Positions 1 through 64,000 of a stretch of DNA of 64,000 nucleotides are shown in pieces. The translations under genes and the position numbers were made by a program. Each line of letters begins with the position of its first letter. The first letter of the stretch is position 1. The notes under the pieces were generated by a model, which did no database searches, was not told the DNA's origin, and was given only the letters and a program-made list of their open reading frames with translations. The DNA lies in IMG/VR virus record IMGVR_UViG_3300021431_000079, positions 1 to 64,000 of that record; one strand, written 5' to 3'. Source of the stretch: a virus. Lineage: Duplodnaviria; Caudoviricetes.

Positions 1-96
1 TTTTATATTTTTTTTTGCCTCTTTGGTTAAATAGCTATCTTTTTTTTTTTTTTTTTGATTATCCATTCCGATACCTCACATATCTACTTATTTTGA

Positions 97-519
97 TTAC
101 GCAAAATTATTAACAATTACTCCCCATTCAACTGTACCATCAATATGTACGAGATTAACCCCTCCTATTTGATATACAGATGGATTTAAAGAACCATATG
201 AAACTGTTATTGATGTTACATCTTGTACTGTTTGTGTACTATACGAAACAGGATAGTATACTTCTTTATTTTCCGTGTCACTATGACTGACAATAACAAT
301 TTGTGGATATTCTACCAGTTTCCCAATTTTATCTTTTACTTCATCCAAATTAGTAATATCAGCGACTACACTTCCACCCGCTGTATCAATCATAACTTGT
401 ATAACCGTTGTTTGCGATCCAGTTCCATCTTCAAGATCAAGAAGCCTACGATATGTCTTTTTTCCTTCATCTGTTAATTTACTAATAATATCAATATCGT
501 TCATAATATTTATCCTCAT
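97..519 (-). CDS. hypothetical protein (late region)
   Basis: 140 aa ORF co-oriented with the structural operon; exact start uncertain. Confidence 0.6.
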   Translation of the reverse strand: MRINIMNDIDIISKLTDEGKKTYRRLLDLEDGTGSQTTVIQVMIDTAGGSVVADITNLDEVKDKIGKLVEYPQIVIVSHSDTENKEVYYPVSYSTQTVQDVTSITVSYGSLNPSVYQIGGVNLVHIDGTVEWGVIVNNFA

Positions 520-611
520 AAAAAGGCGAAAAAAGCCGCATATTCACAGATCGTGAATATACGGCTCACTTAAAAAATAAAAAAATCAAATTCACAATCT
601 AAATAATATAA

Positions 612-1106
612 TCAGTCTTTAAAAGACTTCTTGTTGGTATAAAAACCATTCTTCTTAAAATTATTCTTATTCTCGTAGGTTTTCACAGTAGACTGATCAT
701 GCTTCTCTTCGGGCTTCTCTTCAGGTTTTTCCTCAACCTTCTTCTCAGCCTCATCAGCATTTTCATCTACAGCTTTAACCGCTTCTTCAAACTTAGGCTC
801 TACGGGATCAAGACTAATTTCAAGTTTTACTGGTGCTTTCTCTGCACCAATAAGCTCATCAACAAATTCAGCAATCCCATCAACATAAGTAGCTCGATTA
901 ACAAGATTAAGTTCCTTAAGTTTCTCGGTTGCCTCTTCCTTAGTTATGTACTTTCCACGGTAATCAGTAATAATATTGAACACATCACGACAACTCTCAA
1001 CATCATAGTTGTTCTTCCATGTGTCATTTTTCTTACCACCACAATGATAACAATACTCATACTCCTTACCACAGCAAATACATTTACGCTTTACAATTCT
1101 TTCCAT
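612..1106 (-). CDS. hypothetical protein with N-terminal CxxC/CxxC zinc-finger and charged tail
   Basis: CICC...CYHC motif, AAGGA RBS, follows the tail tube gene. Confidence 0.75.
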   Translation of the reverse strand: MERIVKRKCICCGKEYEYCYHCGGKKNDTWKNNYDVESCRDVFNIITDYRGKYITKEEATEKLKELNLVNRATYVDGIAEFVDELIGAEKAPVKLEISLDPVEPKFEEAVKAVDENADEAEKKVEEKPEEKPEEKHDQSTVKTYENKNNFKKNGFYTNKKSFKD

Positions 1107-1132
1107 TAGTGATTCATCCTTTCTTTCCTACT

Positions 1133-1165
1133 GAAAAAAGCCCCACACCAAAATAGTGTGGGGCG
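1133..1165 (-). terminator. intrinsic terminator after tail tube gene
   Basis: GCCCCACAC/GTGTGGGGC stem followed by a U-run on the minus strand. Confidence 0.75.
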
Positions 1166-1189
1166 AGATATTAGCAAAACACTAATGAA

Positions 1190-2465
1190 TTAGTCCTCTT
1201 CGGTATCTTCGGGAGCGAAGTAAATGTTATAAAGAGCCTTGTCGGTAGAGCAGTAGTCGGTCTGAAGAGTACCGTTAAATGCGATACCTGCGTCAGTTGT
1301 AAGGGACAGGTCTACTTCCGGGGATACTTGGAAGGATGGGAATTCAACGTACATAGCACGAACCGTATCTGCGGAGCAAGGATCAATACCAAGAACTTTA
1401 AGGGTAAGCTTCACAGTTCCGGGGAACTTATCAGCAGAGTTACGAACTGCAATACCCTCGGTTACGTTACGATCATACTTAACGATGAAAAGCTGATCCT
1501 CAGCATCAGAAGTAGGAGCGGTAAGAACACCTGCGGTAGAAACAGCGTACTGAGTAGCAGAAGCGGCAGTACCCTTGGTGTACTCTTTACCCATAGTACC
1601 GTTAGTGGAAAGACCATAAACCTTTACACTATCAGTAACATAGCCAGCCATGGTGAGAGTATCACCAGTACCTACACGAACAACCTTCGGCATAATGATG
1701 GGCTTTGCAGAAGAAGCAAGCTCCTTACCAGAACCAGACTGTGCTCCAAGAATGTTAAAGTTCAGCATGGTATTGGTAGCACTGAATTCGCCAGATTTAC
1801 CAGTATAGAAACGCTTAATCAGAGTACCGTTCATATCAACGGCATCTTTAGACTCAGCAGTAACGTTGATAGAAGCGTCAGAAAGCTGAGTAAGAACATA
1901 AAGCAGATCGCCATCAAAAGACTCGGCTACACCATAAATAATTCTATCAATTACGAAATCCTGAACCTCATACGATTATAAATCGTAATCTGAGATTGTT
2001 TGTTCACATAGAGTCGCTAATTCTATGCATCCTTTCCATATAAATAATGGTAGGTATCTGATATTTTCATATCAGCACAGACTATATCTTATCCATGCTT
2101 CATTTCTGAAGTTTAGGCGCAAACACTTCCACACGCTTGTGTGTACTCCCTTCACGAGGGATAGTCGTTGAGGGCAAGACTATTCATCTATTCCCTGCGG
2201 ATCGCCCATTATGTTAAGTATTAAGTGTTTAGGATTTAACCATGCACCATATAATAGATTTTTTCTGCTTTCGCCACATTCACATCTGAACATATTTCGG
2301 TTCTATGTTGTAGTTCTATTATCTTTAGGGTTTTCCCGCATATTCGTTTGCTTCATTGGGTAATAATACTACCGCTACATACATGTTTCCATATATGCTG
2401 ACTATTTCATAAATGTGTAAATTATATAACCCCACATCTATAATTTAATCAAGTTTAAAAGCCAT
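1190..2465 (-). CDS. major tail (tube) protein, spliced: join(2448..2465,1190..1960), 262 aa
   Basis: GGAGG RBS, then ATG at 2465 gives MAFKLD; after intron removal it continues in frame as DFVIDRIIYG...AVDMNGTLIKRF. Highly expressed codon usage; position after neck genes. Confidence 0.8.
1961..2447 (-). ncRNA. group I intron (IA-like, 487 nt, no ORF) in tail tube gene
   Basis: Exon ends in U, intron ends in G; P (AUAUGCGGGAAA), Q (GAUCCGCAG), R (UCAACGACUA), S (AAGAUAUAGUCU); IGS GUGGGGUU pairs with the exon end with a U-G pair at the splice site. Confidence 0.9.
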
Positions 2466-2514
2466 AATTACTTTTCCTCCTATTTTAATAGAAATTTTAA
2501 TTGAAGCAATATAA

Positions 2515-2548
2515 AAATAAAAAACAGACGGAGTATAAACCCGTCTGC
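2515..2548 (-). terminator. intrinsic terminator-like hairpin
   Basis: CAGACGG/CCGTCTG stem plus U-run on the minus strand. Confidence 0.55.
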
Positions 2549-2622
2549 TTCTTATAGCGACATATATTATAATCCTTGTAATCCTATTAATAAGAGTAAT
2601 AATGATTTAATAGCGAAGCTAT

Positions 2623-3513
2623 TTATTTCATCAAACTTCTCATGAAGTTGAATTCTTCCTTTGGTACTTTACTTAAATCCGCAAAACCAGAACTGGCTGA
2701 ACTCAAAAGTGCTCTTGTATTCTCATACACCTGCAACCTCTGAACAGCGTCCATGAATTCAACTATTCCAACATGATCTAATTCATCTGCTCTATATTTG
2801 AAACCCGGATGATTAATACAAGAGGAGATAAGCGGAAGCAACATAGAAGGATTGTTATCCTTCTTCTGCATCAGCAATTTATCTTCTTCCTCCTGAATAA
2901 TCCATTCCTTAGTTGTCTTACCCTTAGCTTTTTCCACCTTCGGAAAAATATTGAACATCACACGCATATAATTTGCCATCTTTGTGTAAGTCTCTTCATC
3001 TATCAGAAGCTCAGTTTCCGGATCATACAAAACCATAACCTCTTTATAATCCTTTCCTTCTTCACCCTCTTCACCTTCTTCAAGAGGTTTCTTCATGTTG
3101 TAAAGTCTAAGGGATCTGAGATCAACATCCTTAAAAAGGATCTTCTGAACGTCTGGATGAATACCACTTACGAGCATAGCAAAAAGCTGAAAATCAGTTA
3201 TTTTGTTCCAGTCTATCTGCATCTTCCATAACTGAAGTCTATAACTTGTTGGGTTACTGACAAAAATATTTACCGTAGAATAAAACTCTTTTTCACCAAA
3301 TTGTTTGTGATCACCGAATTCTATAATCTCACCAACCATAGGTTGATAGATTGTAATTCGATCATTTACCACATATGGTTTTTTCAGATACATCTTCAAA
3401 AGATCAATTTGTTCTACAGCCTTTTGTCTGGCGGCGGCATACTGTTGACCATTGATATCAATGTTTTGAACTTGCTGTGTAGAATTTTTCTCTACATGAA
3501 ACTTATCTGCCAT
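2623..3513 (-). CDS. hypothetical virion morphogenesis protein
   Basis: 296 aa ORF within the structural operon. Confidence 0.7.
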   Translation of the reverse strand: MADKFHVEKNSTQQVQNIDINGQQYAAARQKAVEQIDLLKMYLKKPYVVNDRITIYQPMVGEIIEFGDHKQFGEKEFYSTVNIFVSNPTSYRLQLWKMQIDWNKITDFQLFAMLVSGIHPDVQKILFKDVDLRSLRLYNMKKPLEEGEEGEEGKDYKEVMVLYDPETELLIDEETYTKMANYMRVMFNIFPKVEKAKGKTTKEWIIQEEEDKLLMQKKDNNPSMLLPLISSCINHPGFKYRADELDHVGIVEFMDAVQRLQVYENTRALLSSASSGFADLSKVPKEEFNFMRSLMK

Positions 3514-3526
3514 AATATCACCACCA

Positions 3527-4102
3527 TTATAAATTCATATATGAATTAATGGTTTTAGGTTTGCCACCATAACTCTTCACAAGATTATTCGGCATATCAC
3601 CCTCGAAGATGAGAGTGCGTGTTGCATAATCATTATCAGTTACAGATGGTCTGTCAGATACCAAATGCACCTGACAACCAAACAGATTAGACCAGTTAAA
3701 GTCATTCTGTATCAATGCTCCCATTAAATCATGTTTTGCTAAATATGTTGTCTGATCAACAATATTCTTTTGCTCAGACAAACAATAAAAAATGATTCTT
3801 GCAATTTTAATTACTTTATTGTATCGAGCCTCTTCAGAGAACTCGACTTCATAACACACAAAATTTTGTGATTTGGTCTGCGTAGGATGAATGATAAAAT
3901 ATGGAAGGATGTTTACACCAAAATAATCATCTGGTTCTGCATCAGCTTCCTCCAACTCTTTATTATCAATCACATGAAGTAATTTTGTGTTTGACAGAAG
4001 CTTCTGCTTGATTAACTCCTTCCAACGAATGTTATCACTATCCAACGAAGTTCTCAGCGCACGAAGCTCGTCAATTTCTTGATCTGATATGTTTAAGCCC
4101 AT
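3527..4102 (-). CDS. putative tail terminator / neck protein
   Basis: 191 aa ORF with GGAGG RBS, between head-closure and tail tube genes; function from position only. Confidence 0.55.
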   Translation of the reverse strand: MGLNISDQEIDELRALRTSLDSDNIRWKELIKQKLLSNTKLLHVIDNKELEEADAEPDDYFGVNILPYFIIHPTQTKSQNFVCYEVEFSEEARYNKVIKIARIIFYCLSEQKNIVDQTTYLAKHDLMGALIQNDFNWSNLFGCQVHLVSDRPSVTDNDYATRTLIFEGDMPNNLVKSYGGKPKTINSYMNL

Positions 4103-4116
4103 TATGCGCCTCCCTT

Positions 4117-5702
4117 TTACATACCAACTATTTCAAAACTCTGTTTCGCAGTAACGCCACCTTTGATAGCAGTTACAGAAACTATCTTACCAAGTAACTT
4201 ATCAGAAGTGGTTTTGATCTTAATTTGATTCTTAGATAAAGTGGTATCATCATCAGAAGTGATGAAGCTGATTGTTTCATCTGACGAGGTTGTTATCTCA
4301 GTACCATCCAATTCTATTTTCCATCTATCAACATCTACATTCTCAACCACGTTTTCGTACTTATCGAGAAACGTAGCAGTGATCTTCTTGTAATTGCCTC
4401 TAACTTTAAGAGCAGGTTTTACACCTCCAAATACGAGTTTGATGTGATAATCAGGAAGAGAAGAGTGCGGTATCTGTTCCTCAGCCTCTACAGAATATTG
4501 ATCAATTGGGTAGTAATCTGCCCACATACCAATAATCTTTCCAAACTCATCTCTCTCAATATAATCTCTATGAGAATCAAAAATATCTTGAGCGAGAGTA
4601 ACCAACAAACATCCTTCTGACTGAAGCCTGTTTACTTTACTAACTAACCAACAACGTGGGTTCTCGGTTTTTATATCAATTATCATTCGCTGATTATAGA
4701 AAATGTTTTCAGTATCTTTATTCATAGGAACTACAAATTTAATTTGGTCTTCAACGGTAGTAAATTTGAAATCCGTCCAGAGGCCAGAGTTGTCTTATAT
4801 CAACACAATGTAATAATAACAAGTTGTTGTTGTATGTTAACTATTGAGATCGTTACTTTCAATAGAATTATTTATACTATAATAATATAAATAATTTCTC
4901 ATAGTCTCCTATGAGATCAGATCATATCAACACCATATTCTTTTAGAACTTAGGTGATTCCCGTTACCCCACTTGGGGACTTGATCGTTGAGCGTTCTTT
5001 TTAATTTATCTAAAAAAGCTTCGTTGCTGATTGACTTTATTTATCAGATTGTTACCATTTGGTACTGATAACCTAACGAGTGTTCTCAGCAGTTAGAGAA
5101 TTTTCGACATATGGTTTCCCATATGAAGCGCACAATATCTACGAATTCTGACTCCTTCTTACACCAGAGATGTTAAATTTCTTTCCTTTATAAACATACT
5201 GAAATACATGATCACATGGTAATACATCATACTTGGGAAATTGCGGATCATAATAATCCGAAATTCTTACCACCAACCATTTATTATATCTACCCTCAGC
5301 ATCAATGATATCTATATACAATCCAACTGGGAAAATAGCAGAATAAGCATCTTCAAACAATTCACCATAATAATTAACATTACATTGCTGATGAGGTCTT
5401 AACTGAATGTGTCTTGTAACGACATCTTTGTCATAGCTTTGATGTGTAGATATAATAAACTTAATTTCTATAGGAATCTTCTTGGGATCATTTTTGGAAT
5501 TAAGATTCTTCAACTGCGTCTTATGATCATCATGATAATAGTCATACAGATACGCAACCTGACTCGCAGGATCATTCCACCAAGTGTCATTCATTGTATT
5601 GTCAGACTGTATCTTGGCTTTCTCACCCACCGTCATATATCCTAACCCACTTCTATAATTACTGTCAGTATATAGAGCTTTAAATTTTTCATATACTCCC
5701 AT
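4117..5702 (-). CDS. putative head-closure/neck protein, spliced: join(5141..5702,4117..4793), 412 aa
   Basis: Two ORF-track fragments join in frame as RRSQNS-Y-NSGLWTDFK after intron removal; beta-rich C-terminal domain. Confidence 0.75.
4794..5140 (-). ncRNA. group I intron (347 nt, no ORF) in neck gene
   Basis: UCGU|AGAUAUUGUGCG...AUAAG|ACAAC boundaries; R (UCAACGAUCA) and S (UUGAUAUGAUCU) with compensatory P7; P10 UUGU pairs with 3' exon ACAA. Confidence 0.88.
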
Positions 5703-6039
5703 CGCTATCACCGACCTTCATCGCACCTGCAATAGCACCTGCGTCCAAGATAAGCTTACGATACTCAGGGAATGTATAATCATCACTCTCAAAAAGATTA
5801 AGAGCGGCTTCCAATATTACAATTACATTAACTAAATCATCAGGATAGAAGAGTATTGAATTAAATCCAACTATTTTCTTCATTATATTCTTTTGGTAAG
5901 CAGAGACATTTATATCAGGATAATCCTCAGAAGTTTTCGGATCAGTGTAAAGAATACACCAGAAAATCATCCGCTGAACTTCCTTAATATAATGTCGTAT
6001 CTGAGCCTCGGTGAATAAACCGTATTTTGTTTTAACCAT
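5689..6039 (-). CDS. hypothetical neck-region protein
   Basis: ORF coupled to neighbours; start chosen at MVKTKYG. Confidence 0.65.
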   Translation of the reverse strand: MVKTKYGLFTEAQIRHYIKEVQRMIFWCILYTDPKTSEDYPDINVSAYQKNIMKKIVGFNSILFYPDDLVNVIVILEAALNLFESDDYTFPEYRKLILDAGAIAGAMKVGDSDGSI

Positions 6040-6055
6040 ATTTACATCACCCATA

Positions 6056-6505
6056 TCACTCACCATACTTTCCAAAATAATACCCATGTTGAGAAAGTTC
6101 CCTTCCCAACTTTACCTCAAGGTCATGAAGCCGATCCTGCATCTTTCCGTAATTATCAATCAGTTTCTTTTCTTCTTTACCACCAATCATGACAGCCATG
6201 TTAACACCAGTATCAATCTTGGACGGAAGATAGTTGATAATCAATCCTTCAGAAAGAATGTTTGTCACAAACTCCCTGTCATATTCTTCATCAACTGAGT
6301 TCCTCAAGACATAATCCAGTACCATCACTTCATCATCTGTGGTAAAAGAACTGAACTGCTTTCTAAACTGCGGAAGAGCAATGGCGGCTTTCAACCAGTT
6401 CTTCATATAGTCGTAAAAATCATCCTCAACAAGCTGAAATAATTCTGTGTCTTGTATTCTACTAAGCGCTCTCTCATATATTGTTTCATACTTTATTGAA
6501 GACAT
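6056..6505 (-). CDS. putative head-tail adaptor
   Basis: 149 aa helical protein two genes downstream of the major capsid gene; GGAGG RBS. Confidence 0.6.
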   Translation of the reverse strand: MSSIKYETIYERALSRIQDTELFQLVEDDFYDYMKNWLKAAIALPQFRKQFSSFTTDDEVMVLDYVLRNSVDEEYDREFVTNILSEGLIINYLPSKIDTGVNMAVMIGGKEEKKLIDNYGKMQDRLHDLEVKLGRELSQHGYYFGKYGE

Positions 6506-6517
6506 GACGCACCTCCG

Positions 6518-7192
6518 TTAATCAGGAATTACCGACATAAGATCAGTGCCACAAACATCATCAATAATTTTAATCTTTTTAAGAGAATCAAGAGTGCCCT
6601 TCTCAATCATGGTAGCGGCTCTAACAGCAACAGCATTTCTCATACCATCAGAAATCTCTGTGAGCACCTTACGAAGGGCGGTAGAAGGAACATTAATAAT
6701 CGCATCAACATTGTCAAGACCATATACCTTCTCATCATAAAAGTCCTTAAGGTCTTTCCATCTTGGCTGATCCAAAAGTTCCTCATCCTCAATTACGAAA
6801 TATGGCTTATACAGATATTCGGACTTGGCAGTTTTCCTCGCCCAAAGATCACCATACTCAACCTCGCAAAGATCACCAGTAGCTTTCCAAACATATGGAA
6901 TTCCAGACTTACCAGTCATTTTGAGCCAACCCGCAGAAACATTTCTACAAAGAATAAGATCATGCTGATCATAAACCTTCTGCGGCTTTACTTCCTGCTT
7001 TACTGCTTTCTTCGGAGTTACGACTTTCTCAGCGACAGCCTCTTCGGTCTCATCAACCGCCTCCTCAGAAACAGCTTCCTCAGTTTCATCTACCTGAGCT
7101 TTCATAGCACCCTTTACAGCTTCCCTTGCATCATCAACTTTTGAAGCAGTTTTTGCTTTTGTAACATTAATTGAACTTGTTCTTCTTGCCAT
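6518..7192 (-). CDS. hypothetical protein (post-capsid), low-complexity N-terminus
   Basis: 224 aa ORF, AAGGAG RBS, duplicated VDETEEAV segment. Confidence 0.7.
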   Translation of the reverse strand: MARRTSSINVTKAKTASKVDDAREAVKGAMKAQVDETEEAVSEEAVDETEEAVAEKVVTPKKAVKQEVKPQKVYDQHDLILCRNVSAGWLKMTGKSGIPYVWKATGDLCEVEYGDLWARKTAKSEYLYKPYFVIEDEELLDQPRWKDLKDFYDEKVYGLDNVDAIINVPSTALRKVLTEISDGMRNAVAVRAATMIEKGTLDSLKKIKIIDDVCGTDLMSVIPD

Positions 7193-7215
7193 TATATATT
7201 CTCCTTATCTTCCTT

Positions 7216-7251
7216 AAAAAAGTTGTGCAGAGGAGTAACCACTGCACAACT
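7216..7251 (-). terminator. intrinsic terminator after major capsid gene
   Basis: AGTTGTGCAG/CTGCACAACT stem plus U-run. Confidence 0.65.
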
Positions 7252-7268
7252 CAGTAAGTGTAATTTCA

Positions 7269-8372
7269 TCAAGCGGTAACGATATTCCAAGTACCAAAGT
7301 ATCTTCCGATCACGACACCAACACCAATCTTGGTGATGTACTTGAACTCAGAAGTCATATCATTAAGAGTAGTATTATCGGTGATCTCACGAATCTCGGC
7401 ATCACCCTCATACACAAGCTTAATGAACTTGTTATCAACAACAGGCATAATCAGAAGAACGTTAGGATTAACAAGCTTATCCTTTGTAGTTCCCTTAGCA
7501 AATACCTGCGGAATCTCTACAACACGAGTACCTTCCCAGATACCAACATGACCAGTATTTCTATGATCATCCTTATCAGCGGCGGCTCTCCAATCAACAG
7601 GAACGAGATTGCTCAGACGAGCAAGAGCAGTCTTAGTACCCATGATAACTACCTCGCTACCACGGTTAGCGGCCTGAACATCCTCAACCATAGTCTGGAA
7701 ATCAAGCTTGGAGTCAGCAGTAAGCTCAGAGGTCTTATAGAACTGATCATCACCCGGAAGGATCTGAGAACCTGCGGACATAACAGCCTCAAAGACAACC
7801 TCGTTTACATAAGCGTCAACAGCGTCATAAACAGCCTTGGTGAGTTTAGCCCAGTCAGAGCGTCCCAGAAGAACTCTCTCATACTCTTCATAAACGCCAA
7901 GTCCTACATACTCTGTACGAACACGGTAAGGCTCATCCTGACCCAGTCTCTGACGGTCAATGTCCCAATGGTTGCCAGAAAGCTTTGCAACAGAAAGAAC
8001 AGTATTGTCCTCAGTTACGAACTCGTTCTGATCACCATTAGAAAGATTTCTAATGTCAACCCACTCTTGGAAGAACTCATTCTCGCCCCAACCAGTGGTA
8101 AGAGCCTCATCAATATAGTCAATCAGAATATCGAACAGTTCAGGACGATGGTTTCTGATGGCTCTCTTGTATTCTTTTGCGGACATCGTCTCACGATTTC
8201 CACCAATAATTGCATCAAACTTTTCGGAAATAAACTTGTCAGCATCAGCCTTAGTAATGCCGGATTCGAAAGTGCCACGACCTGCATCAGAAAGCAGTTT
8301 GGAGAACTGATTGTATTTTGTCTGGTCGTTATCGAAAGCTTTGCTTACATTATCATACATAAAAATCTTCAT
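7269..8372 (-). CDS. major capsid protein
   Basis: 367 aa, strongly biased codon usage, downstream of protease/scaffold and decoration genes as in SPbeta-like head modules. Confidence 0.8.
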   Translation of the reverse strand: MKIFMYDNVSKAFDNDQTKYNQFSKLLSDAGRGTFESGITKADADKFISEKFDAIIGGNRETMSAKEYKRAIRNHRPELFDILIDYIDEALTTGWGENEFFQEWVDIRNLSNGDQNEFVTEDNTVLSVAKLSGNHWDIDRQRLGQDEPYRVRTEYVGLGVYEEYERVLLGRSDWAKLTKAVYDAVDAYVNEVVFEAVMSAGSQILPGDDQFYKTSELTADSKLDFQTMVEDVQAANRGSEVVIMGTKTALARLSNLVPVDWRAAADKDDHRNTGHVGIWEGTRVVEIPQVFAKGTTKDKLVNPNVLLIMPVVDNKFIKLVYEGDAEIREITDNTTLNDMTSEFKYITKIGVGVVIGRYFGTWNIVTA

Positions 8373-8402
8373 AACAAATATTCCTCCTCTCTACTTTTTT
8401 AA

Positions 8403-8933
8403 TTAGTCATTAGCACGAACAACGAGCTTATAGAATATGCCCTTCGTGCCTCTATTGATCTTCTCAAGAATCTGAGCAACAAAAGTCTTACCATTAGGCT
8501 TAGTAGTTCCTGCATCGCTAAGATCATAACCATCAGCTACAACATAATCGCCAACAGCGATTTCAGCACCATCAGCAACAGCAATACCATTAGCAGAAAT
8601 GGTGAACTTATCGCCACGAACAAGATCATAAACCCTCATGATCTCACCCTCACCATTGTAGAAATTGGACTCAAGGGTAGCGGCATACGGAGTAGAATCA
8701 GGGCCAACAGGAACAGAAAGAATAAGACCAACACGAGAAGTAGCGGTAGGCTCAACCATGGTGAAATACTCATTCTTCTCCCAAACCATATCATCAAGAT
8801 TTACGACTTTACCATTATCAATATCAGCAGCAGCTTTGATATTGAAGATATGTCTGCCATATGTAGTTCCAATAAGATTAGTAGACTCGGCAACAATATG
8901 CTTATCAACATTTTTTAAAAATGCATTAATCAT
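8403..8933 (-). CDS. capsid decoration / minor head protein
   Basis: 176 aa beta-rich ORF between scaffold and major capsid genes. Confidence 0.65.
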   Translation of the reverse strand: MINAFLKNVDKHIVAESTNLIGTTYGRHIFNIKAAADIDNGKVVNLDDMVWEKNEYFTMVEPTATSRVGLILSVPVGPDSTPYAATLESNFYNGEGEIMRVYDLVRGDKFTISANGIAVADGAEIAVGDYVVADGYDLSDAGTTKPNGKTFVAQILEKINRGTKGIFYKLVVRAND

Positions 8934-8972
8934 AACTATCTTTTCTCCTTTACTAAAATTTAATTTAACTAT

Positions 8973-10748
8973 TTAGTTTTTGTTATTAAAAAAGTCTTCG
9001 AAGATACCACCATATGGCTTATTCTTCTCAGATGTTTTTGTTTTATTTTCAGAATAGAATCCAAAGAATCTCGTTTCGTTTGTATTAGATTCTTTCTTGG
9101 CAAATGTATTCACATTTCCTTTAGCAAATTTGGCAAGCAGAAGATCAGCTTTAATACAGAAGTCTTCAACAGAGTAGTTGTCAACATCAGCGACAAGTGC
9201 CTTGAATTCATCAGTATCTTTAATTACATCATAGTCGCTATTATCAATTACTCTGGCGTGCTTCTCTTGTAAAACTTCTTTTGCTTTATAACTGTTAAGT
9301 TCGGTCTGCATTGATTCATAAGTATTTCTCATAAGATCAAGCGCATCTCTCTCAGAAGCAGTCAGGAACTCAGCAAACACTTCAACCCTATCACCATTAA
9401 GAGCGATATTAGTACCATCGTTTGTATACTCCTGTTTGTAATACTTGCAGGTATCCCAATCTTCCATAATAAAATAATTATTATAAACAGTATTGATAAA
9501 CAAATACTCTTCAGGATAAGTAGCATAAATAAGATCATACAAAGCAAGACGAATATCATCATGGCTCAGTTCGAATGTAAATTTCCTTGTTCCGTTATCC
9601 TCTGTAGTTGCATTTTCATTATTTGCAAAAGTTTCATCAGGAGTAGATGGATCTTCGTTCGAAGACGCATCATCTGACTCACCGTTAGAATTGTCTTCAA
9701 CAAATTCAGAAACAACAGGTTCGGATTCGGTAGTAGTCTGATTCTCATTCTGTTCAAACTGTTCAGCCTCAGCATTGTCGGCCTCAGCTACTCTCTGAGT
9801 GTTTTCCTCAGCTACAGTCTCCTCAACAACATTCTCAGAAGAATTCTCTTCCATAGTCACTGTCTCAGGAACATTCTCAACAGTCTGGTTCTCATCTGCT
9901 ACCGCATTTAACTCCTTGTTAACATCCATCAGATTTTCCTCCTTTCTCGAATAATTATATATAGATATATTAGATAAAGTCTCATTAAGCTTATCTAACG
10001 TTTCTATCAATTTAGCATTTTCCTCATTGGAAAATCTGACAACAGAATTATTGTCCTCTTTGAAATCCTCAAGATCGAGTCTTGCGCCCTCCATACCTTC
10101 CTCAACTGGCGTACCATAATTACTTGAATCAATGCTACGACCCAGAAGAGTGACACCTTGAACTTCAAAATCATCCAAAGATAAAGCGCCCTCATCTCCG
10201 TTCCAAGACATTTCATCAATCAAAAGCTCTACCGAAACTTTAGTTCCACCTTTAGCTTCAATGATATCAGCGGCTCTTGTGTAGTATCTGGGTATAGCCG
10301 CATAAGCCATGATATATGTCTTGTCATTTTTCTCATCATACCAAAACCAAGGTTGATCAGAAGTAATAGACCCGACTTGCTTTTCTATATATACGAGATT
10401 GCCTTTTTTATCTATCTCGATCTCATGACTTGTAAAATCATAATCTTCCTCTTCATCAGAACCAAAGTTTTGAATATGTGCCAATACTGGCTTGTATTTC
10501 ATAGTAGCCATTGCTTTCTCAGCAGATTCCTTTGGAACAAAACTTCCATTACGGTTTTTCCCTATATGGAAAGATCTGAGCTTTCCAAAGAACATAGAGT
10601 CACTTGAGACATCATTTTCATCATCCAATTCAAAATCTGCTGAAGTATGGACACACAACTGGTATCCAGTATCTTTTGAACTAAAACGCTGTAACTTGTT
10701 GGATTTACAAAAGGACATTAAATCATTTAAAGTTAATATTTTTTTCAT
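8973..10748 (-). CDS. prohead protease-scaffold fusion (YonD-like)
   Basis: N-terminal HIGKNRNGS...KVSVEL...GVTLLG protease-like domain followed by a long acidic scaffold region. Confidence 0.75.
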   Translation of the reverse strand: MKKILTLNDLMSFCKSNKLQRFSSKDTGYQLCVHTSADFELDDENDVSSDSMFFGKLRSFHIGKNRNGSFVPKESAEKAMATMKYKPVLAHIQNFGSDEEEDYDFTSHEIEIDKKGNLVYIEKQVGSITSDQPWFWYDEKNDKTYIMAYAAIPRYYTRAADIIEAKGGTKVSVELLIDEMSWNGDEGALSLDDFEVQGVTLLGRSIDSSNYGTPVEEGMEGARLDLEDFKEDNNSVVRFSNEENAKLIETLDKLNETLSNISIYNYSRKEENLMDVNKELNAVADENQTVENVPETVTMEENSSENVVEETVAEENTQRVAEADNAEAEQFEQNENQTTTESEPVVSEFVEDNSNGESDDASSNEDPSTPDETFANNENATTEDNGTRKFTFELSHDDIRLALYDLIYATYPEEYLFINTVYNNYFIMEDWDTCKYYKQEYTNDGTNIALNGDRVEVFAEFLTASERDALDLMRNTYESMQTELNSYKAKEVLQEKHARVIDNSDYDVIKDTDEFKALVADVDNYSVEDFCIKADLLLAKFAKGNVNTFAKKESNTNETRFFGFYSENKTKTSEKNKPYGGIFEDFFNNKN

Positions 10749-10787
10749 ACCTATTCCTTTCTAAATGATTTAAACCATTTGCAACAT

Positions 10788-10970
10788 TTATAAGAAAAGC
10801 GTATTGGTATACGCAATATCTTTTAATTTTTCAAATAATGCGACATTATTCTTTCCATTATTATTAAGGAATACATATCTACTATTTGTGAAATTCATCA
10901 ATCTATATCCGGCTTTCTCTAAAGCTCTCGCAGAATCAACATCTGTAGTAATAATAAATTTCTTTTCCAT
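10788..10970 (-). CDS. small hypothetical protein
   Basis: 60 aa ORF coupled to the portal stop codon. Confidence 0.65.
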   Translation of the reverse strand: MEKKFIITTDVDSARALEKAGYRLMNFTNSRYVFLNNNGKNNVALFEKLKDIAYTNTLFL

Positions 10971-12709
10971 TACATTACTCCTTCTACTCGTCCTTCATCT
11001 CTGGCTTCTTCGCCTTTTTCTGATACATCATCTTCAAGTGGTCTGCCACCAGTGCTATCAGGTGTTGGATCATATACGCCACCAGATCTCTTGGTTGTAT
11101 TAGCATCTATATCACCATTTGGACGGAAGCTCGTTGAATAACTGCTCATCAATGGTTTCATTAAGTCTTTAATACCAGATAGATTCTCAAAGCGTAACAT
11201 ATTCCATGCTTCTTGTGGAGTAAGATCAAGAGATGTTAAGTAATCCAAAGCAGGAGCACCGAGCGTTGCGGCATCCTTCTTTTCCTTAATATATTCATCC
11301 TTGTTATACCAAGTTTGTTTATGAAGCTTAAACGTAATGTGTTCGCTCATATTTCTTTTGATGAAATAATTAAAATTATCAGTAAGCTTATCCACCATAA
11401 TGAATGTTGTGGCAGTATCATTTGCAATTGCCTGCTTAAGTCCAATTGAATTCGTTGAAGAACCAGATGAAACCACAAGCTGAGACGCACCCGCCTGAGA
11501 GAACACGTTGTTTATAGACCTCGAAATCATATCTACATCATTAGTAGAATTTGATCTATCGAATGTAACAGACTCAAGATCCATAGGAGAGTAAGCAGTA
11601 CCAACAAGGTCAGGAACTGCGGCATCAATTAATTTCTGTGTCTCCTTAATAATGTCCAGAGAGACAGCAAAATCATCAACCCTATCAGAATCTATAAGAG
11701 GAATCTTACTTACTAACAAAACGTAGTTTTCAAGAATAGCTTTATCAGCGGTAAGCTGTTCATAGTCAAGCACATCAAGAAGAGGAATCATAATACCAGT
11801 AAAAAATGGAAGAGGATAAAGTGCCTCACTATCATCATTAGCTATGGCGCACATACTTTTTTCAGGTGGTAACATAAACCAACGACTGTTCTTTCTGTCA
11901 TTCTTATATGCTTTCCATCCTTCTATAAACACAGTATCCCATAAACCAGTTGTATCAGTTGGATCATCTGGGTTACTTGATTCTACGAATATCCTGTTAT
12001 TTCCTACAGCAAAATAAGAGGCATCAAAATATACAATGAACTGACCATTTTCATTTTTTCCAATTATCTTGCAATACTTCGGATCTAATGCTTGAATAAA
12101 CGAGCCATCTTCCTTGAAATGATAAATGTATCCATAATACACACCATCTCGAATTAAATATATCATCATGTTCGTAAATTCTTTTGGAATGTCTATTGCG
12201 TTCAAACGCTTGATAACCTTCTGATATTCACGCATTACCTTTTCATAATCTGCCTCTCTTATAATATCTGTCTTTATAGATACAGTATAATTATAAGTAG
12301 GTAAACTTGCATGATACAAAATTATCTTTTTATAAAGAGTAGAAGTCCTATACAAGTACCTCGACACCTCTCTGATATTATCCTGATTGGTATATGGATT
12401 TTGGAAAAACTTTTTAATTAAGTCTTTTGTATATGAGAAGAAAGACAGATTACCACTTCTTGAAACATTCTGAAGCAACAACTCTCTAACTTTTCTAAAA
12501 GCAATAGCCCTTTTTCTTTCCTCAACATTATCGTCTTCACTTTCTCTTTTAATCCGATAATCCATTCTTTTCTTATCTGGCAGAATAGAGGAATTATCTT
12601 CAACTTCATTTTTCTTTTTTGTTTTCTGTGCCGCTCCTATTGACTTATTACCATCAACTTGATTGTATTTCCTAACAATATCAGCGGCGGTAGATTTAGA
12701 ATTAGCCAA
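10970..12709 (-). CDS. portal protein (YonE-like)
   Basis: About 580 aa directly after terminase; C-terminal GGRP motif; TTG start chosen. Confidence 0.8.
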   Translation of the reverse strand: MANSKSTAADIVRKYNQVDGNKSIGAAQKTKKKNEVEDNSSILPDKKRMDYRIKRESEDDNVEERKRAIAFRKVRELLLQNVSRSGNLSFFSYTKDLIKKFFQNPYTNQDNIREVSRYLYRTSTLYKKIILYHASLPTYNYTVSIKTDIIREADYEKVMREYQKVIKRLNAIDIPKEFTNMMIYLIRDGVYYGYIYHFKEDGSFIQALDPKYCKIIGKNENGQFIVYFDASYFAVGNNRIFVESSNPDDPTDTTGLWDTVFIEGWKAYKNDRKNSRWFMLPPEKSMCAIANDDSEALYPLPFFTGIMIPLLDVLDYEQLTADKAILENYVLLVSKIPLIDSDRVDDFAVSLDIIKETQKLIDAAVPDLVGTAYSPMDLESVTFDRSNSTNDVDMISRSINNVFSQAGASQLVVSSGSSTNSIGLKQAIANDTATTFIMVDKLTDNFNYFIKRNMSEHITFKLHKQTWYNKDEYIKEKKDAATLGAPALDYLTSLDLTPQEAWNMLRFENLSGIKDLMKPLMSSYSTSFRPNGDIDANTTKRSGGVYDPTPDSTGGRPLEDDVSEKGEEARDEGRVEGVM

Positions 12710-12725
12710 TAAACAACACCCCCAA

Positions 12726-14504
12726 TCATCTACCAAATGCCCCTATCTTGGGCTTCTTGAAATACGCATAATTTATTAACTGCCCTTTATCAATGGTGGG
12801 CTTTTGTTCCTTAATAGATATATCTGACGCAATCTTATAAGAGTATGCGAGAGAAGAGTATCTATCCTTTCTGTTCCCAGAACGCTCTTTAACTTTTACC
12901 ATTGTGCCATTTTGTGTATAATCTAAATTAACGATCTCGTTTATTAATAGAGATGTTTGTATATAAGGAAGCTTTAACATGTGTCTATCATTTTGAGAAA
13001 GCTTGTTATATCCCTTAATCTTTGGTAACACATCATCTGCATCATTCTCTGTGATAAGAAGATTAATCTTGTTGTTCTGGAATCCTGCCCTTAATCCAAA
13101 GGCAATATCGCTATTAAATTGCGGAGAAGCTTTTATACTCCACACAACCTTTTTAGCATTTTTAACCTTACAACGATCTGCCATAACAGAATCGTTTACA
13201 CAGTTTAATGCATCGTAAGTTGTTTGATATTCATCGTCATATTGGTTTTTTATTATATAGTCAAACACGCCAAGTCCTTGTCCTGCTGTGTCAAGCACTA
13301 AATCAGTGCATTCGAATTGATAAAACAACCTCATAACAAGGATACCAAGTTGGTCTGTTGTTAGACCTTCATTACTTTCTATATAAACAATATTACTTAT
13401 ATATTCATTTGAACTTTCCGTTGGGATCGCACTATTGATAATCAGAGCAGAAGCGTCATTATTCTGCTTCTTACGACTCTTCATAAGTGCAACGTCAACA
13501 GATAAGATTCTCCGCTCATTATGTTGTAATGGCGGCGGTTTAATATTTAACGCTCTATATATTTCCAGTGGATATAAGGAATATTTAATTTTCCTTCTAT
13601 CTGAAATACTTTGATATGTAAAGAAACTTCCATCAGAATCGCTATAAAACAAACACCCAGACTCCATCAAGAATGAAATTTCATCGAAGCTTGCTTCACT
13701 CATCTTGTCCTCATAGTCCTCCCTGAACTGAAGACCCTCTTTTATAGCGAGTTGGTAAGGTATTCCACAACAAAAATATTTTTTGTTTTCATCTAACATA
13801 TTTACGAAATATGATTTCAATTCATCATATGTCCAGTTGGATTTTGTGGAGCAAGAACTTGCCATAAGAATAGAGTTACGTTCCTTTAGATGTGCATACT
13901 CTGGCTTCTCTAAGTAGCGAGGAGCACGAGGAGAAGTCAGGAAGTTTTTAAGAACCGTATTGATTACGGAATGATCAACAAGCACAACTTCATCTATAAT
14001 AAGGATGTTTGCTCTGTTATGACGAGACGAATCATTTGCCACAACAGTATGGATCAAAGAACCATTCTTGAAACCGATATGAGGATAATTCACACTGTCA
14101 GAATAATCATCTATTTCCGAACATAGATTCATAGACCCCCAACCATGTAACTTCATGAAGTCATTCATAATTCTCGTGATAATCTCACGGCTCTGTTCCT
14201 TTCTGAACGAAGCTACACAGATAACTGTTCCGGGATATAAGATACATCTGATTACAGCATACAGCGCAAGCAAGTGCGTTTTACCAATACCTCTTCCTGC
14301 CCAAAACATATTATTTATGTTGTGCATAAACTCATACAGATTTATTTTTTGAAACGGTTTCAAGTTTGTGATATTCAGATAATCAACCGCAAACTTGCTT
14401 GGATTCTCTCTATAATAAGCACACCAAGCCGCAACACCTTCCATGAGTCGTGTAGATTTTTCTTGATAAATATCTTGTAATGACTTCTTCTTATCATCAG
14501 ACAT
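12726..14504 (-). CDS. terminase large subunit (YonF-like)
   Basis: Walker A GRGIGKT, Walker B LIIDE, nuclease ILSVDVA and C-terminal KDRYSS motifs. Confidence 0.9.
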   Translation of the reverse strand: MSDDKKKSLQDIYQEKSTRLMEGVAAWCAYYRENPSKFAVDYLNITNLKPFQKINLYEFMHNINNMFWAGRGIGKTHLLALYAVIRCILYPGTVICVASFRKEQSREIITRIMNDFMKLHGWGSMNLCSEIDDYSDSVNYPHIGFKNGSLIHTVVANDSSRHNRANILIIDEVVLVDHSVINTVLKNFLTSPRAPRYLEKPEYAHLKERNSILMASSCSTKSNWTYDELKSYFVNMLDENKKYFCCGIPYQLAIKEGLQFREDYEDKMSEASFDEISFLMESGCLFYSDSDGSFFTYQSISDRRKIKYSLYPLEIYRALNIKPPPLQHNERRILSVDVALMKSRKKQNNDASALIINSAIPTESSNEYISNIVYIESNEGLTTDQLGILVMRLFYQFECTDLVLDTAGQGLGVFDYIIKNQYDDEYQTTYDALNCVNDSVMADRCKVKNAKKVVWSIKASPQFNSDIAFGLRAGFQNNKINLLITENDADDVLPKIKGYNKLSQNDRHMLKLPYIQTSLLINEIVNLDYTQNGTMVKVKERSGNRKDRYSSLAYSYKIASDISIKEQKPTIDKGQLINYAYFKKPKIGAFGR

Positions 14505-14517
14505 GACGCATCACCGC

Positions 14518-15597
14518 TTAATAGTCCTCAACATTAGAGAAGATTTTGTCAAACAAAGCCTCATTTGTTTCATCATCATCCTGATTGTACTCTGGCTTTT
14601 TCACAGTATATTTATCCATAACCTTCTCATAGATATGAGAGAAGGAGTTTGGGATGTTCAGCATTTTACTCATATGTCCACGGTAGAATGCATCAATATA
14701 TAATCCCATCTTATCTACATCCTTCAGGTCTTCATCAACCTCTGGAATTGGTCTTGTGTTTTCCCATTTCTGGATGAGTGTACCAAATGTCTGTGCATCT
14801 GACATAGCATCCATATTTCCTGCATTTTGTTTAGGCTGAATATTTTGGGTAGCAAGTAGCTCCTGCAAGCTTTTGTCTAAATCCTTAGTAGATTTACCTT
14901 CCCTTCTTGCTTTCATAGCGTCAAGCTTATTAAAGCAAATCCTTTCAAAGATTTCCTCCTGTGCTTTAGTCTGACACTCATATCTGCCAACCCAGTCCTC
15001 ATATTCGTTCTCAAGGAATATAAGATCATCGTCTGGCATATTCCCAAAACGTTTCCTTGCTTTATTTAATTTCTCTACATTTTCTCTTGCTTCTTCGGTA
15101 ACAACCACATTAGCTTTATTTGTATCGCCAAATTGAGAATCATCCCATCTCAAATCCTTATACTGATTCAGTGTTTTTATCATTGGAATATATGATGCGA
15201 AAGGAGAAAATCTTGTTTTTTCCTTTGTGTTATCCATAGCACTCTTTACGCATGATTCGTACAGTTCATCAATATATGGCCTGTCCATAAGTCTTAAAAC
15301 AAACTGAACAGAATCCTTTGTTTCTCTGGGTTCATCTCTGGTTGTTTTTCTTTGTTCTACCATCATCTGTACACAATTTTTACAGATATAAAAATATCCA
15401 GATTCATTGTCTTCGTCCGTATAGAAGTTTGCCGAAGAGACGAACTTATTACAGTGGTGACAATAAAGATACTTCTTCACATCTGGATCTGTAATTCTGT
15501 TATACTCAGTTGCGAGAGAAGAGTAAGCTTTTCTTACATCAGCAATAGACATTGCCTTGATCTCTGCGTCTGTTTTGGCTTTCAATAAAACAGCCAT
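14518..15597 (-). CDS. putative terminase small subunit / zinc-finger DNA-packaging protein
   Basis: CHHC...CKNC zinc-finger, immediately upstream of the large terminase. Confidence 0.6.
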   Translation of the reverse strand: MAVLLKAKTDAEIKAMSIADVRKAYSSLATEYNRITDPDVKKYLYCHHCNKFVSSANFYTDEDNESGYFYICKNCVQMMVEQRKTTRDEPRETKDSVQFVLRLMDRPYIDELYESCVKSAMDNTKEKTRFSPFASYIPMIKTLNQYKDLRWDDSQFGDTNKANVVVTEEARENVEKLNKARKRFGNMPDDDLIFLENEYEDWVGRYECQTKAQEEIFERICFNKLDAMKARREGKSTKDLDKSLQELLATQNIQPKQNAGNMDAMSDAQTFGTLIQKWENTRPIPEVDEDLKDVDKMGLYIDAFYRGHMSKMLNIPNSFSHIYEKVMDKYTVKKPEYNQDDDETNEALFDKIFSNVEDY

Positions 15598-15699
15598 TTG
15601 ACTTCCTCCTTATTTTCATTATTTATATACATAAAATAATATTATGCATATATGTAAACAAACAAATTGATTTAATTTGTTCACTTAAATATGTGCATA

Positions 15700-15735
15700 A
15701 AAAAAATAAGGACAAGCCATAAAGACTTGTCCTTT
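15700..15735 (-). terminator. intrinsic terminator after accessory cassette
   Basis: AAGGACAAG/CTTGTCCTT stem plus U-rich tail. Confidence 0.6.
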
Positions 15736-15742
15736 AATTATT

Positions 15743-15844
15743 TTAATAAAACCCCCTCTGGATGTCTTCCCAGTTCTTGTTGTCGCCGGGCTTAGGGGTC
15801 GTGTCGGTGGGGTTGTAGTAGGGGTTGATATATGTGGTATACAT
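15743..15844 (-). pseudogene. 33 aa ORF, possible truncated gene remnant (MYTTYINPYYNPTDTTPKPGDNKNWEDIQRGFY)
   Basis: GAGGTG RBS and ATG at 15844; C-ending codons unlike the flanks. Confidence 0.4.
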
Positions 15845-15856
15845 GGTAACACCTCA

Positions 15857-18229
15857 TCACACCGACTTGCTTAAACCCATTGCATAAAGCAGGAAATTCG
15901 GCGAAATTGTATTAGTCCCTTCGGAGTATAATATTAAAATAACGTTACGTACGTTAACATTTGTATTAACAACCGGGCCATAATATACCCCAGATTCACC
16001 CGTCACTTGTATAGACAAAATAGACGCATATGCCAGTAAAGAGGCGCTTAGTGGTTTAGCGAATAAAACCGCAGACTTAAAACCCTTCTCCCGCAATCTT
16101 CCCAAAGCAGAGTAAACACTAGAAGCTGCACTTGTGTCAATTACATGATATGTTTTACCCGGTTCAGTGGTAATTTGATCGGCGCCCATGGTTCCGATAA
16201 TCTCGGTATTATCTCTCCCTTCCTTCATCGCTTCCAGTTCCGTCGCCGTTACGCTGGTTTCGTCTTCTGTACCTTTCCCAAGGGTCAGGCCGGCCGAGGT
16301 TTCAAGCTGAGTAGTGAATGAAGAGGATGAATCAGAACCCGATCCACCATTTGGATTATTGATAACAATAGCACCACCATCTGAGTTAACCCCAATAACA
16401 TGAGCCACATAATCCTCATCAGTCCCATTACTGATATTAACGGTAACCATACTTTCATTGAACATCTCTAACAGTTCAGAAGCAGATACCTCTTGAGTAT
16501 GCTCTTCATCATAAAACAGATCAGTTCCATCACCATAGAGTTCCTTCGTGAAACCATTTCCATAGTTAATGTGTTCTGTATATACTGGATATGCAATCTC
16601 ATCATTATCTCTCACAATAACAATAGATCTACATAAAATATTCTGCGTATTATCAATTGGCTCAAAAGAGGTATACGTTGCCCTCTTCTGATAACCACCA
16701 CCTGCAAGTGTGTTATACTTCGGATTCTCCTGAACCCTATAAAGATAATGCTCCTTCTCGGTAGTATCATTCTCATATGTCAACACAACCATTGTTGGGA
16801 TAGCAGTAGCCAACAATATCTTAGCAACATCTATATTCAGTATAGTTGCCTGACCTGCACCCTCAGAATACTGAACATAAATTCTCGCATACTTATCATA
16901 CCAAGTAGGAATAAGACTTGTCTCATCATTCAGCAGTGGAATAACTGCGGCATTACTATTTGCATAATTGCAAACATATACCTTATTATCTCCACTTTCA
17001 ACAAGTCCAAAAATATATGTTGTTCCACCATCAGTGACTTCTAATCGTTTTACATCATCATTTCTAACCAGATCATTTACAGTTGCAGATTCATCATCAA
17101 TCTCTAAACCAGAAATAGCATTATTAACAATGGTATATGTAGCAACAGAATCAACCTTACTTGTCAGATCAGTTACATCTTCTTCAAGATAATCAAGCTG
17201 ATCAGTAATGTTATTAATCACTCCTGCGTTTAAAATTGTCTCATCATTATTACCTTTGGATAAGACAATTCCACCACCAACACTTAACGAACCAGATATT
17301 TCTTCATTACCTTCCCAGTCAAGTGTACGAGCATTCCTTCTGCTGTTTTGTGCAGTACCATTACCGACAATCTCTACATACTTGCCTTTATTATCCTGTT
17401 GGTTACTATAAGTATCTACAATATTATATTGTCCAAATACGTGCTGTGCATCTCTGTTAGCAGTAGTATAATATCCCTCAGCGTGAGCATAGTTTCCACC
17501 TACGACAGTACCCAGACCTTCGGCGTGAGCACCCTCAGCAGTAGCAGAAGTATCTTTACCTTCTGTGTGAGCATAATTACCACGACTATCAGTATTGTAT
17601 CCTTCAGCATGACCATACTGTCCAGTTACACTTGTACTGTATCCTTCAGCGTGACCACCAATTGCATACACACCAACAGATGTTTCGTTTCCTTCAGCGT
17701 GAGAATGATCACCACTTGCATCAGTAGCGTTCCCCTCTGCATGAGCGGCGAGACCACCTGCTTGAGTATTTCTACCCTGAGCAACAGCGTCAGTTCCAAC
17801 AGCAGAAGTAGCTCCAATCTGTTTAACAGCGCGAGAACCTTCACCATTGATCCAGTTGCTTTCAGTGGCAGAACCGCCTCCTCCAATAACTCCACTCTGA
17901 GCTATACTTATATCTACATCAGAATACGCTGTACCCCAAGTAACCTCGTATCCGTCTTCACCTTCTCTGACAGTGCAAATTAAATTACCAAGGCCATCAT
18001 TGATTTCAACACCATTTGGTATCACAATGTATTCGGCCTTGATCATCACACCATCAAGCATAGCAAAAACATCAACAGTTTCATCATTCAGAGAATCCCA
18101 AACTTTAGTTGTTACATCAACCTGCTCCTGTCCATTTTTAAGAGACATAGCAGAGGTCATACCTGCGTCAAGCACAGCAACCTTTTCATCAATCTTCTTT
18201 TTCAGGAGTGCATATGTTATAAGATCCAT
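15857..18229 (-). CDS. adhesin/fibre-like protein with YadA-head-like HAEG repeats
   Basis: Tandem repeats of about 14 aa (AHAEGxxTxAxG), a coiled-coil stalk and a mosaic C-terminus. Confidence 0.7.
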   Translation of the reverse strand: MDLITYALLKKKIDEKVAVLDAGMTSAMSLKNGQEQVDVTTKVWDSLNDETVDVFAMLDGVMIKAEYIVIPNGVEINDGLGNLICTVREGEDGYEVTWGTAYSDVDISIAQSGVIGGGGSATESNWINGEGSRAVKQIGATSAVGTDAVAQGRNTQAGGLAAHAEGNATDASGDHSHAEGNETSVGVYAIGGHAEGYSTSVTGQYGHAEGYNTDSRGNYAHTEGKDTSATAEGAHAEGLGTVVGGNYAHAEGYYTTANRDAQHVFGQYNIVDTYSNQQDNKGKYVEIVGNGTAQNSRRNARTLDWEGNEEISGSLSVGGGIVLSKGNNDETILNAGVINNITDQLDYLEEDVTDLTSKVDSVATYTIVNNAISGLEIDDESATVNDLVRNDDVKRLEVTDGGTTYIFGLVESGDNKVYVCNYANSNAAVIPLLNDETSLIPTWYDKYARIYVQYSEGAGQATILNIDVAKILLATAIPTMVVLTYENDTTEKEHYLYRVQENPKYNTLAGGGYQKRATYTSFEPIDNTQNILCRSIVIVRDNDEIAYPVYTEHINYGNGFTKELYGDGTDLFYDEEHTQEVSASELLEMFNESMVTVNISNGTDEDYVAHVIGVNSDGGAIVINNPNGGSGSDSSSSFTTQLETSAGLTLGKGTEDETSVTATELEAMKEGRDNTEIIGTMGADQITTEPGKTYHVIDTSAASSVYSALGRLREKGFKSAVLFAKPLSASLLAYASILSIQVTGESGVYYGPVVNTNVNVRNVILILYSEGTNTISPNFLLYAMGLSKSV

Positions 18230-18241
18230 ATTAAGCCCTCC

Positions 18242-18469
18242 TTATAATTTCTTCCATTCACCAGATGAGTTTAACATATATACATCCGATGTTTCTATTA
18301 CAATTGCCACAGAACCAGTGGCGCATCTCTCTTTATGAGTATTCCTTCCATATTCATCCTCATGAGGTTGATTTGTTGGAAGGTCTTGCAGATCAGCAAC
18401 AGTATCACAAGTAAACTCTCTGTAAAGAGGATTATTCTTTCTATCTTCAACAGTCAATACTGAATACAT
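18242..18469 (-). CDS. small hypothetical protein paired with the adhesin-like gene
   Basis: 75 aa, GAGGT RBS, GSVAIVIETSDVYMLNSSGEWKKL motif. Confidence 0.7.
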   Translation of the reverse strand: MYSVLTVEDRKNNPLYREFTCDTVADLQDLPTNQPHEDEYGRNTHKERCATGSVAIVIETSDVYMLNSSGEWKKL

Positions 18470-18493
18470 CTGTACTTACCTCACCTTCTTATA

Positions 18494-19519
18494 TTATGTA
18501 AATAATTCATCAGCTTCAGCTTCATCATCAATACCGCACACATATATTTTCGTTGTCTCTGCGGAATTGTGACCAAGTAATGATCTAACAACCTCAATAC
18601 TCTTTCCGTCCTCAACGACTCTAACTGTCGCTGAAGCACTTCGAAAAGCATGAGGATAAATTCGTCTTCCTAAAATTGGAGTCAAAATATCCATACAAAT
18701 ATCATTGAGCGTAGCAGGTGTAGCAGGAACATAATTTCCATGATCCTTCGTTATGAACATTTCATTTACATTATCCTCTCCACGAACCTCTATCCATTTC
18801 TTAAAAGCGTCCATAGAATAGTCAGAGAATTTCAACTGCCTAATCTTACCAGTCTTGCCCCTACCCTTACAACGTATCTTAGGAGTCTGGTAATATTCAG
18901 CGGTTTTCTTCTCTACGCTTCCGTCTTCATTTTTTACCTCAACCTCTTTTACAATTTTCTCAGCATTGATAATATCCTTCTGAATCTGAAGCAACTCGCC
19001 TCTACGACACCCAGTTTCAAATGCGAATTTAATAAAAGCTATAATCATGTATTTGTTCCAACGATTACTCTTTTCTACCTCATCACAAAGCATCATGATT
19101 TCTTTGCGGGTAGGTGGATTTTTTTCATGAACATAACTTTTCTCTGGCACAGGAATAGAAGAGTTTACACAATTCCTGAACATTGGATATTCGTCTAAAT
19201 AGTAAACTTCAATATAGTTATTAAGACTACTAATAGTGGAACGCTTTGTTCTTATATCAGAACTTGAGCATCCTCTGTTAACCAACCAGTTCTGAAACTT
19301 TAGATATTCCCTTGGTTTTATTTCTGTCACATTCTTGTTGTTCAAATTATCTTTGATCCATTTTAGCCAAATACGAAGACTTGACTTATATGCAAATAGC
19401 GTCTTGTCAGAAAGCTGTGTTGAGTTTACCAAAAAGTCCTCCACAAGTTCTCTGTTCAACTGATTACATAATGCATACTCTTCGTCAGTAATGGGTGGCA
19501 ACTTTATCAATCTCATCAC
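18494..19519 (-). CDS. tyrosine recombinase (XerC/D-like)
   Basis: GCRRGE, KG, HAFR, LGH and TKIY catalytic residues all present. Confidence 0.88.
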   Translation of the reverse strand: MMRLIKLPPITDEEYALCNQLNRELVEDFLVNSTQLSDKTLFAYKSSLRIWLKWIKDNLNNKNVTEIKPREYLKFQNWLVNRGCSSSDIRTKRSTISSLNNYIEVYYLDEYPMFRNCVNSSIPVPEKSYVHEKNPPTRKEIMMLCDEVEKSNRWNKYMIIAFIKFAFETGCRRGELLQIQKDIINAEKIVKEVEVKNEDGSVEKKTAEYYQTPKIRCKGRGKTGKIRQLKFSDYSMDAFKKWIEVRGEDNVNEMFITKDHGNYVPATPATLNDICMDILTPILGRRIYPHAFRSASATVRVVEDGKSIEVVRSLLGHNSAETTKIYVCGIDDEAEADELFT

Positions 19520-19639
19520 ATCCTTTCATAGCATAAAAATTTTAAAGCACTTATAAATATTTGTAAAATATATTACACGCATTGATAAATGCTTTAAAAT
19601 ATACAAAAATATATAAAGATATTTATTGTAAAAAAGAAG

Positions 19640-19670
19640 AACAAAAAGGAGGACTGTTAAAGTCCTCCTC
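19640..19670 (-). terminator. intrinsic terminator
   Basis: AGGAGGAC/GTCCTCCT stem plus U-run on the minus strand. Confidence 0.65.
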
Positions 19671-19742
19671 TATAAATAAAAATATAATTTATGGATAAGC
19701 ACAGCCCCAGTGGAATAACCACCAAAGCCATGCTCATTAGCT

Positions 19743-20195
19743 TTATTCATATTCAATCCCAAATAACATAACTTCTTGGAAATTGTTCAAGCAATAATCA
19801 ACGATCTCTTGGTTTACATTATCTTGGTTAAGAAAACACCTAACATAATCATCACCGCCTAATGACATACATTTAAGCACGCATTGATTAGCACCATTTA
19901 TATTTCTGAAATTATATACTGGTTCAATATATATTCTTTTCTTTGCGTCAATATCAAGCAAATAATAATCAGCATTATTGTGATAGTGTTTTCCATCCCA
20001 TTCAATTGAATATACTTTAAATCCCATGTTCAGGCTCATTAACCTAAACATCAAATCTAAAATAAAATCGTTATTACCAAATACAGATATACTATCAAAT
20101 TCCTCTAAAAGATCAAAACGTATTATTATATCTTTTACTAAGTCATTCGTGTCTTCATAATCTTTGATCTCAAGATCTTCATATATGTTTTTCAA
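19743..20195 (-). CDS. hypothetical protein
   Basis: 150 aa ORF in operon. Confidence 0.65.
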   Translation of the reverse strand: MKNIYEDLEIKDYEDTNDLVKDIIIRFDLLEEFDSISVFGNNDFILDLMFRLMSLNMGFKVYSIEWDGKHYHNNADYYLLDIDAKKRIYIEPVYNFRNINGANQCVLKCMSLGGDDYVRCFLNQDNVNQEIVDYCLNNFQEVMLFGIEYE

Positions 20196-20217
20196 TAAGC
20201 ATCACCACCAGTTCCAA

Positions 20218-20538
20218 TTATTTCTCAGCAACGTCCCTCTTCCAGTTCGTGGCTACCTTTGCCCTTACCCTTCTGTGTGCAGGAACGTTCATCATTTCAC
20301 CAGTAGCAGGATTGCGTCTCTCAGCTTCCTCAACCATAGGAGTATCAAATGTCATGAAGCCCATGATTCTCACAGTGTTTCCTTCAATGGTAGCACCCAT
20401 GATGCCATCCATAAAATAGTTAAGAACACTCTTGATATTTGCCTTGGAAAGTGCAATACCATCATCCTTCATAGCTGCCTGAACTGCAACCACCAAATCA
20501 TTTAACGTAATAATCTCAGTCTTATTATTCTTGCTCAT
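20218..20538 (-). CDS. HU-like DNA-binding protein
   Basis: VRIMGFMTF...RRNPATGEMMNVPA HU/IHF signature. Confidence 0.88.
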   Translation of the reverse strand: MSKNNKTEIITLNDLVVAVQAAMKDDGIALSKANIKSVLNYFMDGIMGATIEGNTVRIMGFMTFDTPMVEEAERRNPATGEMMNVPAHRRVRAKVATNWKRDVAEK

Positions 20539-20566
20539 ATCTTTCTTTCTCCTTATAATCTCTTTT

Positions 20567-21811
20567 TTAATCTAACTTTATATTTCTTGTGCATTCCCTA
20601 CCTTCTTCATTATTCATGATCAAAAGTGTTTGACCCGCAGAGGAGTAGAGCCGTTTGTTGTTTGCGTAATCATCTGTTCCGCACAGACTTCTTACTATAA
20701 TGCTTTCTATGTCGAAAGCTTCAAATTCTTCAAGATGATGCTTATCCCCGGAAATCACATAATCAATTGACTTTCCAAATTTTCTTGTGAATAATGTATT
20801 GACAGTGACTCCAACATCTTTGATGTTATCAAGATCACCATGAATAGCGCATATGTTATATCCGAGAACACTTAACAACGTGAACTCTTTATATTCTGAT
20901 TCATACACTGTGACCTTGTGATTGTTTTGAAGCCTCTGCTTAATCCACCAAGGAAGAATCTTTTCCATATTATCTGTATGTACAGACTCTTTATTGTTTT
21001 GTATAGTTCTTGCGTGATTTCCATAACAAGAATAGAACTCGATATTTTCTACATATTTTGATAGTTTTTGAATCATTTCAGCCATAATTTCCGAAACATG
21101 CATCAACTGATCACATGTATCTTCCTCTGATGCAACTCTGCAAGAAATATGAATTGCTCCATGGAAAGCATCGCCAAGAGTTAAAATATATAAACGTTTT
21201 ATCTGGAAGAGCTTTAGGTATTCAATGGTTTTCTCTATGAGTTTTTCAACACGCTCTCTACAGATTTCCGTATTATATTTATTCCAAATATTATCTGTTA
21301 CCATTCCGTAATGCCAATCAGATAACACAAGGATTGCTTCTCTGTGACCAGAGTAATAAACATTATCTGGCGCAGGAGTATTTAGCGGAAGCTCCCTGTT
21401 TAATCTTTCAGCACATTCAAGAAGTTTTTCCGTAAGATTATCCGCTCTACCATCAGAAGCTAACAACTTGTTATACTCTCTGCGCTGATCACTTACTTGC
21501 TTCTTTATCTTATAAAGGTTGTCCTGTTGAATCTTAATTTCCTCAAGATGCTTGTCTCCTAATATGCTATCAAAAACACCTGCCTCATAGAACTTTCTGG
21601 CTGAAGCTACATCTTTTCTAAAAGCAGACTCACCTTTATAAGCTGAGAAATCTTCATTATATAACTGTCTGTTTACAACACCAACAACTTCTTCCCAGTT
21701 GTGATATATACCCTGACGAATTAATCCGTCAACCCTCCAAACATATTTATAATAATCCTCACCATCTCTGATCTTTAATTGATCTATATAAGTTGACTGT
21801 TTATCATCCAT
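20567..21811 (-). CDS. calcineurin-like metallophosphoesterase
   Basis: SDWH, GD, GNH, HGD and GDKHH motifs. Confidence 0.85.
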   Translation of the reverse strand: MDDKQSTYIDQLKIRDGEDYYKYVWRVDGLIRQGIYHNWEEVVGVVNRQLYNEDFSAYKGESAFRKDVASARKFYEAGVFDSILGDKHLEEIKIQQDNLYKIKKQVSDQRREYNKLLASDGRADNLTEKLLECAERLNRELPLNTPAPDNVYYSGHREAILVLSDWHYGMVTDNIWNKYNTEICRERVEKLIEKTIEYLKLFQIKRLYILTLGDAFHGAIHISCRVASEEDTCDQLMHVSEIMAEMIQKLSKYVENIEFYSCYGNHARTIQNNKESVHTDNMEKILPWWIKQRLQNNHKVTVYESEYKEFTLLSVLGYNICAIHGDLDNIKDVGVTVNTLFTRKFGKSIDYVISGDKHHLEEFEAFDIESIIVRSLCGTDDYANNKRLYSSAGQTLLIMNNEEGRECTRNIKLD

Positions 21812-21823
21812 GCACAGCCCTCA

Positions 21824-22072
21824 TCATTCCAAGTCAAGATCATCGTACCCACGAGGTGCTCCATCATTATCATCATCGGCCTCATCAGGAAGTTCGAAGG
21901 AAAGCTTAAATGTAAAATATTCAACACCCTCTGGAAGTTCGGGCTTAAGCTGTTCGCCCACTGACCCATTCTCATCCATCAGGACTCCATCTTCATTAAT
22001 ATATACATCCTTAAAGGTGATGTTTTTCTTTCTGTTAGTAACCTTTGGGTCTGTAATTTTAATCTGAATCAT
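21824..22072 (-). CDS. small acidic hypothetical protein
   Basis: 82 aa ORF, AAGGAG RBS. Confidence 0.65.
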   Translation of the reverse strand: MIQIKITDPKVTNRKKNITFKDVYINEDGVLMDENGSVGEQLKPELPEGVEYFTFKLSFELPDEADDDNDGAPRGYDDLDLE

Positions 22073-22110
22073 GATTATTTATTCTCCTTATACTGTTATA
22101 CAGTTTAAAT

Positions 22111-22773
22111 TTAATTCATAACAATAACATCAGAAAGACTTGTGATAATTTTGTCCGCAATTCCGAAGCTTTCAGATGTTGCTTCTTTAGGTGAGATATA
22201 CCAGTCCTTCTTCTGATTCTTTGTGAACACCTTTGGATCAATTGTTGTACGACTAAGAATGTATTCACGCATTTTATGAAGAGTATCTTTGTAATTTTTT
22301 GTAGCGGCGGCAATTTCTTCTTGTGTTCCAGAAACACCCTCTATTCTACCCTGATGGCAAAGCAATTGACTGTGTTCAAATACAAATCTCTTTTTTCCTG
22401 ACAGGAATATAATAAATGCTGCCGACATTACGGAAGACAACGCGATCGTATACACTGGCGTTACCGATGTTTGTATTACATCAGCAAGAGAGAAAGCCAA
22501 TTCAAGATCTCCTCCGGGGCTATCAATCAACACCAGAATTGGTTTTCTTTCGTCTATTGATTTACCAATGTCCTCAATGTTAATGCTAATAATATTTTTA
22601 ATTAACTGTGAAATTTCGGAATATCCAGAATCATCCCTATAGATTACATCCTCTATATAAAATGTTCTGTTGTTTCTTCCTATATAATAGTCTAAATCTT
22701 CTGGATCTGGCAGTTCCATTTGAGAATATGTTTTAAGCAAACGCTCAACACCTTGTAAAAGAATATCGCTCAT
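22111..22773 (-). CDS. ClpP-like protease subunit
   Basis: IDSPGG, VMSAA (Ser), LCHQ (His) and KDWY (Asp) motifs. Confidence 0.85.
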   Translation of the reverse strand: MSDILLQGVERLLKTYSQMELPDPEDLDYYIGRNNRTFYIEDVIYRDDSGYSEISQLIKNIISINIEDIGKSIDERKPILVLIDSPGGDLELAFSLADVIQTSVTPVYTIALSSVMSAAFIIFLSGKKRFVFEHSQLLCHQGRIEGVSGTQEEIAAATKNYKDTLHKMREYILSRTTIDPKVFTKNQKKDWYISPKEATSESFGIADKIITSLSDVIVMN

Positions 22774-22805
22774 GCAATTTAATAACTCCTTTATCAATAT
22801 TTGAA

Positions 22806-24038
22806 TTACATCTTATCTGCAACCTCAGCTATCTTTGATCTATAGATATTTTTCAACTCAATCTCTCCATAGAATGGTTGACCCCTGAATACCTCAGATA
22901 GTCTACGCATACCATTATTCTTACCAGAGTATTGAGCCATATCTACTTGCTGTTTATAATCACCATCAACAATACAAATACAGTCATTACCAATTCTCTG
23001 AAGCGCAAGCTTCATAAGAGTAATATCCATATTCTCTGCTTCGGTAATATATATTGCGGCACTCATACCAGACGTATCATAACCTCTGATATCACTCATT
23101 GGCATAAGGATGATTTTCTCCTGAGATAACATCTGCTCAAGCATAAAAGAACCACCAAGTTTTGAACTCAGTATTCCACCAACCTGAGAATCAACAAGCT
23201 TCTCGTCTCTTGTTCCGGGATAGAAACCAAGTCGAGCCGCATTAACAGTAGCAACAGGATTACAGAAAACAATAATTTTATCTATCTTATGTCTCTCTAA
23301 AAGATTCATCATCACACCAAGTGCAAGAGTAGTTTTACCAGATCCCGCCTTACCAGTAAGCATTGTGATCTGATTGTTGAATAAGCTATTTAATGCGCAC
23401 TGTTGATACACATCACCGTTATATGCTTTGACCATTCCAAGAGCGGTAGACTTAGCATTTTCAATTTTAATATTTTTGTATTCAGTGCCATTCCAAATGA
23501 GCTTATCAACTATGTTGCCATTTGAATCTTTTACTATGAGATACTGATTAATTAAAGTATCGAATCTACGTATTTTTAAATCGCTGTAAAACTCAGCCAT
23601 CTCTTCATCAGAAAGACTAACCTCAACATATCCAGTATAATCATTCTTCTTTTCATCTTGCTCTTCATTTACTCTGAGTTTGAAAGACTCACGAGCAATT
23701 ATCCTACAGCAAACATCTTTAGAATAGAAGATAAGATTCTCATCGTTAAATACGACCTTGCTTGAAAGTGCATCACTACAAATGATATCGTCTGGTGTTG
23801 AGCATTGATCCCTGTCTGCAAAACTTACAACTTTGAACTTATCATAATGATGATCAATAAACTTGGCAATTCTATTTGCTTTGAGCTTCACATCATCATC
23901 TTTGTTCTTGTTGGTCTTTATATTCTCCAACTCACGCAAGGTTTGTGTGGAGAGATATAAATAATCATCCTTCGTAAGTTCGTCCAGTTCTTCATTCGAG
24001 AGATCAAGTAAATAGCTTGTGTCAAAAAATCGGATCAT
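22806..24038 (-). CDS. phoH: PIN-domain PhoH-like ATPase
   Basis: N-terminal PIN-like FDTS...RELE...DD; GKAGSGKT; LGFYPG; IRG; EAEN; GDYKQ. Confidence 0.85.
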   Translation of the reverse strand: MIRFFDTSYLLDLSNEELDELTKDDYLYLSTQTLRELENIKTNKNKDDDVKLKANRIAKFIDHHYDKFKVVSFADRDQCSTPDDIICSDALSSKVVFNDENLIFYSKDVCCRIIARESFKLRVNEEQDEKKNDYTGYVEVSLSDEEMAEFYSDLKIRRFDTLINQYLIVKDSNGNIVDKLIWNGTEYKNIKIENAKSTALGMVKAYNGDVYQQCALNSLFNNQITMLTGKAGSGKTTLALGVMMNLLERHKIDKIIVFCNPVATVNAARLGFYPGTRDEKLVDSQVGGILSSKLGGSFMLEQMLSQEKIILMPMSDIRGYDTSGMSAAIYITEAENMDITLMKLALQRIGNDCICIVDGDYKQQVDMAQYSGKNNGMRRLSEVFRGQPFYGEIELKNIYRSKIAEVADKM

Positions 24039-24089
24039 GATAAATTCTCCTTTTTTAATTTATTTGTTCAAAATAAGAAAAGAAGATTA

Positions 24090-24266
24090 TCACTTCCAAT
24101 CACTTGAGTAGATTATTTTATCATCTCTATACTTCTTTAAATAAGAAAGATTTCTGGGAGATTCTACCATATAATAATGTCTGCGCTTTCCATATGTATG
24201 AAAAATATTTCTGTCACCAAATCTCTTTCTGATTGCCATAGCTTCTTGTTTATTTACTAAAACCAA
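24090..24266 (-). CDS. 58 aa hypothetical protein (below ORF-track cutoff)
   Basis: TTG start just after the RNAP stop with AAGG RBS; open frame VLVNKQEAMAIRKRF...SDWK. Confidence 0.5.
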   Translation of the reverse strand: MVLVNKQEAMAIRKRFGDRNIFHTYGKRRHYYMVESPRNLSYLKKYRDDKIIYSSDWK

Positions 24267-24268
24267 AA

Positions 24269-27200
24269 TTATGTACCTTCCTTATATACATATTCTGAAT
24301 CCTTACCCTTAACAAAAGATTCCATGAAATACCGATTATTTGTTCTATACATACAGTTCAAGAACTTTCTGGAATATCTCTTGTTAGCATCCTTTAATTC
24401 AGTTCTTTCCAATTCATTATCATTCAGAATAGATAGCTCAACTATCTTGTTCACAGTAGCCCTTCCCATTTTAATACCACGAATACCATCTAACAGTTTT
24501 TCCATCTTAGATGATATTTTAGTGTAACTGTCAAAAGAGGAGAGTTCCTTATCATCAGAAATATCCGAGATAGCTTCTATGTATTCTTTAATTAACATCC
24601 TAACCTTTGTAATGTGATCCGTGTTAAAGTTGTCTTCAACCTTCACAAAAAAATCAGTGGTAGGAAGAGTCTTGTCATATATTGTTGGTTTGATGGCGTT
24701 TAAACATTCTACCAACCAGTTCATAGGACAAACAAAATCAGGATTGATTCTGTTTTTCATCTTATTTATGTTCTTCTTAACAACATCATAAGAAATAACA
24801 TCACCGTCTTTTATATGCTGAACTGGTCTTGTGTGTTTCATAAATTTTGGAAAGTCATATTTGTACTTTCTAACATTTCCATCATCATCTGTTATATATC
24901 TAACGTACTGCATACACGAAAGGTTTTGCAGTCGCACAATCTCAGCATTGGCATCCACCTCGAATTCTCTCTTAGTGGAGTCGATAATAACCTGCCCTGT
25001 TAAGTGTTGTAGCTCTTTATCTACAACCTTTGGCTTTCACCAAAGTGTCGGACTATCTCTTTATCTACGACTTTACGTTTAGATATTCGGCGCTCGTGTC
25101 CTGATTATTGCTTACCTGCTCACAGATTAGTCTCTGAACCTTCTTACTACTTTTATGGTATTCGTAAGCTTGGCTTCTGATTGGCATATATATTCACATA
25201 CTTAGCTTTCCAGAAATTCACCGAATTTTAATTATATATATTTCTATATAATTGACCCATTTTGTTAAGCCAACACACTCAAAATTATAAACACGTTATA
25301 CAGTTGCTTTGTATCTTGATCAGTGTCCTCAGACAGTCCATTACTTATATTCGTATAGTAATAGGAGAGTGCGAGTTGTGCGAGATTAGAAGACCAACCT
25401 ATTCCAAGTCTTGACTTAGAAAGATTATTATCCATCTTCGCATAATCCTCTAAAGTGTTATCATAGAAGATACCACTCTCTTTCAATGCGTTCACAATTG
25501 TTCTATAATTCGTAAACGCTGTCTTTGCACACCTTACAATGTCTTGTTGATTTGTCACGAAGCAGAAGTCTGCACCTGTTATATCCACGGCTCTTTATCC
25601 GTAGCGTCTCCAACTTTCATTGGAGTATCGGACTATCTCATCAACCCAATTACCATTAGGCTGTTCGGCACTCGTGTCTGGGTTATCGCTCTACCTGCTC
25701 ACCAGTTAGTCTCTAAACGTTACCACCTACTTCAATGGTATTCAGTAGTCTTCGTAATTGATTGGCATATATTTATAAAATACTTAGCTTTCCAATTTTT
25801 CACCGAATTTAATCATCATTATTGCTAATGAAGTGATCCAATTTTTAGATATACAATACTTATTGAATACTATATATCATGCAAGAAAATCAAAATCAGC
25901 ACCGTTCAATCTCGACTGTATACTCGTATTTATACAATTGACAGCAATTATATTTGGACTAAACTTAAAGTACCTTTCCATCTCATCTGAATAATGATTA
26001 TGAAAGTACACTATATTGTTCGGGCTATTATGTGGACTTCTGAATCCTGCAAGATACTCACCATCAGCAAACCTCTTTGTATAGCACTGAATGCAATCCT
26101 TCTCAAACTGTAAAGATTGATCCTTGTTCCAATCCTCACCAACAACATAAAGCAGGAGAGCATATGGATTCCCACACAAAGTAAGATTATCTGCATTAAC
26201 AAATATCTTTCCAGTTCTTAACTTTTCCACATAAGCAAATATAATTGCTCTCTTTTCCTTCTTAAACCAATTGCATTTCCAGATATCCCTATTCCATTTC
26301 AAAAGATCAGCAAGCATCTCATAGTGATTACTGATGTTTGCGTTCTTTCTTAGAAATGCCTCAAATACATCAACATTATTTTTTAATTTCGTTATATACT
26401 CTGCACTTGTTTGAATAATGTTCTCAATATCACTCTTTGTACATGGTAAACTATTCACCATCTGATAGCTCATCTGCTGATACTTACCAAGTTTACTTGG
26501 GTGATCTGTTTTCACTATTCCCCAGTTATTTCCATTTTCTCTGATTTTACTCTTCCAATACTCATAAGCCTCAAGCTTATCATTCCCCATTATGTCCCAA
26601 AATTTCTTATACCACTTAACAGCATTCTCAGTTGTGATGATCTTTATGTCCTTCAGCCTGTGCTTTAATCCAAAAATATCTGCAACCTCATAAGTGTCAT
26701 AATCATTTCCTGTTTTTTCACACCAGTCTTTAAAGAAGAGTTGAATATGTGTCCTGAATCCACACATCTTAAAGAAGTGATTCCTGAGCAACAACATTCC
26801 ATTAGAATCATCTGGCATACAGCTTGATTCTATGAGTCCCATTCCATCCCAAAGAGTATTGACCACATCACGTTCTTCCGTCTTAACTGCACATCTCTTT
26901 TGAATCTCATTGTTCTGGTCGTAATACTCTTCAGCATAAACAACATCAACCATTGTCCTGAATACAGAATCCTGATCCTTTACAATAACCAAATTCTCTA
27001 CTGGCATATGGAATAGCCCGGTAATAGATGATGTAGTAAGAGGAGCATATGCTGACATTTCCACGATCTTAGCATTATGCTCTGGCATCTTATGACCAAC
27101 ACCCATAGTCAACCAGTTATAAGCTACATCATATAGTTCCTCGTTGATAAACATAGCCTGACCAAGTTTAGCCTTAGCGGGAGTCCTGAACAGATACTTG

Positions 27201-27640
27201 TAATGAATGGTCTCTGTAACCTCTTTCTTTTCTGCCTTGTCATAATTCTTATAGGTCACATCAATTCCATCAGTATAAATGATCTTTCTAAGTTCCTCTC
27301 TGCTGATCTGCTTGTACTGATCCTTATGTCTCTCCACACGTTCAAGGATGGATTTGATTTTTTCCATATCCTCATCCTTGGCATTGTACAAAAGCTTCTT
27401 TACACGTTTTACTTCACCTGTATATGATTTAGTCCCAAAATCAAAATCCAGACAAATCACATCTCTTGTAGATTCATTGTTATAAACATGAAGTCCATGT
27501 TCCTTCATAAAGAATAAGAACATTGAGTTGTTCAGCATAGCATCCGTGTAAGTACCATACTCCCTAACACCAGAATTTAGCTCATATAGAATAGCGGCAG
27601 AGTATTTCCTGATCTTTAGACCGTATTCACCATTTGCCAT
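24269..27640 (-). CDS. YonO-like single-chain DNA-dependent RNA polymerase, spliced: join(25888..27640,25268..25572,24269..24994), 927 aa
   Basis: LWDGMGLI, LLRNHFFK and GFRSPH motifs; splicing rebuilds the catalytic RLNGADFDSD and LSVLAQVIIDSTKR; total 2784 nt is in frame. Confidence 0.88.
24995..25267 (-). ncRNA. group I intron (273 nt, no ORF), RNAP intron 2
   Basis: UUGGCU|UAAC...ACAGGG|CAGGUU boundaries; IGS GGUCAAU pairs with GUUGGCU; R UUCAGAGACUA; S AAGAGAUAGUCC. Confidence 0.9.
25573..25887 (-). ncRNA. group I intron (315 nt, no ORF), RNAP intron 1, inside the DxDxD motif
   Basis: UUUGAUU|UUCUUG...CAGGUG|CAGAC boundaries; IGS GAUCA..AUUAGC pairs with exon GCUGAU..UGAUU; R UUUAGAGACUA; S AUGAGAUAGUCC. 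Confidence 0.88.
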
Positions 27641-27766
27641 GCATAGCAGTTCCTCCTATAACCATGTTTATACTTTTTCATGTAAAACATATTTTAATTC
27701 TCCTTAAAGAGTAAAATTTCTGTACCTATAACCTGAGAGATAAAAGGTATAGTTCCAGATATGAAC

Positions 27767-27795
27767 ATTATAGCATATAAATAATAACTTGTCAA
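27767..27795 (-). promoter_or_regulatory. consensus sigmaA promoter for the RNA polymerase gene
   Basis: TTGACA-17 nt-TATAAT with extended TG; overlapped by inverted repeat TTATAGCAT...ATGCTATAA. Confidence 0.8.
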
Positions 27796-28054
27796 GAATT
27801 AAATACGATTTTATGCTATAAATATAAATGTTTTTTTAATTCCCTTGGATTCTTATCAACTTATTAATTCTTGTTAACATATGCAATCATATGTTATAAG
27901 CTTCATCATCTTTATCATCTATCAATCACCAATCATATCTTCATCACACTCACTCATCATTCTTGTCTGATTAAAACGAGATTCATCCGTAGGATGAATG
28001 CTTTAAACCGAAGGTTTAAATAAATTAGTCAACGGAGCGACAGCGGAGTTGACC

Positions 28055-28283
28055 TTTATAGTATCAGATAGTTATAGAATAAAATAGTTATAGCTAAATA
28101 TATATAACTATAAAAGAATATAGATTTAATAGTTATAACTTAAAAGAATATAGGATAAAATATTAATAGAGTAAAATATATATAGAATAAAATAGTTATA
28201 GAATAGAATATATATAAATTAGAATATTAATAGGATGAAATATTATAGAGTATTCTAATAGAATATAAAATATTTTTAATTAA
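28055..28283. repeat. very AT-rich degenerate repeats (ATAGTTATA, TAAAAGAATATA)
   Basis: Near-pure A/T tract adjacent to iteron-like repeats. Confidence 0.6.
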
Positions 28284-28600
28284 GGCTAAAAAATTTTTTA
28301 GCCAAAAATTTGTCCATTTAAAAGTGTAATATATATTGTATATCTTTTAATTGGACAAATTTTTTCAGGAAGCCCCACTACATCGCATTTATCGCACATT
28401 TTCATTCTTCAAAATTATCTTTGATCGGGTAAAAATTTGTCCATTTATGTTTTCAAGTTTTGAAAATTTGTCCATTTATATTTTTCACTTTTTTCAAAAT
28501 TTGTCCAGTTATGTTTTTCAGTTTTTCCATGATCAATAAAAACGTCCATTTAAAAATCTCATAATATATATAAAGAGATATAAATGGACGTTTTTTTTAT
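28284..28600. repeat. iteron-like array AAAATTTGTCCATTTA (7 copies, direct and inverted)
   Basis: Copies near 28304, 28348 (inverted), 28431, 28463, 28496, 28538 and 28581 (inverted). Confidence 0.8.
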
Positions 28601-28609
28601 TTCTCGGTT

Positions 28610-29977
28610 TTAATCTGTTGTGGTGGACACATGACGGTTTAAATAGAAAGATATCAGATCAAGGTAGATATTCTGTTTCTCCTGTTTCTTATACTTTCTT
28701 CTGAACACATTCTCAAAATGTTCAATCATTCTCTTATTTAATTTGTTCTTTATTAAGCTTATATTTGAATCAGGTATCTTTTTCAGATCATCACAACACA
28801 GAACAATATTCTCTCTTTTTAAGATCCCGTCCATACCAAACTCAAACTGAATATCCATGTTCATTTGTTTCTTGTAACTGTTATAGTCTGCATCCTTGGT
28901 TAACCATTGCATTGCATTGGTTTTCTCAATTCTTTTAATTTGTTCAATAACGTTTTGATCTTTGATTAGTTCCTGACAATAGACATACTTATCACTGATT
29001 CCCTGATATTCTCTCTTCACAAAGTAATAGACTTCTGAACAATGAATAATATTTCGATCAATCATATTTTTAATTGATCTGTTCAAGATAGCATACATTC
29101 TTGAAATGATATACATGGAGAACTTTTGAACGTCCTTTTCTGTGACGTTGGGTATATTCTGAGATATTTGTTCAAAGGATGTTCTGTTGTACAGAAGATC
29201 ATAGAATTGTCCAGTAATCATTCCGAACTTATCAAGAAGCTCTGTTTTTGAGACTTGTAAAGAATTGTTATTTTTCTGAAGATAGAAGATTAACAATTGT
29301 TCTATATAAGGTAGATAAATAGAATGATTGCCATAGGAACGTTTATCTTGTCTGGTTTTTTCAACAGGGTATATCTCTTTAATAAAGAATGAGTGTCCTA
29401 TCTTTTCAAATGAGATATATTGAGAGATTGTTTTTAATTGGGCTAATTTTGCGTTACCTGATGATGGACTCATCTGAAAGATAGAACAGAGTTCCTTGTA
29501 GTTCTTTATCGTTTGGCCTACTGTGAGAGATTGTGCTATTAAAGCATAATCTGGATGAGTGAATATAGTATCTTTAGAATGAGTATTGTTTGATGGTTCT
29601 TGATCTGAAGAATCATAAGAAAACAGATCATCAGGAATATCACCAGAATAAAGGTCGGATATCAGATCATCATAAAAAGAGGATGTAGCATCTGCTATAG
29701 GATCATCTGAGGATGAAGATGATAGTTTGACAGATGATGGTCTTACAGACGGTTTCTGGGAATGATGGATATTGGGGATGTTGTTTTCTGGGAGATTGTT
29801 AGGAAGGTCTTCTGAGGGATCATCTGGTAAGTGATCTTCAGAATCTTTGGAGTCCTCGGAATCCTCAGTATCTTCATCCTGTTCAAACTTAAATCCATCA
29901 AATATGTGATCCTTGTTAAACAGATCATCAAACTGTTTATCTGTTAAATCTGAGATATTGTAAACAGCCATAGGCAA
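28610..29977 (-). CDS. putative DNA-binding / replication-initiator-like protein with disordered acidic N-terminus
   Basis: KNYKELC...GNAKLAQLK...FFIKEIY winged-helix-like segment; adjacent to the iteron array; function inferred. Confidence 0.55.
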   Translation of the reverse strand: MPMAVYNISDLTDKQFDDLFNKDHIFDGFKFEQDEDTEDSEDSKDSEDHLPDDPSEDLPNNLPENNIPNIHHSQKPSVRPSSVKLSSSSSDDPIADATSSFYDDLISDLYSGDIPDDLFSYDSSDQEPSNNTHSKDTIFTHPDYALIAQSLTVGQTIKNYKELCSIFQMSPSSGNAKLAQLKTISQYISFEKIGHSFFIKEIYPVEKTRQDKRSYGNHSIYLPYIEQLLIFYLQKNNNSLQVSKTELLDKFGMITGQFYDLLYNRTSFEQISQNIPNVTEKDVQKFSMYIISRMYAILNRSIKNMIDRNIIHCSEVYYFVKREYQGISDKYVYCQELIKDQNVIEQIKRIEKTNAMQWLTKDADYNSYKKQMNMDIQFEFGMDGILKRENIVLCCDDLKKIPDSNISLIKNKLNKRMIEHFENVFRRKYKKQEKQNIYLDLISFYLNRHVSTTTD

Positions 29978-30059
29978 GGTTCTCCTTTAAAAGAATTTAG
30001 GAGTGGTAGTATTGTGTTGTATTGTTGTTTGTTCCAGACATATATTCTGGTGAGATAGA

Positions 30060-32330
30060 TTTGACTGAGTATCAGCGAATCAGCACAGCGAATCAGCAGA
30101 TCAGCGAATTAATAGACCGCAATATCAGCAGATTAAAATCAAGATCATCATAACCAGAATTATTTGGGTTTGATTATAGCATTTAATTTGTGCATTGTCA
30201 ATAAGGAGATGAGATGTAGAAAGGGAAGATATTTTGGGAGGAGTGCTAATAATCTGAGATGTGTTGTGGATTTGATGAGATTTTTGGAAGAGATTTTGGT
30301 GAATGTGATGAGAGAAGGTTACTGTGGGTGGAGAGGTGTTCTGGTTGAGTGGAGTGATTTTGGAGAATGTGATAAATAGAGGGATTAAATTTTGGGTGAG
30401 GATGATGGAAGAGGTGTGTGATTGGAATGGACTAAAAAGTAGGCGGGGAGGTATGAGAGAGAGATAAATAAGAACAGACAATATGAGGGATAAATGTGGG
30501 ACATTTACCCTTGATATGAGGGTAAGGTTAAAGAAGTTAAGGGAGTTAAATAAAAGAATGAAGAAAAATGAAAAGTGTTAAGAATATGAAAAAGAGTAAA
30601 GAACTGTAAAAGTATTGGAAAATAGTAAAAGACAGTAAAGGACAGTAAAACGAATGATATTTGGGGTGAGCAATAGGGAGAACGAATAACAGGGGAAGTG
30701 AATAATGCTCTGGGTGTTTTATAGATAGGGTAGTGTCTGGGAAAGGGGTATTATTCTGACTAAGAAGTATGCCCCCGGAGAGTAGGAATAGTAGAGAGAG
30801 ATGTTGGGAGAGAGGGGTTGGAAGAGAGGTTGTTAGGTGACTCCTCTTCCTTTCCCTATTGTTAGGGTTAGGGTGAGGGTAGAGTGGATGAAAGAAGTTT
30901 GAAAGAAGAATGAAAGAAGAATAAAAGAAGAGGATGAAGAATAATATTAAATAATACTAATAAATTATATTTAATTTAGATAATAAAAGTAAAATAATGA
31001 TATAAATATATATTTAGTAAAGCGGGATAGTATGGAATGTATGGAGATAATAGAGTGAAGATAAAGAGGAATAGAGTGATAGAGGAGTCTTGGGAAAAGA
31101 GGGATCTTGGGATGGGTATATATAAAGTTTAAATAGAAGAATTTTGAGGTGAGGGATCTGGGGAATAGGTAAATGATTTTAGAGAGGTGAAGGTATCTTG
31201 AGAAGGTATCTATAGAGATAGATGAAAGTATCTTGGGAATCTTGAGAAAGATGGAATCTTGAGAAAGGACAGGAGAATATCTTGGGAGGGGTCTGAGAAG
31301 AGATGAGAGATAGATCTTGGGAACAAGAGATGTGAGAGATCTGAGGAGAAGGAATCTTGAAAAGATCTGAGGAAAGAGGGATCTGAAAAAAGGGTGAAAT
31401 CTGAGAAAGAGGGATCTGAGAAAGAGGGAAGTGTATTTTGTTTGGATGTGCATACTATTTGGATGTGATATTTCTTGGGAATGGATGTGAGGAATGGATG
31501 TGGGTGAGTGTATATTATTTGGATGTGATGTATATTAGATGTGAGGGATATTTGGATGTGATATATTTGGATGTGATTGATGTATTGAAGAGATATGGAT
31601 GTGGAGGTGAGAGGTGGATGTAAAAGAGGATTTGGATGTAAAGAGTATTCTTTTGAAAGAGGATTTGAAAAGAGGATTATCTTAGGATTATGTGGAGAGT
31701 ATGTGGGAGTTATGTGGAGTGGTTATCTGGGAAAGAGTAAACAGGGGAAGAGGGAACATGAGAAAAGTTGGGACATGAGAAAGAGGAAAAAGAAAAAAGG
31801 ATGACAGTAAGGAACGTGAGAATAGAGAATGTGAGAATGAGGGGAAACATGAGAACATGGGAATAGAAAGGTGGATAGAGAGGGAACAGATAAAGATGGG
31901 AACAGATGAAGGTGAAATAGGAGAACAGAGGACAGATGAATAGAATATGCGTTTGTGGTTTTTGAGAAGTGAGTTGGAGGGTATCTTTTGAAAGAGGAAA
32001 CTTTAGAAGAGGGACTTTGGGAGAGAGAGATCTTTTGGGGAGAAGGTTTTTGGAGAGGAAAAGGACTCTGGAAAAAGAAGGGTTATTTTGGGAGAGGTGA
32101 TATTTTTGGGAAGTGTTATTTATAGGAAGAGATTTATATGGAGAACGATGGAAAAGCCCGATGGGATATGGGAGGAGCGTTTGGGAGGAGGGAGAGTGTG
32201 GTGGGGTGAGGAGGGGGCGAGGGAGGCGATGAGGAGGAAGGTATAGTTTTTGCGTTGATTATAATTGATTTAGGATGGGAGTTTTATTGGGTGTGTAGGT
32301 GAAGGAGCTATAGCACTGCCCGCGTTTTCG
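30060..32330 (+). repeat. C-depleted, G/A-rich non-coding tract made of successive short-repeat blocks
   Basis: ATCAGC(GA) block near 30070, GAAAGAAGAA near 30890, GATCT(T)GAG 31090-31425, TTGGATGTG 31440-31640, GAACA(T)G 31750-31940. Confidence 0.7.
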
Positions 32331-32431
32331 GGGGTTAAAAAATCTAAAAAATACCCCGGATAAAATTGAAGAAAATAACTATTTTCCCGCATTTATGGGG
32401 CTTTTTGAAATAAATCAAAAATTTTATTTTT

Positions 32432-32469
32432 TTGTAGCTTTTTGGGGTTAAATTAAAATATGATACAAT
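32432..32469 (+). promoter_or_regulatory. putative extended -10 promoter starting plus-strand (early) transcription
   Basis: TGaTACAAT at 32461-32469 preceded by an AT-rich tract; no clear -35. Confidence 0.45.
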
Positions 32470-32470
32470 C

Positions 32471-33230
32471 GGCGAAGCCGACCGCGAGACTTCGCCGCCC
32501 ACCTTCACGCGGTCACAGGCAAGCAACCCCAACCGGGGACAGACAGCCCGCCGCCATGCAGTAAACGCACCACCCACACAACCACACCAACCCGCCCGCC
32601 CACATGGACGAGCCGCACCGCACGAGGATTTACGACAGTATCCAAGCATAGGAGTCACCCCGCGCACCATGCCCCACGCGCAACTTACGACTTGAACCAC
32701 CCGCCACCGCGAACGGCCACCAACAGCCGCCCGCGACCGGGACAGGCAAGGAAGGAAGACGCACCCCAGAAACGTGACAACCGCCCGCCGATCAACGCGC
32801 CCCGCATATGGGGCAAGCTCGAAAGCCGTCACCGCGTAAGAGTGGCAAAAGGCCGGACAACTGAGAAAACAACAGCCCCCGCGAGACGCGCGGGAGACAC
32901 GAACCTTTACAACCTACGGCAACCGCACCGCGCGAGGAGCGCGGGGCTGTAGAGCATAGCAAGGAGCGACAACGACACGCACGGACGCGGACAGGGTAAC
33001 ACCTGCCGCACGCGTGAGAGTTGGACAGGGTAACACCTGCCACCCTCACACACTCAGCCCGCGACAGTGCCGGCGCGCCTACCTTGAAACGACCCTGAGA
33101 GCGGACACCGCGAGCGACTACTACAGCCGCTTTACTCACCGCCTGCCATGCGTTGGACAGCGTGACAGGCGGGAGAAAATCAGGAAAGCCCGGCGAGACG
33201 GTCAGAGAGTCCCGCCCGGGCTTTTTGTCG
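32471..33230 (+). ncRNA. candidate large structured RNA / structured leader
   Basis: GC-rich, U-poor, many stems (ACAGCCCC/GGGGCTGT, CCGCCTG/CAGGCGG, two CAGG-GTAA-CACCTG), bounded by a promoter-like site and a terminator-like stem. Confidence 0.4.
33185..33228 (+). terminator. terminator-like hairpin
   Basis: AAAGCCCGG...CCGGGCTTT followed by TTGT. Confidence 0.55.
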
Positions 33231-33351
33231 TATCTTTTCACAAGCTCACGACACAGTGCGCGGGCTTATGAAAGGACGCGACACAGCGCCCCGGAAAATT
33301 GAATATACAGCCACCGCGAACAGGCTATAAACGGCGAGAAAGGTTAACACA

Positions 33352-34350
33352 ATGACAAGAAAGAACACCGCAACCGCAACCGCAACCAACAACACCAACA
33401 CCAACACCAACACCAACAAGACCAACACCGCAAAGAAAGGAACTAAAGCCATGAAAAACACCAACAAGACCAACAACACCACCAACACCACCGCAACCGT
33501 TAACACCATCAACGCGCCCGCAACCGTAACTATTAACCCGGCAGACCTGCCCACCGTCAAAAACAACGTATTTGCGGACTGCGACGGCTTCAGGCTTGCA
33601 CTTTTCAACCGTCGCAATACTATTGAAGCGGTCAAGCTTACCGAAGACCGCGCCCGCATTGAAAAGGCCATGAAGGCCGAAGGCTTAACCCTCGTAGAGC
33701 TTGAAGCCCTGCGGATTAAATACACAATGTTAACCGCGTCTATCAATGCACGAGTTGAAAACGCGACAGCAACCCGCGCCGCATATGCTGAATTTATTTC
33801 AACAGTTATCAACGCGGGCAACAAGCCGCAAACGGTTGAATTCATTCTTAATCTGTTGTCTACTGCCGAAGTCCCCGCCCTGAGAGCTTACGCACTCCGC
33901 GGAGCACTCGGAACGACTGCCGGAAGTACGGCGGAAGTATTCTATAATATTTTCGACAAGTTTTTACACCCCGCGGACGGTTACACCGCGGACGGACGCG
34001 CAAACGTGCCCGCGGCAGTATACAAGACCACCGCTGGCGCGCTTGAAACACTTTTTAAGGAAGCGTTTTCTCTGCCGTTCGCGTCCTCTGTCAGTGAGAA
34101 GACAAGAGTCAAACTCAGCGGAAAAAATATCAATCATGTTATCATGAGTTATGCCAAGTGCATAACCTGCGGAGTATCGAACGACAAGAAGACTAACGCC
34201 ATTTCTATTGATACTGACACGGACGTTAAGCCCGCTATCACGAAGACTATTAAAAAGGGCATTGTATCTTACAATGCTAACGAGTTTATGAAAAATATTA
34301 CAAATATCTTGCTTTCAAAGCTCGGAACGAGTGAGGAAGAAAACAAGTAA
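33352..34350 (+). CDS. first early-region protein, hypothetical, Asn/Thr-repeat N-terminus
   Basis: 332 aa, GAAAGG RBS; second RBS and ATG in frame at 33451; unusually GC-rich codons. Confidence 0.75.
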   Translation: MTRKNTATATATNNTNTNTNTNKTNTAKKGTKAMKNTNKTNNTTNTTATVNTINAPATVTINPADLPTVKNNVFADCDGFRLALFNRRNTIEAVKLTEDRARIEKAMKAEGLTLVELEALRIKYTMLTASINARVENATATRAAYAEFISTVINAGNKPQTVEFILNLLSTAEVPALRAYALRGALGTTAGSTAEVFYNIFDKFLHPADGYTADGRANVPAAVYKTTAGALETLFKEAFSLPFASSVSEKTRVKLSGKNINHVIMSYAKCITCGVSNDKKTNAISIDTDTDVKPAITKTIKKGIVSYNANEFMKNITNILLSKLGTSEEENK

Positions 34351-34371
34351 ATAAACAATTAGTATACTTTC

Positions 34372-34426
34372 CCCACTGGCAGGACTGGCCTGCTTTACAC
34401 GTTCGAGTCGTGCAGTGGGATTTTTT
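34372..34426 (+). ncRNA. tRNA-like mini element (7 bp acceptor-like stem, one hairpin, T-arm)
   Basis: CCCACTG/CAGTGGG stem encloses GCAGG-ACTGG-CCTGC and CACG-TTCGAGT-CGTG; U-run follows. Confidence 0.45.
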
Positions 34427-34832
34427 AGCATGAAATCACGCAATTTCTATGTGCTTTTTGTTCTATTTCTGCGCCACTTCTGACACGTTTTTACGCAATT
34501 TCAGCGCAATCCGACAGAATTTCCACGCTAAAATTCTGTCCCTTTGCGCTATCACTCTGCCCTGATCAGAATGATTTCTACGGAATAACCACGCTCAGAA
34601 TCAACGCAATAATTCTATCTCAAAAAAAATATTAGACGCTATTCCTGTAGTTTCTACGGGCTTACTGTGTCTTTTATTGTTCCTATCGTCCAGTCTGACT
34701 CTCGCATACTTTCACGGAGACATATGCGCCCGAGGGAGAACTGCGGCATAGACTGGTGAAGCGTGTAATATCACGCAATAACTTTATCATTTTTACGGGA
34801 GAACCCTGCCCGAAGTGGGAGAAGGAGAAAAA

Positions 34833-35171
34833 ATGAACAATACTGTTTATCGTCAGAATCGCGTCAATAATATCATCGAGAAGTATGTCAATATTTTCGG
34901 AACAAGTGTTCTGAAATATTGCTATGATCACGGGTTCACACTGTCCCTCGTATGCTCTTTGTCCGGGGATATCACATATTCTGATGAGTGGTTAGACAGT
35001 GAGGGCAGAGAGAACGTCCCATGTTGTGACGGTTGGGAGACCGTAGACATTGACGGTGATGATGTTTATTATGAGGATTTTTCCGATCCTGATAATAACG
35101 GTCATACCTCGTTCAATTTGTCGGATTATGTATATACCAACCCGACAATTGGCGAGTTATGCAATATCTAA
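34833..35171 (+). CDS. hypothetical protein
   Basis: AAGGAG RBS, ATG at 34833. Confidence 0.65.
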   Translation: MNNTVYRQNRVNNIIEKYVNIFGTSVLKYCYDHGFTLSLVCSLSGDITYSDEWLDSEGRENVPCCDGWETVDIDGDDVYYEDFSDPDNNGHTSFNLSDYVYTNPTIGELCNI

Positions 35172-35252
35172 CAATATTCTATTGTGGGATTATCCACGCT
35201 ACTACACCACCATATTGCGCTCACTGCATATAGTGTGAGAGAAGGAGTAATT

Positions 35253-35402
35253 ATGTCACAAGAAACACGCACCTACAAACTTTTTGCCCTTCAGGCAGCC
35301 AGAGACCTTTGCTATCCTGCGAAGGTTATCTCTGCCCTGAAAGCGGCACAGTCAGAATCTGAGATCTGCCGTATTATGACAACGGCAAGGAAGGAGTCAT
35401 AA
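35253..35402 (+). CDS. small hypothetical protein (AARDLCY motif)
   Basis: AAGGAG RBS, 49 aa. Confidence 0.65.
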   Translation: MSQETRTYKLFALQAARDLCYPAKVISALKAAQSESEICRIMTTARKES

Positions 35403-35587
35403 TGAACAACAAGAAGTATTATTCCGTCTATCTGTCAATCCGGGAAGAAGCAGACAAGCTCTCCTCCTACTTAAAGTCCCACACTCACTATTACGAGCGT
35501 TCGGGCTGTGGCTCAGGCTATCACTTCTCCGTGCTTCTTGCGCCTGAAGAAGTCGAAGAAGTAAATACCTTCCTCGACACCCTTTGA
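35402..35587 (+). CDS. small hypothetical protein (paralog of 44286..44468)
   Basis: AAGGAG RBS, coupled start; GxGYHF motif. Confidence 0.65.
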   Translation: MNNKKYYSVYLSIREEADKLSSYLKSHTHYYERSGCGSGYHFSVLLAPEEVEEVNTFLDTL

Positions 35588-35673
35588 GAGCCGAAACCGT
35601 CCTATATAGTGAAATTAAAATATAGGGCGGTCTGCGTAAGATGGTAACTTGCGCACTGACGAGGCAAACCTCA
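35585..35673 (+). ncRNA. type II hammerhead ribozyme
   Basis: GCC-GAAAC-[stem III CGTCCTATA/TATAGGGCG]-GTC-[stem I TGCGTAAG/CTTGCGCA]-CTGACGA-GGC; predicted cleavage after C35632. Confidence 0.9.
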
Positions 35674-35703
35674 CAGAAACAGAAACCAGAAAGGAAAAGA
35701 AAA

Positions 35704-35892
35704 ATGGAGGAGACTATTTTTACAGTAAGTGTTGCCCTTGCAGTTCTCGCCTTCCTGTTTGCCTATGTGGCAACGGAAAACATACTTTTGCAGTTACTCA
35801 TTCCCCTGATCATCATATTTATGGGGATTATTCTCATGGCCTTTCATATGGCATGGGAAGAAGTTATAAACGGAAAGGAGATAAAGAAATGA
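35704..35892 (+). CDS. small two-helix membrane protein
   Basis: Two hydrophobic segments; AAGGA RBS. Confidence 0.6.
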   Translation: MEETIFTVSVALAVLAFLFAYVATENILLQLLIPLIIIFMGIILMAFHMAWEEVINGKEIKK

Positions 35893-36251
35893 CAAACAGA
35901 CTTAACCAAACGGAACTTGAAATCAGCTTCCTGCTTTACGGAGACTACGACTCTCTCTCCGTATATGCACAGGAACAGAACGAAAAGCTTTTCGAAGAAG
36001 ATATCACCACTCCCGGAAAGCGCCATAACGGAAAGCGTGATACCCACGCAAGAAAGCGGAAAAAGGGTATCTATGCAGGTATTCGTCACATCAATACTTG
36101 CACCGTAAGAGAGAGCAGAAAATATCCCTATTCCCAAATGTTGGGAAAAGGAAAGCGGCACGACCATGTGTATCAGGATGAACCGAGTAATCCTGAAAGG
36201 AAAGCAAAGGCAAAAGCGAAAGCAGAATTCGCCCTTTATCTGTTTGACTAA
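35889..36251 (+). CDS. basic hypothetical protein
   Basis: AAGGAG RBS, ATG at 35889. Confidence 0.6.
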   Translation: MTNRLNQTELEISFLLYGDYDSLSVYAQEQNEKLFEEDITTPGKRHNGKRDTHARKRKKGIYAGIRHINTCTVRESRKYPYSQMLGKGKRHDHVYQDEPSNPERKAKAKAKAEFALYLFD

Positions 36252-36379
36252 TATCCAGACAGAGCACACAAGGGAACGGAAAAAAGAATTCTCTTGTGTG
36301 TTCCAATGTGGGTATTACTCACACAAGGCAAATTAAAAAAAACAACGCACCTATGCGACAAATAGGAAAGGAGAAAAAT

Positions 36380-36958
36380 ATGACAACTTATGTACTCAAT
36401 CAGAAACTCAATGGAGTCGAGATCTCTTTTGATTCCAAACCTACAAGGGAAGTGTTAACTTCCCTCAAGACAAATGGATTTAGATGGAATCCGAAAAAGT
36501 CCATCTGGTACGCAAAGCAGAGTGAATCGACTCTTAACTTTGCAAAGGGTATCTGCGGCAATGCAGGAACGGAAACCAAAGTAGAGGCTAAAGCAGAAAC
36601 GGAAACCAGAATTGCACCTGTCAATGCTTACGGCGTAAAGGTAGGTGATCTGTTTTACGATACCTACGGATATGATGCCACGTTATATGACTTCTATGAA
36701 GTTGTGGCGTTAAGAGGTACAAAACAGGTAGTTCTTAGACCTGTTGCAGAAGAGAGAAAGCAAACGGACTTCTGCTCTGCCGAGGTAAAGCCCATCAAGG
36801 GAAAGTACCTCACTGGTAACGGATACAAGACCAGACTGCTTTCTGGTTCAGATGAAGTTCTGGTAAGAACCTGCACCAACAACGGAAACTACGTTAAGGC
36901 CGGAAAACTCTATCCCGCTTCATGGGATAGAACCTTTAGCGAGAGCAACTATCACTAA
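36380..36958 (+). CDS. hypothetical early protein (NGVEISFxxKP...GFRW...WY domain)
   Basis: AAGGAG RBS; motif typical of leading-region proteins of mobile elements. Confidence 0.7.
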   Translation: MTTYVLNQKLNGVEISFDSKPTREVLTSLKTNGFRWNPKKSIWYAKQSESTLNFAKGICGNAGTETKVEAKAETETRIAPVNAYGVKVGDLFYDTYGYDATLYDFYEVVALRGTKQVVLRPVAEERKQTDFCSAEVKPIKGKYLTGNGYKTRLLSGSDEVLVRTCTNNGNYVKAGKLYPASWDRTFSESNYH

Positions 36959-37049
36959 AGGCAAATTAAAAAAACTGAATACAATGTAAGACCTTGCCTG
37001 ATGGTAAGGCAAAGCAAAAATCAAAGCGAAAGCAAAGGAGAAAAGAAAA

Positions 37050-38547
37050 ATGAAAAACTATGAAGTTATCAACGGCGAAGTGGTTGATGTTACTACGGTT
37101 ATGGACAAGTCTGTGACCTTCGTCCCCACAAGGGAAGTTGCCGAAGAGATAAAAAATAAAGTCTATAACCTGCTGAATGAGTATTTTCCGGGTTACCTCC
37201 ATAAGGCAAACGGTATCAATGACATGTTTGCCCCGGATGGTGTTTTCTGGGAAAGGAAAGGGTGGTTATGGGATGCATTCTCCAAACATCCCAACTGGAA
37301 CGGAAAGGGGCAGATAGTCCTTCGTGGCGTGAATATGAAGCGCCATATTGACTACTCAGAAGCTATGAGATTTTTCAGGTATGTCTATAACGTACTTGAC
37401 ACCCTCACTGATGAACAGAGATATGATTACACATATAACGGTGGGGATGAGATTATTCCCTATGCAGAAGGGAAAGCAAAGTTAGATAAGCTCACGGCTA
37501 ATCGTGTGTTGGCTGAACGACTGTATTACCATTACAGAAATAAGGACAAATATAACATTGCTGATAAGGTTGTCGAGGCATACAGGCGGTTGTACAGGGA
37601 GATTAACAAATACCATCTCGTTGAAAGATACAACAAGGAGTTGTCCTGCCTTTCCTTAATAAAGGAAAAGATAAAATACGATAGAGAGTATATCGTATCA
37701 GATTTCGTTGCTGAAAAAAATAAACGAAATCATGGAAGATCCTCGCTTCACAAGCGAAGGAACAAAGTTCTCTCGTCTTGTAGGCAAGCTCTGCAAGCGA
37801 ATGGGTATCAACAAGCACGTTGATATTCAGACCGTCAGTTTTACAAGGCAGGACGGAACTGAGGTAACCAGAACTGTGGACAAGGGATATAATAAGCAGT
37901 TCGCCGCTTTTGGTGATGCTATCAATCCTTTGTCGGTCAAGGCAACCGCAGTTATCTCCGTCAATCCGATGGACTATTATACAATGTCCTTCGGAAAGTC
38001 GTGGGCTTCCTGCCAGACTATTGACAAAAATAACCGCAGGGGCTGTGAAAACAGCTACCATGGCATGTACTGCTCAGGAACGGAAAGCTACATGCTCGAC
38101 AATTCCACGGTGATAATGTATTACATCCCGGATGATTACGAAGGGAATCCTGAAAACTCTGACAAGCTCAAGAGGTGTGTGTTTTACCTTGGAGAAGACA
38201 AGGTCATTCAGGGTAGAGTATATCCTGATGGAAGAGACGGAGGAGACAATAGCCTCGCCGGAGACATGAGAAAGCTCATGTGTAAGGTAGTTTCAGAAGT
38301 TTTCGAGACTCCGAACTTCTGGAAATATAAGGGAGACACAAGTGCGTGCGAATCCGTAATTTATAGCGACGGAACACACTACCGCGATTACGAAAATTAT
38401 AGTGATTGCGGAGTCGCTTACATGAAGCGAATTGACGGATATATCAATAACCGCCACATTGATGTAGGCAGTGACCCGATTTGCCCGGAATGTGGCAAGG
38501 CTCACACACTTAACGATAACTTGTTCTGCTATGATTGTGGAGAATAA
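37050..38547 (+). CDS. hypothetical protein split by a frameshift at the A7 run 37714-37720; C-terminal CxxC zinc ribbon
   Basis: Removing one A fuses the two ORFs (DFVAEK-INEIMEDPRF); the second ORF lacks an RBS. Confidence 0.65.
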
Positions 38548-38578
38548 GGCAAATTAAAAAAGAAAGGAGAATATAAAA

Positions 38579-39553
38579 ATGAAAAAAGCAAACATAGTCA
38601 CAGACGGGACAAAAAGAAACAAGCATTTTGAAGCTATCTGCTCCATGTCTCAGGAGCAGTTAAAGCTCCACCTCAAAGAGAAATTAAAATCCTTGGGAAG
38701 GAAAGTAATAGACGGAGATGGTTTTCTCTATTCAGAAGGGAGTTTCCCGGTGATGCTGTGTGCTCATCTTGACACAGTACACAAAGAACTCCCGAAAACC
38801 ATCGTATACGAGAAGGGAAAGGTATCTTCTCCACAGGGAATAGGTGGAGATGATCGGTGTGGGATATACATGATATTGGAGTTGTTAAAAACTCATCCAA
38901 ATATTCATGTATGCTTCTTCGAGGAAGAGGAGCACGGCGGCATAGGTAGTACGAAATTCACAGCAACGGAAACGTGTAATTCCCTCATAGGGAAACTGAA
39001 TTTCGTAATCGAGCTTGACCGTGCAAACAGCCGGGATGCGGTTTATTACAGTCAGGATAATTATGATTTTGAAAAATTCATAGAGAAAGAGTTTTTCGAA
39101 ATCGCATACGGCAGTTTTACAGATATCTGCCATATCTGTCCGACTTTAGAGTGTGCCGGAGTCAACCTGTCCTGCGGATATTATAATCAGCACACAGTAA
39201 AAGAGTATGTATGTCTAAGGGAGATGGAAACAGTTGTTGAAGAAGTCAGAAAGCTTCTCGATAGAACTACTGAGGCTGACAAGTTCGAGTATATTGAGTA
39301 TGTCAGCAAGGGAAAATGGTCTGACTTATACGGCTATGGCAATTATGGCTATAGCGATTATTACTACGGAAGTTATTACAAGAAACCGGCAATAAAAGGA
39401 AAAGAAGAAGAATATGATATCTACTTTTCCTTAAACAAAGAACACTGCATTGCAACAGTGCGTGCAGTGTCAACCTACGAGGCAATAGGGAAATTCCTCG
39501 TAGATCATGAAGACATGAGTTATTCAGATATCCTTACTTGTGTCAGGGTCTGA
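38579..39553 (+). CDS. M20/M28-like zinc peptidase
   Basis: AHLDTV, GGDDRCG, EEEHG, ELDR and NQHT zinc-binding motifs. Confidence 0.8.
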   Translation: MKKANIVTDGTKRNKHFEAICSMSQEQLKLHLKEKLKSLGRKVIDGDGFLYSEGSFPVMLCAHLDTVHKELPKTIVYEKGKVSSPQGIGGDDRCGIYMILELLKTHPNIHVCFFEEEEHGGIGSTKFTATETCNSLIGKLNFVIELDRANSRDAVYYSQDNYDFEKFIEKEFFEIAYGSFTDICHICPTLECAGVNLSCGYYNQHTVKEYVCLREMETVVEEVRKLLDRTTEADKFEYIEYVSKGKWSDLYGYGNYGYSDYYYGSYYKKPAIKGKEEEYDIYFSLNKEHCIATVRAVSTYEAIGKFLVDHEDMSYSDILTCVRV

Positions 39554-39657
39554 GTAACGGAAAGTAAAAAAGCAAAACAAATAAATTAAAAAACAAAAGC
39601 AAACAAAAGAAAACAAAGAAAAAAAACAAAACAAACAAAAGAAAGGAAAATAAAATC

Positions 39658-40215
39658 ATGGCAAACTATATCAGAAGCGAAATCGTAACCACCAACACCT
39701 CTAAGTACACTGGCTATACCAGAGTGTACAAGCGGAATGGACAGGAGTTTCCTGCTCTTGTTGACCTTCTCGGAAAGATCGTTACCACAGCAAACGGCAC
39801 AACTGCTGTAGTAGCACAGAAGAGAAACGGAATCGTTCTGTATGCTAACGGAAACGCAATTCCGTGTGCATATGGCAGGCGGCTGACCGCCTACAAGGTG
39901 ACGAAGAAGGGTACTTTAGGATTAAAGAATCCTGAGTTCGATATTGTCACTGTTACTAATGCAGATGGTGATCTGTTCTGGCAGAGAAGAGAAGTTAAGA
40001 AAGAGAAGCCAGTAATCCTCACTCAGGGAGAACTGAAGGAGCTTTTCCGTAACCTCTACGGAAAGGAAATTAAGATAACGGAGGGGAGAAGAGGACACAG
40101 GAATCGTAAGCTTGAGGAGCTTACGGCTATTCTGGAAAAGAAGCCTGAGACAAAAGAAGTCGTTAACATCGAAGTGAATCCTGATCCTGCTCAGGCAAAC
40201 TTCGAAATCGCATAA
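39658..40215 (+). CDS. hypothetical protein
   Basis: 185 aa, AAGGA RBS after an A-rich leader. Confidence 0.7.
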   Translation: MANYIRSEIVTTNTSKYTGYTRVYKRNGQEFPALVDLLGKIVTTANGTTAVVAQKRNGIVLYANGNAIPCAYGRRLTAYKVTKKGTLGLKNPEFDIVTVTNADGDLFWQRREVKKEKPVILTQGELKELFRNLYGKEIKITEGRRGHRNRKLEELTAILEKKPETKEVVNIEVNPDPAQANFEIA

Positions 40216-40230
40216 AGAAAGGAGATTAAA

Positions 40231-40422
40231 ATGAAGCAAAAGAACATCGACTGGAATGGACTCTGTACATATATTGTGCAGAACAGAAAGATTCCGTCAA
40301 CCAAAGAAGCAGAAGAGAAATACGGCGTTCCATTCTCTATCTGGTTTGAGTTATCAACCAGAGAGACGGAACAGTTGCTTAGAAACTCGAAGCGTGTATT
40401 GAACAAATTGGAAGGGAGATAA
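40231..40422 (+). CDS. small hypothetical protein
   Basis: AAGGAG RBS. Confidence 0.6.
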   Translation: MKQKNIDWNGLCTYIVQNRKIPSTKEAEEKYGVPFSIWFELSTRETEQLLRNSKRVLNKLEGR

Positions 40423-40427
40423 AGAAG

Positions 40428-40709
40428 ATGAAGAAAAATGGATTTTATTTAATGCTGAGGGGTAAGGATGTGTTCATCGTAACTGCACAGAAAGCTAAAA
40501 CAAAAGCTTTTCTACGTAAAGTGGCTCAGAAGTTAGAGCTTCCTGATGCACCGTCAGTTTTGGATGAACTTAGATATCTGATGCGTCCTGCAACTCTTGA
40601 AGTAAAGACCATTGCAGGAAGGGAGATGAACGAAATCTCCGGCGATAGCTTTGGCGGATATGGTCACTTCGTGGATGAGGATAAGGATCTCATCATTCGT
40701 GTAAATTAA
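40428..40709 (+). CDS. hypothetical protein
   Basis: GGGAG RBS. Confidence 0.6.
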   Translation: MKKNGFYLMLRGKDVFIVTAQKAKTKAFLRKVAQKLELPDAPSVLDELRYLMRPATLEVKTIAGREMNEISGDSFGGYGHFVDEDKDLIIRVN

Positions 40710-40725
40710 GAAAGGGGAAATTAAA

Positions 40726-40935
40726 ATGATGAATAAAGAAAAGTATACGTTAATCAGATTTAAGGATAATCTGGAATTTGACCCTCGTGAACATGCAGGA
40801 ATAAAAATGCCGAATGGAAATGTGATTTGCTTCTGTTGCGGCGGCATTCTGGAACAGGAAGATTACGATATTATTGAGGATAATATTCCTTGGCAGTATT
40901 TAGATGAAGCGGCTTTGGAAGCTTTACACATTTAA
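40726..40935 (+). CDS. small hypothetical protein (ICFCCGG motif)
   Basis: AGGGG RBS. Confidence 0.6.
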   Translation: MMNKEKYTLIRFKDNLEFDPREHAGIKMPNGNVICFCCGGILEQEDYDIIEDNIPWQYLDEAALEALHI

Positions 40936-41053
40936 CCGTTGATAGAATCCATCATCACAAAAGCGAAATTAAAATAGTGATGATGGGTTCAATTGAGCGG
41001 TTAACAGCCAAAGGCAAAAATAAAAAAACACGCTCAAAGAAAGGATATTAGAA

Positions 41054-41500
41054 ATGAAGTTGTATGATTTGGAATTAGATGCCAACAAACGACCAATTCT
41101 CGTAGAAGAGAAAGCGTTTCGGTATTCATCGAGATGTAACACACCGAAACTTATTAAAGAGATGTTAAACACATGCTTTAACCTTTGCAACAAAGCAGAG
41201 GAACATGTGTATTTAATCGCACTGAATACAAAGCTAAATGTATCCGGTGTATTTTTAATTAGTAAGGGAACAATAAATGCATCAATCTGTAATCCAAGAG
41301 AAATATTACAGAGATGTTTTATAGTTGGGGCATCAGCGTTTGTTATTGCTCATAATCATCCATCTGGTGATTGTTCACCGTCAAGGGAGGATGTAGAAAC
41401 ATATAATAAGCTAAAAGAAGCCGGGAATATCATGGGCATTCAGTGTTTAGACAGTATAATTCTGTCAAACAGCGATTATTATTCATTAAGCGAAAATTAA
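41054..41500 (+). CDS. RadC-like JAB-domain protein
   Basis: EEH...SKGTINAS...PREI...HNHPSGDCSPSRED...LDSII. Confidence 0.88.
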   Translation: MKLYDLELDANKRPILVEEKAFRYSSRCNTPKLIKEMLNTCFNLCNKAEEHVYLIALNTKLNVSGVFLISKGTINASICNPREILQRCFIVGASAFVIAHNHPSGDCSPSREDVETYNKLKEAGNIMGIQCLDSIILSNSDYYSLSEN

Positions 41501-41518
41501 ATTAAGGAGGAAATCAAT

Positions 41519-42268
41519 ATGTCAGCATATGTAAAAGCATTAGGTTTCAAAGTTCCGATCATCGCATGGAGCGATGAGGCAGTAGCACGGAATGTGCGTA
41601 AGGCAAAAGAAGATCGTGACTTACTTATGCAGAATGTAAATGACATTCATGTTGACCTGCTTCCCGGAAACGAAAAAACAGGATGTATGAGCTACACAGT
41701 ATCTCTGTACCCGGTTCTGGATTGTGGTGGATGTAAGGGATGCCCTTGCAGAAACATCTGCTACGACTTGAGACATGATGTTATTAAAAAGGATTGCAGA
41801 AAGTACCGTCTGATCAATTCTGCTATCCACAAGGCAGACGCGGAACGTTACTGGAAGGAAATTGAAGAGCAGATTAACTCTCTCTTCTGCGTTTTTCTTA
41901 GAGGAAACGTAGGGGGAGACCTTACAGATGAAGATTTCTTCTATCTATTTGAAATGTGCAAGCGAAATCAAAGATGCACATTTCAGTATTTCACAAAGAA
42001 TTATAGCGGTGGCAATGCCGCTATCAAAGCAAACGATGGTATATGGCCTGAGAACTTAAAGCTCATGTATTCCAGACTTCCCGGACTGGATTGTCCGAAC
42101 CCTTATAATGTCCCAGAAGCACACATTAACTTTGGGGATGGATGTCCCTGCACTGCTCCTGATTTTGGGAGTTACTTTTGCAAAGGAAACTGCACTGCAT
42201 GTTGGTACAAGGCAGAAGGGTGCATAGGATGTAAGCCCGGAGAGAGCGTTACATTTAACGCCCACTAA
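41519..42268 (+). CDS. Gp88-like Cys-rich protein (radical-SAM-like fold)
   Basis: GNEKTG, CxxCxxCxCxxxCY, RGNVGGD, YFTK and C-terminal CxGNCxxC motifs. Confidence 0.65.
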   Translation: MSAYVKALGFKVPIIAWSDEAVARNVRKAKEDRDLLMQNVNDIHVDLLPGNEKTGCMSYTVSLYPVLDCGGCKGCPCRNICYDLRHDVIKKDCRKYRLINSAIHKADAERYWKEIEEQINSLFCVFLRGNVGGDLTDEDFFYLFEMCKRNQRCTFQYFTKNYSGGNAAIKANDGIWPENLKLMYSRLPGLDCPNPYNVPEAHINFGDGCPCTAPDFGSYFCKGNCTACWYKAEGCIGCKPGESVTFNAH

Positions 42269-42282
42269 AGGCAAAATTAAAA

Positions 42283-42318
42283 TCCCTGTTGGTAGGTAGG
42301 TTAGACCATCAGAAAGGA
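42283..42318 (+). promoter_or_regulatory. RBS-sequestering hairpin motif, copy 1
   Basis: TCC-CTG-T-TGGT[AGGTAGGTTAG]ACCA-T-CAG-AAA-GGA. Confidence 0.55.
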
Positions 42319-42326
42319 AACCAAAA

Positions 42327-42851
42327 ATGGAAATAAAGTATGGTTTCAAGCTCTTTGAACAGGATGCAAACGGAAATCTGTATCCTCTGTTTATTGACAA
42401 GAATACACCAGTTCCAATGTATAAATGGATTCATGCTGAATTCCATCCAACAAAGGGATTTGCGGCAAGAGGTGGTTGGCACATTGGAGCAGATGTCCCA
42501 GATGCTCCGTGGCTGAAGAGCTATGACGGAACGGAAACTGGATTCTACAAATCACGGTGGAAATCAGGCAAAAGAGTCTGGTGCATTGTTGAGTACAATG
42601 CAAACCACGACTACAATATGGAAGTATCTCTACTTCCGAAGAAATCCTTTACTGACAAAGTCCCGGAAGATGGTTTTTACTTCTTCCGTGAAGTCGGCAA
42701 GGGAACATGGATAATCACAAGCGATATAAGAATTATTTATGTTATTTCCGAAGAAGAGAGAAAAGAGATGATGGAGCTTAATGGATATGATGAAATTAAA
42801 GCGTTTGCTAAATACAAGGCAACGTTTGAAAAGAAAATGAGAATTGCATAA
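42327..42851 (+). CDS. hypothetical protein
   Basis: 174 aa; GFAARGGWH...PDAPWL motif. Confidence 0.7.
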   Translation: MEIKYGFKLFEQDANGNLYPLFIDKNTPVPMYKWIHAEFHPTKGFAARGGWHIGADVPDAPWLKSYDGTETGFYKSRWKSGKRVWCIVEYNANHDYNMEVSLLPKKSFTDKVPEDGFYFFREVGKGTWIITSDIRIIYVISEEERKEMMELNGYDEIKAFAKYKATFEKKMRIA

Positions 42852-43046
42852 GCGAAAGGAGAAAGAATTTGAAAAAGAAACTATATCCCGGAATTAAAGA
42901 AGCGGAGGCTGAAAAAAGAAAGCAGAAAGCAGAAAGAAAAACAGAACAGCCGGACTTTATAGGTGGAAAACCGAATTATGATGCGTTTGAAGGTTGGACA
43001 CCAGAAGAAGTTCTTGTTTGGTTGAATATTGATTAAGGAGGAAAAA

Positions 43047-43475
43047 ATGAAAAATATTGTCGTTTATGATGAGATCACGGCAGATGAGGCACTAAAACTC
43101 TATAGATGTACTGATGATGTCTATGCAGATGATCGTAATGGTGACAAAGGAAAACTCAGGCCACATTATGAATATGGCTCTCATGCTTCCATTGAGGAAT
43201 TATTTTGGAAAGCGGCAAGTCACTATAATTATGGCTATCATTATGAAGGTAAATTCTATAAGAGGAGGGTGACGAGAATAATGACAGTAAAAGAACTGAA
43301 GAAGGGAACTTACTTCACAAGAAAATCCATTGAATATCCCACAGATTCTCAGGTTTGGGTTCGCGGTGATTACATCAGAAGCGAAAAGAAATATGAGATT
43401 TACAAGTTCTCAGACGTAAATCACACTTCCCTGATCAATGGAGACAAGGAAGTCTTTACTGACTTCACGTTTTAA
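43047..43475 (+). CDS. hypothetical protein (possible fusion of two small genes)
   Basis: AAGGAGG RBS; internal RBS and ATG near 43281. Confidence 0.6.
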   Translation: MKNIVVYDEITADEALKLYRCTDDVYADDRNGDKGKLRPHYEYGSHASIEELFWKAASHYNYGYHYEGKFYKRRVTRIMTVKELKKGTYFTRKSIEYPTDSQVWVRGDYIRSEKKYEIYKFSDVNHTSLINGDKEVFTDFTF

Positions 43476-43494
43476 GCGAAAGGAGAATAAAACC

Positions 43495-43746
43495 ATGAAA
43501 GAAGACAGGAAGGCATTTTGTGAGGAGCTTTGTAAATTATTAAGAATGACCAGAAATGCAGGACATCCTGATTGTAACCCTTTGGTTGAGTTGCGTTTCA
43601 TTGAAACGGAAATGGGAGAATTTGTTCGTCCTATATTTGAAGACGGAACAGGAGAAAATGGATATTACGATGTAAACGTAACTGCTGACTCTAATATGGG
43701 AATTCTTAAAGATGTGTGTGACAGATTCATCTTTAAGAGGTGGTAA
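43495..43746 (+). CDS. small hypothetical protein
   Basis: AAGGAG RBS. Confidence 0.6.
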   Translation: MKEDRKAFCEELCKLLRMTRNAGHPDCNPLVELRFIETEMGEFVRPIFEDGTGENGYYDVNVTADSNMGILKDVCDRFIFKRW

Positions 43747-43850
43747 CAGAAATTGATTGTTGAACCTGATCATCACCACATGGTGGTGGTCAGTATTGAG
43801 CAATCAATGCCATAAGGTAAATCAAAGATTGCAAAGAAAGGAGTTCCGTT

Positions 43851-44078
43851 ATGAAGAAGCGGATCATGGTAACTGTTGTTTGTGTTGGACTTGCTATTGC
43901 GGCTTACTTTGTAGGCAAAGCAAACGGAGTTCGTCATGCTATAGAGGACAGCGAAATCTACACTGTCACTCGTTACAATCCTGATGATCCTGATGCTTCA
44001 GTATGGGAAGGATATGATCAGCAGATCTTCATTGATCTGGATGGTCAGACATATGTTCATGGAATGTATCAGGGATAA
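43851..44078 (+). CDS. small protein with N-terminal membrane anchor
   Basis: MKKR followed by a hydrophobic helix; AAGGAG RBS. Confidence 0.65.
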   Translation: MKKRIMVTVVCVGLAIAAYFVGKANGVRHAIEDSEIYTVTRYNPDDPDASVWEGYDQQIFIDLDGQTYVHGMYQG

Positions 44079-44103
44079 TTAAAAACAGAAAGGAGGAACG
44101 GAA

Positions 44104-44289
44104 ATGATAGACTACGCAAAACACTTTACTACGGCAGGTGAAGTAAGAGAGGAAATCAAGGCACTCGATGCATATGCAAAGAGAGAATATCCACAGTATA
44201 ACGATCTGTTTCTGATGCGTCCTGCTTCAAAGCGGATGGACAGATTGATCAGAATGTACTGGGCTTTCGAAAGGAGAGTAAGAAAATGA
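44104..44289 (+). CDS. small hypothetical protein
   Basis: AGGAGG RBS. Confidence 0.6.
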   Translation: MIDYAKHFTTAGEVREEIKALDAYAKREYPQYNDLFLMRPASKRMDRLIRMYWAFERRVRK

Positions 44290-44468
44290 GAATGTACAAT
44301 TACTTTTTATCGGACAAGGCAACTGCAAATAAGTTCTCTGCTTATTTGTATAAGCGGAGAAAAGAATTCACTGTATCCTGCATTGATGGGTGTGGATATC
44401 ATTTCGTGGTATCTGCAAATGCTGAGACAGCACAAGAGATCAACAACATTTTGGAGTATTGCCTATGA
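44286..44468 (+). CDS. small hypothetical protein (paralog of 35402..35587)
   Basis: AAGGAG RBS, GxGYHF motif. Confidence 0.6.
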   Translation: MRMYNYFLSDKATANKFSAYLYKRRKEFTVSCIDGCGYHFVVSANAETAQEINNILEYCL

Positions 44469-44644
44469 AGCAATACTCAGCAAGGGAACTAAAAAAGATT
44501 GTAACTGCAAACGGGTTTATTCTTGTGAGAACAAATGGTGATCACTTCATCTATAAAAGGGATGATGAAACCATTGTGATTAACAAGAATATAAACATGT
44601 GTGTTGCGAACAGATTGATTAAGCAACACAAGTTAGTCGTATAG
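44465..44644 (+). CDS. HicA-like RNase toxin
   Basis: RELKKIVTANGFILVRTNGDHFIYKR matches the HicA pattern. Confidence 0.7.
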   Translation: MKQYSARELKKIVTANGFILVRTNGDHFIYKRDDETIVINKNINMCVANRLIKQHKLVV

Positions 44645-44663
44645 AAAGGAAAGGGAAAAGGAA

Positions 44664-45221
44664 ATGAGGGATTTACAGATGTATGCAACAAAGGTAATGA
44701 AAATGTTAGATGATATCAACATCCCCTACAGAAAGCCGTATAGCTTCACTGTCAACACCAGAGCTACCACAAGATGGGGACAGACAAGGATAAGAAAGGG
44801 AATTCCTATTAACATCAACATTAGCAGTATTTTGCTGAGTGATGATGTAAGCGAAACTCAGCTTATTGACACTATAGCTCATGAGCTTATCCATACTTGT
44901 GTTGGATGTGGAGATCACGGAGACCTCTGGAAAGCATATGCAGAGCGGTTCAATAGGGCATATGGATATAATATATGCAGGACGAAACGTGGAGACGAGA
45001 CAGCCCACCAGATGATGCAGGAAAAGAAGAAAGATAATGCATATGAGGTGACTTGTGAAAAATGTGGAGCGAAATATTACTACCAGAGATGGTGTAAGGT
45101 AACTGCAAATCCAAGTCAGTATGTTCACAGTAGGTGTGGTGGTAAGTTAACTCTTACCAAGGCAAAACCCGGATTTCAGATATGGACAATTTCTGGAAAT
45201 GGGTACTGGAATACATTATAA
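44664..45221 (+). CDS. SprT-like zinc metalloprotease
   Basis: HELIH...HGDLWK and C-terminal CxxC. Confidence 0.82.
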   Translation: MRDLQMYATKVMKMLDDINIPYRKPYSFTVNTRATTRWGQTRIRKGIPININISSILLSDDVSETQLIDTIAHELIHTCVGCGDHGDLWKAYAERFNRAYGYNICRTKRGDETAHQMMQEKKKDNAYEVTCEKCGAKYYYQRWCKVTANPSQYVHSRCGGKLTLTKAKPGFQIWTISGNGYWNTL

Positions 45222-45233
45222 GCTAAATTAAAC

Positions 45234-45268
45234 TCCCTGTCAGTAGGCGGTTAGACTGTCAGAAAGGA
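45234..45268 (+). promoter_or_regulatory. RBS-sequestering hairpin motif, copy 2
   Basis: TCC-CTG-T-CAGT[AGGCGGTTAG]ACTG-T-CAG-AAA-GGA. Confidence 0.55.
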
Positions 45269-45275
45269 AAAGGAA

Positions 45276-45461
45276 ATGGCAAATTACAGAACAATCAGAA
45301 ACTTGAAGCCATATAGGGGAGCGAAAATAATGAGAATCCATGTAAATGGTGGATATCATTATTACGCAACGATCAACGGAAATGCAAGAGCGGCATATTC
45401 GTTGAGTATGATTAAGTTAGCTATTGATCAGGAATTAAAAAGAAAGGAAGGCGCGGAATGA
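45276..45461 (+). CDS. small hypothetical protein
   Basis: AAGGA RBS. Confidence 0.6.
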   Translation: MANYRTIRNLKPYRGAKIMRIHVNGGYHYYATINGNARAAYSLSMIKLAIDQELKRKEGAE

Positions 45462-45643
45462 AAACTGTATTTGCGAGAATTGGTATCTGCTTAGAAGTAA
45501 CAGATGAGGAATATAAGAACTTCAAAGAAGATAGGTATGTTAATGAGGATAACATCTCAGATGAACTTGCCGAGAGATTCTTGAAGAACGGAGAGTTGTC
45601 TGGTGACAGCTACATTCCTGAGAGTCAGTATGATTTTGATTAA
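45458..45643 (+). CDS. small hypothetical protein
   Basis: Coupled start. Confidence 0.6.
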   Translation: MKTVFARIGICLEVTDEEYKNFKEDRYVNEDNISDELAERFLKNGELSGDSYIPESQYDFD

Positions 45644-45659
45644 CGAAAGGAGATAAGAA

Positions 45660-45956
45660 ATGGAAATTAAAAGAAGATCAAAGTCGCTTAATTCAGAGGA
45701 GATCAGAAAGGGAGAAGCGGACGGGACGATGGTTTATCTTAAGTGTTCCAACAGTTTCTTTCCAAAGGTAAAGGAACTTCCAAAGGAAGCGAAGTTCTTA
45801 AAGCTTATGACTGGCTATGTAAGGAAGGACGAGATTGCGGTGCAGGATAAAGGAAACTGTGTTCTGTATCATACGCACTTAGTAAATGGTTCTCACAGAG
45901 AAAACAAGCATACATGGAGACACAATGTGTATGTGATTTATAAGGAGGAAGATTAA
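45660..45956 (+). CDS. hypothetical protein
   Basis: AAGGAG RBS. Confidence 0.6.
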   Translation: MEIKRRSKSLNSEEIRKGEADGTMVYLKCSNSFFPKVKELPKEAKFLKLMTGYVRKDEIAVQDKGNCVLYHTHLVNGSHRENKHTWRHNVYVIYKEED

Positions 45957-45957
45957 A

Positions 45958-46191
45958 ATGACAGTAAAGGAGTTTATAAATAAATGTTGGTGCTGTCAGG
46001 AGATCGCCATTGTTCCTGACGGAATGATTGTTGGAGAAAACCTTTGCACAAGGGAGCGGATGAAGAGATTTAAGAATATTAAATTTGTAACACCAATAAT
46101 CCTTTTAAGTGTGGTGTACGATGAGATCAACAATAAACAAGTTGTCTCATTTGGAGTCGTTGACAATATCCTTGTTATCGAGGTAAAATGA
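45958..46191 (+). CDS. small hypothetical protein
   Basis: AGGAGG RBS. Confidence 0.6.
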   Translation: MTVKEFINKCWCCQEIAIVPDGMIVGENLCTRERMKRFKNIKFVTPIILLSVVYDEINNKQVVSFGVVDNILVIEVK

Positions 46192-46204
46192 AAGGAGAAG
46201 CGAA

Positions 46205-46441
46205 ATGAGTGAGGAGCTTGCGGCAAGAGTTGACAGATTTTTATATGACCTTGATCCCTATGAATATGCAGATTCTGCGGAAGATGATATGGTAACATAC
46301 ATTATCAACAATTCAGAACCTATTCTGGATTATCTCTGGGGTGTTATAATAAGTGAAGATAACGATTGGCTTCATGAAAATTCTAAGGAAGCAAGGGAAC
46401 TGATCGAAATGATTGAAGATGAGATAAGCGAAGGGAGATAA
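46205..46441 (+). CDS. small acidic hypothetical protein
   Basis: AAGGAG RBS. Confidence 0.6.
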   Translation: MSEELAARVDRFLYDLDPYEYADSAEDDMVTYIINNSEPILDYLWGVIISEDNDWLHENSKEARELIEMIEDEISEGR

Positions 46442-46444
46442 GAG

Positions 46445-46696
46445 ATGAAAAATAAAAATATCGCCTACATCGAAGGATACGGAAATATAAATATGGATGA
46501 ATATAAGTCCATTGCAGAATGTATGTGCAATACAATTGATGTTGATGGCGCAATGGAAGATAAATACTGGGTTGAAGCTGATGTTGATTTAGCGGAGGCG
46601 TGGTATCAGTATAAAGGGTTTACCAAAGAAGATATCAAATATATTGATATGAGAGGCTTGTCTGACTTCTGGAATTTTGAAGCAGATAATGAATAA
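46445..46696 (+). CDS. small acidic hypothetical protein
   Basis: GGGAG RBS. Confidence 0.6.
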   Translation: MKNKNIAYIEGYGNINMDEYKSIAECMCNTIDVDGAMEDKYWVEADVDLAEAWYQYKGFTKEDIKYIDMRGLSDFWNFEADNE

Positions 46697-46754
46697 GCGA
46701 AGGGAGACAAGGGAAAAATGATTATAAATAGATTAAAAAAGTTGAAAATAATAC

Positions 46755-46783
46755 TTGACAAATTAAATAAGACCATTTATAAT
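46755..46783 (+). promoter_or_regulatory. consensus sigmaA promoter
   Basis: TTGACA-17 nt-TATAAT. Confidence 0.8.
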
Positions 46784-46827
46784 CTTGATTAGAACAAACA
46801 AATTAAAAACAAGAAAGGAAAACGGAA

Positions 46828-48075
46828 ATGGAAAGGTTTTATATCTACGAGGGATTTATGGATGAACTCAAAAAGAAAGCAGAAACCATCCGCAAGAAGT
46901 GTCTGCGGTTTGGCTGTGACTTCCACTTTGCTGAGACAGGGAACATTGAAATAAGGAAAGTCACGGATTACACAACAACAGATGGTAACGGAAAACATCC
47001 TGTTTACTATCTCAAGTTCATTGAGGTTGAGGCAGAGGGGACAGCAGTGCTTGACAACTGGCAGTTTGTTGCAAGCGTAGATCACACACAGAACGGAAAC
47101 ATTTTTAATAAGGCAATGGTTGATCTGGAAATCCCACAGAGATACTATTGCAGTGATCCGTACTGTGAACACTGCAATAGCAATAGGTACAGAAAGAATA
47201 CCTGCATTGTCTATAATAAGGAAACCAAAGAATTCAAGCAGGTTGGAAACCAGTGCTTGAAGGACTTCACCAGAGGGATGTCTGTTGCTTTTGCAACTTA
47301 TATGGCTTCATTAAAATCAATCTTCACTGAGTACGAAGAAAGGGAAGTTGATTTTGGTGGTGGTTGGAGAGGAACATATCATGAGGTAAAGGAAATCCTC
47401 AGGTATGCGGCAGAAACCATCAGACACTTTGGATGGGTAAACGTAAAGCAGGGTGATGATTATGATGTAGATCTTTTCAATAATACAAGATATAGGGTCG
47501 AGAAATACTATAATCTTGATCATGGTTACACAAGATTCTGGGATGATGATGAAAGAGATCAGGTCAGAACGGAAATGGAATCAGTTGATTTTAATCCTAA
47601 TTCAGAGTATGCTGTAAAGGAAACGGAAAAGGTTCTGGCATGGCTCGAAGCTCAGGAAGAGAATAACGATTATATTCACAATCTGAAGGTTATTGTTGCA
47701 AATGAATATTGTAGTAGCAACAGGTTTGGAATCCTTTGCTCTCTTTTCCCATCTTGTAACAAAGACCTTGAAATTAAAGCGAAAAGAGAAGCTGAAGCGA
47801 AATCTGAAAAAGCTTCTGAGTACATTGGTCAGGTTGGAGATAGGGTAGAAACGGAGATTCAGAGCGTCAAATGTGTCACCTCTTGGGAAACACAGTTTGG
47901 AATGACATTCATTTATAAGTTCGTCAGCACTGATGGAAATGTACTTACTTGGAAGACAAGCAAGAGCATTGACGAAGAGAGGTGTGTAGGAAAGAAGATC
48001 AAGGGAACTATAAAAGAACTCAAGGTTTTCAGAGATATCAAGCAGACAGAGTTAACAAGATGCAAGATTGCATAA
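46828..48075 (+). CDS. hypothetical protein with zinc finger and C-terminal OB-fold-like domain
   Basis: CEHC...VGNQC and YIGQVGDR...QTELTRCK. Confidence 0.7.
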   Translation: MERFYIYEGFMDELKKKAETIRKKCLRFGCDFHFAETGNIEIRKVTDYTTTDGNGKHPVYYLKFIEVEAEGTAVLDNWQFVASVDHTQNGNIFNKAMVDLEIPQRYYCSDPYCEHCNSNRYRKNTCIVYNKETKEFKQVGNQCLKDFTRGMSVAFATYMASLKSIFTEYEEREVDFGGGWRGTYHEVKEILRYAAETIRHFGWVNVKQGDDYDVDLFNNTRYRVEKYYNLDHGYTRFWDDDERDQVRTEMESVDFNPNSEYAVKETEKVLAWLEAQEENNDYIHNLKVIVANEYCSSNRFGILCSLFPSCNKDLEIKAKREAEAKSEKASEYIGQVGDRVETEIQSVKCVTSWETQFGMTFIYKFVSTDGNVLTWKTSKSIDEERCVGKKIKGTIKELKVFRDIKQTELTRCKIA

Positions 48076-48091
48076 GAAGGGAGATGCTAAA

Positions 48092-48373
48092 ATGTATTTG
48101 AAGTTAAAGAGAATTTATGATAGAGAACAGTTGCCAGTGTTCGTGATGGCAGTAAGTAATCTTCTGGACAAGGGATTTGCAAAAGTTCAGAAGATTACAG
48201 AAGAGGACATAAAGCAGATCAAGATGCCCGAAAACAGTTTCATGACTACTGAGTTTGCTCAGTATCTTACGGGGCTTACAAAGGAAATCGCAGATAATTG
48301 TGACTCTGTGGTGGAGATAATTCAATTTTGTTCAAAAGTCAAATGTTTTGATCAAAATTACGGAAGGAGATAA
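48092..48373 (+). CDS. hypothetical protein
   Basis: GGGAG RBS. Confidence 0.6.
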   Translation: MYLKLKRIYDREQLPVFVMAVSNLLDKGFAKVQKITEEDIKQIKMPENSFMTTEFAQYLTGLTKEIADNCDSVVEIIQFCSKVKCFDQNYGRR

Positions 48374-48379
48374 GCGAAA

Positions 48380-48631
48380 ATGAACACTTTGAAAGTAGGA
48401 GATCTTGTGGTAATTCTTAAGGATCTTCCATCTGGTATTGAAGATGAAGACGAATTCAATTGCAATGGAGAAGTAGGAGAGATCATCGAGTATAATGAAG
48501 ACAGGGATATGTATCTTGTGAGCACAAATGATTTCGTGGCTACTGACTGGTGGTGGTTCGAAGATGATTTGAGACTTGCCAATACGGAAGAAATAGTAGA
48601 AAAACTGAGAAAGATTTTGAAGGGAGAATAA
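48380..48631 (+). CDS. small SH3/KOW-like hypothetical protein
   Basis: LKVGDLVVI...GEVGEI pattern. Confidence 0.6.
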   Translation: MNTLKVGDLVVILKDLPSGIEDEDEFNCNGEVGEIIEYNEDRDMYLVSTNDFVATDWWWFEDDLRLANTEEIVEKLRKILKGE

Positions 48632-48746
48632 CATATGACAAAGGAAAAGAGAGCACCGTGTGAGAAGTAAAGAACGGAAAACCGAAGCAATAAAGCGCAA
48701 ATGAATAAATTAAAATAATATCACAAAGAAAAAAGGAGAATATAAT

Positions 48747-49742
48747 ATGAGTGCGAACGTAGAAACGATGTTTTATGTTGGTGAGACCCCGTGGCATGGA
48801 TTGGGAAAATCTGTAAAAGAATGTAAAAAAAGTGATGAGGCGATTAAACTTGCAGGACTTGACTGGGATGTAATTCCGAATCCCATTTATGATGGATTTG
48901 GAAGGGAACTCTCTGGTTACAAGGTAAACCTGAGAAGCACAGACAATAAGATTCTTGGTATTGTTTCTGACAAGTATAAGATTGTGCAGAACAGAGATGC
49001 ATTTGCATTTACTGATTCTCTGCTTGGTCAGGGAGTTAAGTACGAAACAGCAGGAAGCCTTGCTTCTGGTAAGAGAGTTTGGATGTTAGCAAGACTTGAA
49101 AATACTATTCTTGCCGAAGAGAATATTGATCCGTATCTGGTTTTCACTAACAGCCATGACGGAACTGGTGCTGTGAAGGTAGCTATTACGCCTGTTCGTG
49201 TCGTTTGCCAGAACACCTTGAATCTTGCATTGTCTACAGCAAGTAGGCACTGGTCTGCAAGGCATATGGGACAGATCGAAGACAAGCTTGAGGACGCAAA
49301 AATGACTCTTTTGAATGCTGAGACATATATGAAGTGCCTTGGTGAAGAGTTCGAAGCACTTAAGCTCAAGAAGGTAACTGATAGTCAGGTAAAGGAAATG
49401 ACAGATTATCTCCTGAAAGAAGAGTTTGAAACCGTATGGAAGAACGCATACGGAAATGACACTAATGGAAAGATCGTTTCCTTCCTTGACAGAGCGAGAG
49501 CCGCAAAGTACGAAGAGAAGATTGATCGTAAGAGAAATGAGATCCTTACCATTTACAATGACAAGCCTGATCTCAGAGACGAAGAGAGAACAGCCTTTAG
49601 GTTTGTTAATGCGGTAAGCGATTACGCAACGCATACCACAGACCATAAGAATACTGCCAACTATCAGGAAAACCTGTTTATGAAGACAGTGGACGGAAAC
49701 AATCTCATTGATACAGCATACAAAATTGCACTTGCTGTATAA
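48747..49742 (+). CDS. DUF932-family phage/plasmid protein
   Basis: PWHGLG, YETAGSL, NSHDG and TPVRVVCQNTL motifs. Confidence 0.85.
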   Translation: MSANVETMFYVGETPWHGLGKSVKECKKSDEAIKLAGLDWDVIPNPIYDGFGRELSGYKVNLRSTDNKILGIVSDKYKIVQNRDAFAFTDSLLGQGVKYETAGSLASGKRVWMLARLENTILAEENIDPYLVFTNSHDGTGAVKVAITPVRVVCQNTLNLALSTASRHWSARHMGQIEDKLEDAKMTLLNAETYMKCLGEEFEALKLKKVTDSQVKEMTDYLLKEEFETVWKNAYGNDTNGKIVSFLDRARAAKYEEKIDRKRNEILTIYNDKPDLRDEERTAFRFVNAVSDYATHTTDHKNTANYQENLFMKTVDGNNLIDTAYKIALAV

Positions 49743-49833
49743 GGCAAAAGGTATACTAATAATATATTTTTGGGGCAGGCCATCAAAATAGATTTTGATT
49801 GGACTAAATATATATAAAAAGGAGATAAAAAAT

Positions 49834-50778
49834 ATGAATAATATAATTACTTATTTTGAGGCAGAAAAGGATTCCAGAAATACCTACAAGCTCAACAACG
49901 ATATCATGATTCCTGTTGGTGTATATAGAGACAGCACAGGATTATATACTCACTATGAGTGTGATAATGACAACTGGGAAGATGAAATTCTTTTTCCAAC
50001 AGAAATTGTAAGGTCGTATTTCTATACTAATAACATATCTGACGAGCACACATTTGAAGAATGGTATAAGGATGAGTACACACTTGATGAAACCGATGGG
50101 CTGTATAACTACGCAATTAAAAAAGGTTTTTATGGAATTCGTCCTGATGGAAGATACCTTGAAAACGAAATGGAAATATTTAAAAGTGGAGTAAAGCTTC
50201 TAATTCATCACAATGATATGATGGATGTCGGTAACTATCTGATTGAACTGATTTCTGATGAGACTGGTGAGGTGTATAGAACGCAAATGACCGTTGGCGT
50301 AGATGCCACATGGGAAGATTTTATAAATGTACTGGTAGCCAATGTAACAGAGGAGACTGACATAAGACTTGATAGATGTGAGATCAAGATCATGCATGAT
50401 GCAAATGCATTTACAATATCAAGCGCACAGAAAAAGATCTCAAAAGAGATGGTTGAAAATATCAGTGGTATTGATGAAAGCGAAAAAGATGTGTGTGATT
50501 TTGACAGCGGATATTTGACGGAAAAGATCGAATGCGCAAGGCATAACGGAACAACGTATGATTTGGATTGCATGATAAATCTGAATAATATTTTGAAATT
50601 CAGTATCAGTTGGGAGTTATACAGTTTTATCAATGCAAAGGTAGATGATATTATGGAGTGTGATAAGGAAGATTATTTAGCGCTTCTCAGATTTGTTTTT
50701 GAATATGTTAAAGAAAAAGAAAACAAATCTAATGAATATGGCAAAATTAGAATAATGAGAAAAGGGAGTTTAAGATGA
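49834..50778 (+). CDS. acidic hypothetical protein
   Basis: AAGGAG RBS, ATG at 49834. Confidence 0.65.
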   Translation: MNNIITYFEAEKDSRNTYKLNNDIMIPVGVYRDSTGLYTHYECDNDNWEDEILFPTEIVRSYFYTNNISDEHTFEEWYKDEYTLDETDGLYNYAIKKGFYGIRPDGRYLENEMEIFKSGVKLLIHHNDMMDVGNYLIELISDETGEVYRTQMTVGVDATWEDFINVLVANVTEETDIRLDRCEIKIMHDANAFTISSAQKKISKEMVENISGIDESEKDVCDFDSGYLTEKIECARHNGTTYDLDCMINLNNILKFSISWELYSFINAKVDDIMECDKEDYLALLRFVFEYVKEKENKSNEYGKIRIMRKGSLR

Positions 50779-51104
50779 AAGAGAATTATGCTTATATGAC
50801 TATTGAGGAGTTTGCCGATCTGATACAGAAGAATGAGGGAAAGGAAATCGGTTTCTGCGAAGCCGGAAAAGAAGATAATGGTAGGTTTGATTATAATTGG
50901 TATTGTGCGGCTGTCATGAAGATATTTGATGATAAAAATCTTATTTGTGGGTATTGCGGTAGCGGAGTTGAATACTGTGTGTCATATAACGACATGACAG
51001 ACTTTGATCAGAAAACAGTCGCACAAGAACTTGAAGGTTATATTAAAGACAACCTTGGTTCTTGGGTGGAATATGTGTGTGTTGATATGGATGATCTGAA
51101 GTAA
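50775..51104 (+). CDS. hypothetical protein
   Basis: Coupled start, GGGAG RBS. Confidence 0.6.
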   Translation: MKENYAYMTIEEFADLIQKNEGKEIGFCEAGKEDNGRFDYNWYCAAVMKIFDDKNLICGYCGSGVEYCVSYNDMTDFDQKTVAQELEGYIKDNLGSWVEYVCVDMDDLK

Positions 51105-51153
51105 ACTATAGCGTAGGGCAAAACAAAAAAACAAAAATAAGGAGATTAAAATA

Positions 51154-51543
51154 ATGACAAACATGAAAGAAATCAATCTGAATAACGCAAATGCTCGTGA
51201 GAAGGTAGAAGAAGTTCTCAATGAGGTTCAGAAGAAAACCTCAGTAAGAGAGATAAGTTATGATGATATTATTCATGCTCTCAGAATGATCGAGAATAAT
51301 CTTGGTGTATCAAAGAAAGCGATGAATGATGTCCGGGTAACGTGTGATGTTAACGCACAGAGTTTTCCCGGTACATATAAGGGAATTCCAGAATCCACTT
51401 GGTTCTCTGCAAGATACAAAAACGGAAGTTGGAGACTTACAAATATTTGTAGGTCGCAAACTGCCACACCGACAAGAGGACACTTTATATATTTAACAGA
51501 TGCTTGCAAAAAAGCCATTCTGGATAGAATGGAATGCTTCTAA
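51154..51543 (+). CDS. hypothetical protein
   Basis: AAGGAG RBS; AQSFPGTYKGIPESTWF motif. Confidence 0.65.
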   Translation: MTNMKEINLNNANAREKVEEVLNEVQKKTSVREISYDDIIHALRMIENNLGVSKKAMNDVRVTCDVNAQSFPGTYKGIPESTWFSARYKNGSWRLTNICRSQTATPTRGHFIYLTDACKKAILDRMECF

Positions 51544-51783
51544 AGAAGGGAGAAAGTCGGGCTTTCGACCCGGTGCTATAGAGTGATGGAGAAGAGAAAA
51601 TATGTATATCTGATTCTCAATCAGAATTATATCCCTGAAGGAAGAGTAGTTGCTACATCCAGAGAAGAGGCGGTCACCATAGCTGTTGCGGCTTGGAATC
51701 TGAAAAGAGAATCAATACTGGATGCGGTTGCTGTACCTGAAGGACTTTAAAGCATAAAGTTAGATATAGAAAAAGGAGAAGGA

Positions 51784-51975
51784 ATGGTTGTATGTGTAAT
51801 TGCCACGGATAAGGGAACTGGGTTTATTAAAACATGCACTTCATGTGATGATACTGATGCACAGAGATATGCAAAGTATTATCGAAGCATTGGATACAAT
51901 GCAAGAGTGGTAACGTATGAGGAGCTTGAAGAGATTCAGGAAAAAGAAAGGAAATTAAGAGAGGGGTCAATATGA
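51784..51975 (+). CDS. small hypothetical protein
   Basis: AAGGAG RBS. Confidence 0.6.
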   Translation: MVVCVIATDKGTGFIKTCTSCDDTDAQRYAKYYRSIGYNARVVTYEELEEIQEKERKLREGSI

Positions 51976-52571
51976 ATTTAGCTTATATGTATTGCCAGTC
52001 AGTTACTTTATTACATGGTCAGGCAGCAGATGTTCTCGTGGAATATAACGAGAATAAGAATAAATTTATTGTAACTGCTACTTCTGAAAGTTGGATTGAT
52101 AATATAGAGAGCTTTATAAATGAGAATGATGATTGTGATGATTTTTTATGCAAAATATATAATATTAATAATATGAGTGATTTTTTTAAAGAAGCAAGAG
52201 AGGTTTGTACAAAGATTAGTGGAGAGTATTTTACTCTGAGAGAAATCAATCAGACACTTGAGAAATATTGCGAGGATGGGGGCTGGGATAAGTTTTCATG
52301 GCGGTATAAGGACGGAGGAGAACGGATCATGTTAAATGAGTTAATGAATGAATTAACAAATGAAAATTATTATATGTATAAGATAGCAGGTGGCGGTTTT
52401 GGAATTGTAAAGGCAAACACAGAAGACAGTGCCAAAAGGGAAGTGTTAAATGCATATCACAAACATGGACAGCCGGAGTTAACCGAAGAAGATGTAACTG
52501 TGCTTCCTGTTATAAGCGGATACTTCAGTGATTCACCGAATGTTATTGAGCTTGGAGATATTTTAGAATAA
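51972..52571 (+). CDS. hypothetical protein (possible fusion; internal RBS and ATG near 52328)
   Basis: 199 aa ORF. Confidence 0.55.
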   Translation: MNLAYMYCQSVTLLHGQAADVLVEYNENKNKFIVTATSESWIDNIESFINENDDCDDFLCKIYNINNMSDFFKEAREVCTKISGEYFTLREINQTLEKYCEDGGWDKFSWRYKDGGERIMLNELMNELTNENYYMYKIAGGGFGIVKANTEDSAKREVLNAYHKHGQPELTEEDVTVLPVISGYFSDSPNVIELGDILE

Positions 52572-52598
52572 GGTATACTAAAATAATACAAATAACCC

Positions 52599-52628
52599 TT
52601 GACAAAACCACTCAGTGAGTGGTATGAT
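52599..52628 (+). promoter_or_regulatory. sigmaA promoter with palindromic operator in the spacer
   Basis: TTGACA-18 nt-TATGAT; ACCACTCA-G-TGAGTGGT at 52607-52623. Confidence 0.75.
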
Positions 52629-52657
52629 ACAAACAGAAAACAGAAAGGAGTAATTCA

Positions 52658-52996
52658 ATGAACGCAAATAGAATTCGATTGGAAAGATTTTTTGCTGATA
52701 CTGGTTTAATCAAAGCGGGTGCAAAAAGACCTGATAACCTTTTCAATTTTGCACTTGCAAATGATATTGATTCTGAAATTATTGAGGAAATGGAATTAAC
52801 ACCAGAAAACAAAGAGAAAGCTATGAGGTGGCTTGGTACTAAGCGAAATACTTGTAAAGAGGTAAACGGTTTCGCGGGATCGTTCTATCAAGTCGAAGCT
52901 TACGGAATCGAGTATTTCGAAGTAGATGAAGATGGAGAATTTGTTGAAGGTTCTGATTTTGATAGTGCTGAAGATGAGAAGGAGGTTTTGCAATGA
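52658..52996 (+). CDS. acidic hypothetical protein
   Basis: AAGGAG RBS. Confidence 0.65.
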   Translation: MNANRIRLERFFADTGLIKAGAKRPDNLFNFALANDIDSEIIEEMELTPENKEKAMRWLGTKRNTCKEVNGFAGSFYQVEAYGIEYFEVDEDGEFVEGSDFDSAEDEKEVLQ

Positions 52997-53146
52997 CAGC
53001 AAAGAAGATTGTTTATTATCACGGTTTTGACGAAAATGGAAAATGCATTTTGTCCTATTCCTGCGGACATTGTATAATGCCCGTTGATGATAAAGATTAT
53101 TTTTGCAGATGGTGCGGCGCTGAGTTTGAAGAAAAGGAGATGTAAA

Positions 53147-53323
53147 ATGCAGATACTTGAAAGAAGACACCTTAAAAAAATGCCATTCGATCGTTGGGAC
53201 GAATCAACTTGGTCTTTTATCCATGCGACAGGGGATGAGGTTCTTGTACAATGGCCTGACGGTCATTTAACTTGGGAAACAGAATACGAAGATTCACTCT
53301 TTGAGAATAATATCAAGGAGTGA
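53147..53323 (+). CDS. small hypothetical protein
   Basis: AAGGAG RBS. Confidence 0.55.
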   Translation: MQILERRHLKKMPFDRWDESTWSFIHATGDEVLVQWPDGHLTWETEYEDSLFENNIKE

Positions 53324-53327
53324 AGCA

Positions 53328-53657
53328 ATGACGAGTAAGGAAATCAGAGATCTACTTGGTATTAGTCGAGCAGAATTCTCACGGAAATACGGAATTCCAA
53401 TTCGGACTCTTGAGAACTGGGATTCAGGAACAAGGAAAGCCCCCGAATGGATATTGGTTCTTTTAGAAAGGATAGCAAAAGAGGACAAGATCATGGACAA
53501 CAAACCTTTTACAAAAGAGAATCTGATGCAAAGTGGTTTATCAGAAGATGATGCTGATAAGGTTGTGGATTTTGTTGAAAATATAATCAAGAGCGGTGAG
53601 CTTGAGAAGTATTATAAAACAGAAAGGGAAAAGAAGGAGAATTGTGATGAGTCTTAA
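53328..53657 (+). CDS. XRE/Cro-like helix-turn-helix regulator
   Basis: IRDLLGISRAEFSRKYGIPIRTLENWDSGTRKAPEW. Confidence 0.85.
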   Translation: MTSKEIRDLLGISRAEFSRKYGIPIRTLENWDSGTRKAPEWILVLLERIAKEDKIMDNKPFTKENLMQSGLSEDDADKVVDFVENIIKSGELEKYYKTEREKKENCDES

Positions 53658-54003
53658 ATTCACTAAAAAGCAAGTAGAAGATGGTGAGATTGGTAGGGAG
53701 ATTATAGAGGAATATCTTATCGACAAGAAAATGTACGAGCTTGATATGTTTCCTGAATATGAAGATGAGGTTTTATTTACTGGATACATAAAGAAAGTGA
53801 GCACTGGTATTTACGAATTGGTATATGATCCAAGCGAGGCAACATGGGAGTTGAATGCGGTAGTAAGTGTAGACCAATCTGAAAAAGAAGAAATGGCAAA
53901 CGGAAGTTGGAAAGAAACGCTTGATAATCCTCTCTTTGTTGATGTGTGTGAACAGATGCACACATGGTTATACGAATATATCTTGGATGATGTAGAAGAA
54001 TAA
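53647..54003 (+). CDS. acidic hypothetical protein
   Basis: AAGGAG RBS. Confidence 0.6.
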   Translation: MSLKFTKKQVEDGEIGREIIEEYLIDKKMYELDMFPEYEDEVLFTGYIKKVSTGIYELVYDPSEATWELNAVVSVDQSEKEEMANGSWKETLDNPLFVDVCEQMHTWLYEYILDDVEE

Positions 54004-54064
54004 AACAAGAAGCACTGAAATTTGGTTAATAGATAGGTGTTTATTATAATAGGGAGAGTAACAT

Positions 54065-54703
54065 ATGGAGAAAAAAGAAAACAATCTTTCAACAAATATA
54101 GAAGCGAAAAATCGTTTGTTGGGTGGGATACTTGGTGCTATCCCGGGTGCTCTAATTAGTGGCATAGGTGGTGCTATTCTCTCTATTGGCGCAGGTATTT
54201 TTGGAGCGAAACTATCACTTGATGAAGCGGATAGAGCACAAATGGAATTTGAAAACGATCCAAAAAGAACACATCTTGCATATATGAAAAAGCATTATGA
54301 ATATAATGATGAATTTTCTGTAATGCAAACGGAGCACTGTGAGGAGTATCTTGAAAAAATTCGTCAAGAATATCCGATGGAAAAAGAATTTACATATTGG
54401 ATAAATGGGTGTTTTCCAAGTTTGGATTGCAATATGTATAGGTGCTATGTAGCAAAAGACGAAAGCACAAGCTCTTTTGCAATGGCTATTATTTATAATG
54501 ATTTAGTTAGAGAAATTGAGGATGCAAAAGCTAAAGGGGCGAAAATAACATGGACTAAAATGAATGTTGAAATAGAAAAAATGAGTGGCGTAAAAAAAGA
54601 AATTAGATATATTTATAGTATCAATGACAAAGCAAGAATTCCAGTAAGAGAATCTAAAGCAATGGATTTGATGTTTTATTATGAATCTGAAGGTAGAGGT
54701 TAA
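54065..54703 (+). CDS. hypothetical protein with glycine-zipper membrane segment
   Basis: LLGGILGAIPGALISGIGGAILSIGAG. Confidence 0.65.
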   Translation: MEKKENNLSTNIEAKNRLLGGILGAIPGALISGIGGAILSIGAGIFGAKLSLDEADRAQMEFENDPKRTHLAYMKKHYEYNDEFSVMQTEHCEEYLEKIRQEYPMEKEFTYWINGCFPSLDCNMYRCYVAKDESTSSFAMAIIYNDLVREIEDAKAKGAKITWTKMNVEIEKMSGVKKEIRYIYSINDKARIPVRESKAMDLMFYYESEGRG

Positions 54704-54747
54704 CTTATAACTTTAAAAAATAAATAAAACAAAGAAGGAGAATTAAT

Positions 54748-55758
54748 ATGCAGAAATTAAATATTACTTGGAGCGCAAAGCAGATTACAAAGTCTTACAA
54801 CAACGGTCTTTTGAAGTTTGATAACATTATTCAGAGAAGCTATGTATGGGAGCAGAAGAGAAAGTCTGATCTCATCCACTCTATGATTGAGGGATATCCT
54901 ATTCCTCCGTTTTATGCGAGAAAGGTAGATGGTAAGGTGTATGACTTCCTTGATGGCAAACAGAGGATGAATGCTATTGCAGGTTTCATCAATGGAGACT
55001 ATTGGCTTGATGGTATTCGTGAGGTAACTTATACAAATGAAGAGGGTATTGAAGTAACCGAAGATATTAACGGTCTTAGCTTTAATGATCTTCCCGAAGC
55101 TATTCAGGATATTATCAAAGATTATTCGCTCACCATATATTATTATGATAACATTACTGATGATCAGGTAAGAGAGTTATTCCGCAAGCTGAACAACGGA
55201 AAGCCTCTTTCTGCAAAAGAAAAGAACATTGCCAATATGATTGACATTTCCAATATTTCTAATATTGGTGAGCACGAGTTCTTTAAGAAAATATTTACTG
55301 AAAGAGCTATGGATTCCAGAAAGCAGTTGCCTGTTATCATGAAGATGTGGGCAATGCTTAATCAGGATATTGCTGACATATCGTTTGAAAGTAAGTCGTT
55401 CAATGAGCTTGTCGGCGAAACGCTTACAACAGAAAACCAGAGGGAAGAAATTGTAAAATGTCTTGACTTTTACAATGATGTGTTTAATAATGTAAGCGAA
55501 AAGAATGGAAAGGCTACACTTAAAAAGTGTGTTAACGAAACACACTTAGTGTCACTGATTCCGTTTGTAAAAAAAGCTCTGAGTAACAATATTTCTGCTG
55601 ATCTTTTTGCTGACTGGTTAATGACCATCTTTACAAAAGACAAAACGGTATCGTTCGATTACTCGAATGTGGCTCAGTCTGGTGCGGCTAAGAATAGCAG
55701 TATTGTTAAAAGGAATGAGGAATTAGAGGTTTCTTGGAATGAGTTCTTCAAAGAGTAA
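54748..55758 (+). CDS. DUF262 (ParB/Srx-like) domain protein
   Basis: QRSYVW, LIHSMIEGYPIP, DGKQR and FRKLNNGKPLS motifs. Confidence 0.85.
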   Translation: MQKLNITWSAKQITKSYNNGLLKFDNIIQRSYVWEQKRKSDLIHSMIEGYPIPPFYARKVDGKVYDFLDGKQRMNAIAGFINGDYWLDGIREVTYTNEEGIEVTEDINGLSFNDLPEAIQDIIKDYSLTIYYYDNITDDQVRELFRKLNNGKPLSAKEKNIANMIDISNISNIGEHEFFKKIFTERAMDSRKQLPVIMKMWAMLNQDIADISFESKSFNELVGETLTTENQREEIVKCLDFYNDVFNNVSEKNGKATLKKCVNETHLVSLIPFVKKALSNNISADLFADWLMTIFTKDKTVSFDYSNVAQSGAAKNSSIVKRNEELEVSWNEFFKE

Positions 55759-55939
55759 GTACACCATCTACACACAGGATGCCAAAAGCTTTGAGTCTGT
55801 TGGTTGGACAGGCTCAAAGCAAAGGCAAAGAAACAATCTTGAAACATCCATCATTTGGGCGAATACACTTGACTCACGATGGATCAGGTGGAAGATTGTA
55901 GACAATGAGAACGGAGAAATAATCTGTTCCAATGCCTAA
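55739..55939 (+). CDS. small hypothetical protein
   Basis: GAGG RBS, overlaps the upstream stop. Confidence 0.45.
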   Translation: MSSSKSKYTIYTQDAKSFESVGWTGSKQRQRNNLETSIIWANTLDSRWIRWKIVDNENGEIICSNA

Positions 55940-55975
55940 TATTTCTAATTATAAATCAAATAATTAAAAATGGAC

Positions 55976-56004
55976 TTGACAAAACAAGACAAAGCGTTTA
56001 TACT
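55976..56004 (+). promoter_or_regulatory. sigmaA promoter
   Basis: TTGACA-17 nt-TATACT; implies the recombinase starts at 56036. Confidence 0.7.
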
Positions 56005-56035
56005 GAATACAGATACAAAGGAAAGGAGAAGAAGA

Positions 56036-57022
56036 ATGAACGGTAGAAACGAGCATGATGAAAAAGTAAGGGCTATGGTTGATAAGATTTTAGAGTCAAG
56101 ACCTTCTTATCTTAGAGACTACGCAGAGTCTTTCAGAAGTAAAACAGCTTTAACGGAACTGAATTACATTAAAAAGCTTTGCCAGTTCTTTGATTACCTC
56201 GAAAAGCATAATATAATTGATGTATCTAACGGAAAGAACTTTGATAAGCTTGTTCCTTCTAAGGTTAATGGATATATGAATTCTCTTAGTGAGAAATCTG
56301 ATTCGACTCAGGCTCAGACATTTTACGCACTGAAATCTTTCTTCAAGTTCCTTAAGGCAGATCGTTATGTTGAGAACAACATAATGTTAGATATTGAAGC
56401 GCCTAAACTCAAGGGTTTTCATGAGGTTACTGCGTTAGATAAGGATGAGATTCATGATCTGAAGCTTAATGCAAAGTATGGATACAGTCTTGAAACAGAA
56501 CTTGAAAGCAGAAGAAGAGAAGGATGGAGAGAAAGAGACTTCGCTATTATTCAGCTTGGCATTACATCCGGGTTCAGAGTTTCAAGTATTTCTGAGATTA
56601 ACCTTGAAGATATTGATTTTGATCAGCAAGTGATAAGAATTGTTGAGAAAGGTAATAAAGTTCGAGAGATGTATCTTGACAACAGAACTATTGATGCAAT
56701 TCGTGAGTGGATAAGCAAAAGAAATGAATATCTGAAGAAGAGAAAGATGAATACGGATGCGTTATTCATTTCTAATAGATGCAAAAGGATCGCAACGAAT
56801 AGTATTTCCGTAATCATGGATCATTATACAAGGGGAATTGATAAGCATATCACTCCTCACAAGATGAGATCCACCTGTGCCACAAATCTTTATGAAGCAA
56901 CTGGTGATATTTATTTGGTAATGGAGCAGTTGGGTCACGCAAATATTAATAACACCAAAAGATATACAAAGGTTAATAAACAGAGACGTATTGATGCGGC
57001 GAATATTCTTGGTAATCTGTAA
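56036..57022 (+). CDS. tyrosine recombinase-family protein (YopP/SroD-like position)
   Basis: GFRVSS, KG, HKMR, LGH and TKRY residues intact. Confidence 0.85.
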   Translation: MNGRNEHDEKVRAMVDKILESRPSYLRDYAESFRSKTALTELNYIKKLCQFFDYLEKHNIIDVSNGKNFDKLVPSKVNGYMNSLSEKSDSTQAQTFYALKSFFKFLKADRYVENNIMLDIEAPKLKGFHEVTALDKDEIHDLKLNAKYGYSLETELESRRREGWRERDFAIIQLGITSGFRVSSISEINLEDIDFDQQVIRIVEKGNKVREMYLDNRTIDAIREWISKRNEYLKKRKMNTDALFISNRCKRIATNSISVIMDHYTRGIDKHITPHKMRSTCATNLYEATGDIYLVMEQLGHANINNTKRYTKVNKQRRIDAANILGNL

Positions 57023-57165
57023 TATATATACTATAAACCATCTAAATATATATAAGGGGGTGATAAAAATGAATAGACAAATTAAATGAATGTGATCTAA
57101 AAAAGCTTGCACAAATATAAATTGTGATGTATTATATAAGAGAGTTAGAAGGGAGATTTTAATTT

Positions 57166-57597
57166 ATGAAAATTAGATGTAAAAAATGTGGTGCTGAATA
57201 TGGAATTTTTGATCTTGATTTTTATGAAGATAAAGATAAAATGAGGTTTTTGTCATGTAGTCAATGTAATGATGTAACATATTTTAACATCGGTGATTTA
57301 TATCATGGTTGGAATCCAAGTGATAAGAATATAACTGTTATGGATTGTATAGACGATATTAAAGAAAGCATTACAAGTGACGCAGACCTTGTACTTGTAT
57401 GGTTAACAAAGGAAGTTGTAGATGATGAGGGTTTATATCCGTTTTTAAGAAAAGACGGTGAATTGAAACCATATTTAAGAAAATGGGGACGCATATTTGA
57501 TAAGTCTACATGCATTGATAGCGAAATTGATTTTAGCAGATGCCTAAAAGAATGTGGAGTATCTGTAAATTGGGATGGTTATAAAACTATAAGTTAA
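57166..57597 (+). CDS. zinc-ribbon hypothetical protein
   Basis: CKKC...CSQC. Confidence 0.65.
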   Translation: MKIRCKKCGAEYGIFDLDFYEDKDKMRFLSCSQCNDVTYFNIGDLYHGWNPSDKNITVMDCIDDIKESITSDADLVLVWLTKEVVDDEGLYPFLRKDGELKPYLRKWGRIFDKSTCIDSEIDFSRCLKECGVSVNWDGYKTIS

Positions 57598-57636
57598 CCA
57601 GATTTAATTAAAACAAAAAGAAAGGAGAACACTATT

Positions 57637-58854
57637 ATGCTGAAATCAAAGAAGGAGCTTATAAAAGAGCTTCAAAGCGTAATAACAGAAAAGTGTATAG
57701 GCAAACGAAAAGAAAACGAGTACGCTCAATCCGTAATGCGTGAGTTAAATAATAAATACAAAATGACAATCATCAGAGCGTCAGATATTGTATCACTGAG
57801 AATTGACTTCGAAATTCTAACGGAATTTGAATTGTTCTGTGTATGTGATGTTATCTGTCCAGAAAAACTTGCTGAGTATTTTGTAAGCGTGGAAATACAG
57901 AAATATTCCAACTCAACATTTGAGGTAAATAAAATCTTCCTACCGCTCAAGATTAGTATGATTAAAGTGCAGGACAACCAGTTTATTGGTGCGATATCTG
58001 CTAAGACTTTAAGGGAATGGGGAGACGCAGGTTTTATAAATTACAATCAGAACACTCAGCGTACCCTAAAGCGAATTGTCAGAGGAGACAAAGAGTATTA
58101 TAAGATATCTCTCAACCAAACAGCGATCAATGCGATATCAAAACTCATGGAAGACAGAGCATATATCTCTGATGATATCACGCTGAATATCCCGGATGAT
58201 GATGAATCTTCTTTCTCCTACAATTCTGAGACAAAGGAACTGCGGATAGATAAGCTCAAAGCATTTGATATCATAGATGGATACCACCGTTATGTGTCAA
58301 TCGTGAAGATGTGCAATCTGAATCCTGATTTTGATTATCCAATGGAAATCAGAATTACAAACTACACGGAAAGCAAAGCACAACAATTTATCTGGCAGAA
58401 GGATCAGAAGACAAAGATGAAGAAACTTGACTCTGATTCACTTAACCAAGAGAGGTTGTCAAACAGAGTTGTAAACAGATTGAATGATGATCCGAATTTC
58501 ATCTGGTATAGACAGCTTGATAGAAATAATCCCAGAATCCCTGTTGGAACTTTTGCCTTGGCAGTAGATAAGATTTTCTTCACGAAGAAGATTAAGAAAG
58601 ACGAAGAGAATCTTGAGGTAAGAAAGATTGCAAACCAGATTAAATCTGGTCTTGAAGCGTATTTTGATCAATATGATCCATCTGCAACAAAAGAAATAGA
58701 CGATGTAAGAATTGTTTGCATCTTATACTGTATCATGTGCAATGGTCTTGACATGATCAACGAGATAGATACAAATGTAAGAAAGGGTCTTGCTCCGAAT
58801 GCATCAGTCCACACTATTCTGAGAAAGGTGAATGAGGTAGGTGAGAGAAAATGA
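57637..58854 (+). CDS. DndB/DGQHR-like ParB-fold protein (YopQ/SroE-like)
   Basis: YNQNTQR, DDITLN and IIDGYHR motifs. Confidence 0.75.
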   Translation: MLKSKKELIKELQSVITEKCIGKRKENEYAQSVMRELNNKYKMTIIRASDIVSLRIDFEILTEFELFCVCDVICPEKLAEYFVSVEIQKYSNSTFEVNKIFLPLKISMIKVQDNQFIGAISAKTLREWGDAGFINYNQNTQRTLKRIVRGDKEYYKISLNQTAINAISKLMEDRAYISDDITLNIPDDDESSFSYNSETKELRIDKLKAFDIIDGYHRYVSIVKMCNLNPDFDYPMEIRITNYTESKAQQFIWQKDQKTKMKKLDSDSLNQERLSNRVVNRLNDDPNFIWYRQLDRNNPRIPVGTFALAVDKIFFTKKIKKDEENLEVRKIANQIKSGLEAYFDQYDPSATKEIDDVRIVCILYCIMCNGLDMINEIDTNVRKGLAPNASVHTILRKVNEVGERK

Positions 58855-59792
58855 ACGAAATAATAACAGAGTTATATAATGCAGAAAGGAAACAACGATA
58901 TTTTGATGAGAACTATATTGCTAAAAGCAACTACCTAAACCTACTCCGGTTATTTAAAAAGAGCACTGTGTTTGAGAATACATATGACAGGGACATTTCA
59001 GAATGGAGCGCAACGGAAGGTATAGCATTTCTAAAGTTCTTAAACACTGGTTCTGTTAACACGTTGGTTGTATATAGGTCGCTATTAACAAGCTACACTC
59101 AGTGGTGCTTACAAAATAATTTAGTAGAATCGGGGCAAAATAATTGGCAATTAATCACACAAAATGTTCTGCGAGAATGTATAAACAAACAAAAGAATGT
59201 CGTACTAATAAGGCAAGAAGTCCTTGATATTTGCAGAAATCTAAAGAATGACGGAGACGCTTTTTTACTTCTTGGTCTTTTTGAGGGAATTGGCAGTTAC
59301 GGAAAACAATGGGAAGAATTAGCCAATGCAAGAAGACAAGATATTGATCAGGAGAAAAATACAATTCGACTATGTACTGGGAGAGTCTTAGAGATATCCA
59401 ATGAGCTAAAGTACATTGCTATTGAGGCATCAAAAGCAAAGATAATTTACACCGGGAGCAGAGATTATCCAGTATCTCCTGATGAGCCGTATGATCTGAT
59501 CATTAAAACGAAGAAGCGTAGGAATGCAGAAGATAATCCATACAGAAAGGGAGTGCGTTGTTTTGTTCGGCTAAATAAGTTCATGAATGAGTTTGGATAT
59601 TCTGTAACAGCGGCTAATATTGAGAACTCTGGCAAGATAGAATATCTGAATCAGTGTGCTGATGAGGCTGGGATGTCTGTAGAAGATTGGCTTGAAATAA
59701 AAGAAAATGAACAGAAGTTTATTGACAGGTTTAATAACTACAACAAAGGAAAACGCGCTTTCTTATCTGAGAATGAAGAGTATCTTATCTAA
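58851..59792 (+). CDS. degenerate integrase-fold protein (YopR/MrpR/SroF-like repressor)
   Basis: MYN-like LYNAERKQRY start, SAM-like domain, LFEGI, NIENSG; lacks the HxxR and LGH residues. Confidence 0.65.
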   Translation: MNEIITELYNAERKQRYFDENYIAKSNYLNLLRLFKKSTVFENTYDRDISEWSATEGIAFLKFLNTGSVNTLVVYRSLLTSYTQWCLQNNLVESGQNNWQLITQNVLRECINKQKNVVLIRQEVLDICRNLKNDGDAFLLLGLFEGIGSYGKQWEELANARRQDIDQEKNTIRLCTGRVLEISNELKYIAIEASKAKIIYTGSRDYPVSPDEPYDLIIKTKKRRNAEDNPYRKGVRCFVRLNKFMNEFGYSVTAANIENSGKIEYLNQCADEAGMSVEDWLEIKENEQKFIDRFNNYNKGKRAFLSENEEYLI

Positions 59793-59962
59793 TGTGTACA
59801 ATGTTGTGGTTCTCGATATAATTGAGAACCACAACGATTATTTGATACTAATAAGGATGAAAAATGATATTGTTAATAATTTTGTAAACACTTAATAACA
59901 ATTGAATTAAATATACATCTCGATAAAATGGATAACAACAAAAACAAGTGTTCATTTTTCTC

Positions 59963-59991
59963 TTGACACATGAACTGTGTGGTGCTAAAAT
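59963..59991 (+). promoter_or_regulatory. sigmaA promoter
   Basis: TTGACA-17 nt-TAAAAT with extended TG. Confidence 0.65.
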
Positions 59992-60022
59992 AAGGATAAG
60001 AATTTATATGGAGGGTTTGTAT

Positions 60023-60310
60023 ATGATCGAAAATTTTATTTCTGCATTGACTAAAGCTAACAGTTGTATTGAGTGTGTTGAAAATAATGGGTTCGGTGAT
60101 ACAGAGTATAACACATTCTCAGTAAATGGTGTATGGATTGATGATAATAAAACCAATATAAAGCTATCATTTAATGAGGGTGCAACGGAAATCTATTTAA
60201 GTGACTGGGATAAGTGCAATGTGATCGAGGATGAGGATGATGGAACGGTGTATGAATTCGTTTTTGGTAACGTTAAAAGAAGTTTTATAATTCTTCCTAA
60301 AAGTGCTTGA
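60023..60310 (+). CDS. hypothetical protein
   Basis: GGAGG RBS, ATG at 60023. Confidence 0.6.
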   Translation: MIENFISALTKANSCIECVENNGFGDTEYNTFSVNGVWIDDNKTNIKLSFNEGATEIYLSDWDKCNVIEDEDDGTVYEFVFGNVKRSFIILPKSA

Positions 60311-60335
60311 CAAGTTGAAAATAATATGCTAATAT
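60307..60335 (+). promoter_or_regulatory. sigmaA promoter for the replication cluster
   Basis: TTGACA-17 nt-TAATAT with extended TG. Confidence 0.65.
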
Positions 60336-60415
60336 GTTATTAACATAAACGTGGGAAATGGATACTTAGTCAATTGAGTATCCATTTTACAATCTTAAAA
60401 AGGAGAAATTAAAAT

Positions 60416-60844
60416 ATGTGGAAAACGATCAGGGCGAAAAACATGAATACAAAGTATTATATTGACGATGAGAAAAAGACGATTGTTGCCAAGACTGAAA
60501 ATACAAAAACATTTATAAATGAGCTGTGGGATCAGGGGCTGTATGGTTTTATTGGAGCAATTAATTCATTTAAAAGATGTGGTAATATTTGTGACCCTAA
60601 AACTGATTTCGTAGGAAAGGCAGTTTGTAGCCCAAAGGATGAATATGATGAAGAAGTTGGAAAGAAGATCGCTGCATGGAAAGCGGATCTGAAATATCAT
60701 AAGTATAGTGCAAATAGGTATGGGGATATTATATCGAGACTTCAGGAAGTTATCAACCGTGTTAAAGCAAATATGAAGAAGCATGAGAATTGCTGTGCCG
60801 CTCTTGAAAAGAAGCTTGAAGAAGTAAATAATAATACTTTATAA
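60416..60844 (+). CDS. conserved phage protein (GKAVCSPKDEYDEEVGKKIA motif)
   Basis: AAGGAG RBS; recognisable phage motif. Confidence 0.7.
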   Translation: MWKTIRAKNMNTKYYIDDEKKTIVAKTENTKTFINELWDQGLYGFIGAINSFKRCGNICDPKTDFVGKAVCSPKDEYDEEVGKKIAAWKADLKYHKYSANRYGDIISRLQEVINRVKANMKKHENCCAALEKKLEEVNNNTL

Positions 60845-60863
60845 TAAGGAGAATTAAAAATAT

Positions 60864-62033
60864 ATGGAAAAGAAAACACTGAGTAAAACTGGTCAGGCAA
60901 GCAGATTCACACTGGTAGGAAAAGCAATTGTTAACGATAGGACTTTTTCAATTGATCAGAGATCACAGAGCAGTGATTATATTTCCAACAGGATGAACCT
61001 TGGAGTTAACTGTGGAAGTAAGTACGGAAATATTTATTGTGAACTCTGGGGTGGATATTCTGAAAATAGAGATACATTTATCTATGTTCATAAGAAAAAT
61101 GCTGATGGATCAGATGATTTCTCAAACACTGATAAGATCGCATGGGAAGATAGAACAGATGAAAACATCCTTTCAGAGATCGGTAGAAGCTGTTTTATTA
61201 GAGTCGGTGTAGAGAATACAACTAAAGGTGAGATCTTTACTAAAGAGTTCTTGTCTCCTTATGATGCAATCAACTATCTTAATGAACATCTGAAAGATGG
61301 AACAAGAATCAGAGTAAATGGTCGTTTGAAATATGACTATTACAATGGCAATGTCAGGGTAAGAAAGGAAATCACCCGAATTGAGGTTGTTAATAACGAT
61401 GTCCCTGATACTGCTACATTCGTTCAGAGCATTCTTCTTACAAAGGGATGCGCAGGAACTATTGATAAAAAGACTGGCCTCTGTCCCATTGATGGTATCG
61501 TACTTGAATACTTCAAGACTTTCAATAACAAGGAAGTAAATGGATGCGTACCATTACACAAGAGCTTTGAATTTGATTTCTCAAGATTCCTTAATGAGCC
61601 TGAGAAGATTAAGAAGATCAGAGAGAAGTTCTTCAATGTAAGAAAGGGTGTTACGGAAATCAAGTTTGAAGGTGAATTCATTGAGAGCGGTTCTACTGTC
61701 CAGATTACAGAAGATGATCTTGATGATGATATTAAGCTTCAGATTGAGTTTGGATTAAGAACACTTGAGGAAGCTCTTCAGACTGCCGCAGGATCTGGTA
61801 GTGTACTGAGAAGAATGGTTCTCGTAAGACCTGCTATGAAGGATGTTGAGCAGGAAGATGGTTCAATTAAGAGAACTACCGACATTACAGAACGCAAATA
61901 TGAAGAAGATGATCTCGCCCTTGATTGTCTTGTGGAAGATGAGAAAGAGGAAGAAGCAGAAGAGAAGTTCGAAAAGCTTTCTGATGATGATGAAGATGGT
62001 CTTGATGACTGGATGAGTGAACTTAACCTTTAA
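60864..62033 (+). CDS. putative single-stranded DNA-binding protein (YorF-like)
   Basis: OB-like RIRVNGRLKY segment, acidic C-terminal tail, upstream of the AAA gene. Confidence 0.6.
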   Translation: MEKKTLSKTGQASRFTLVGKAIVNDRTFSIDQRSQSSDYISNRMNLGVNCGSKYGNIYCELWGGYSENRDTFIYVHKKNADGSDDFSNTDKIAWEDRTDENILSEIGRSCFIRVGVENTTKGEIFTKEFLSPYDAINYLNEHLKDGTRIRVNGRLKYDYYNGNVRVRKEITRIEVVNNDVPDTATFVQSILLTKGCAGTIDKKTGLCPIDGIVLEYFKTFNNKEVNGCVPLHKSFEFDFSRFLNEPEKIKKIREKFFNVRKGVTEIKFEGEFIESGSTVQITEDDLDDDIKLQIEFGLRTLEEALQTAAGSGSVLRRMVLVRPAMKDVEQEDGSIKRTTDITERKYEEDDLALDCLVEDEKEEEAEEKFEKLSDDDEDGLDDWMSELNL

Positions 62034-62062
62034 AAATAACTAAAAAATAGGAGATAAAACGC

Positions 62063-63196
62063 ATGGCATATGGTAAAAAGAACCAAGTAAATGTAGATCC
62101 GTTCCGATACAATATTGGTTTGATCGGGGAGAGCGGAATTGGAAAAACTACAACCATCTGGGAGATGTGTAAAAAGCATTTGGGTGAAGATGGAGCACTA
62201 TTCTTGGAGTGTGGTAAAGAGGATGGTGCTGATGCAATTGAAGGAATCAACTACGTAAACTGTCCCGAATGGTCTGCTGAGTATGATGAATACAATAACA
62301 CAATCGGATTTGAGGATATGGTCGATGATATTATTGAAAATAAGACCTCTGAATACCCTAACCTCAGAGTTGTGGTTATTGACACCTATGATGAGCTGAT
62401 TTTAATTGCAAAAGATGAGGTTGTCAATATGCACAACAGATTGAATCCTGAAAAGCAGGTTAAGACAATTAAGGCGGCATTCGGTGGTTACATGGCAGGT
62501 GATGATAAGGCCGCTGAAATCGTTCTGAATAAGCTTTGGGAATTGAAGAAAGTCGGAGTCAACTTCATTATTATTGGTCATGTAAAGGCTCGTCAGCAGA
62601 CCGATGCGTTAACTGGTCAGGAATATACAAGCCTTACCACAAACATGGCTATCAGAGATTTCAATACCATTAAAACTAAGCTTCACTTCCTTGGTGTTGC
62701 TTATATTGATCGTAACATCGTTCAGGAAAAAACAAATAAGAAAGATCAGAACGGAAAAGTTATCACACGCAGTAAGATAGCGCAGGAGAGCAGAAAGGTA
62801 ACTTTCCGTGATGATAATTACTCTGTAGACTCAAAGAGTAGATTCAGCCACATTGACAGCGAAATACCTCTTGATGCTGATGCTATTTATAACACCCTCG
62901 TTGAAGCCATTAAGTATGAAGTCAATAAGAATGGCTCATTTGAGGAGAGTCAGAAGAAACAGGAGAAGATTGATGCTGATCACAAGAGGGAAATCGAGCG
63001 TTTAGAGAACGAGAAAAAGGATAAAAAGGAATTAGACGCAATCATTACCGAGATTGTTGATTTTATAAAGGAAAACAAGTCAAATCAGGATGTTTTCAGA
63101 CCGATCATGCTCAAGGTTAAACAGCTTGGTTACAACAATCCTCTTGAAATCTCATCAATTAAAGATGCAAAAGAAGTCCGTAGCATGATTGGCTAA
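62063..63196 (+). CDS. Sak4-like AAA ATPase (YorG-like)
   Basis: GESGIGKTT, VVIDT and IIIGH motifs. Confidence 0.8.
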   Translation: MAYGKKNQVNVDPFRYNIGLIGESGIGKTTTIWEMCKKHLGEDGALFLECGKEDGADAIEGINYVNCPEWSAEYDEYNNTIGFEDMVDDIIENKTSEYPNLRVVVIDTYDELILIAKDEVVNMHNRLNPEKQVKTIKAAFGGYMAGDDKAAEIVLNKLWELKKVGVNFIIIGHVKARQQTDALTGQEYTSLTTNMAIRDFNTIKTKLHFLGVAYIDRNIVQEKTNKKDQNGKVITRSKIAQESRKVTFRDDNYSVDSKSRFSHIDSEIPLDADAIYNTLVEAIKYEVNKNGSFEESQKKQEKIDADHKREIERLENEKKDKKELDAIITEIVDFIKENKSNQDVFRPIMLKVKQLGYNNPLEISSIKDAKEVRSMIG

Positions 63197-63262
63197 CATC
63201 TTGCAACACTGTCATTGCCCGTCAGCAAATAGTTGGCGGGCAATTATTTATTGGAGTATTGC

Positions 63263-63733
63263 ATGACTAAAAAAGAAATAAAAGATTTTGATGATCTATA
63301 TTTTTATGTTAAAGCGTTAATGGGGTATGATGAGAGTCAACCATTAACAAGAAAAATGGTATTACGGCTTAAGGGTCTTGGCAAGGGCAAATTGTATGAC
63401 AATAATTATCAAAAGGATCGCGGAAACATCGGTTTTGATATTATATTGCTTACGTTAAAAATGTATAATGGTGATATTGTTACTGGATTATCACGAAATA
63501 CATTTAAAAATGACGAACACAAGTTTAACTATATTCTTAAGATTTGTGAAACCCATATGAATGAAGTTTACAGAGCGGTTGAAAAGAAGAAAAATTCGGA
63601 GGAGCTTAATAATCTCACAGTAAGTGGATATTTAACCGAGACAAAGACTGCCAGAGGGACAGAGAAGTACAAAGAGATACACAAGGAAAAAGAAACTAAA
63701 ATCACCAATGAAGATTTGTGGGGTGATTTATAA
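63263..63733 (+). CDS. hypothetical protein upstream of the helicase (YorH-like)
   Basis: GGAG RBS; position in the replication cluster. Confidence 0.6.
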   Translation: MTKKEIKDFDDLYFYVKALMGYDESQPLTRKMVLRLKGLGKGKLYDNNYQKDRGNIGFDIILLTLKMYNGDIVTGLSRNTFKNDEHKFNYILKICETHMNEVYRAVEKKKNSEELNNLTVSGYLTETKTARGTEKYKEIHKEKETKITNEDLWGDL

Positions 63734-64000
63734 TGACAAAAAAGAACGGATTGAGTTCGTTCGAAAAACAACTACTGGAAACCATAAAGAAAATCAGTGA
63801 CATTAAAATGTCATCAGAGGCTAATATAGTTGCTTCAATTTATAAGAATTCGGAGTTGTTCTTCAGTACGAACTTAGAGATTGAAGAGTTTTCCAATAAC
63901 TCATGGAGAGTTTATTTTGCGATAGCACAACAGCTATTACGAGTAGAAAACAAGCCAGTCTTAGATGATATGACCGTTGGGCTTTATCTTGAGAAGCATG
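63733..64000 (+). CDS. replicative DnaB-like helicase, N-terminal fragment (runs off window)
   Basis: ATG coupled to the upstream stop; EANIVASIYKN...WRVYFAIA; SPbeta-like gene order. Confidence 0.6.
   Translation, partial: MTKKNGLSSFEKQLLETIKKISDIKMSSEANIVASIYKNSELFFSTNLEIEEFSNNSWRVYFAIAQQLLRVENKPVLDDMTVGLYLEKH

What the first reader, a model, noticed from the sequence alone, without database searches (positions are those of the whole stretch)
1961..25887. Four ORF-less group I introns in essential late-pathway genes, with no homing endonuclease in the window
Seen: introns of 487, 347, 315 and 273 nt lie in the tail tube, neck and RNAP genes. None has room for an endonuclease ORF, and I recognise no HNH, GIY-YIG or LAGLIDADG gene in the 64 kb. 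Established: phage group I introns are best known in DNA-metabolism genes and usually spread through encoded or free-standing endonucleases. Inference: either mobilisation in trans or by reverse splicing, or retention as a layered splicing control on virion production.
Basis: partly seen in the sequence, partly recalled or inferred. Interest (0 to 1): 0.75.

Follow-up and report, generated by a model that had tools for sequence, protein, structure and literature searches.

The report
Four endonuclease-free self-splicing phage introns
Four small group I introns do interrupt the tail-tube gene, a nearby virion gene and the RNA-polymerase gene of a 165-kb SPbeta-like phage with no homing endonuclease, but relatives carry two of them with endonuclease genes or lack them entirely, so this is ordinary mobile-intron gain and loss, not a new control system.

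Summary
Introns of 487, 347, 315 and 273 nt lie at window 1961-2447, 4794-5140, 25573-25887 and 24995-25267, all on the minus strand. All four match the group I covariance model. Each follows an exon U and ends in G. Removing each restores a frame colinear with intron-less homologues. None holds a sense frame longer than 42 codons. The complete 165-kb genome shows none of ten endonuclease families searched.

The unusual readings are not supported. At the exact I3 site one relative carries a homologous intron with a NUMOD4-HNH gene. At the exact I4 site two relatives carry one with a GIY-YIG gene. LAGLIDADG-bearing introns sit 24 nt from I2. Free-standing HNH-type genes sit beside intron-bearing tail-tube genes. 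About three quarters of relatives have no intron in the polymerase gene. Contigs 93-98% identical to this phage lack I1 or I3 precisely. This is the classical homing cycle, with ribozyme-only introns as survivors or hitch-hikers.

The tail-tube label holds. The polymerase label rests on indirect evidence. The "neck" label is unverified.

Comparable cases are published: Cluster J mycobacteriophages, crAss-like phages and PhiPA3. Interest is low to moderate.

The parts
1961..2447 (-). I1, 487-nt ORF-less group I intron in the tail-tube gene, between codons 6 and 7
   Evidence: RF00028 47.0 bits, E 7e-11, model 1-253. Follows exon U and ends in G. Absent to the nucleotide from contigs L143, L144 and L145, which are 93-96% identical. 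About 115 nt of extra sequence lies in the P5 loop.
2448..2465 (-). Tail-tube gene exon 1 (MAFKLD)
   Evidence: Spliced N-terminus matches the contiguous MAFKLGD... of 24 relatives.
1190..1960 (-). Tail-tube gene exon 2 (256 codons plus stop)
   Evidence: Model pLDDT 86.7. Foldseek 8xkn_B tail tube protein, E 1.5e-14, TM 0.69-0.73. A 97%-identical homologue carries PF27173 YomU_Tube.
4794..5140 (-). I2, 347-nt ORF-less group I intron in virion-module gene B, splitting the Tyr-191 codon
   Evidence: RF00028 56.2 bits, E 1e-13, when searched alone. Fold z-score -4.5. Junction SQNS|YNSGLW matches intron-less relatives. A homologous 732-nt intron sits at the same site in L133.
5141..5711 (-). Gene B exon 1
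   Evidence: Matches phrog_5251 profile positions 37-125. Colinear with intron-less 404-421-aa relatives.
4117..4793 (-). Gene B exon 2, with a C-terminal Ig-like domain
   Evidence: Matches phrog_5251 positions 145-224. Ig-like domain at Z about 10 in the model of homologue L112. Role in the virion is not established.
25573..25887 (-). I3, 315-nt ORF-less group I intron inside the DFD|SD motif of the RNAP-like gene
   Evidence: RF00028 77.7 bits. Absent to the nucleotide from contig L004, which is 96-98% identical. Same-site homologues in L005, L007, L074 and L055. NUMOD4-HNH version in L025.
24995..25267 (-). I4, 273-nt ORF-less group I intron at ILSVLA|QVIID of the RNAP-like gene
   Evidence: RF00028 104.1 bits. 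74% identical to I3 over 225 nt. Same-site ORF-less homologues in L004, L009, L025 and L001. GIY-YIG versions in L045 and L064.
25888..27640 (-). RNAP-like gene exon 1
   Evidence: phrog_8308, E 3.6e-81. 2599 homologues. The PMBT24 homologue is annotated RNA-dependent RNA polymerase.
25268..25572 (-). RNAP-like gene exon 2
   Evidence: Colinear with the uninterrupted homologue in MT835469.1. Contiguous with exon 1 in L004.
24269..24994 (-). RNAP-like gene exon 3
   Evidence: Colinear with uninterrupted homologues. The spliced product is 927 aa.

Best explanation
These are four genuine ribozyme-only group I introns. They belong to a pool of mobile introns circulating among SPbeta-like phages of roughly 100-220 kb from gut or rumen metagenomes.

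In that pool the same conserved target sites are invaded again and again. The targets are the DxDxD motif and an ILSVLA/QVIID block of the RNAP-like gene, the SQxSYNSGLW block of gene B, and the 5' part of the tail-tube gene. The invading introns sometimes carry HNH, GIY-YIG or LAGLIDADG genes, or sit next to free-standing HNH-type genes.

This phage carries the endonuclease-free state of that cycle. Its introns either lost their ORF, never had one, or were copied in by recombination after a co-infecting relative's endonuclease cut an intron-less allele.

They persist for two inferred reasons. An intact catalytic core removes them from the mRNA, so they cost little. An occupied site can no longer be cut by endonucleases aimed at the intron-less sequence.

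Shown here: the introns, their boundaries, the conserved and covarying fold of the I3/I4 family, presence/absence among near-identical genomes, endonuclease-bearing same-site homologues for I3 and I4, and the lack of any detectable endonuclease in this genome.

Inferred: efficient self-splicing, movement in trans, and protection from cleavage.
For: Intron identity and boundaries.

Near-identical contigs lack I3 (L004) or I1 (L143-L145) precisely.

Same-site endonuclease versions: L025 has NUMOD4 (E 1e-14) plus HNH_3 at the I3 site. L045 and L064 have GIY-YIG at the I4 site. Their flanking intron RNA is homologous to I3/I4, and the ORF lies in the P5 loop.

Neighbouring sites: three insertion sites lie within 12 nt of the DxDxD motif, two of them with HNH genes. 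LAGLIDADG introns lie 24 nt from I2, including one in L143, whose flanking genes are 93-96% identical to this phage. Free-standing phrog_559/DUF4379 endonuclease genes lie directly upstream of tail-tube genes that carry ORF-less introns related to I1 at other sites.

Sporadic distribution: 91 of 120 RNAP homologue clusters are uninterrupted, 19 end in the DxDxD region and 9 at the I4 site. Of 80 IMG/VR relatives, 69 are uninterrupted. 18 of 33 related genomes have RF00028 hits and 10 of 33 have HNH_3.

Selection on the ribozyme: in 10 ORF-less I3/I4-family introns, 43 of 59 consensus pairs show compensatory double changes with few broken pairs.

No endonuclease in this genome.
Against: Splicing was not observed. 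No transcript data were available.

For I1 no relative with an intron at the same site, with or without an ORF, was found. For I2 the only same-site homologue (L133, 732 nt) also lacks an ORF. For these two introns, descent from an ORF-bearing form is therefore an extrapolation.

Two different endonuclease families occupy the same loop of one intron family. At least some ORFs were therefore gained by already ORF-less introns, so 'decay' is not the only direction.

The introns hold no recognisable endonuclease remnants.

The endonuclease searches cover ten families plus the relatives' own enzymes. A novel nuclease family would be missed.
Confidence: 0.8

Rival explanations
1. Some of these introns reached their present sites by endonuclease-independent reverse splicing into RNA with a short match to the internal guide sequence, followed by reverse transcription and recombination. 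An example would be I4 arising from an I3-type intron, or the reverse.
For: I3 and I4 are 74% identical paralogues in one gene. From the sequence, their 5' exon ends are similar (UUGAUU and UUGGCU) and their guide sequences differ at few positions. One intron family occupies four sites in the RNAP gene, three of them within 12 nt. In a tree of 10 family members the introns do not group by site, although only one node is well supported.
Against: Endonuclease-bearing members exist at three of those four sites (A0, A1 and A2 in the DxDxD region count as three, plus the I4 site). Ordinary or slightly relaxed homing therefore suffices. The tree is essentially unresolved, with bootstraps of 44-56. 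I did not look for a reverse transcriptase in the genome. To my knowledge, reverse splicing followed by genomic fixation has not been demonstrated for phage group I introns.
Confidence: 0.1
2. The introns are retained as a layered control. Splicing efficiency gates production of active polymerase, tail tube and gene B product, and so times virion assembly.
For: I3 splits the catalytic DxDxD motif, so the unspliced message ends at ...GADFDFLA and lacks the third Asp. All four sit in genes on the same strand as the virion module. The ribozyme fold of the I3/I4 family is under selection.
Against: Most relatives do without any of these introns. Contigs 93-98% identical lack I1 or I3. Insertion into the most conserved codons is the expected signature of homing-endonuclease targets, not of regulation. 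Selection on the fold is equally expected for a selfish intron that must splice to be tolerated.
Confidence: 0.05
3. The interruptions are not introns. They would be assembly artefacts, decayed pseudogenes or intergenic spacers between separate small genes.
For: The genome comes from a metagenome assembly. I1 scores just under the Rfam gathering threshold.
Against: All four give full-length covariance-model matches. Independent assemblies from other samples hold I2-, I3- and I4-type introns at the same sites. Deletions are exact to the nucleotide in near-identical contigs. Frames are restored exactly.
Confidence: 0.02

Closest known systems
Cluster J mycobacteriophages: group I-like introns in capsid (LittleE) and tail (BAKA, Optimus) genes (Pope et al. 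2013, PMC3706429; read)
   Same: Introns lie in virion structural genes. They are present in only some closely related genomes. The 265-bp tail-gene intron has no endonuclease gene, yet is related to an endonuclease-bearing intron elsewhere. Splicing was shown by RT-PCR to be efficient.
   Different: The host phylum and phage lineage differ. Those genomes hold many free-standing HNH genes, whereas this genome has none detectable. This phage has four introns, two of them in a polymerase gene.
PhiPA3 gp210 intron in an RNA-polymerase beta-subunit gene (Birkholz et al. 2024, PMC11620839; read)
   Same: A group I intron sits next to conserved catalytic-region aspartates of a phage-encoded RNAP. 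The endonuclease attacks the intron-less allele of a co-infecting relative. This gives a concrete reason why an occupied site is advantageous.
   Different: The PhiPA3 intron carries its HNH gene, and the polymerase is a multisubunit enzyme of a nucleus-forming jumbo phage. Here the polymerase is a single-chain YonO/RdRP-like protein, and the introns in this genome are ORF-less. HNH and GIY-YIG versions occur only in relatives.
crAss-like phages of the Delta and Zeta groups (Yutin et al. 2021, PMC7886860; read)
   Same: Gut phages of about 100-190 kb with many group I introns in core genes, including the major capsid protein. Up to 14 introns are reported per genome.
   Different: Those introns were found through their endonuclease domains, so ORF-less ones were not the focus. 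The phage order (Crassvirales, Bacteroidota hosts) is unrelated. No codon reassignment is needed in this window.
HMU Bacillus phages SPO1/SP82/phi-e DNA-polymerase introns, and Staphylococcus phage Twort with several ORF-less introns in one gene (recalled from memory; Goodrich-Blair and Shub 1994 appears in the reference list seen)
   Same: Similar intron cores carry divergent or absent ORFs in related phages of Bacillota. Several introns lie in one gene. Distribution is sporadic.
   Different: The target genes and intron lineages differ. These resemblances are recalled, not tested here.
Collaborative homing of an ORF-less intron with a free-standing endonuclease (cyanophage psbA intron with F-CphI; recalled from memory)
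   Same: Relatives L147 and L148 show this arrangement: an ORF-less intron in the tail-tube gene with a free-standing HNH-type gene immediately upstream.
   Different: This genome has only a 157-nt spacer at that position and no such gene anywhere.

Membership tests
Group I catalytic intron (Rfam RF00028) | Covariance-model match at or above the curated gathering score of 50 bits | tested here: met
   I4 104.1, I3 77.7 and I2 56.2 when searched alone. I1 reaches only 47.0 bits (E 7e-11, full model length), so for I1 this one criterion is narrowly missed.
Group I catalytic intron (Rfam RF00028) | The 5' exon ends in U (U-G pair in P1) and the intron ends in G | tested here: met
   Read directly for all four. 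The same holds for 14 related introns whose boundaries were extracted. The P1 U-G pair appears in the model alignments of I4 and I2.
Group I catalytic intron (Rfam RF00028) | Precise removal restores a reading frame colinear with intron-less homologues | tested here: met
   Nucleotide-exact absence of I3 and I1 in near-identical contigs.
Group I catalytic intron (Rfam RF00028) | Conserved core helices supported by compensatory changes | tested here: met
   I3/I4 family, 10 sequences: 43 of 59 pairs have double compensatory changes. Not tested for I1 or I2, which have too few same-lineage sequences.
Group I catalytic intron (Rfam RF00028) | Guanosine-dependent self-splicing | not testable with these tools
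   Needs in vitro transcription and splicing, or RT-PCR.
Mobile (endonuclease-encoding) group I intron | A homing-endonuclease ORF inside the intron | tested here: not met
   Longest sense stop-to-stop frame is 42 codons. Antisense ORFs have no endonuclease domain. No remnants by tblastn. Relatives' versions do carry HNH_3, NUMOD4-HNH_3, GIY-YIG and LAGLIDADG_3.
Intron plus free-standing endonuclease pair (collaborative homing) | A free-standing homing endonuclease encoded in the same genome, typically next to the intron-bearing gene | tested here: not met
   Ten families searched in six frames over 165 kb gave no hit. tblastn with the relatives' free-standing enzymes found nothing significant. 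A family not searched cannot be excluded.
Siphophage tail tube protein (Pfam YomU_Tube, PF27173) | Tail-tube fold and family match | tested here: met
   Foldseek 8xkn_B E 1.5e-14, TM 0.69/0.73. YSD1 and Chi tube proteins also match. PF27173 is precomputed for the 97%-identical P0121. The local Pfam copy gave no hit.
YonO / RdRP-like two-barrel single-chain RNA polymerase | DxDxD metal-binding motif and membership of the RdRP family (PF05183) | tested here: inconclusive
   The DFDSD motif is conserved in homologues. Homologues in isolated phages are annotated RNA-dependent RNA polymerase. Atlas neighbours include a cluster with PF05183 on 32% of members. Neighbouring genes in relatives carry SPbeta families YonB, YonD_N and YomU. 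However, PF05183 gave no direct match, no solved relative was found by sequence, and no structure was predicted.
   Matches only phrog_5251, of unknown function. The model of homologue L112 has pLDDT 69.5. Only the C-terminal Ig-like domain matched (Z about 10). Foldseek TM scores are 0.2 or lower. The gene lies between the capsid-side genes and the tail-tube gene.

The most novel reading that the evidence does not exclude
This endonuclease-free phage may be 'vaccinated'. It keeps ribozyme-only introns at four hot spots that its relatives' HNH, GIY-YIG, LAGLIDADG and free-standing nucleases target. That would make it immune to cleavage during co-infection without paying for a nuclease. In addition, one intron family may have hopped between at least four sites of the RNAP gene, three of them within 12 nt of the catalytic motif, possibly by reverse splicing rather than homing.
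Probability: 0.25. Interest if true: 0.55.

Novelty: new member of a known kind. Interest (0 to 1): 0.3.

Why it matters
The main value is for annotation. In this abundant but little-studied clade, gene callers split the tail tube, gene B and the 927-aa polymerase into fragments. About a quarter of the 120 closest polymerase homologue clusters in public databases are truncated at these two hot spots.

The clade could also serve as a natural system for studying the homing cycle. One intron family occurs with HNH, with GIY-YIG or with no ORF. Insertion sites are clustered. Near-identical genomes differ by single introns.

It does not reveal a new mechanism.

Tried and rejected
- Megablast of 25 kb against GenBank phages gave no match.
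- A single-protein scan of IMG/VR found nothing. An alignment-based scan was needed.
- Pfam gave nothing for the polymerase, gene B or the tail tube in the local copy.
- PF05183 searched directly against the genome gave nothing.
- A profile search of solved structures with the polymerase alignment gave only a spurious isomerase hit.
- Two fold searches for gene B recognised only an Ig-like domain.
- I first took the LAGLIDADG intron of L113 and L143 to be the ORF-bearing form of I2. Junction mapping showed it lies 24 nt downstream and belongs to the lineage that resembles I1, so I withdrew that claim.
- The 688-nt 'insertions' in gene B of some relatives are probably two tandem introns about 40 nt apart, not one long intron.
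- Additional introns in the other 101 kb: none by Rfam at gathering or E <= 0.1, and none by blastn with the four introns.
- A tree of the I3/I4 family was too poorly resolved to tell site-switching from vertical descent.

Full report
**Setting.** The window is the first 64 kb of a single 165,006-bp IMG/VR virus record rated 100% complete. Its two ends share an imperfect repeat of about 55 nt. Genes at 1-28 kb run on the minus strand. No close relative exists in GenBank phages by megablast. Protein-level relatives are numerous in gut metagenomes: 2599 homologues of the polymerase-like protein and 521 of the tail-tube protein. Relatives' virion genes carry the SPbeta-derived Pfam families YomU_Tube, YonB and YonD_N. 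More distant homologues of the polymerase occur in isolated Enterocloster and Thomasclavelia phages, where they are annotated RNA-dependent RNA polymerase. I therefore read this as an SPbeta-like siphophage lineage, probably of Bacillota.

**The four introns exist as described.** Reading the minus strand gives:
- I1 at 1961-2447
- I2 at 4794-5140
- I3 at 25573-25887
- I4 at 24995-25267

Each follows an exon U and ends in G. Rfam's group I model matches all four over its whole length:
- I4 104.1 bits and I3 77.7 bits in the standard scan
- I2 56.2 bits, only when the region is searched alone
- I1 47.0 bits, E 7e-11, three bits under the curated threshold

**Independent proof of the boundaries comes from homologues.**
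- The spliced polymerase (927 aa) aligns without a gap across both junctions to an uninterrupted gene in the 176-kb record MT835469.1, and across the first junction to PMBT24.
- The spliced tail-tube N-terminus MAFKLD|DFVIDR matches the contiguous MAFKLGDVIIDR of 24 relatives.
- Gene B's SQNS|YNSGLW matches the contiguous SQSSYNSGLW.
- A contig from another sample, 96-98% identical, lacks exactly 25573-25887 but keeps I4.
- Three contigs, 93-96% identical, lack exactly 1961-2447.

**No endonuclease.** The longest sense-strand stop-to-stop frame in any of the four introns is 42 codons. Antisense ORFs overlapping I1, I3 and I4 have no endonuclease domain. Six-frame profile searches of the whole genome found none of these ten families: HNH, HNH_3, GIY-YIG, LAGLIDADG_1, LAGLIDADG_2, LAGLIDADG_3, NUMOD4, Endonuclease_7, DUF4379 and phrog_559. 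tblastn with nine endonucleases taken from relatives found nothing significant, and no remnants inside the introns. No further group I intron was detected in the other 101 kb.

**The genes.**
- *Gene A is a tail-tube protein.* The model has pLDDT 86.7, and Foldseek matches solved tail tube proteins at E 1.5e-14 with TM about 0.7. A 97%-identical homologue carries YomU_Tube.
- *The three-exon gene is best read as a YonO/RdRP-like single-chain RNA polymerase.* Support is the conserved DxDxD motif (DFDSD here), annotated homologues, protein-atlas neighbours that include PF05183-bearing clusters, and the SPbeta-like context. PF05183 itself did not match, so membership is probable rather than demonstrated.
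- *Gene B (416 aa when spliced) could not be assigned.* It matches phrog_5251 of unknown function, and only a C-terminal Ig-like domain was recognised.

**What relatives show for the polymerase gene.** Of 80 IMG/VR relatives, 69 are uninterrupted in this gene. Seven have an insert only in the DxDxD region, two only at the I4 site, and two at both. Among the 120 best protein clusters, 91 are uninterrupted, 19 stop in the DxDxD region, 9 at the I4 site and 1 elsewhere.

Mapping the junctions shows three insertion sites within 12 nt of the motif:
- A0, before the first Asp: L001, a 724-nt intron with an HNH_3 gene
- A1, after the first Asp: L075, 882 nt with HNH_3; L064 and L084 are ORF-less
- A2, this phage's I3 site: L005, L007, L074 and L055 are ORF-less; L025 is 967 nt with NUMOD4 plus HNH_3

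The I4 site is the same nucleotide position in all carriers. It is ORF-less in L004, L009, L025 and L001. In L045 and L064 the intron is about 1290 nt and holds a 330-346-aa GIY-YIG gene.

The RNA parts of all these introns are homologous to I3 and I4. I3 and I4 are themselves 74% identical. In the family alignment the ORFs fall in the P5 loop. Across ten ORF-less members, 43 of 59 consensus base pairs show compensatory double substitutions with very few broken pairs. The ribozyme fold is therefore under selection.

**What relatives show for gene B and the tail tube.**
- In gene B, 10 of 25 relatives are interrupted in the same conserved block. Only L133 shares this phage's exact site and intron 5' end. 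Its intron is 732 nt and has no ORF.
- Other relatives use sites up to 24 nt downstream. Those introns may carry a LAGLIDADG_3 gene: L113, and L143, whose flanking genes are 93-96% identical to this phage's. Some genomes seem to have two introns about 40 nt apart.
- The lineage at that downstream site resembles I1 rather than I2.
- No relative has an intron at I1's site. L147 and L148 carry I1-like ORF-less introns near codon 23 and after codon 63. Both also have a free-standing 452-457-aa endonuclease gene directly upstream of the tail-tube gene: phrog_559 'HNH endonuclease' at E 1e-33, DUF4379, and a weak NUMOD1 hit. This phage has only a 157-nt spacer there.
- Across 33 related genomes, 18 have Rfam group I hits (up to five per genome) and 10 have HNH_3 genes. 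Several genomes have introns but no HNH_3.

**Interpretation.** This pattern is the textbook picture of the homing cycle: highly conserved target codons, clustered alternative sites, one ribozyme backbone with different or no endonuclease genes, most genomes empty, and near-identical genomes differing by single precise insertions. The endonuclease-free introns are survivors or hitch-hikers.

Two unrelated endonuclease families sit in the same loop of one intron family. The ORF-less form is therefore not simply a decayed end state, because ORFs also invade ORF-less introns.

For this phage the likely benefits are neutrality through efficient splicing, and resistance of occupied sites to nucleases of co-infecting relatives. 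The PhiPA3 work shows such an effect for a polymerase-gene intron (PMC11620839). Both benefits are inferences here.

A regulatory role is hard to reconcile with the sporadic distribution. Reverse splicing remains possible for site switching, but nothing here requires it, and the intron tree is unresolved.

**Comparison with the literature.**
- ORF-less and ORF-bearing introns in capsid and tail genes, present in only some members of a phage cluster and efficiently spliced, were described for Cluster J mycobacteriophages (PMC3706429).
- Dense group I introns in core genes of gut phages, including the major capsid protein, were described for crAss-like phages (PMC7886860).
- A group I intron next to conserved catalytic-region aspartates of a phage RNAP subunit was described for PhiPA3 (PMC11620839).
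- Searches for YonO together with introns found no report of introns in a YonO-like polymerase. The specific host gene may therefore be new, but the phenomenon is not.
- An earlier first-stage note of this scan on the same window (e1-5779195) had already described the two polymerase introns and the split DxDxD motif. My results agree with it.

**Verdict.** This is a new member of a known kind, of low to moderate interest.

Noticed in passing
window 30000-32300: About 2.3 kb of non-coding, almost C-free sequence on the plus strand (GC skew 0.71 at 30-32 kb). It is full of short repeated G/A/T motifs such as GGATGTG, ATCTTGGGA and GATCTGAGAAAGAGG. It lies between the divergent gene modules and could be an origin or a binding-site array.
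   Followed up: no
L001 8424-9021 (MT837385.1); L002 9405-9895 (MT835469.1): Relatives carry a ROOL RNA (271 bits) and a GOLLD RNA (173 bits) a few kb downstream of the polymerase gene; the GOLLD lies among tRNA genes. Rfam finds neither in this genome.
   Followed up: no
G000 73.5-78.3 kb (L137 9532-14215): An array of 10-12 tRNA genes with a 'drum' RNA (78.5 bits) among them.
   Followed up: no
G004 66926-67560; G003 101354-101987; G019 175209-175825; G021 38335-38950: In gene B of four relatives, two full-length group I introns lie in tandem only about 40 nt apart. This implies a micro-exon inside the conserved SYNSGLW block.
   Followed up: partly
window 18494-19519 and 22806-24038: A tyrosine recombinase gene (Phage_integrase, E 2e-16) and a PIN-PhoH fusion gene sit between the polymerase gene and the virion genes on the same strand.
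   Followed up: no
G000 1-60 and 164950-165006: The two ends of the record share an imperfect repeat of about 55 nt with long T runs. The assembly is probably circular or terminally redundant, although IMG/VR classes it as linear.
   Followed up: no
window 2298-2397 (inside I1): I1 has about 115 nt of extra sequence in its P5 loop with no coding capacity. This is the loop that holds the endonuclease ORFs in the I3/I4 family.
   Followed up: partly

What the first reader, a model, noticed from the sequence alone, without database searches (positions are those of the whole stretch)
24269..27640. Phage RNA polymerase that needs two self-splicing events, one inside the catalytic DxDxD motif
Seen: the ORF track shows three fragments, but removing 25573-25887 and 24995-25267 gives one 927 aa frame. 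Intron 1 splits the Ser codon of GADFD-S-D, so the unspliced product stops at GADFDFLA and lacks the third catalytic Asp. Both introns have P1 with a U-G pair, a terminal G and P7 elements. Established: YonO-type single-chain polymerases of SPbeta-like phages transcribe late genes and use a DxDxD metal-binding motif. Inference: splicing could act as a checkpoint (GTP, Mg2+, temperature) on the whole late programme.
Basis: partly seen in the sequence, partly recalled or inferred. Interest (0 to 1): 0.85.

Follow-up and report, generated by a model that had tools for sequence, protein, structure and literature searches.

The report
Two introns split a phage polymerase
A 165-kb phage's own RNA polymerase gene, a relative of YonO of Bacillus phage SPbeta, is interrupted by two small self-splicing group I introns, one inside the codons for the catalytic aspartates; this is real, but it is a common habit of mobile introns in this gene family and not a shown regulatory switch.

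Summary
Rfam finds two group I introns on the minus strand, at 104 and 78 bits against a cut-off of 50. Removing 25887-25573 (315 nt) and 25267-24995 (273 nt) gives a 927-aa frame. This frame runs without gaps alongside uninterrupted homologues. A 99%-identical allele from another metagenome lacks intron 1 at exactly the proposed junction.

The protein belongs to the YonO family. It shares phrog_8308 with YonO, its DFDSD aligns to YonO's DNDGD, and its fold is a two-barrel RNA polymerase.

The two introns are paralogues, about 79% identical. They belong to one intron family whose structure is kept by compensatory changes in 44 of 60 pairs. In related phages this family occupies the same two sites, often with HNH or GIY-YIG homing endonuclease genes.

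Most relatives have no intron (71 of 80 viral contigs). A 50-nt tract at site 1 is 34% diverged against 1.9% elsewhere, which is a homing footprint.

So these are ORF-less mobile introns. Splicing is needed for an active enzyme. The proposed 'checkpoint' has no support, and no RNA data could be obtained.

This scan has already noted introns at this motif in YonO-like genes of at least six other genomes. Verdict: a new member of a known kind.

The parts
25888..27640 (-). Exon 1 of the YonO-family RNA polymerase gene (584 codons plus the first base of Ser585). It ends ...GAT TTT GAT T.
   Evidence: phrog_8308 E 2.4e-81. Colinear with intron-less homologues.
25573..25887 (-). Intron 1, an ORF-less group I intron of 315 nt. 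It has an in-frame TGA four codons in, and its last base is G (25573).
   Evidence: Rfam RF00028 77.7 bits over 25858-25608. Absent from the 99%-identical allele L005. nhmmer family profile E 1.4e-68.
25834..25839 (-). Internal guide sequence of intron 1 (GGAUCA). It pairs with the exon end UGAUU, with a U-G pair at the splice site.
   Evidence: Read. Exon-guide covariation with relatives: exon GAC-U pairs with GGGUC in L008 and L077.
25848..25878 (-). Extra hairpin inside the P1 loop of intron 1. It is absent from intron 2 and from relatives.
25889..25897 (-). Codons Asp582-Phe583-Asp584, the first two aspartates of the catalytic triad. Ser585 is 25888 plus 25572-25571, and Asp586 is 25570-25568.
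   Evidence: Aligned to YonO DNDGD. D, D, S, D are invariant in 33 full-length homologues.
25268..25572 (-). Exon 2 (305 nt, residues 585-686). It ends ...TTG GCT.
24995..25267 (-). Intron 2, an ORF-less group I intron of 273 nt. It begins with an in-frame TAA, and its last base is G (24995).
   Evidence: Rfam RF00028 104.1 bits. Present at 98.5% identity in L005. Relatives have an intron at the identical point.
25252..25258 (-). Internal guide sequence of intron 2 (GGGUCAA). It pairs with the exon end UUGGCU, with a U-G pair at the splice site.
   Evidence: Rfam alignment; sequence.
24269..24994 (-). Exon 3 (residues 687-927 and the stop codon). It begins CAG GTT ATT ATC GAC.
   Evidence: Colinear with homologues to residue about 913-920.
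25888..25928 (-). Co-conversion-like tract in exon 1 next to intron 1. Together with the first 2 nt of exon 2, it holds 17 differences from the intron-less allele (-40 to +2), which is 34% over the 50 nt around the site against 1.9% elsewhere.

Best explanation
The gene at 27640-24269 (minus strand) encodes a 927-aa single-chain, two-barrel, YonO-family RNA polymerase. Two ORF-less members of one mobile group I intron family interrupt it.

After transcription each intron should fold into its ribozyme and use a guanosine cofactor to cut after the U of the U-G pair in P1. It should then ligate the exons after its terminal G.

- Removing intron 1 rebuilds the Ser codon of D-F-D-S-D and so restores the third catalytic Asp.
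- Removing intron 2 rebuilds the invariant ...LA|QvIID... motif.
- Early in-frame stops (TGA after 4 codons in intron 1, TAA at the first codon of intron 2) keep ribosomes out of the ribozyme cores.

The introns are there because homing endonucleases of this intron family target the most conserved codons of the gene. The window's copies have lost, or never had, the endonuclease gene.

Shown: intron identity, exact junctions, family membership of the protein, mobility marks. Inferred: splicing itself, DNA-dependent polymerase activity, and any role in late transcription.
For: - Intron identity: Rfam scores of 104 and 78 bits against a cut-off of 50.
- Junctions: the spliced frame of 927 aa has no stop and is colinear without gaps with L002, L003 and PMBT24, and with 71 uninterrupted viral relatives.
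- Junction 1: the intron-less allele L005 (99% aa) reads GATTTTGATTCCGAC where the window's spliced form reads GATTTTGATT|CAGAC.
- Ribozymes kept by selection: introns 1 and 2 are about 79% identical, with compensatory changes in P8, P9 and P9.1. In nine family members, 44 of 60 pairs show changes on both sides.
- P1 of intron 1: the exon and the guide sequence covary with those of relatives.
- Mobility: nine of 80 relatives are interrupted, only at these two sites. The long versions carry NUMOD4+HNH_3, HNH_3 or GIY-YIG genes. The short versions are the same introns without the gene.
- Homing footprint: a co-conversion tract at site 1, 34% against 1.9%.
- Protein identity: YonO scores 1220 bits on phrog_8308, exon 1 gives 2.4e-81 and homologue P0007 gives 1.2e-95. 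hhalign to YonO gives probability 93.6% and E 2e-7, with the Asp triads aligned. The AF2 model (pLDDT 80.7) matches RDR2 and QDE-1 at E 4e-10 to 1e-6, then phage P74 gp62 and P32 gp64 RNAPs at E about 1e-3, then crAss-like gp66 at E 1.5e-3.
- Importance of the triad: it is essential in YonO (PMC5467207).
Against:
- Intron 1 has an unusually long P1 loop of 48 nt with an extra hairpin. Rfam's own P1 for it is mismatched, so its splicing efficiency is uncertain.
- Neither intron encodes an endonuclease, and no HNH_3 or GIY-YIG gene is detectable in the 165-kb genome. Present-day mobility of these two copies would need an enzyme supplied by a co-infecting relative.
- Polymerase activity of this clade (about 20% identity to YonO) has not been assayed.
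Confidence: 0.85

Rival explanations
1. Regulatory checkpoint. The two ribozyme reactions are kept by the phage to gate production of its polymerase, and so the late programme, in response to GTP, Mg2+ or temperature.
For: - An active enzyme cannot be made without both splicing events.
- The gene lies upstream of, and in the same orientation as, the terminase and portal genes.
- Reviews discuss conditional splicing as a possibility (PMC11878797, PMC3073962).
Against: - Intron presence varies among near-identical genes. L005 lacks intron 1, and L007 against L008 and L009 against L010 differ in the same way.
- 71 of 80 relatives and 91 of 120 clusters have no intron.
- The same sites hold endonuclease-bearing introns, and a co-conversion tract is present.
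- No feature that could sense a signal was found.
Confidence: 0.07
2. Protective retention. The ORF-less introns are kept because they disrupt the target sites of homing endonucleases carried by co-infecting relatives. This would shield the polymerase gene from cleavage, an interference-competition setting as in PhiPA3 and PhiKZ. It adds a benefit to the main explanation and does not replace it.
For: - Related phages carry HNH and GIY-YIG genes in introns at exactly these sites.
- In PhiPA3, an intron-encoded HNH enzyme in an RNAP gene cuts the intron-less gene of PhiKZ and gives a competitive advantage (PMC11620839).
- This phage has both sites occupied and has no endonuclease of its own.
Against: - No cleavage or co-infection data exist for these phages.
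- Occupancy is expected from homing followed by loss of the endonuclease gene, without any benefit.
- Most relatives persist with no intron.
Confidence: 0.2
3. Dead or decaying gene. The introns no longer splice, and the polymerase gene is a pseudogene in pieces.
For: - No RNA evidence for splicing.
- Intron 1 has an atypical P1 loop.
Against: - All three exons are open and in register.
- Every invariant residue checked at the junctions is kept.
- The ribozyme cores score well above Rfam's cut-off, and their differences are compensatory.
- The exon-guide pairing of intron 1 is kept by a matched change.
Confidence: 0.04

Closest known systems
YonO, the single-chain RNA polymerase of Bacillus prophage SPbeta (Forrest et al. 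2017, PMC5467207)
   Same: Same PHROG family, phrog_8308. The profile alignment places the Asp triads on each other. Both are single chains of 840-930 aa with a two-barrel fold. Both genes lie upstream of morphogenesis genes.
   Different: yonO is uninterrupted. Sequence identity is only about 20-27% over the aligned core. The motif is DFDSD here and DNDGD in YonO. The phage is a 165-kb virus record whose close relatives come from gut samples, and it is not shown to be SPbeta-like. Activity and late-gene role are untested here.
PhiPA3 group I intron with HNH endonuclease gp210 in the virion RNAP beta-subunit gene (Birkholz et al. 2024, PMC11620839)
   Same: A group I intron in a phage RNA polymerase gene, inserted right at conserved aspartate codons. 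Relatives of the window's introns carry HNH genes at the same site.
   Different: The host gene there is a subunit of a multisubunit polymerase, and the intron carries its endonuclease. Here the gene is a single-chain YonO-type enzyme, there are two introns, and both lack an endonuclease gene.
Classical phage group I introns (T4 td, nrdB and nrdD; SPO1 and Bastillevirinae DNA polymerase; Twort orf142 with several introns)
   Same: Small self-splicing introns in essential, conserved phage genes. They show presence/absence polymorphism, HNH or GIY-YIG homing endonucleases, ORF-less derivatives and co-conversion of flanking exon sequence (PMC2988022, PMC3073962, PMC11878797).
   Different: The host gene family is different, and I found no paper linking YonO-type genes with introns. 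Two paralogous introns sit in one gene, and the hotspot at the DxDxD codons has at least three insertion points.

Membership tests
Group I catalytic intron (Rfam RF00028) | Match to the covariance model above the curated gathering score | tested here: met
   104.1 and 77.7 bits against 50, full model length 1-253.
Group I catalytic intron (Rfam RF00028) | 5' splice site after a U that forms a U-G pair with an internal guide sequence (P1) | tested here: met
   Intron 2: UUGGCU pairs with GGGUCAA in the Rfam alignment. Intron 1: UGAUU pairs with GGAUCA by inspection, supported by matched exon and guide changes against L008 and L077.
Group I catalytic intron (Rfam RF00028) | Terminal G, and exon ligation that restores the reading frame | tested here: met
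   G at 25573 and at 24995. The 927-aa frame is colinear with intron-less genes.
Group I catalytic intron (Rfam RF00028) | Conserved core helices (P3-P9) maintained by covariation | tested here: met
   44 of 60 consensus pairs show changes on both sides in nine family members. P9, P9.1 and P8 are compensatory between introns 1 and 2. P7 does not vary, so it says nothing either way.
Group I catalytic intron (Rfam RF00028) | Self-splicing with guanosine in vitro, or spliced RNA in vivo | not testable with these tools
Mobile (homing) group I intron | Intron-encoded homing endonuclease | tested here: not met
   The window's introns are 315 and 273 nt with no room for such a gene. No HNH_3 or GIY-YIG gene is found in the genome. 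Family members at the same sites in L026, L074, L001, L045 and L066 do carry them.
Mobile (homing) group I intron | Presence/absence polymorphism among close relatives, and a co-conversion tract | tested here: met
   L005 lacks intron 1. Near-identical pairs L007/L008, L009/L010 and L049/L045 differ by an intron. The tract is 34% diverged against 1.9% elsewhere.
YonO-type single-chain two-barrel RNA polymerase | Homology to YonO over the catalytic core | tested here: met
   Same phrog_8308: YonO 1220 bits, exon 1 at 2.4e-81, P0007 at 1.2e-95. The family rings only in B. subtilis among 14 control genomes. hhalign gives probability 93.6%, E 2e-7.
YonO-type single-chain two-barrel RNA polymerase | Catalytic aspartate triad (DxDxD) at the homologous position | tested here: met
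   After splicing the motif is DFDSD, aligned to YonO DNDGD. D, D and D are invariant in 33 homologues.
YonO-type single-chain two-barrel RNA polymerase | Two double-psi beta-barrel fold in one chain | tested here: met
   The AF2 model of the intron-less homologue P0007 (65% identical to exon 1) has pLDDT 80.7. Foldseek top hits are RDR2 and QDE-1 (E 4e-10 to 1e-6, probability 1.00), then P74 gp62 and P32 gp64 RNAPs (E about 1e-3), then crAss-like gp66 (E 1.5e-3, probability 0.84). The window's own spliced protein was not folded.
YonO-type single-chain two-barrel RNA polymerase | DNA-dependent RNA synthesis and transcription of late genes | not testable with these tools
   Known for YonO only (PMC5467207). 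Here only the gene order is suggestive.

The most novel reading that the evidence does not exclude
The two sequential ribozyme reactions are used by the phage as a timer or sensor. Production of its own polymerase, and with it late transcription, would depend on the GTP and Mg2+ state of the cell. The introns would then be domesticated regulators, not passengers.
Probability: 0.07. Interest if true: 0.7.

Novelty: new member of a known kind. Interest (0 to 1): 0.33.

Why it matters
- **Annotation.** Gene callers report this polymerase as three unrelated fragments. About a quarter of the clusters in its clade are cut short at one of the two intron sites (28 of 120). Recognising the introns restores a key enzyme of a large group of phages whose sequenced members come largely from gut samples.
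- **Insertion sites.** The data map a hotspot for mobile introns at the metal-binding codons of YonO-type polymerases. They also map a second site at an invariant LAQxxID motif. HNH and GIY-YIG endonucleases are swapped on a shared ribozyme scaffold.
- **Possible follow-up.** This gives a natural system for testing intron-mediated competition between related phages, as shown for PhiPA3 and PhiKZ.
- **What it does not change.** It does not alter what is known of how group I introns or two-barrel polymerases work.

Tried and rejected
- **Megablast of the locus against GenBank phages:** no match.
- **tblastn of exon 3 alone against phages:** no match. The C-terminal part is poorly conserved, but full-length protein alignments are colinear.
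- **Pfam on the three fragments:** nothing significant.
- **PDB by sequence or by profile:** no credible relative. A hit to isopropylmalate isomerase at E 2e-4 is taken as spurious. Fold comparison was needed instead.
- **The search for related loci with the single protein:** found nothing. An alignment found 252 relatives.
- **Alternative splice points:** a shift by one base at either site breaks the terminal-G rule or creates a stop. GCTT+AGG gives TAG at site 2, and GATTT+AGAC would need the intron to end in C.
- **Fragments as separate subunits without splicing:** rejected. The Asp triad would be divided, and uninterrupted homologues are single chains.
- **More introns of this family in the genome:** none found by Rfam at gathering score, by a family nhmmer profile at E up to 10, or by a permissive Rfam scan of 1-24300.
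- **Free-standing HNH_3 or GIY-YIG genes in the genome:** none found.
Full report
**1. The observation**

The ORF list shows three open fragments on the minus strand: 27640-25877 (587 aa, ending ...NGADFDFLA), 25588-25265 and 24958-24269. Rfam's group I intron model matches twice between them, both on the minus strand and over the full model. One match is at 25277-25028 (104.1 bits, E 6e-26). The other is at 25858-25608 (77.7 bits, E 5e-18). The gathering score is 50.

Read on the minus strand, exon 1 ends GAT TTT GAT T at 25888. Intron 1 runs 25887-25573 (315 nt) and ends in G. Exon 2 starts CA GAC and ends TTG GCT at 25268. Intron 2 runs 25267-24995 (273 nt), starts with TAA and ends in G. 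Exon 3 starts CAG GTT.

Joining the three exons gives 2784 nt, which is 927 codons and a stop, with no internal stop.

**2. Are the junctions right?**

Three uninterrupted homologues align across both junctions without a gap. They are L002 (966 aa), L003 (956 aa) and Enterocloster phage PMBT24 WDQ45559 (831 aa). NGADFD|SD lies on NGCDYDSD, SGADFDSD and NGCDFDGD. ILSVLA|QVIID lies on ILAVLSGMEID and similar.

Stronger evidence comes from an ENA metagenome contig, L005. It encodes a 686-aa protein that is 99% identical. At the DNA level it is 96.7-98% identical on both sides, contains intron 2, and lacks exactly 315 nt at site 1. It reads GATTTTGATTCCGAC where the window's spliced form reads GATTTTGATT|CAGAC.

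A shift of either junction by one base violates the terminal-G rule or makes a stop codon.

**3. Are the introns sound ribozymes?**

- **They are paralogues.** The two introns are about 79% identical. Their differences in P9 (CUCCAA/UUGGAG against CUUUGG/CCAAAG), P9.1 and P8 are compensatory.
- **Covariation across the family.** In nine ORF-less family members from six contigs and the window, RNAalifold finds 60 consensus pairs. In 44 of them at least one sequence keeps the pair through changes on both sides.
- **P1 of intron 2.** UUGGCU pairs with GGGUCAA, with the splice-site U opposite a G.
- **P1 of intron 1.** Rfam's P1 for intron 1 is mismatched. The real one pairs exon UGAUU with GGAUCA (25839-25834) across a 48-nt loop that holds an extra hairpin (25878-25848). 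A matched change supports this pairing. Relatives whose exon ends GAC-U have the guide GGGUC, while the window has GAU-U and GGAUC.
- **Early stops.** Both introns stop translation early: TGA after four codons in intron 1, and TAA at once in intron 2. This fits the known need to keep ribosomes out of the ribozyme (PMC3073962).

**4. What is the gene?**

Pfam and sequence searches of the PDB give nothing. The identification rests on the following.

- **Shared PHROG family.** Exon 1 matches phrog_8308 at 2.4e-81. YonO of SPbeta (L087:16359-18875, minus strand) fills that profile end to end at 1220 bits. The uninterrupted homologue P0007 matches it at 1.2e-95. Among 14 control genomes the family is found only in Bacillus subtilis.
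- **Profile alignment to YonO.** A profile of 33 full-length homologues aligns to YonO with probability 93.6% and E 2e-7. It places DFDSD on YonO's DNDGD. D, D, S and D are invariant in those 33 sequences.
- **Fold.** An AlphaFold2 model of P0007 has pLDDT 80.7 and pTM 0.78. Its best PDB matches are the single-chain two-barrel polymerases RDR2 and QDE-1 (E 4e-10 to 1e-6, probability 1.00). Next come the phage P74 gp62 and P32 gp64 RNA polymerases (E about 1e-3), then crAss-like phage gp66 (E 1.5e-3, probability 0.84).
- **Function of the triad.** Forrest et al. showed that YonO's aspartate triad is essential and that YonO transcribes the SPbeta late genes (PMC5467207).

So the unspliced 587-aa product lacks the third Asp and 342 C-terminal residues and cannot be active. 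That this enzyme transcribes late genes here is only suggested by gene order. On the same strand downstream lie a PhoH-like gene, a protease, an exonuclease, an integrase-like gene, the large terminase and the portal gene.

**5. Why are the introns there?**

- **Protein clusters.** Of the 120 best homologue clusters, 91 are full length, 19 stop at site 1, 9 stop at site 2 and 1 stops elsewhere.
- **Viral contigs.** Of 80 related IMG/VR contigs (57-60% aa identity), 71 are uninterrupted. Nine are interrupted, and only at these two places.
- **Site 2.** Breakpoints mapped against the nearest intron-less gene show that site 2 is at the identical nucleotide in all (GCT | intron | CAR).
- **Site 1.** The DxDxD region has at least three insertion points. 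The window's point (DxD-T|CA-D) is shared by L008, L077, L026 and L047. A point 6 nt upstream is used in L066, L074 and L075. L001 has a point upstream of the motif.
- **Homing endonucleases.** The long inserts (about 720-1300 nt) carry endonuclease genes. L026 has NUMOD4+HNH_3, L074 and L001 have HNH_3, and L045 and L066 have GIY-YIG.
- **ORF-less copies.** All inserts are homologous to the window's introns. The short ones are the same RNA without the gene. For example, the L010 intron is 92-98% identical to the two flanks of the L045 intron.
- **Near-identical pairs.** L007/L008, L009/L010 and L049/L045 differ by presence of an intron.
- **Co-conversion.** Next to site 1 the window differs from L005 at 17 positions between -40 and +2. 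That is 34% over the 50 nt around the site, against 1.9% over the rest of 2.7 kb. This is the footprint expected from repair with a diverged intron-bearing donor.

These are the standard marks of homing introns. Site 2 also falls at invariant residues (A, Q, I, D, K, R), as expected for elements whose endonucleases recognise conserved sequence.

**6. The checkpoint idea**

Nothing in the data calls for it, and the polymorphism argues against a conserved regulatory role. It remains formally possible. I rate it at about 7%.

A more grounded extension is that ORF-less introns protect both target sites from endonucleases of co-infecting relatives. This is by analogy with PhiPA3, whose intron-encoded HNH enzyme cuts the RNAP gene of PhiKZ next to conserved aspartate codons (PMC11620839). 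That too is untested here.

**7. Genome context**

The window is the first 64 kb of a 165,006-bp virus record rated complete. These are the only two group I introns detectable in it. This holds for Rfam at gathering score, for a family-specific nhmmer profile and for a permissive Rfam scan of 1-24300. No HNH_3 or GIY-YIG gene is present.

**8. Novelty**

Group I introns in essential phage genes at catalytic motifs are textbook, and one in a multisubunit phage RNAP gene is published. I found no paper linking YonO-type genes with introns.

This scan has already noted introns at or next to the DxDxD motif of YonO-like genes in at least six other genomes. One follow-up reached the same verdict. 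What this window adds:

- two paralogous ORF-less introns in one gene;
- a second conserved site;
- a natural intron-less allele that fixes junction 1;
- a clear co-conversion tract.

Verdict: real and correctly read. It is a new member of a known kind, of moderate interest.

Noticed in passing
L003:6405-6895 (MT835469.1, human faecal phage contig of 176 kb): A GOLLD RNA (Rfam RF02032, 172.6 bits) flanked by tRNA genes lies about 1 kb downstream of the uninterrupted YonO-like gene of this distant relative.
   Followed up: no
L088:13284-13393 (genome 77284-77393, beyond the window): A drum RNA (RF02958, 78.5 bits) sits inside a cluster of 11 tRNA genes at genome 73.5-78.2 kb.
   Followed up: no
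Neither Rfam at E up to 1 nor the family nhmmer profile finds any group I signal there. ORF-free gaps such as 1835-2622 exist but were not examined.
   Followed up: partly
window 18494-19519 (-): A tyrosine integrase-like ORF (phrog_1, E 1e-39) lies between the exonuclease gene and the packaging genes. This suggests a temperate lifestyle or a recombinase with another role.
   Followed up: no
P0062 (774 aa homologue): One homologue's gene call ends near residue 770 of the 927-aa protein, away from both intron sites. This may be a third interruption site in the family.
   Followed up: no
L074:9592-10432, L075, L066:10322-10689, L077: Several relatives carry tRNA arrays of up to 11 genes within 1.5-2.5 kb downstream of the polymerase gene. 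In the window's phage the tRNA cluster lies elsewhere.
   Followed up: no
L010, L026, L045 at site 2 (about 13 nt upstream of the intron): Intron-bearing alleles recode ...L S V L A with synonymous codons (CTT TCA GTA TTG GCT against CTA AGC GTT CTT GCT in the intron-less neighbour). This keeps the protein and provides the exon half of P1.
   Followed up: partly
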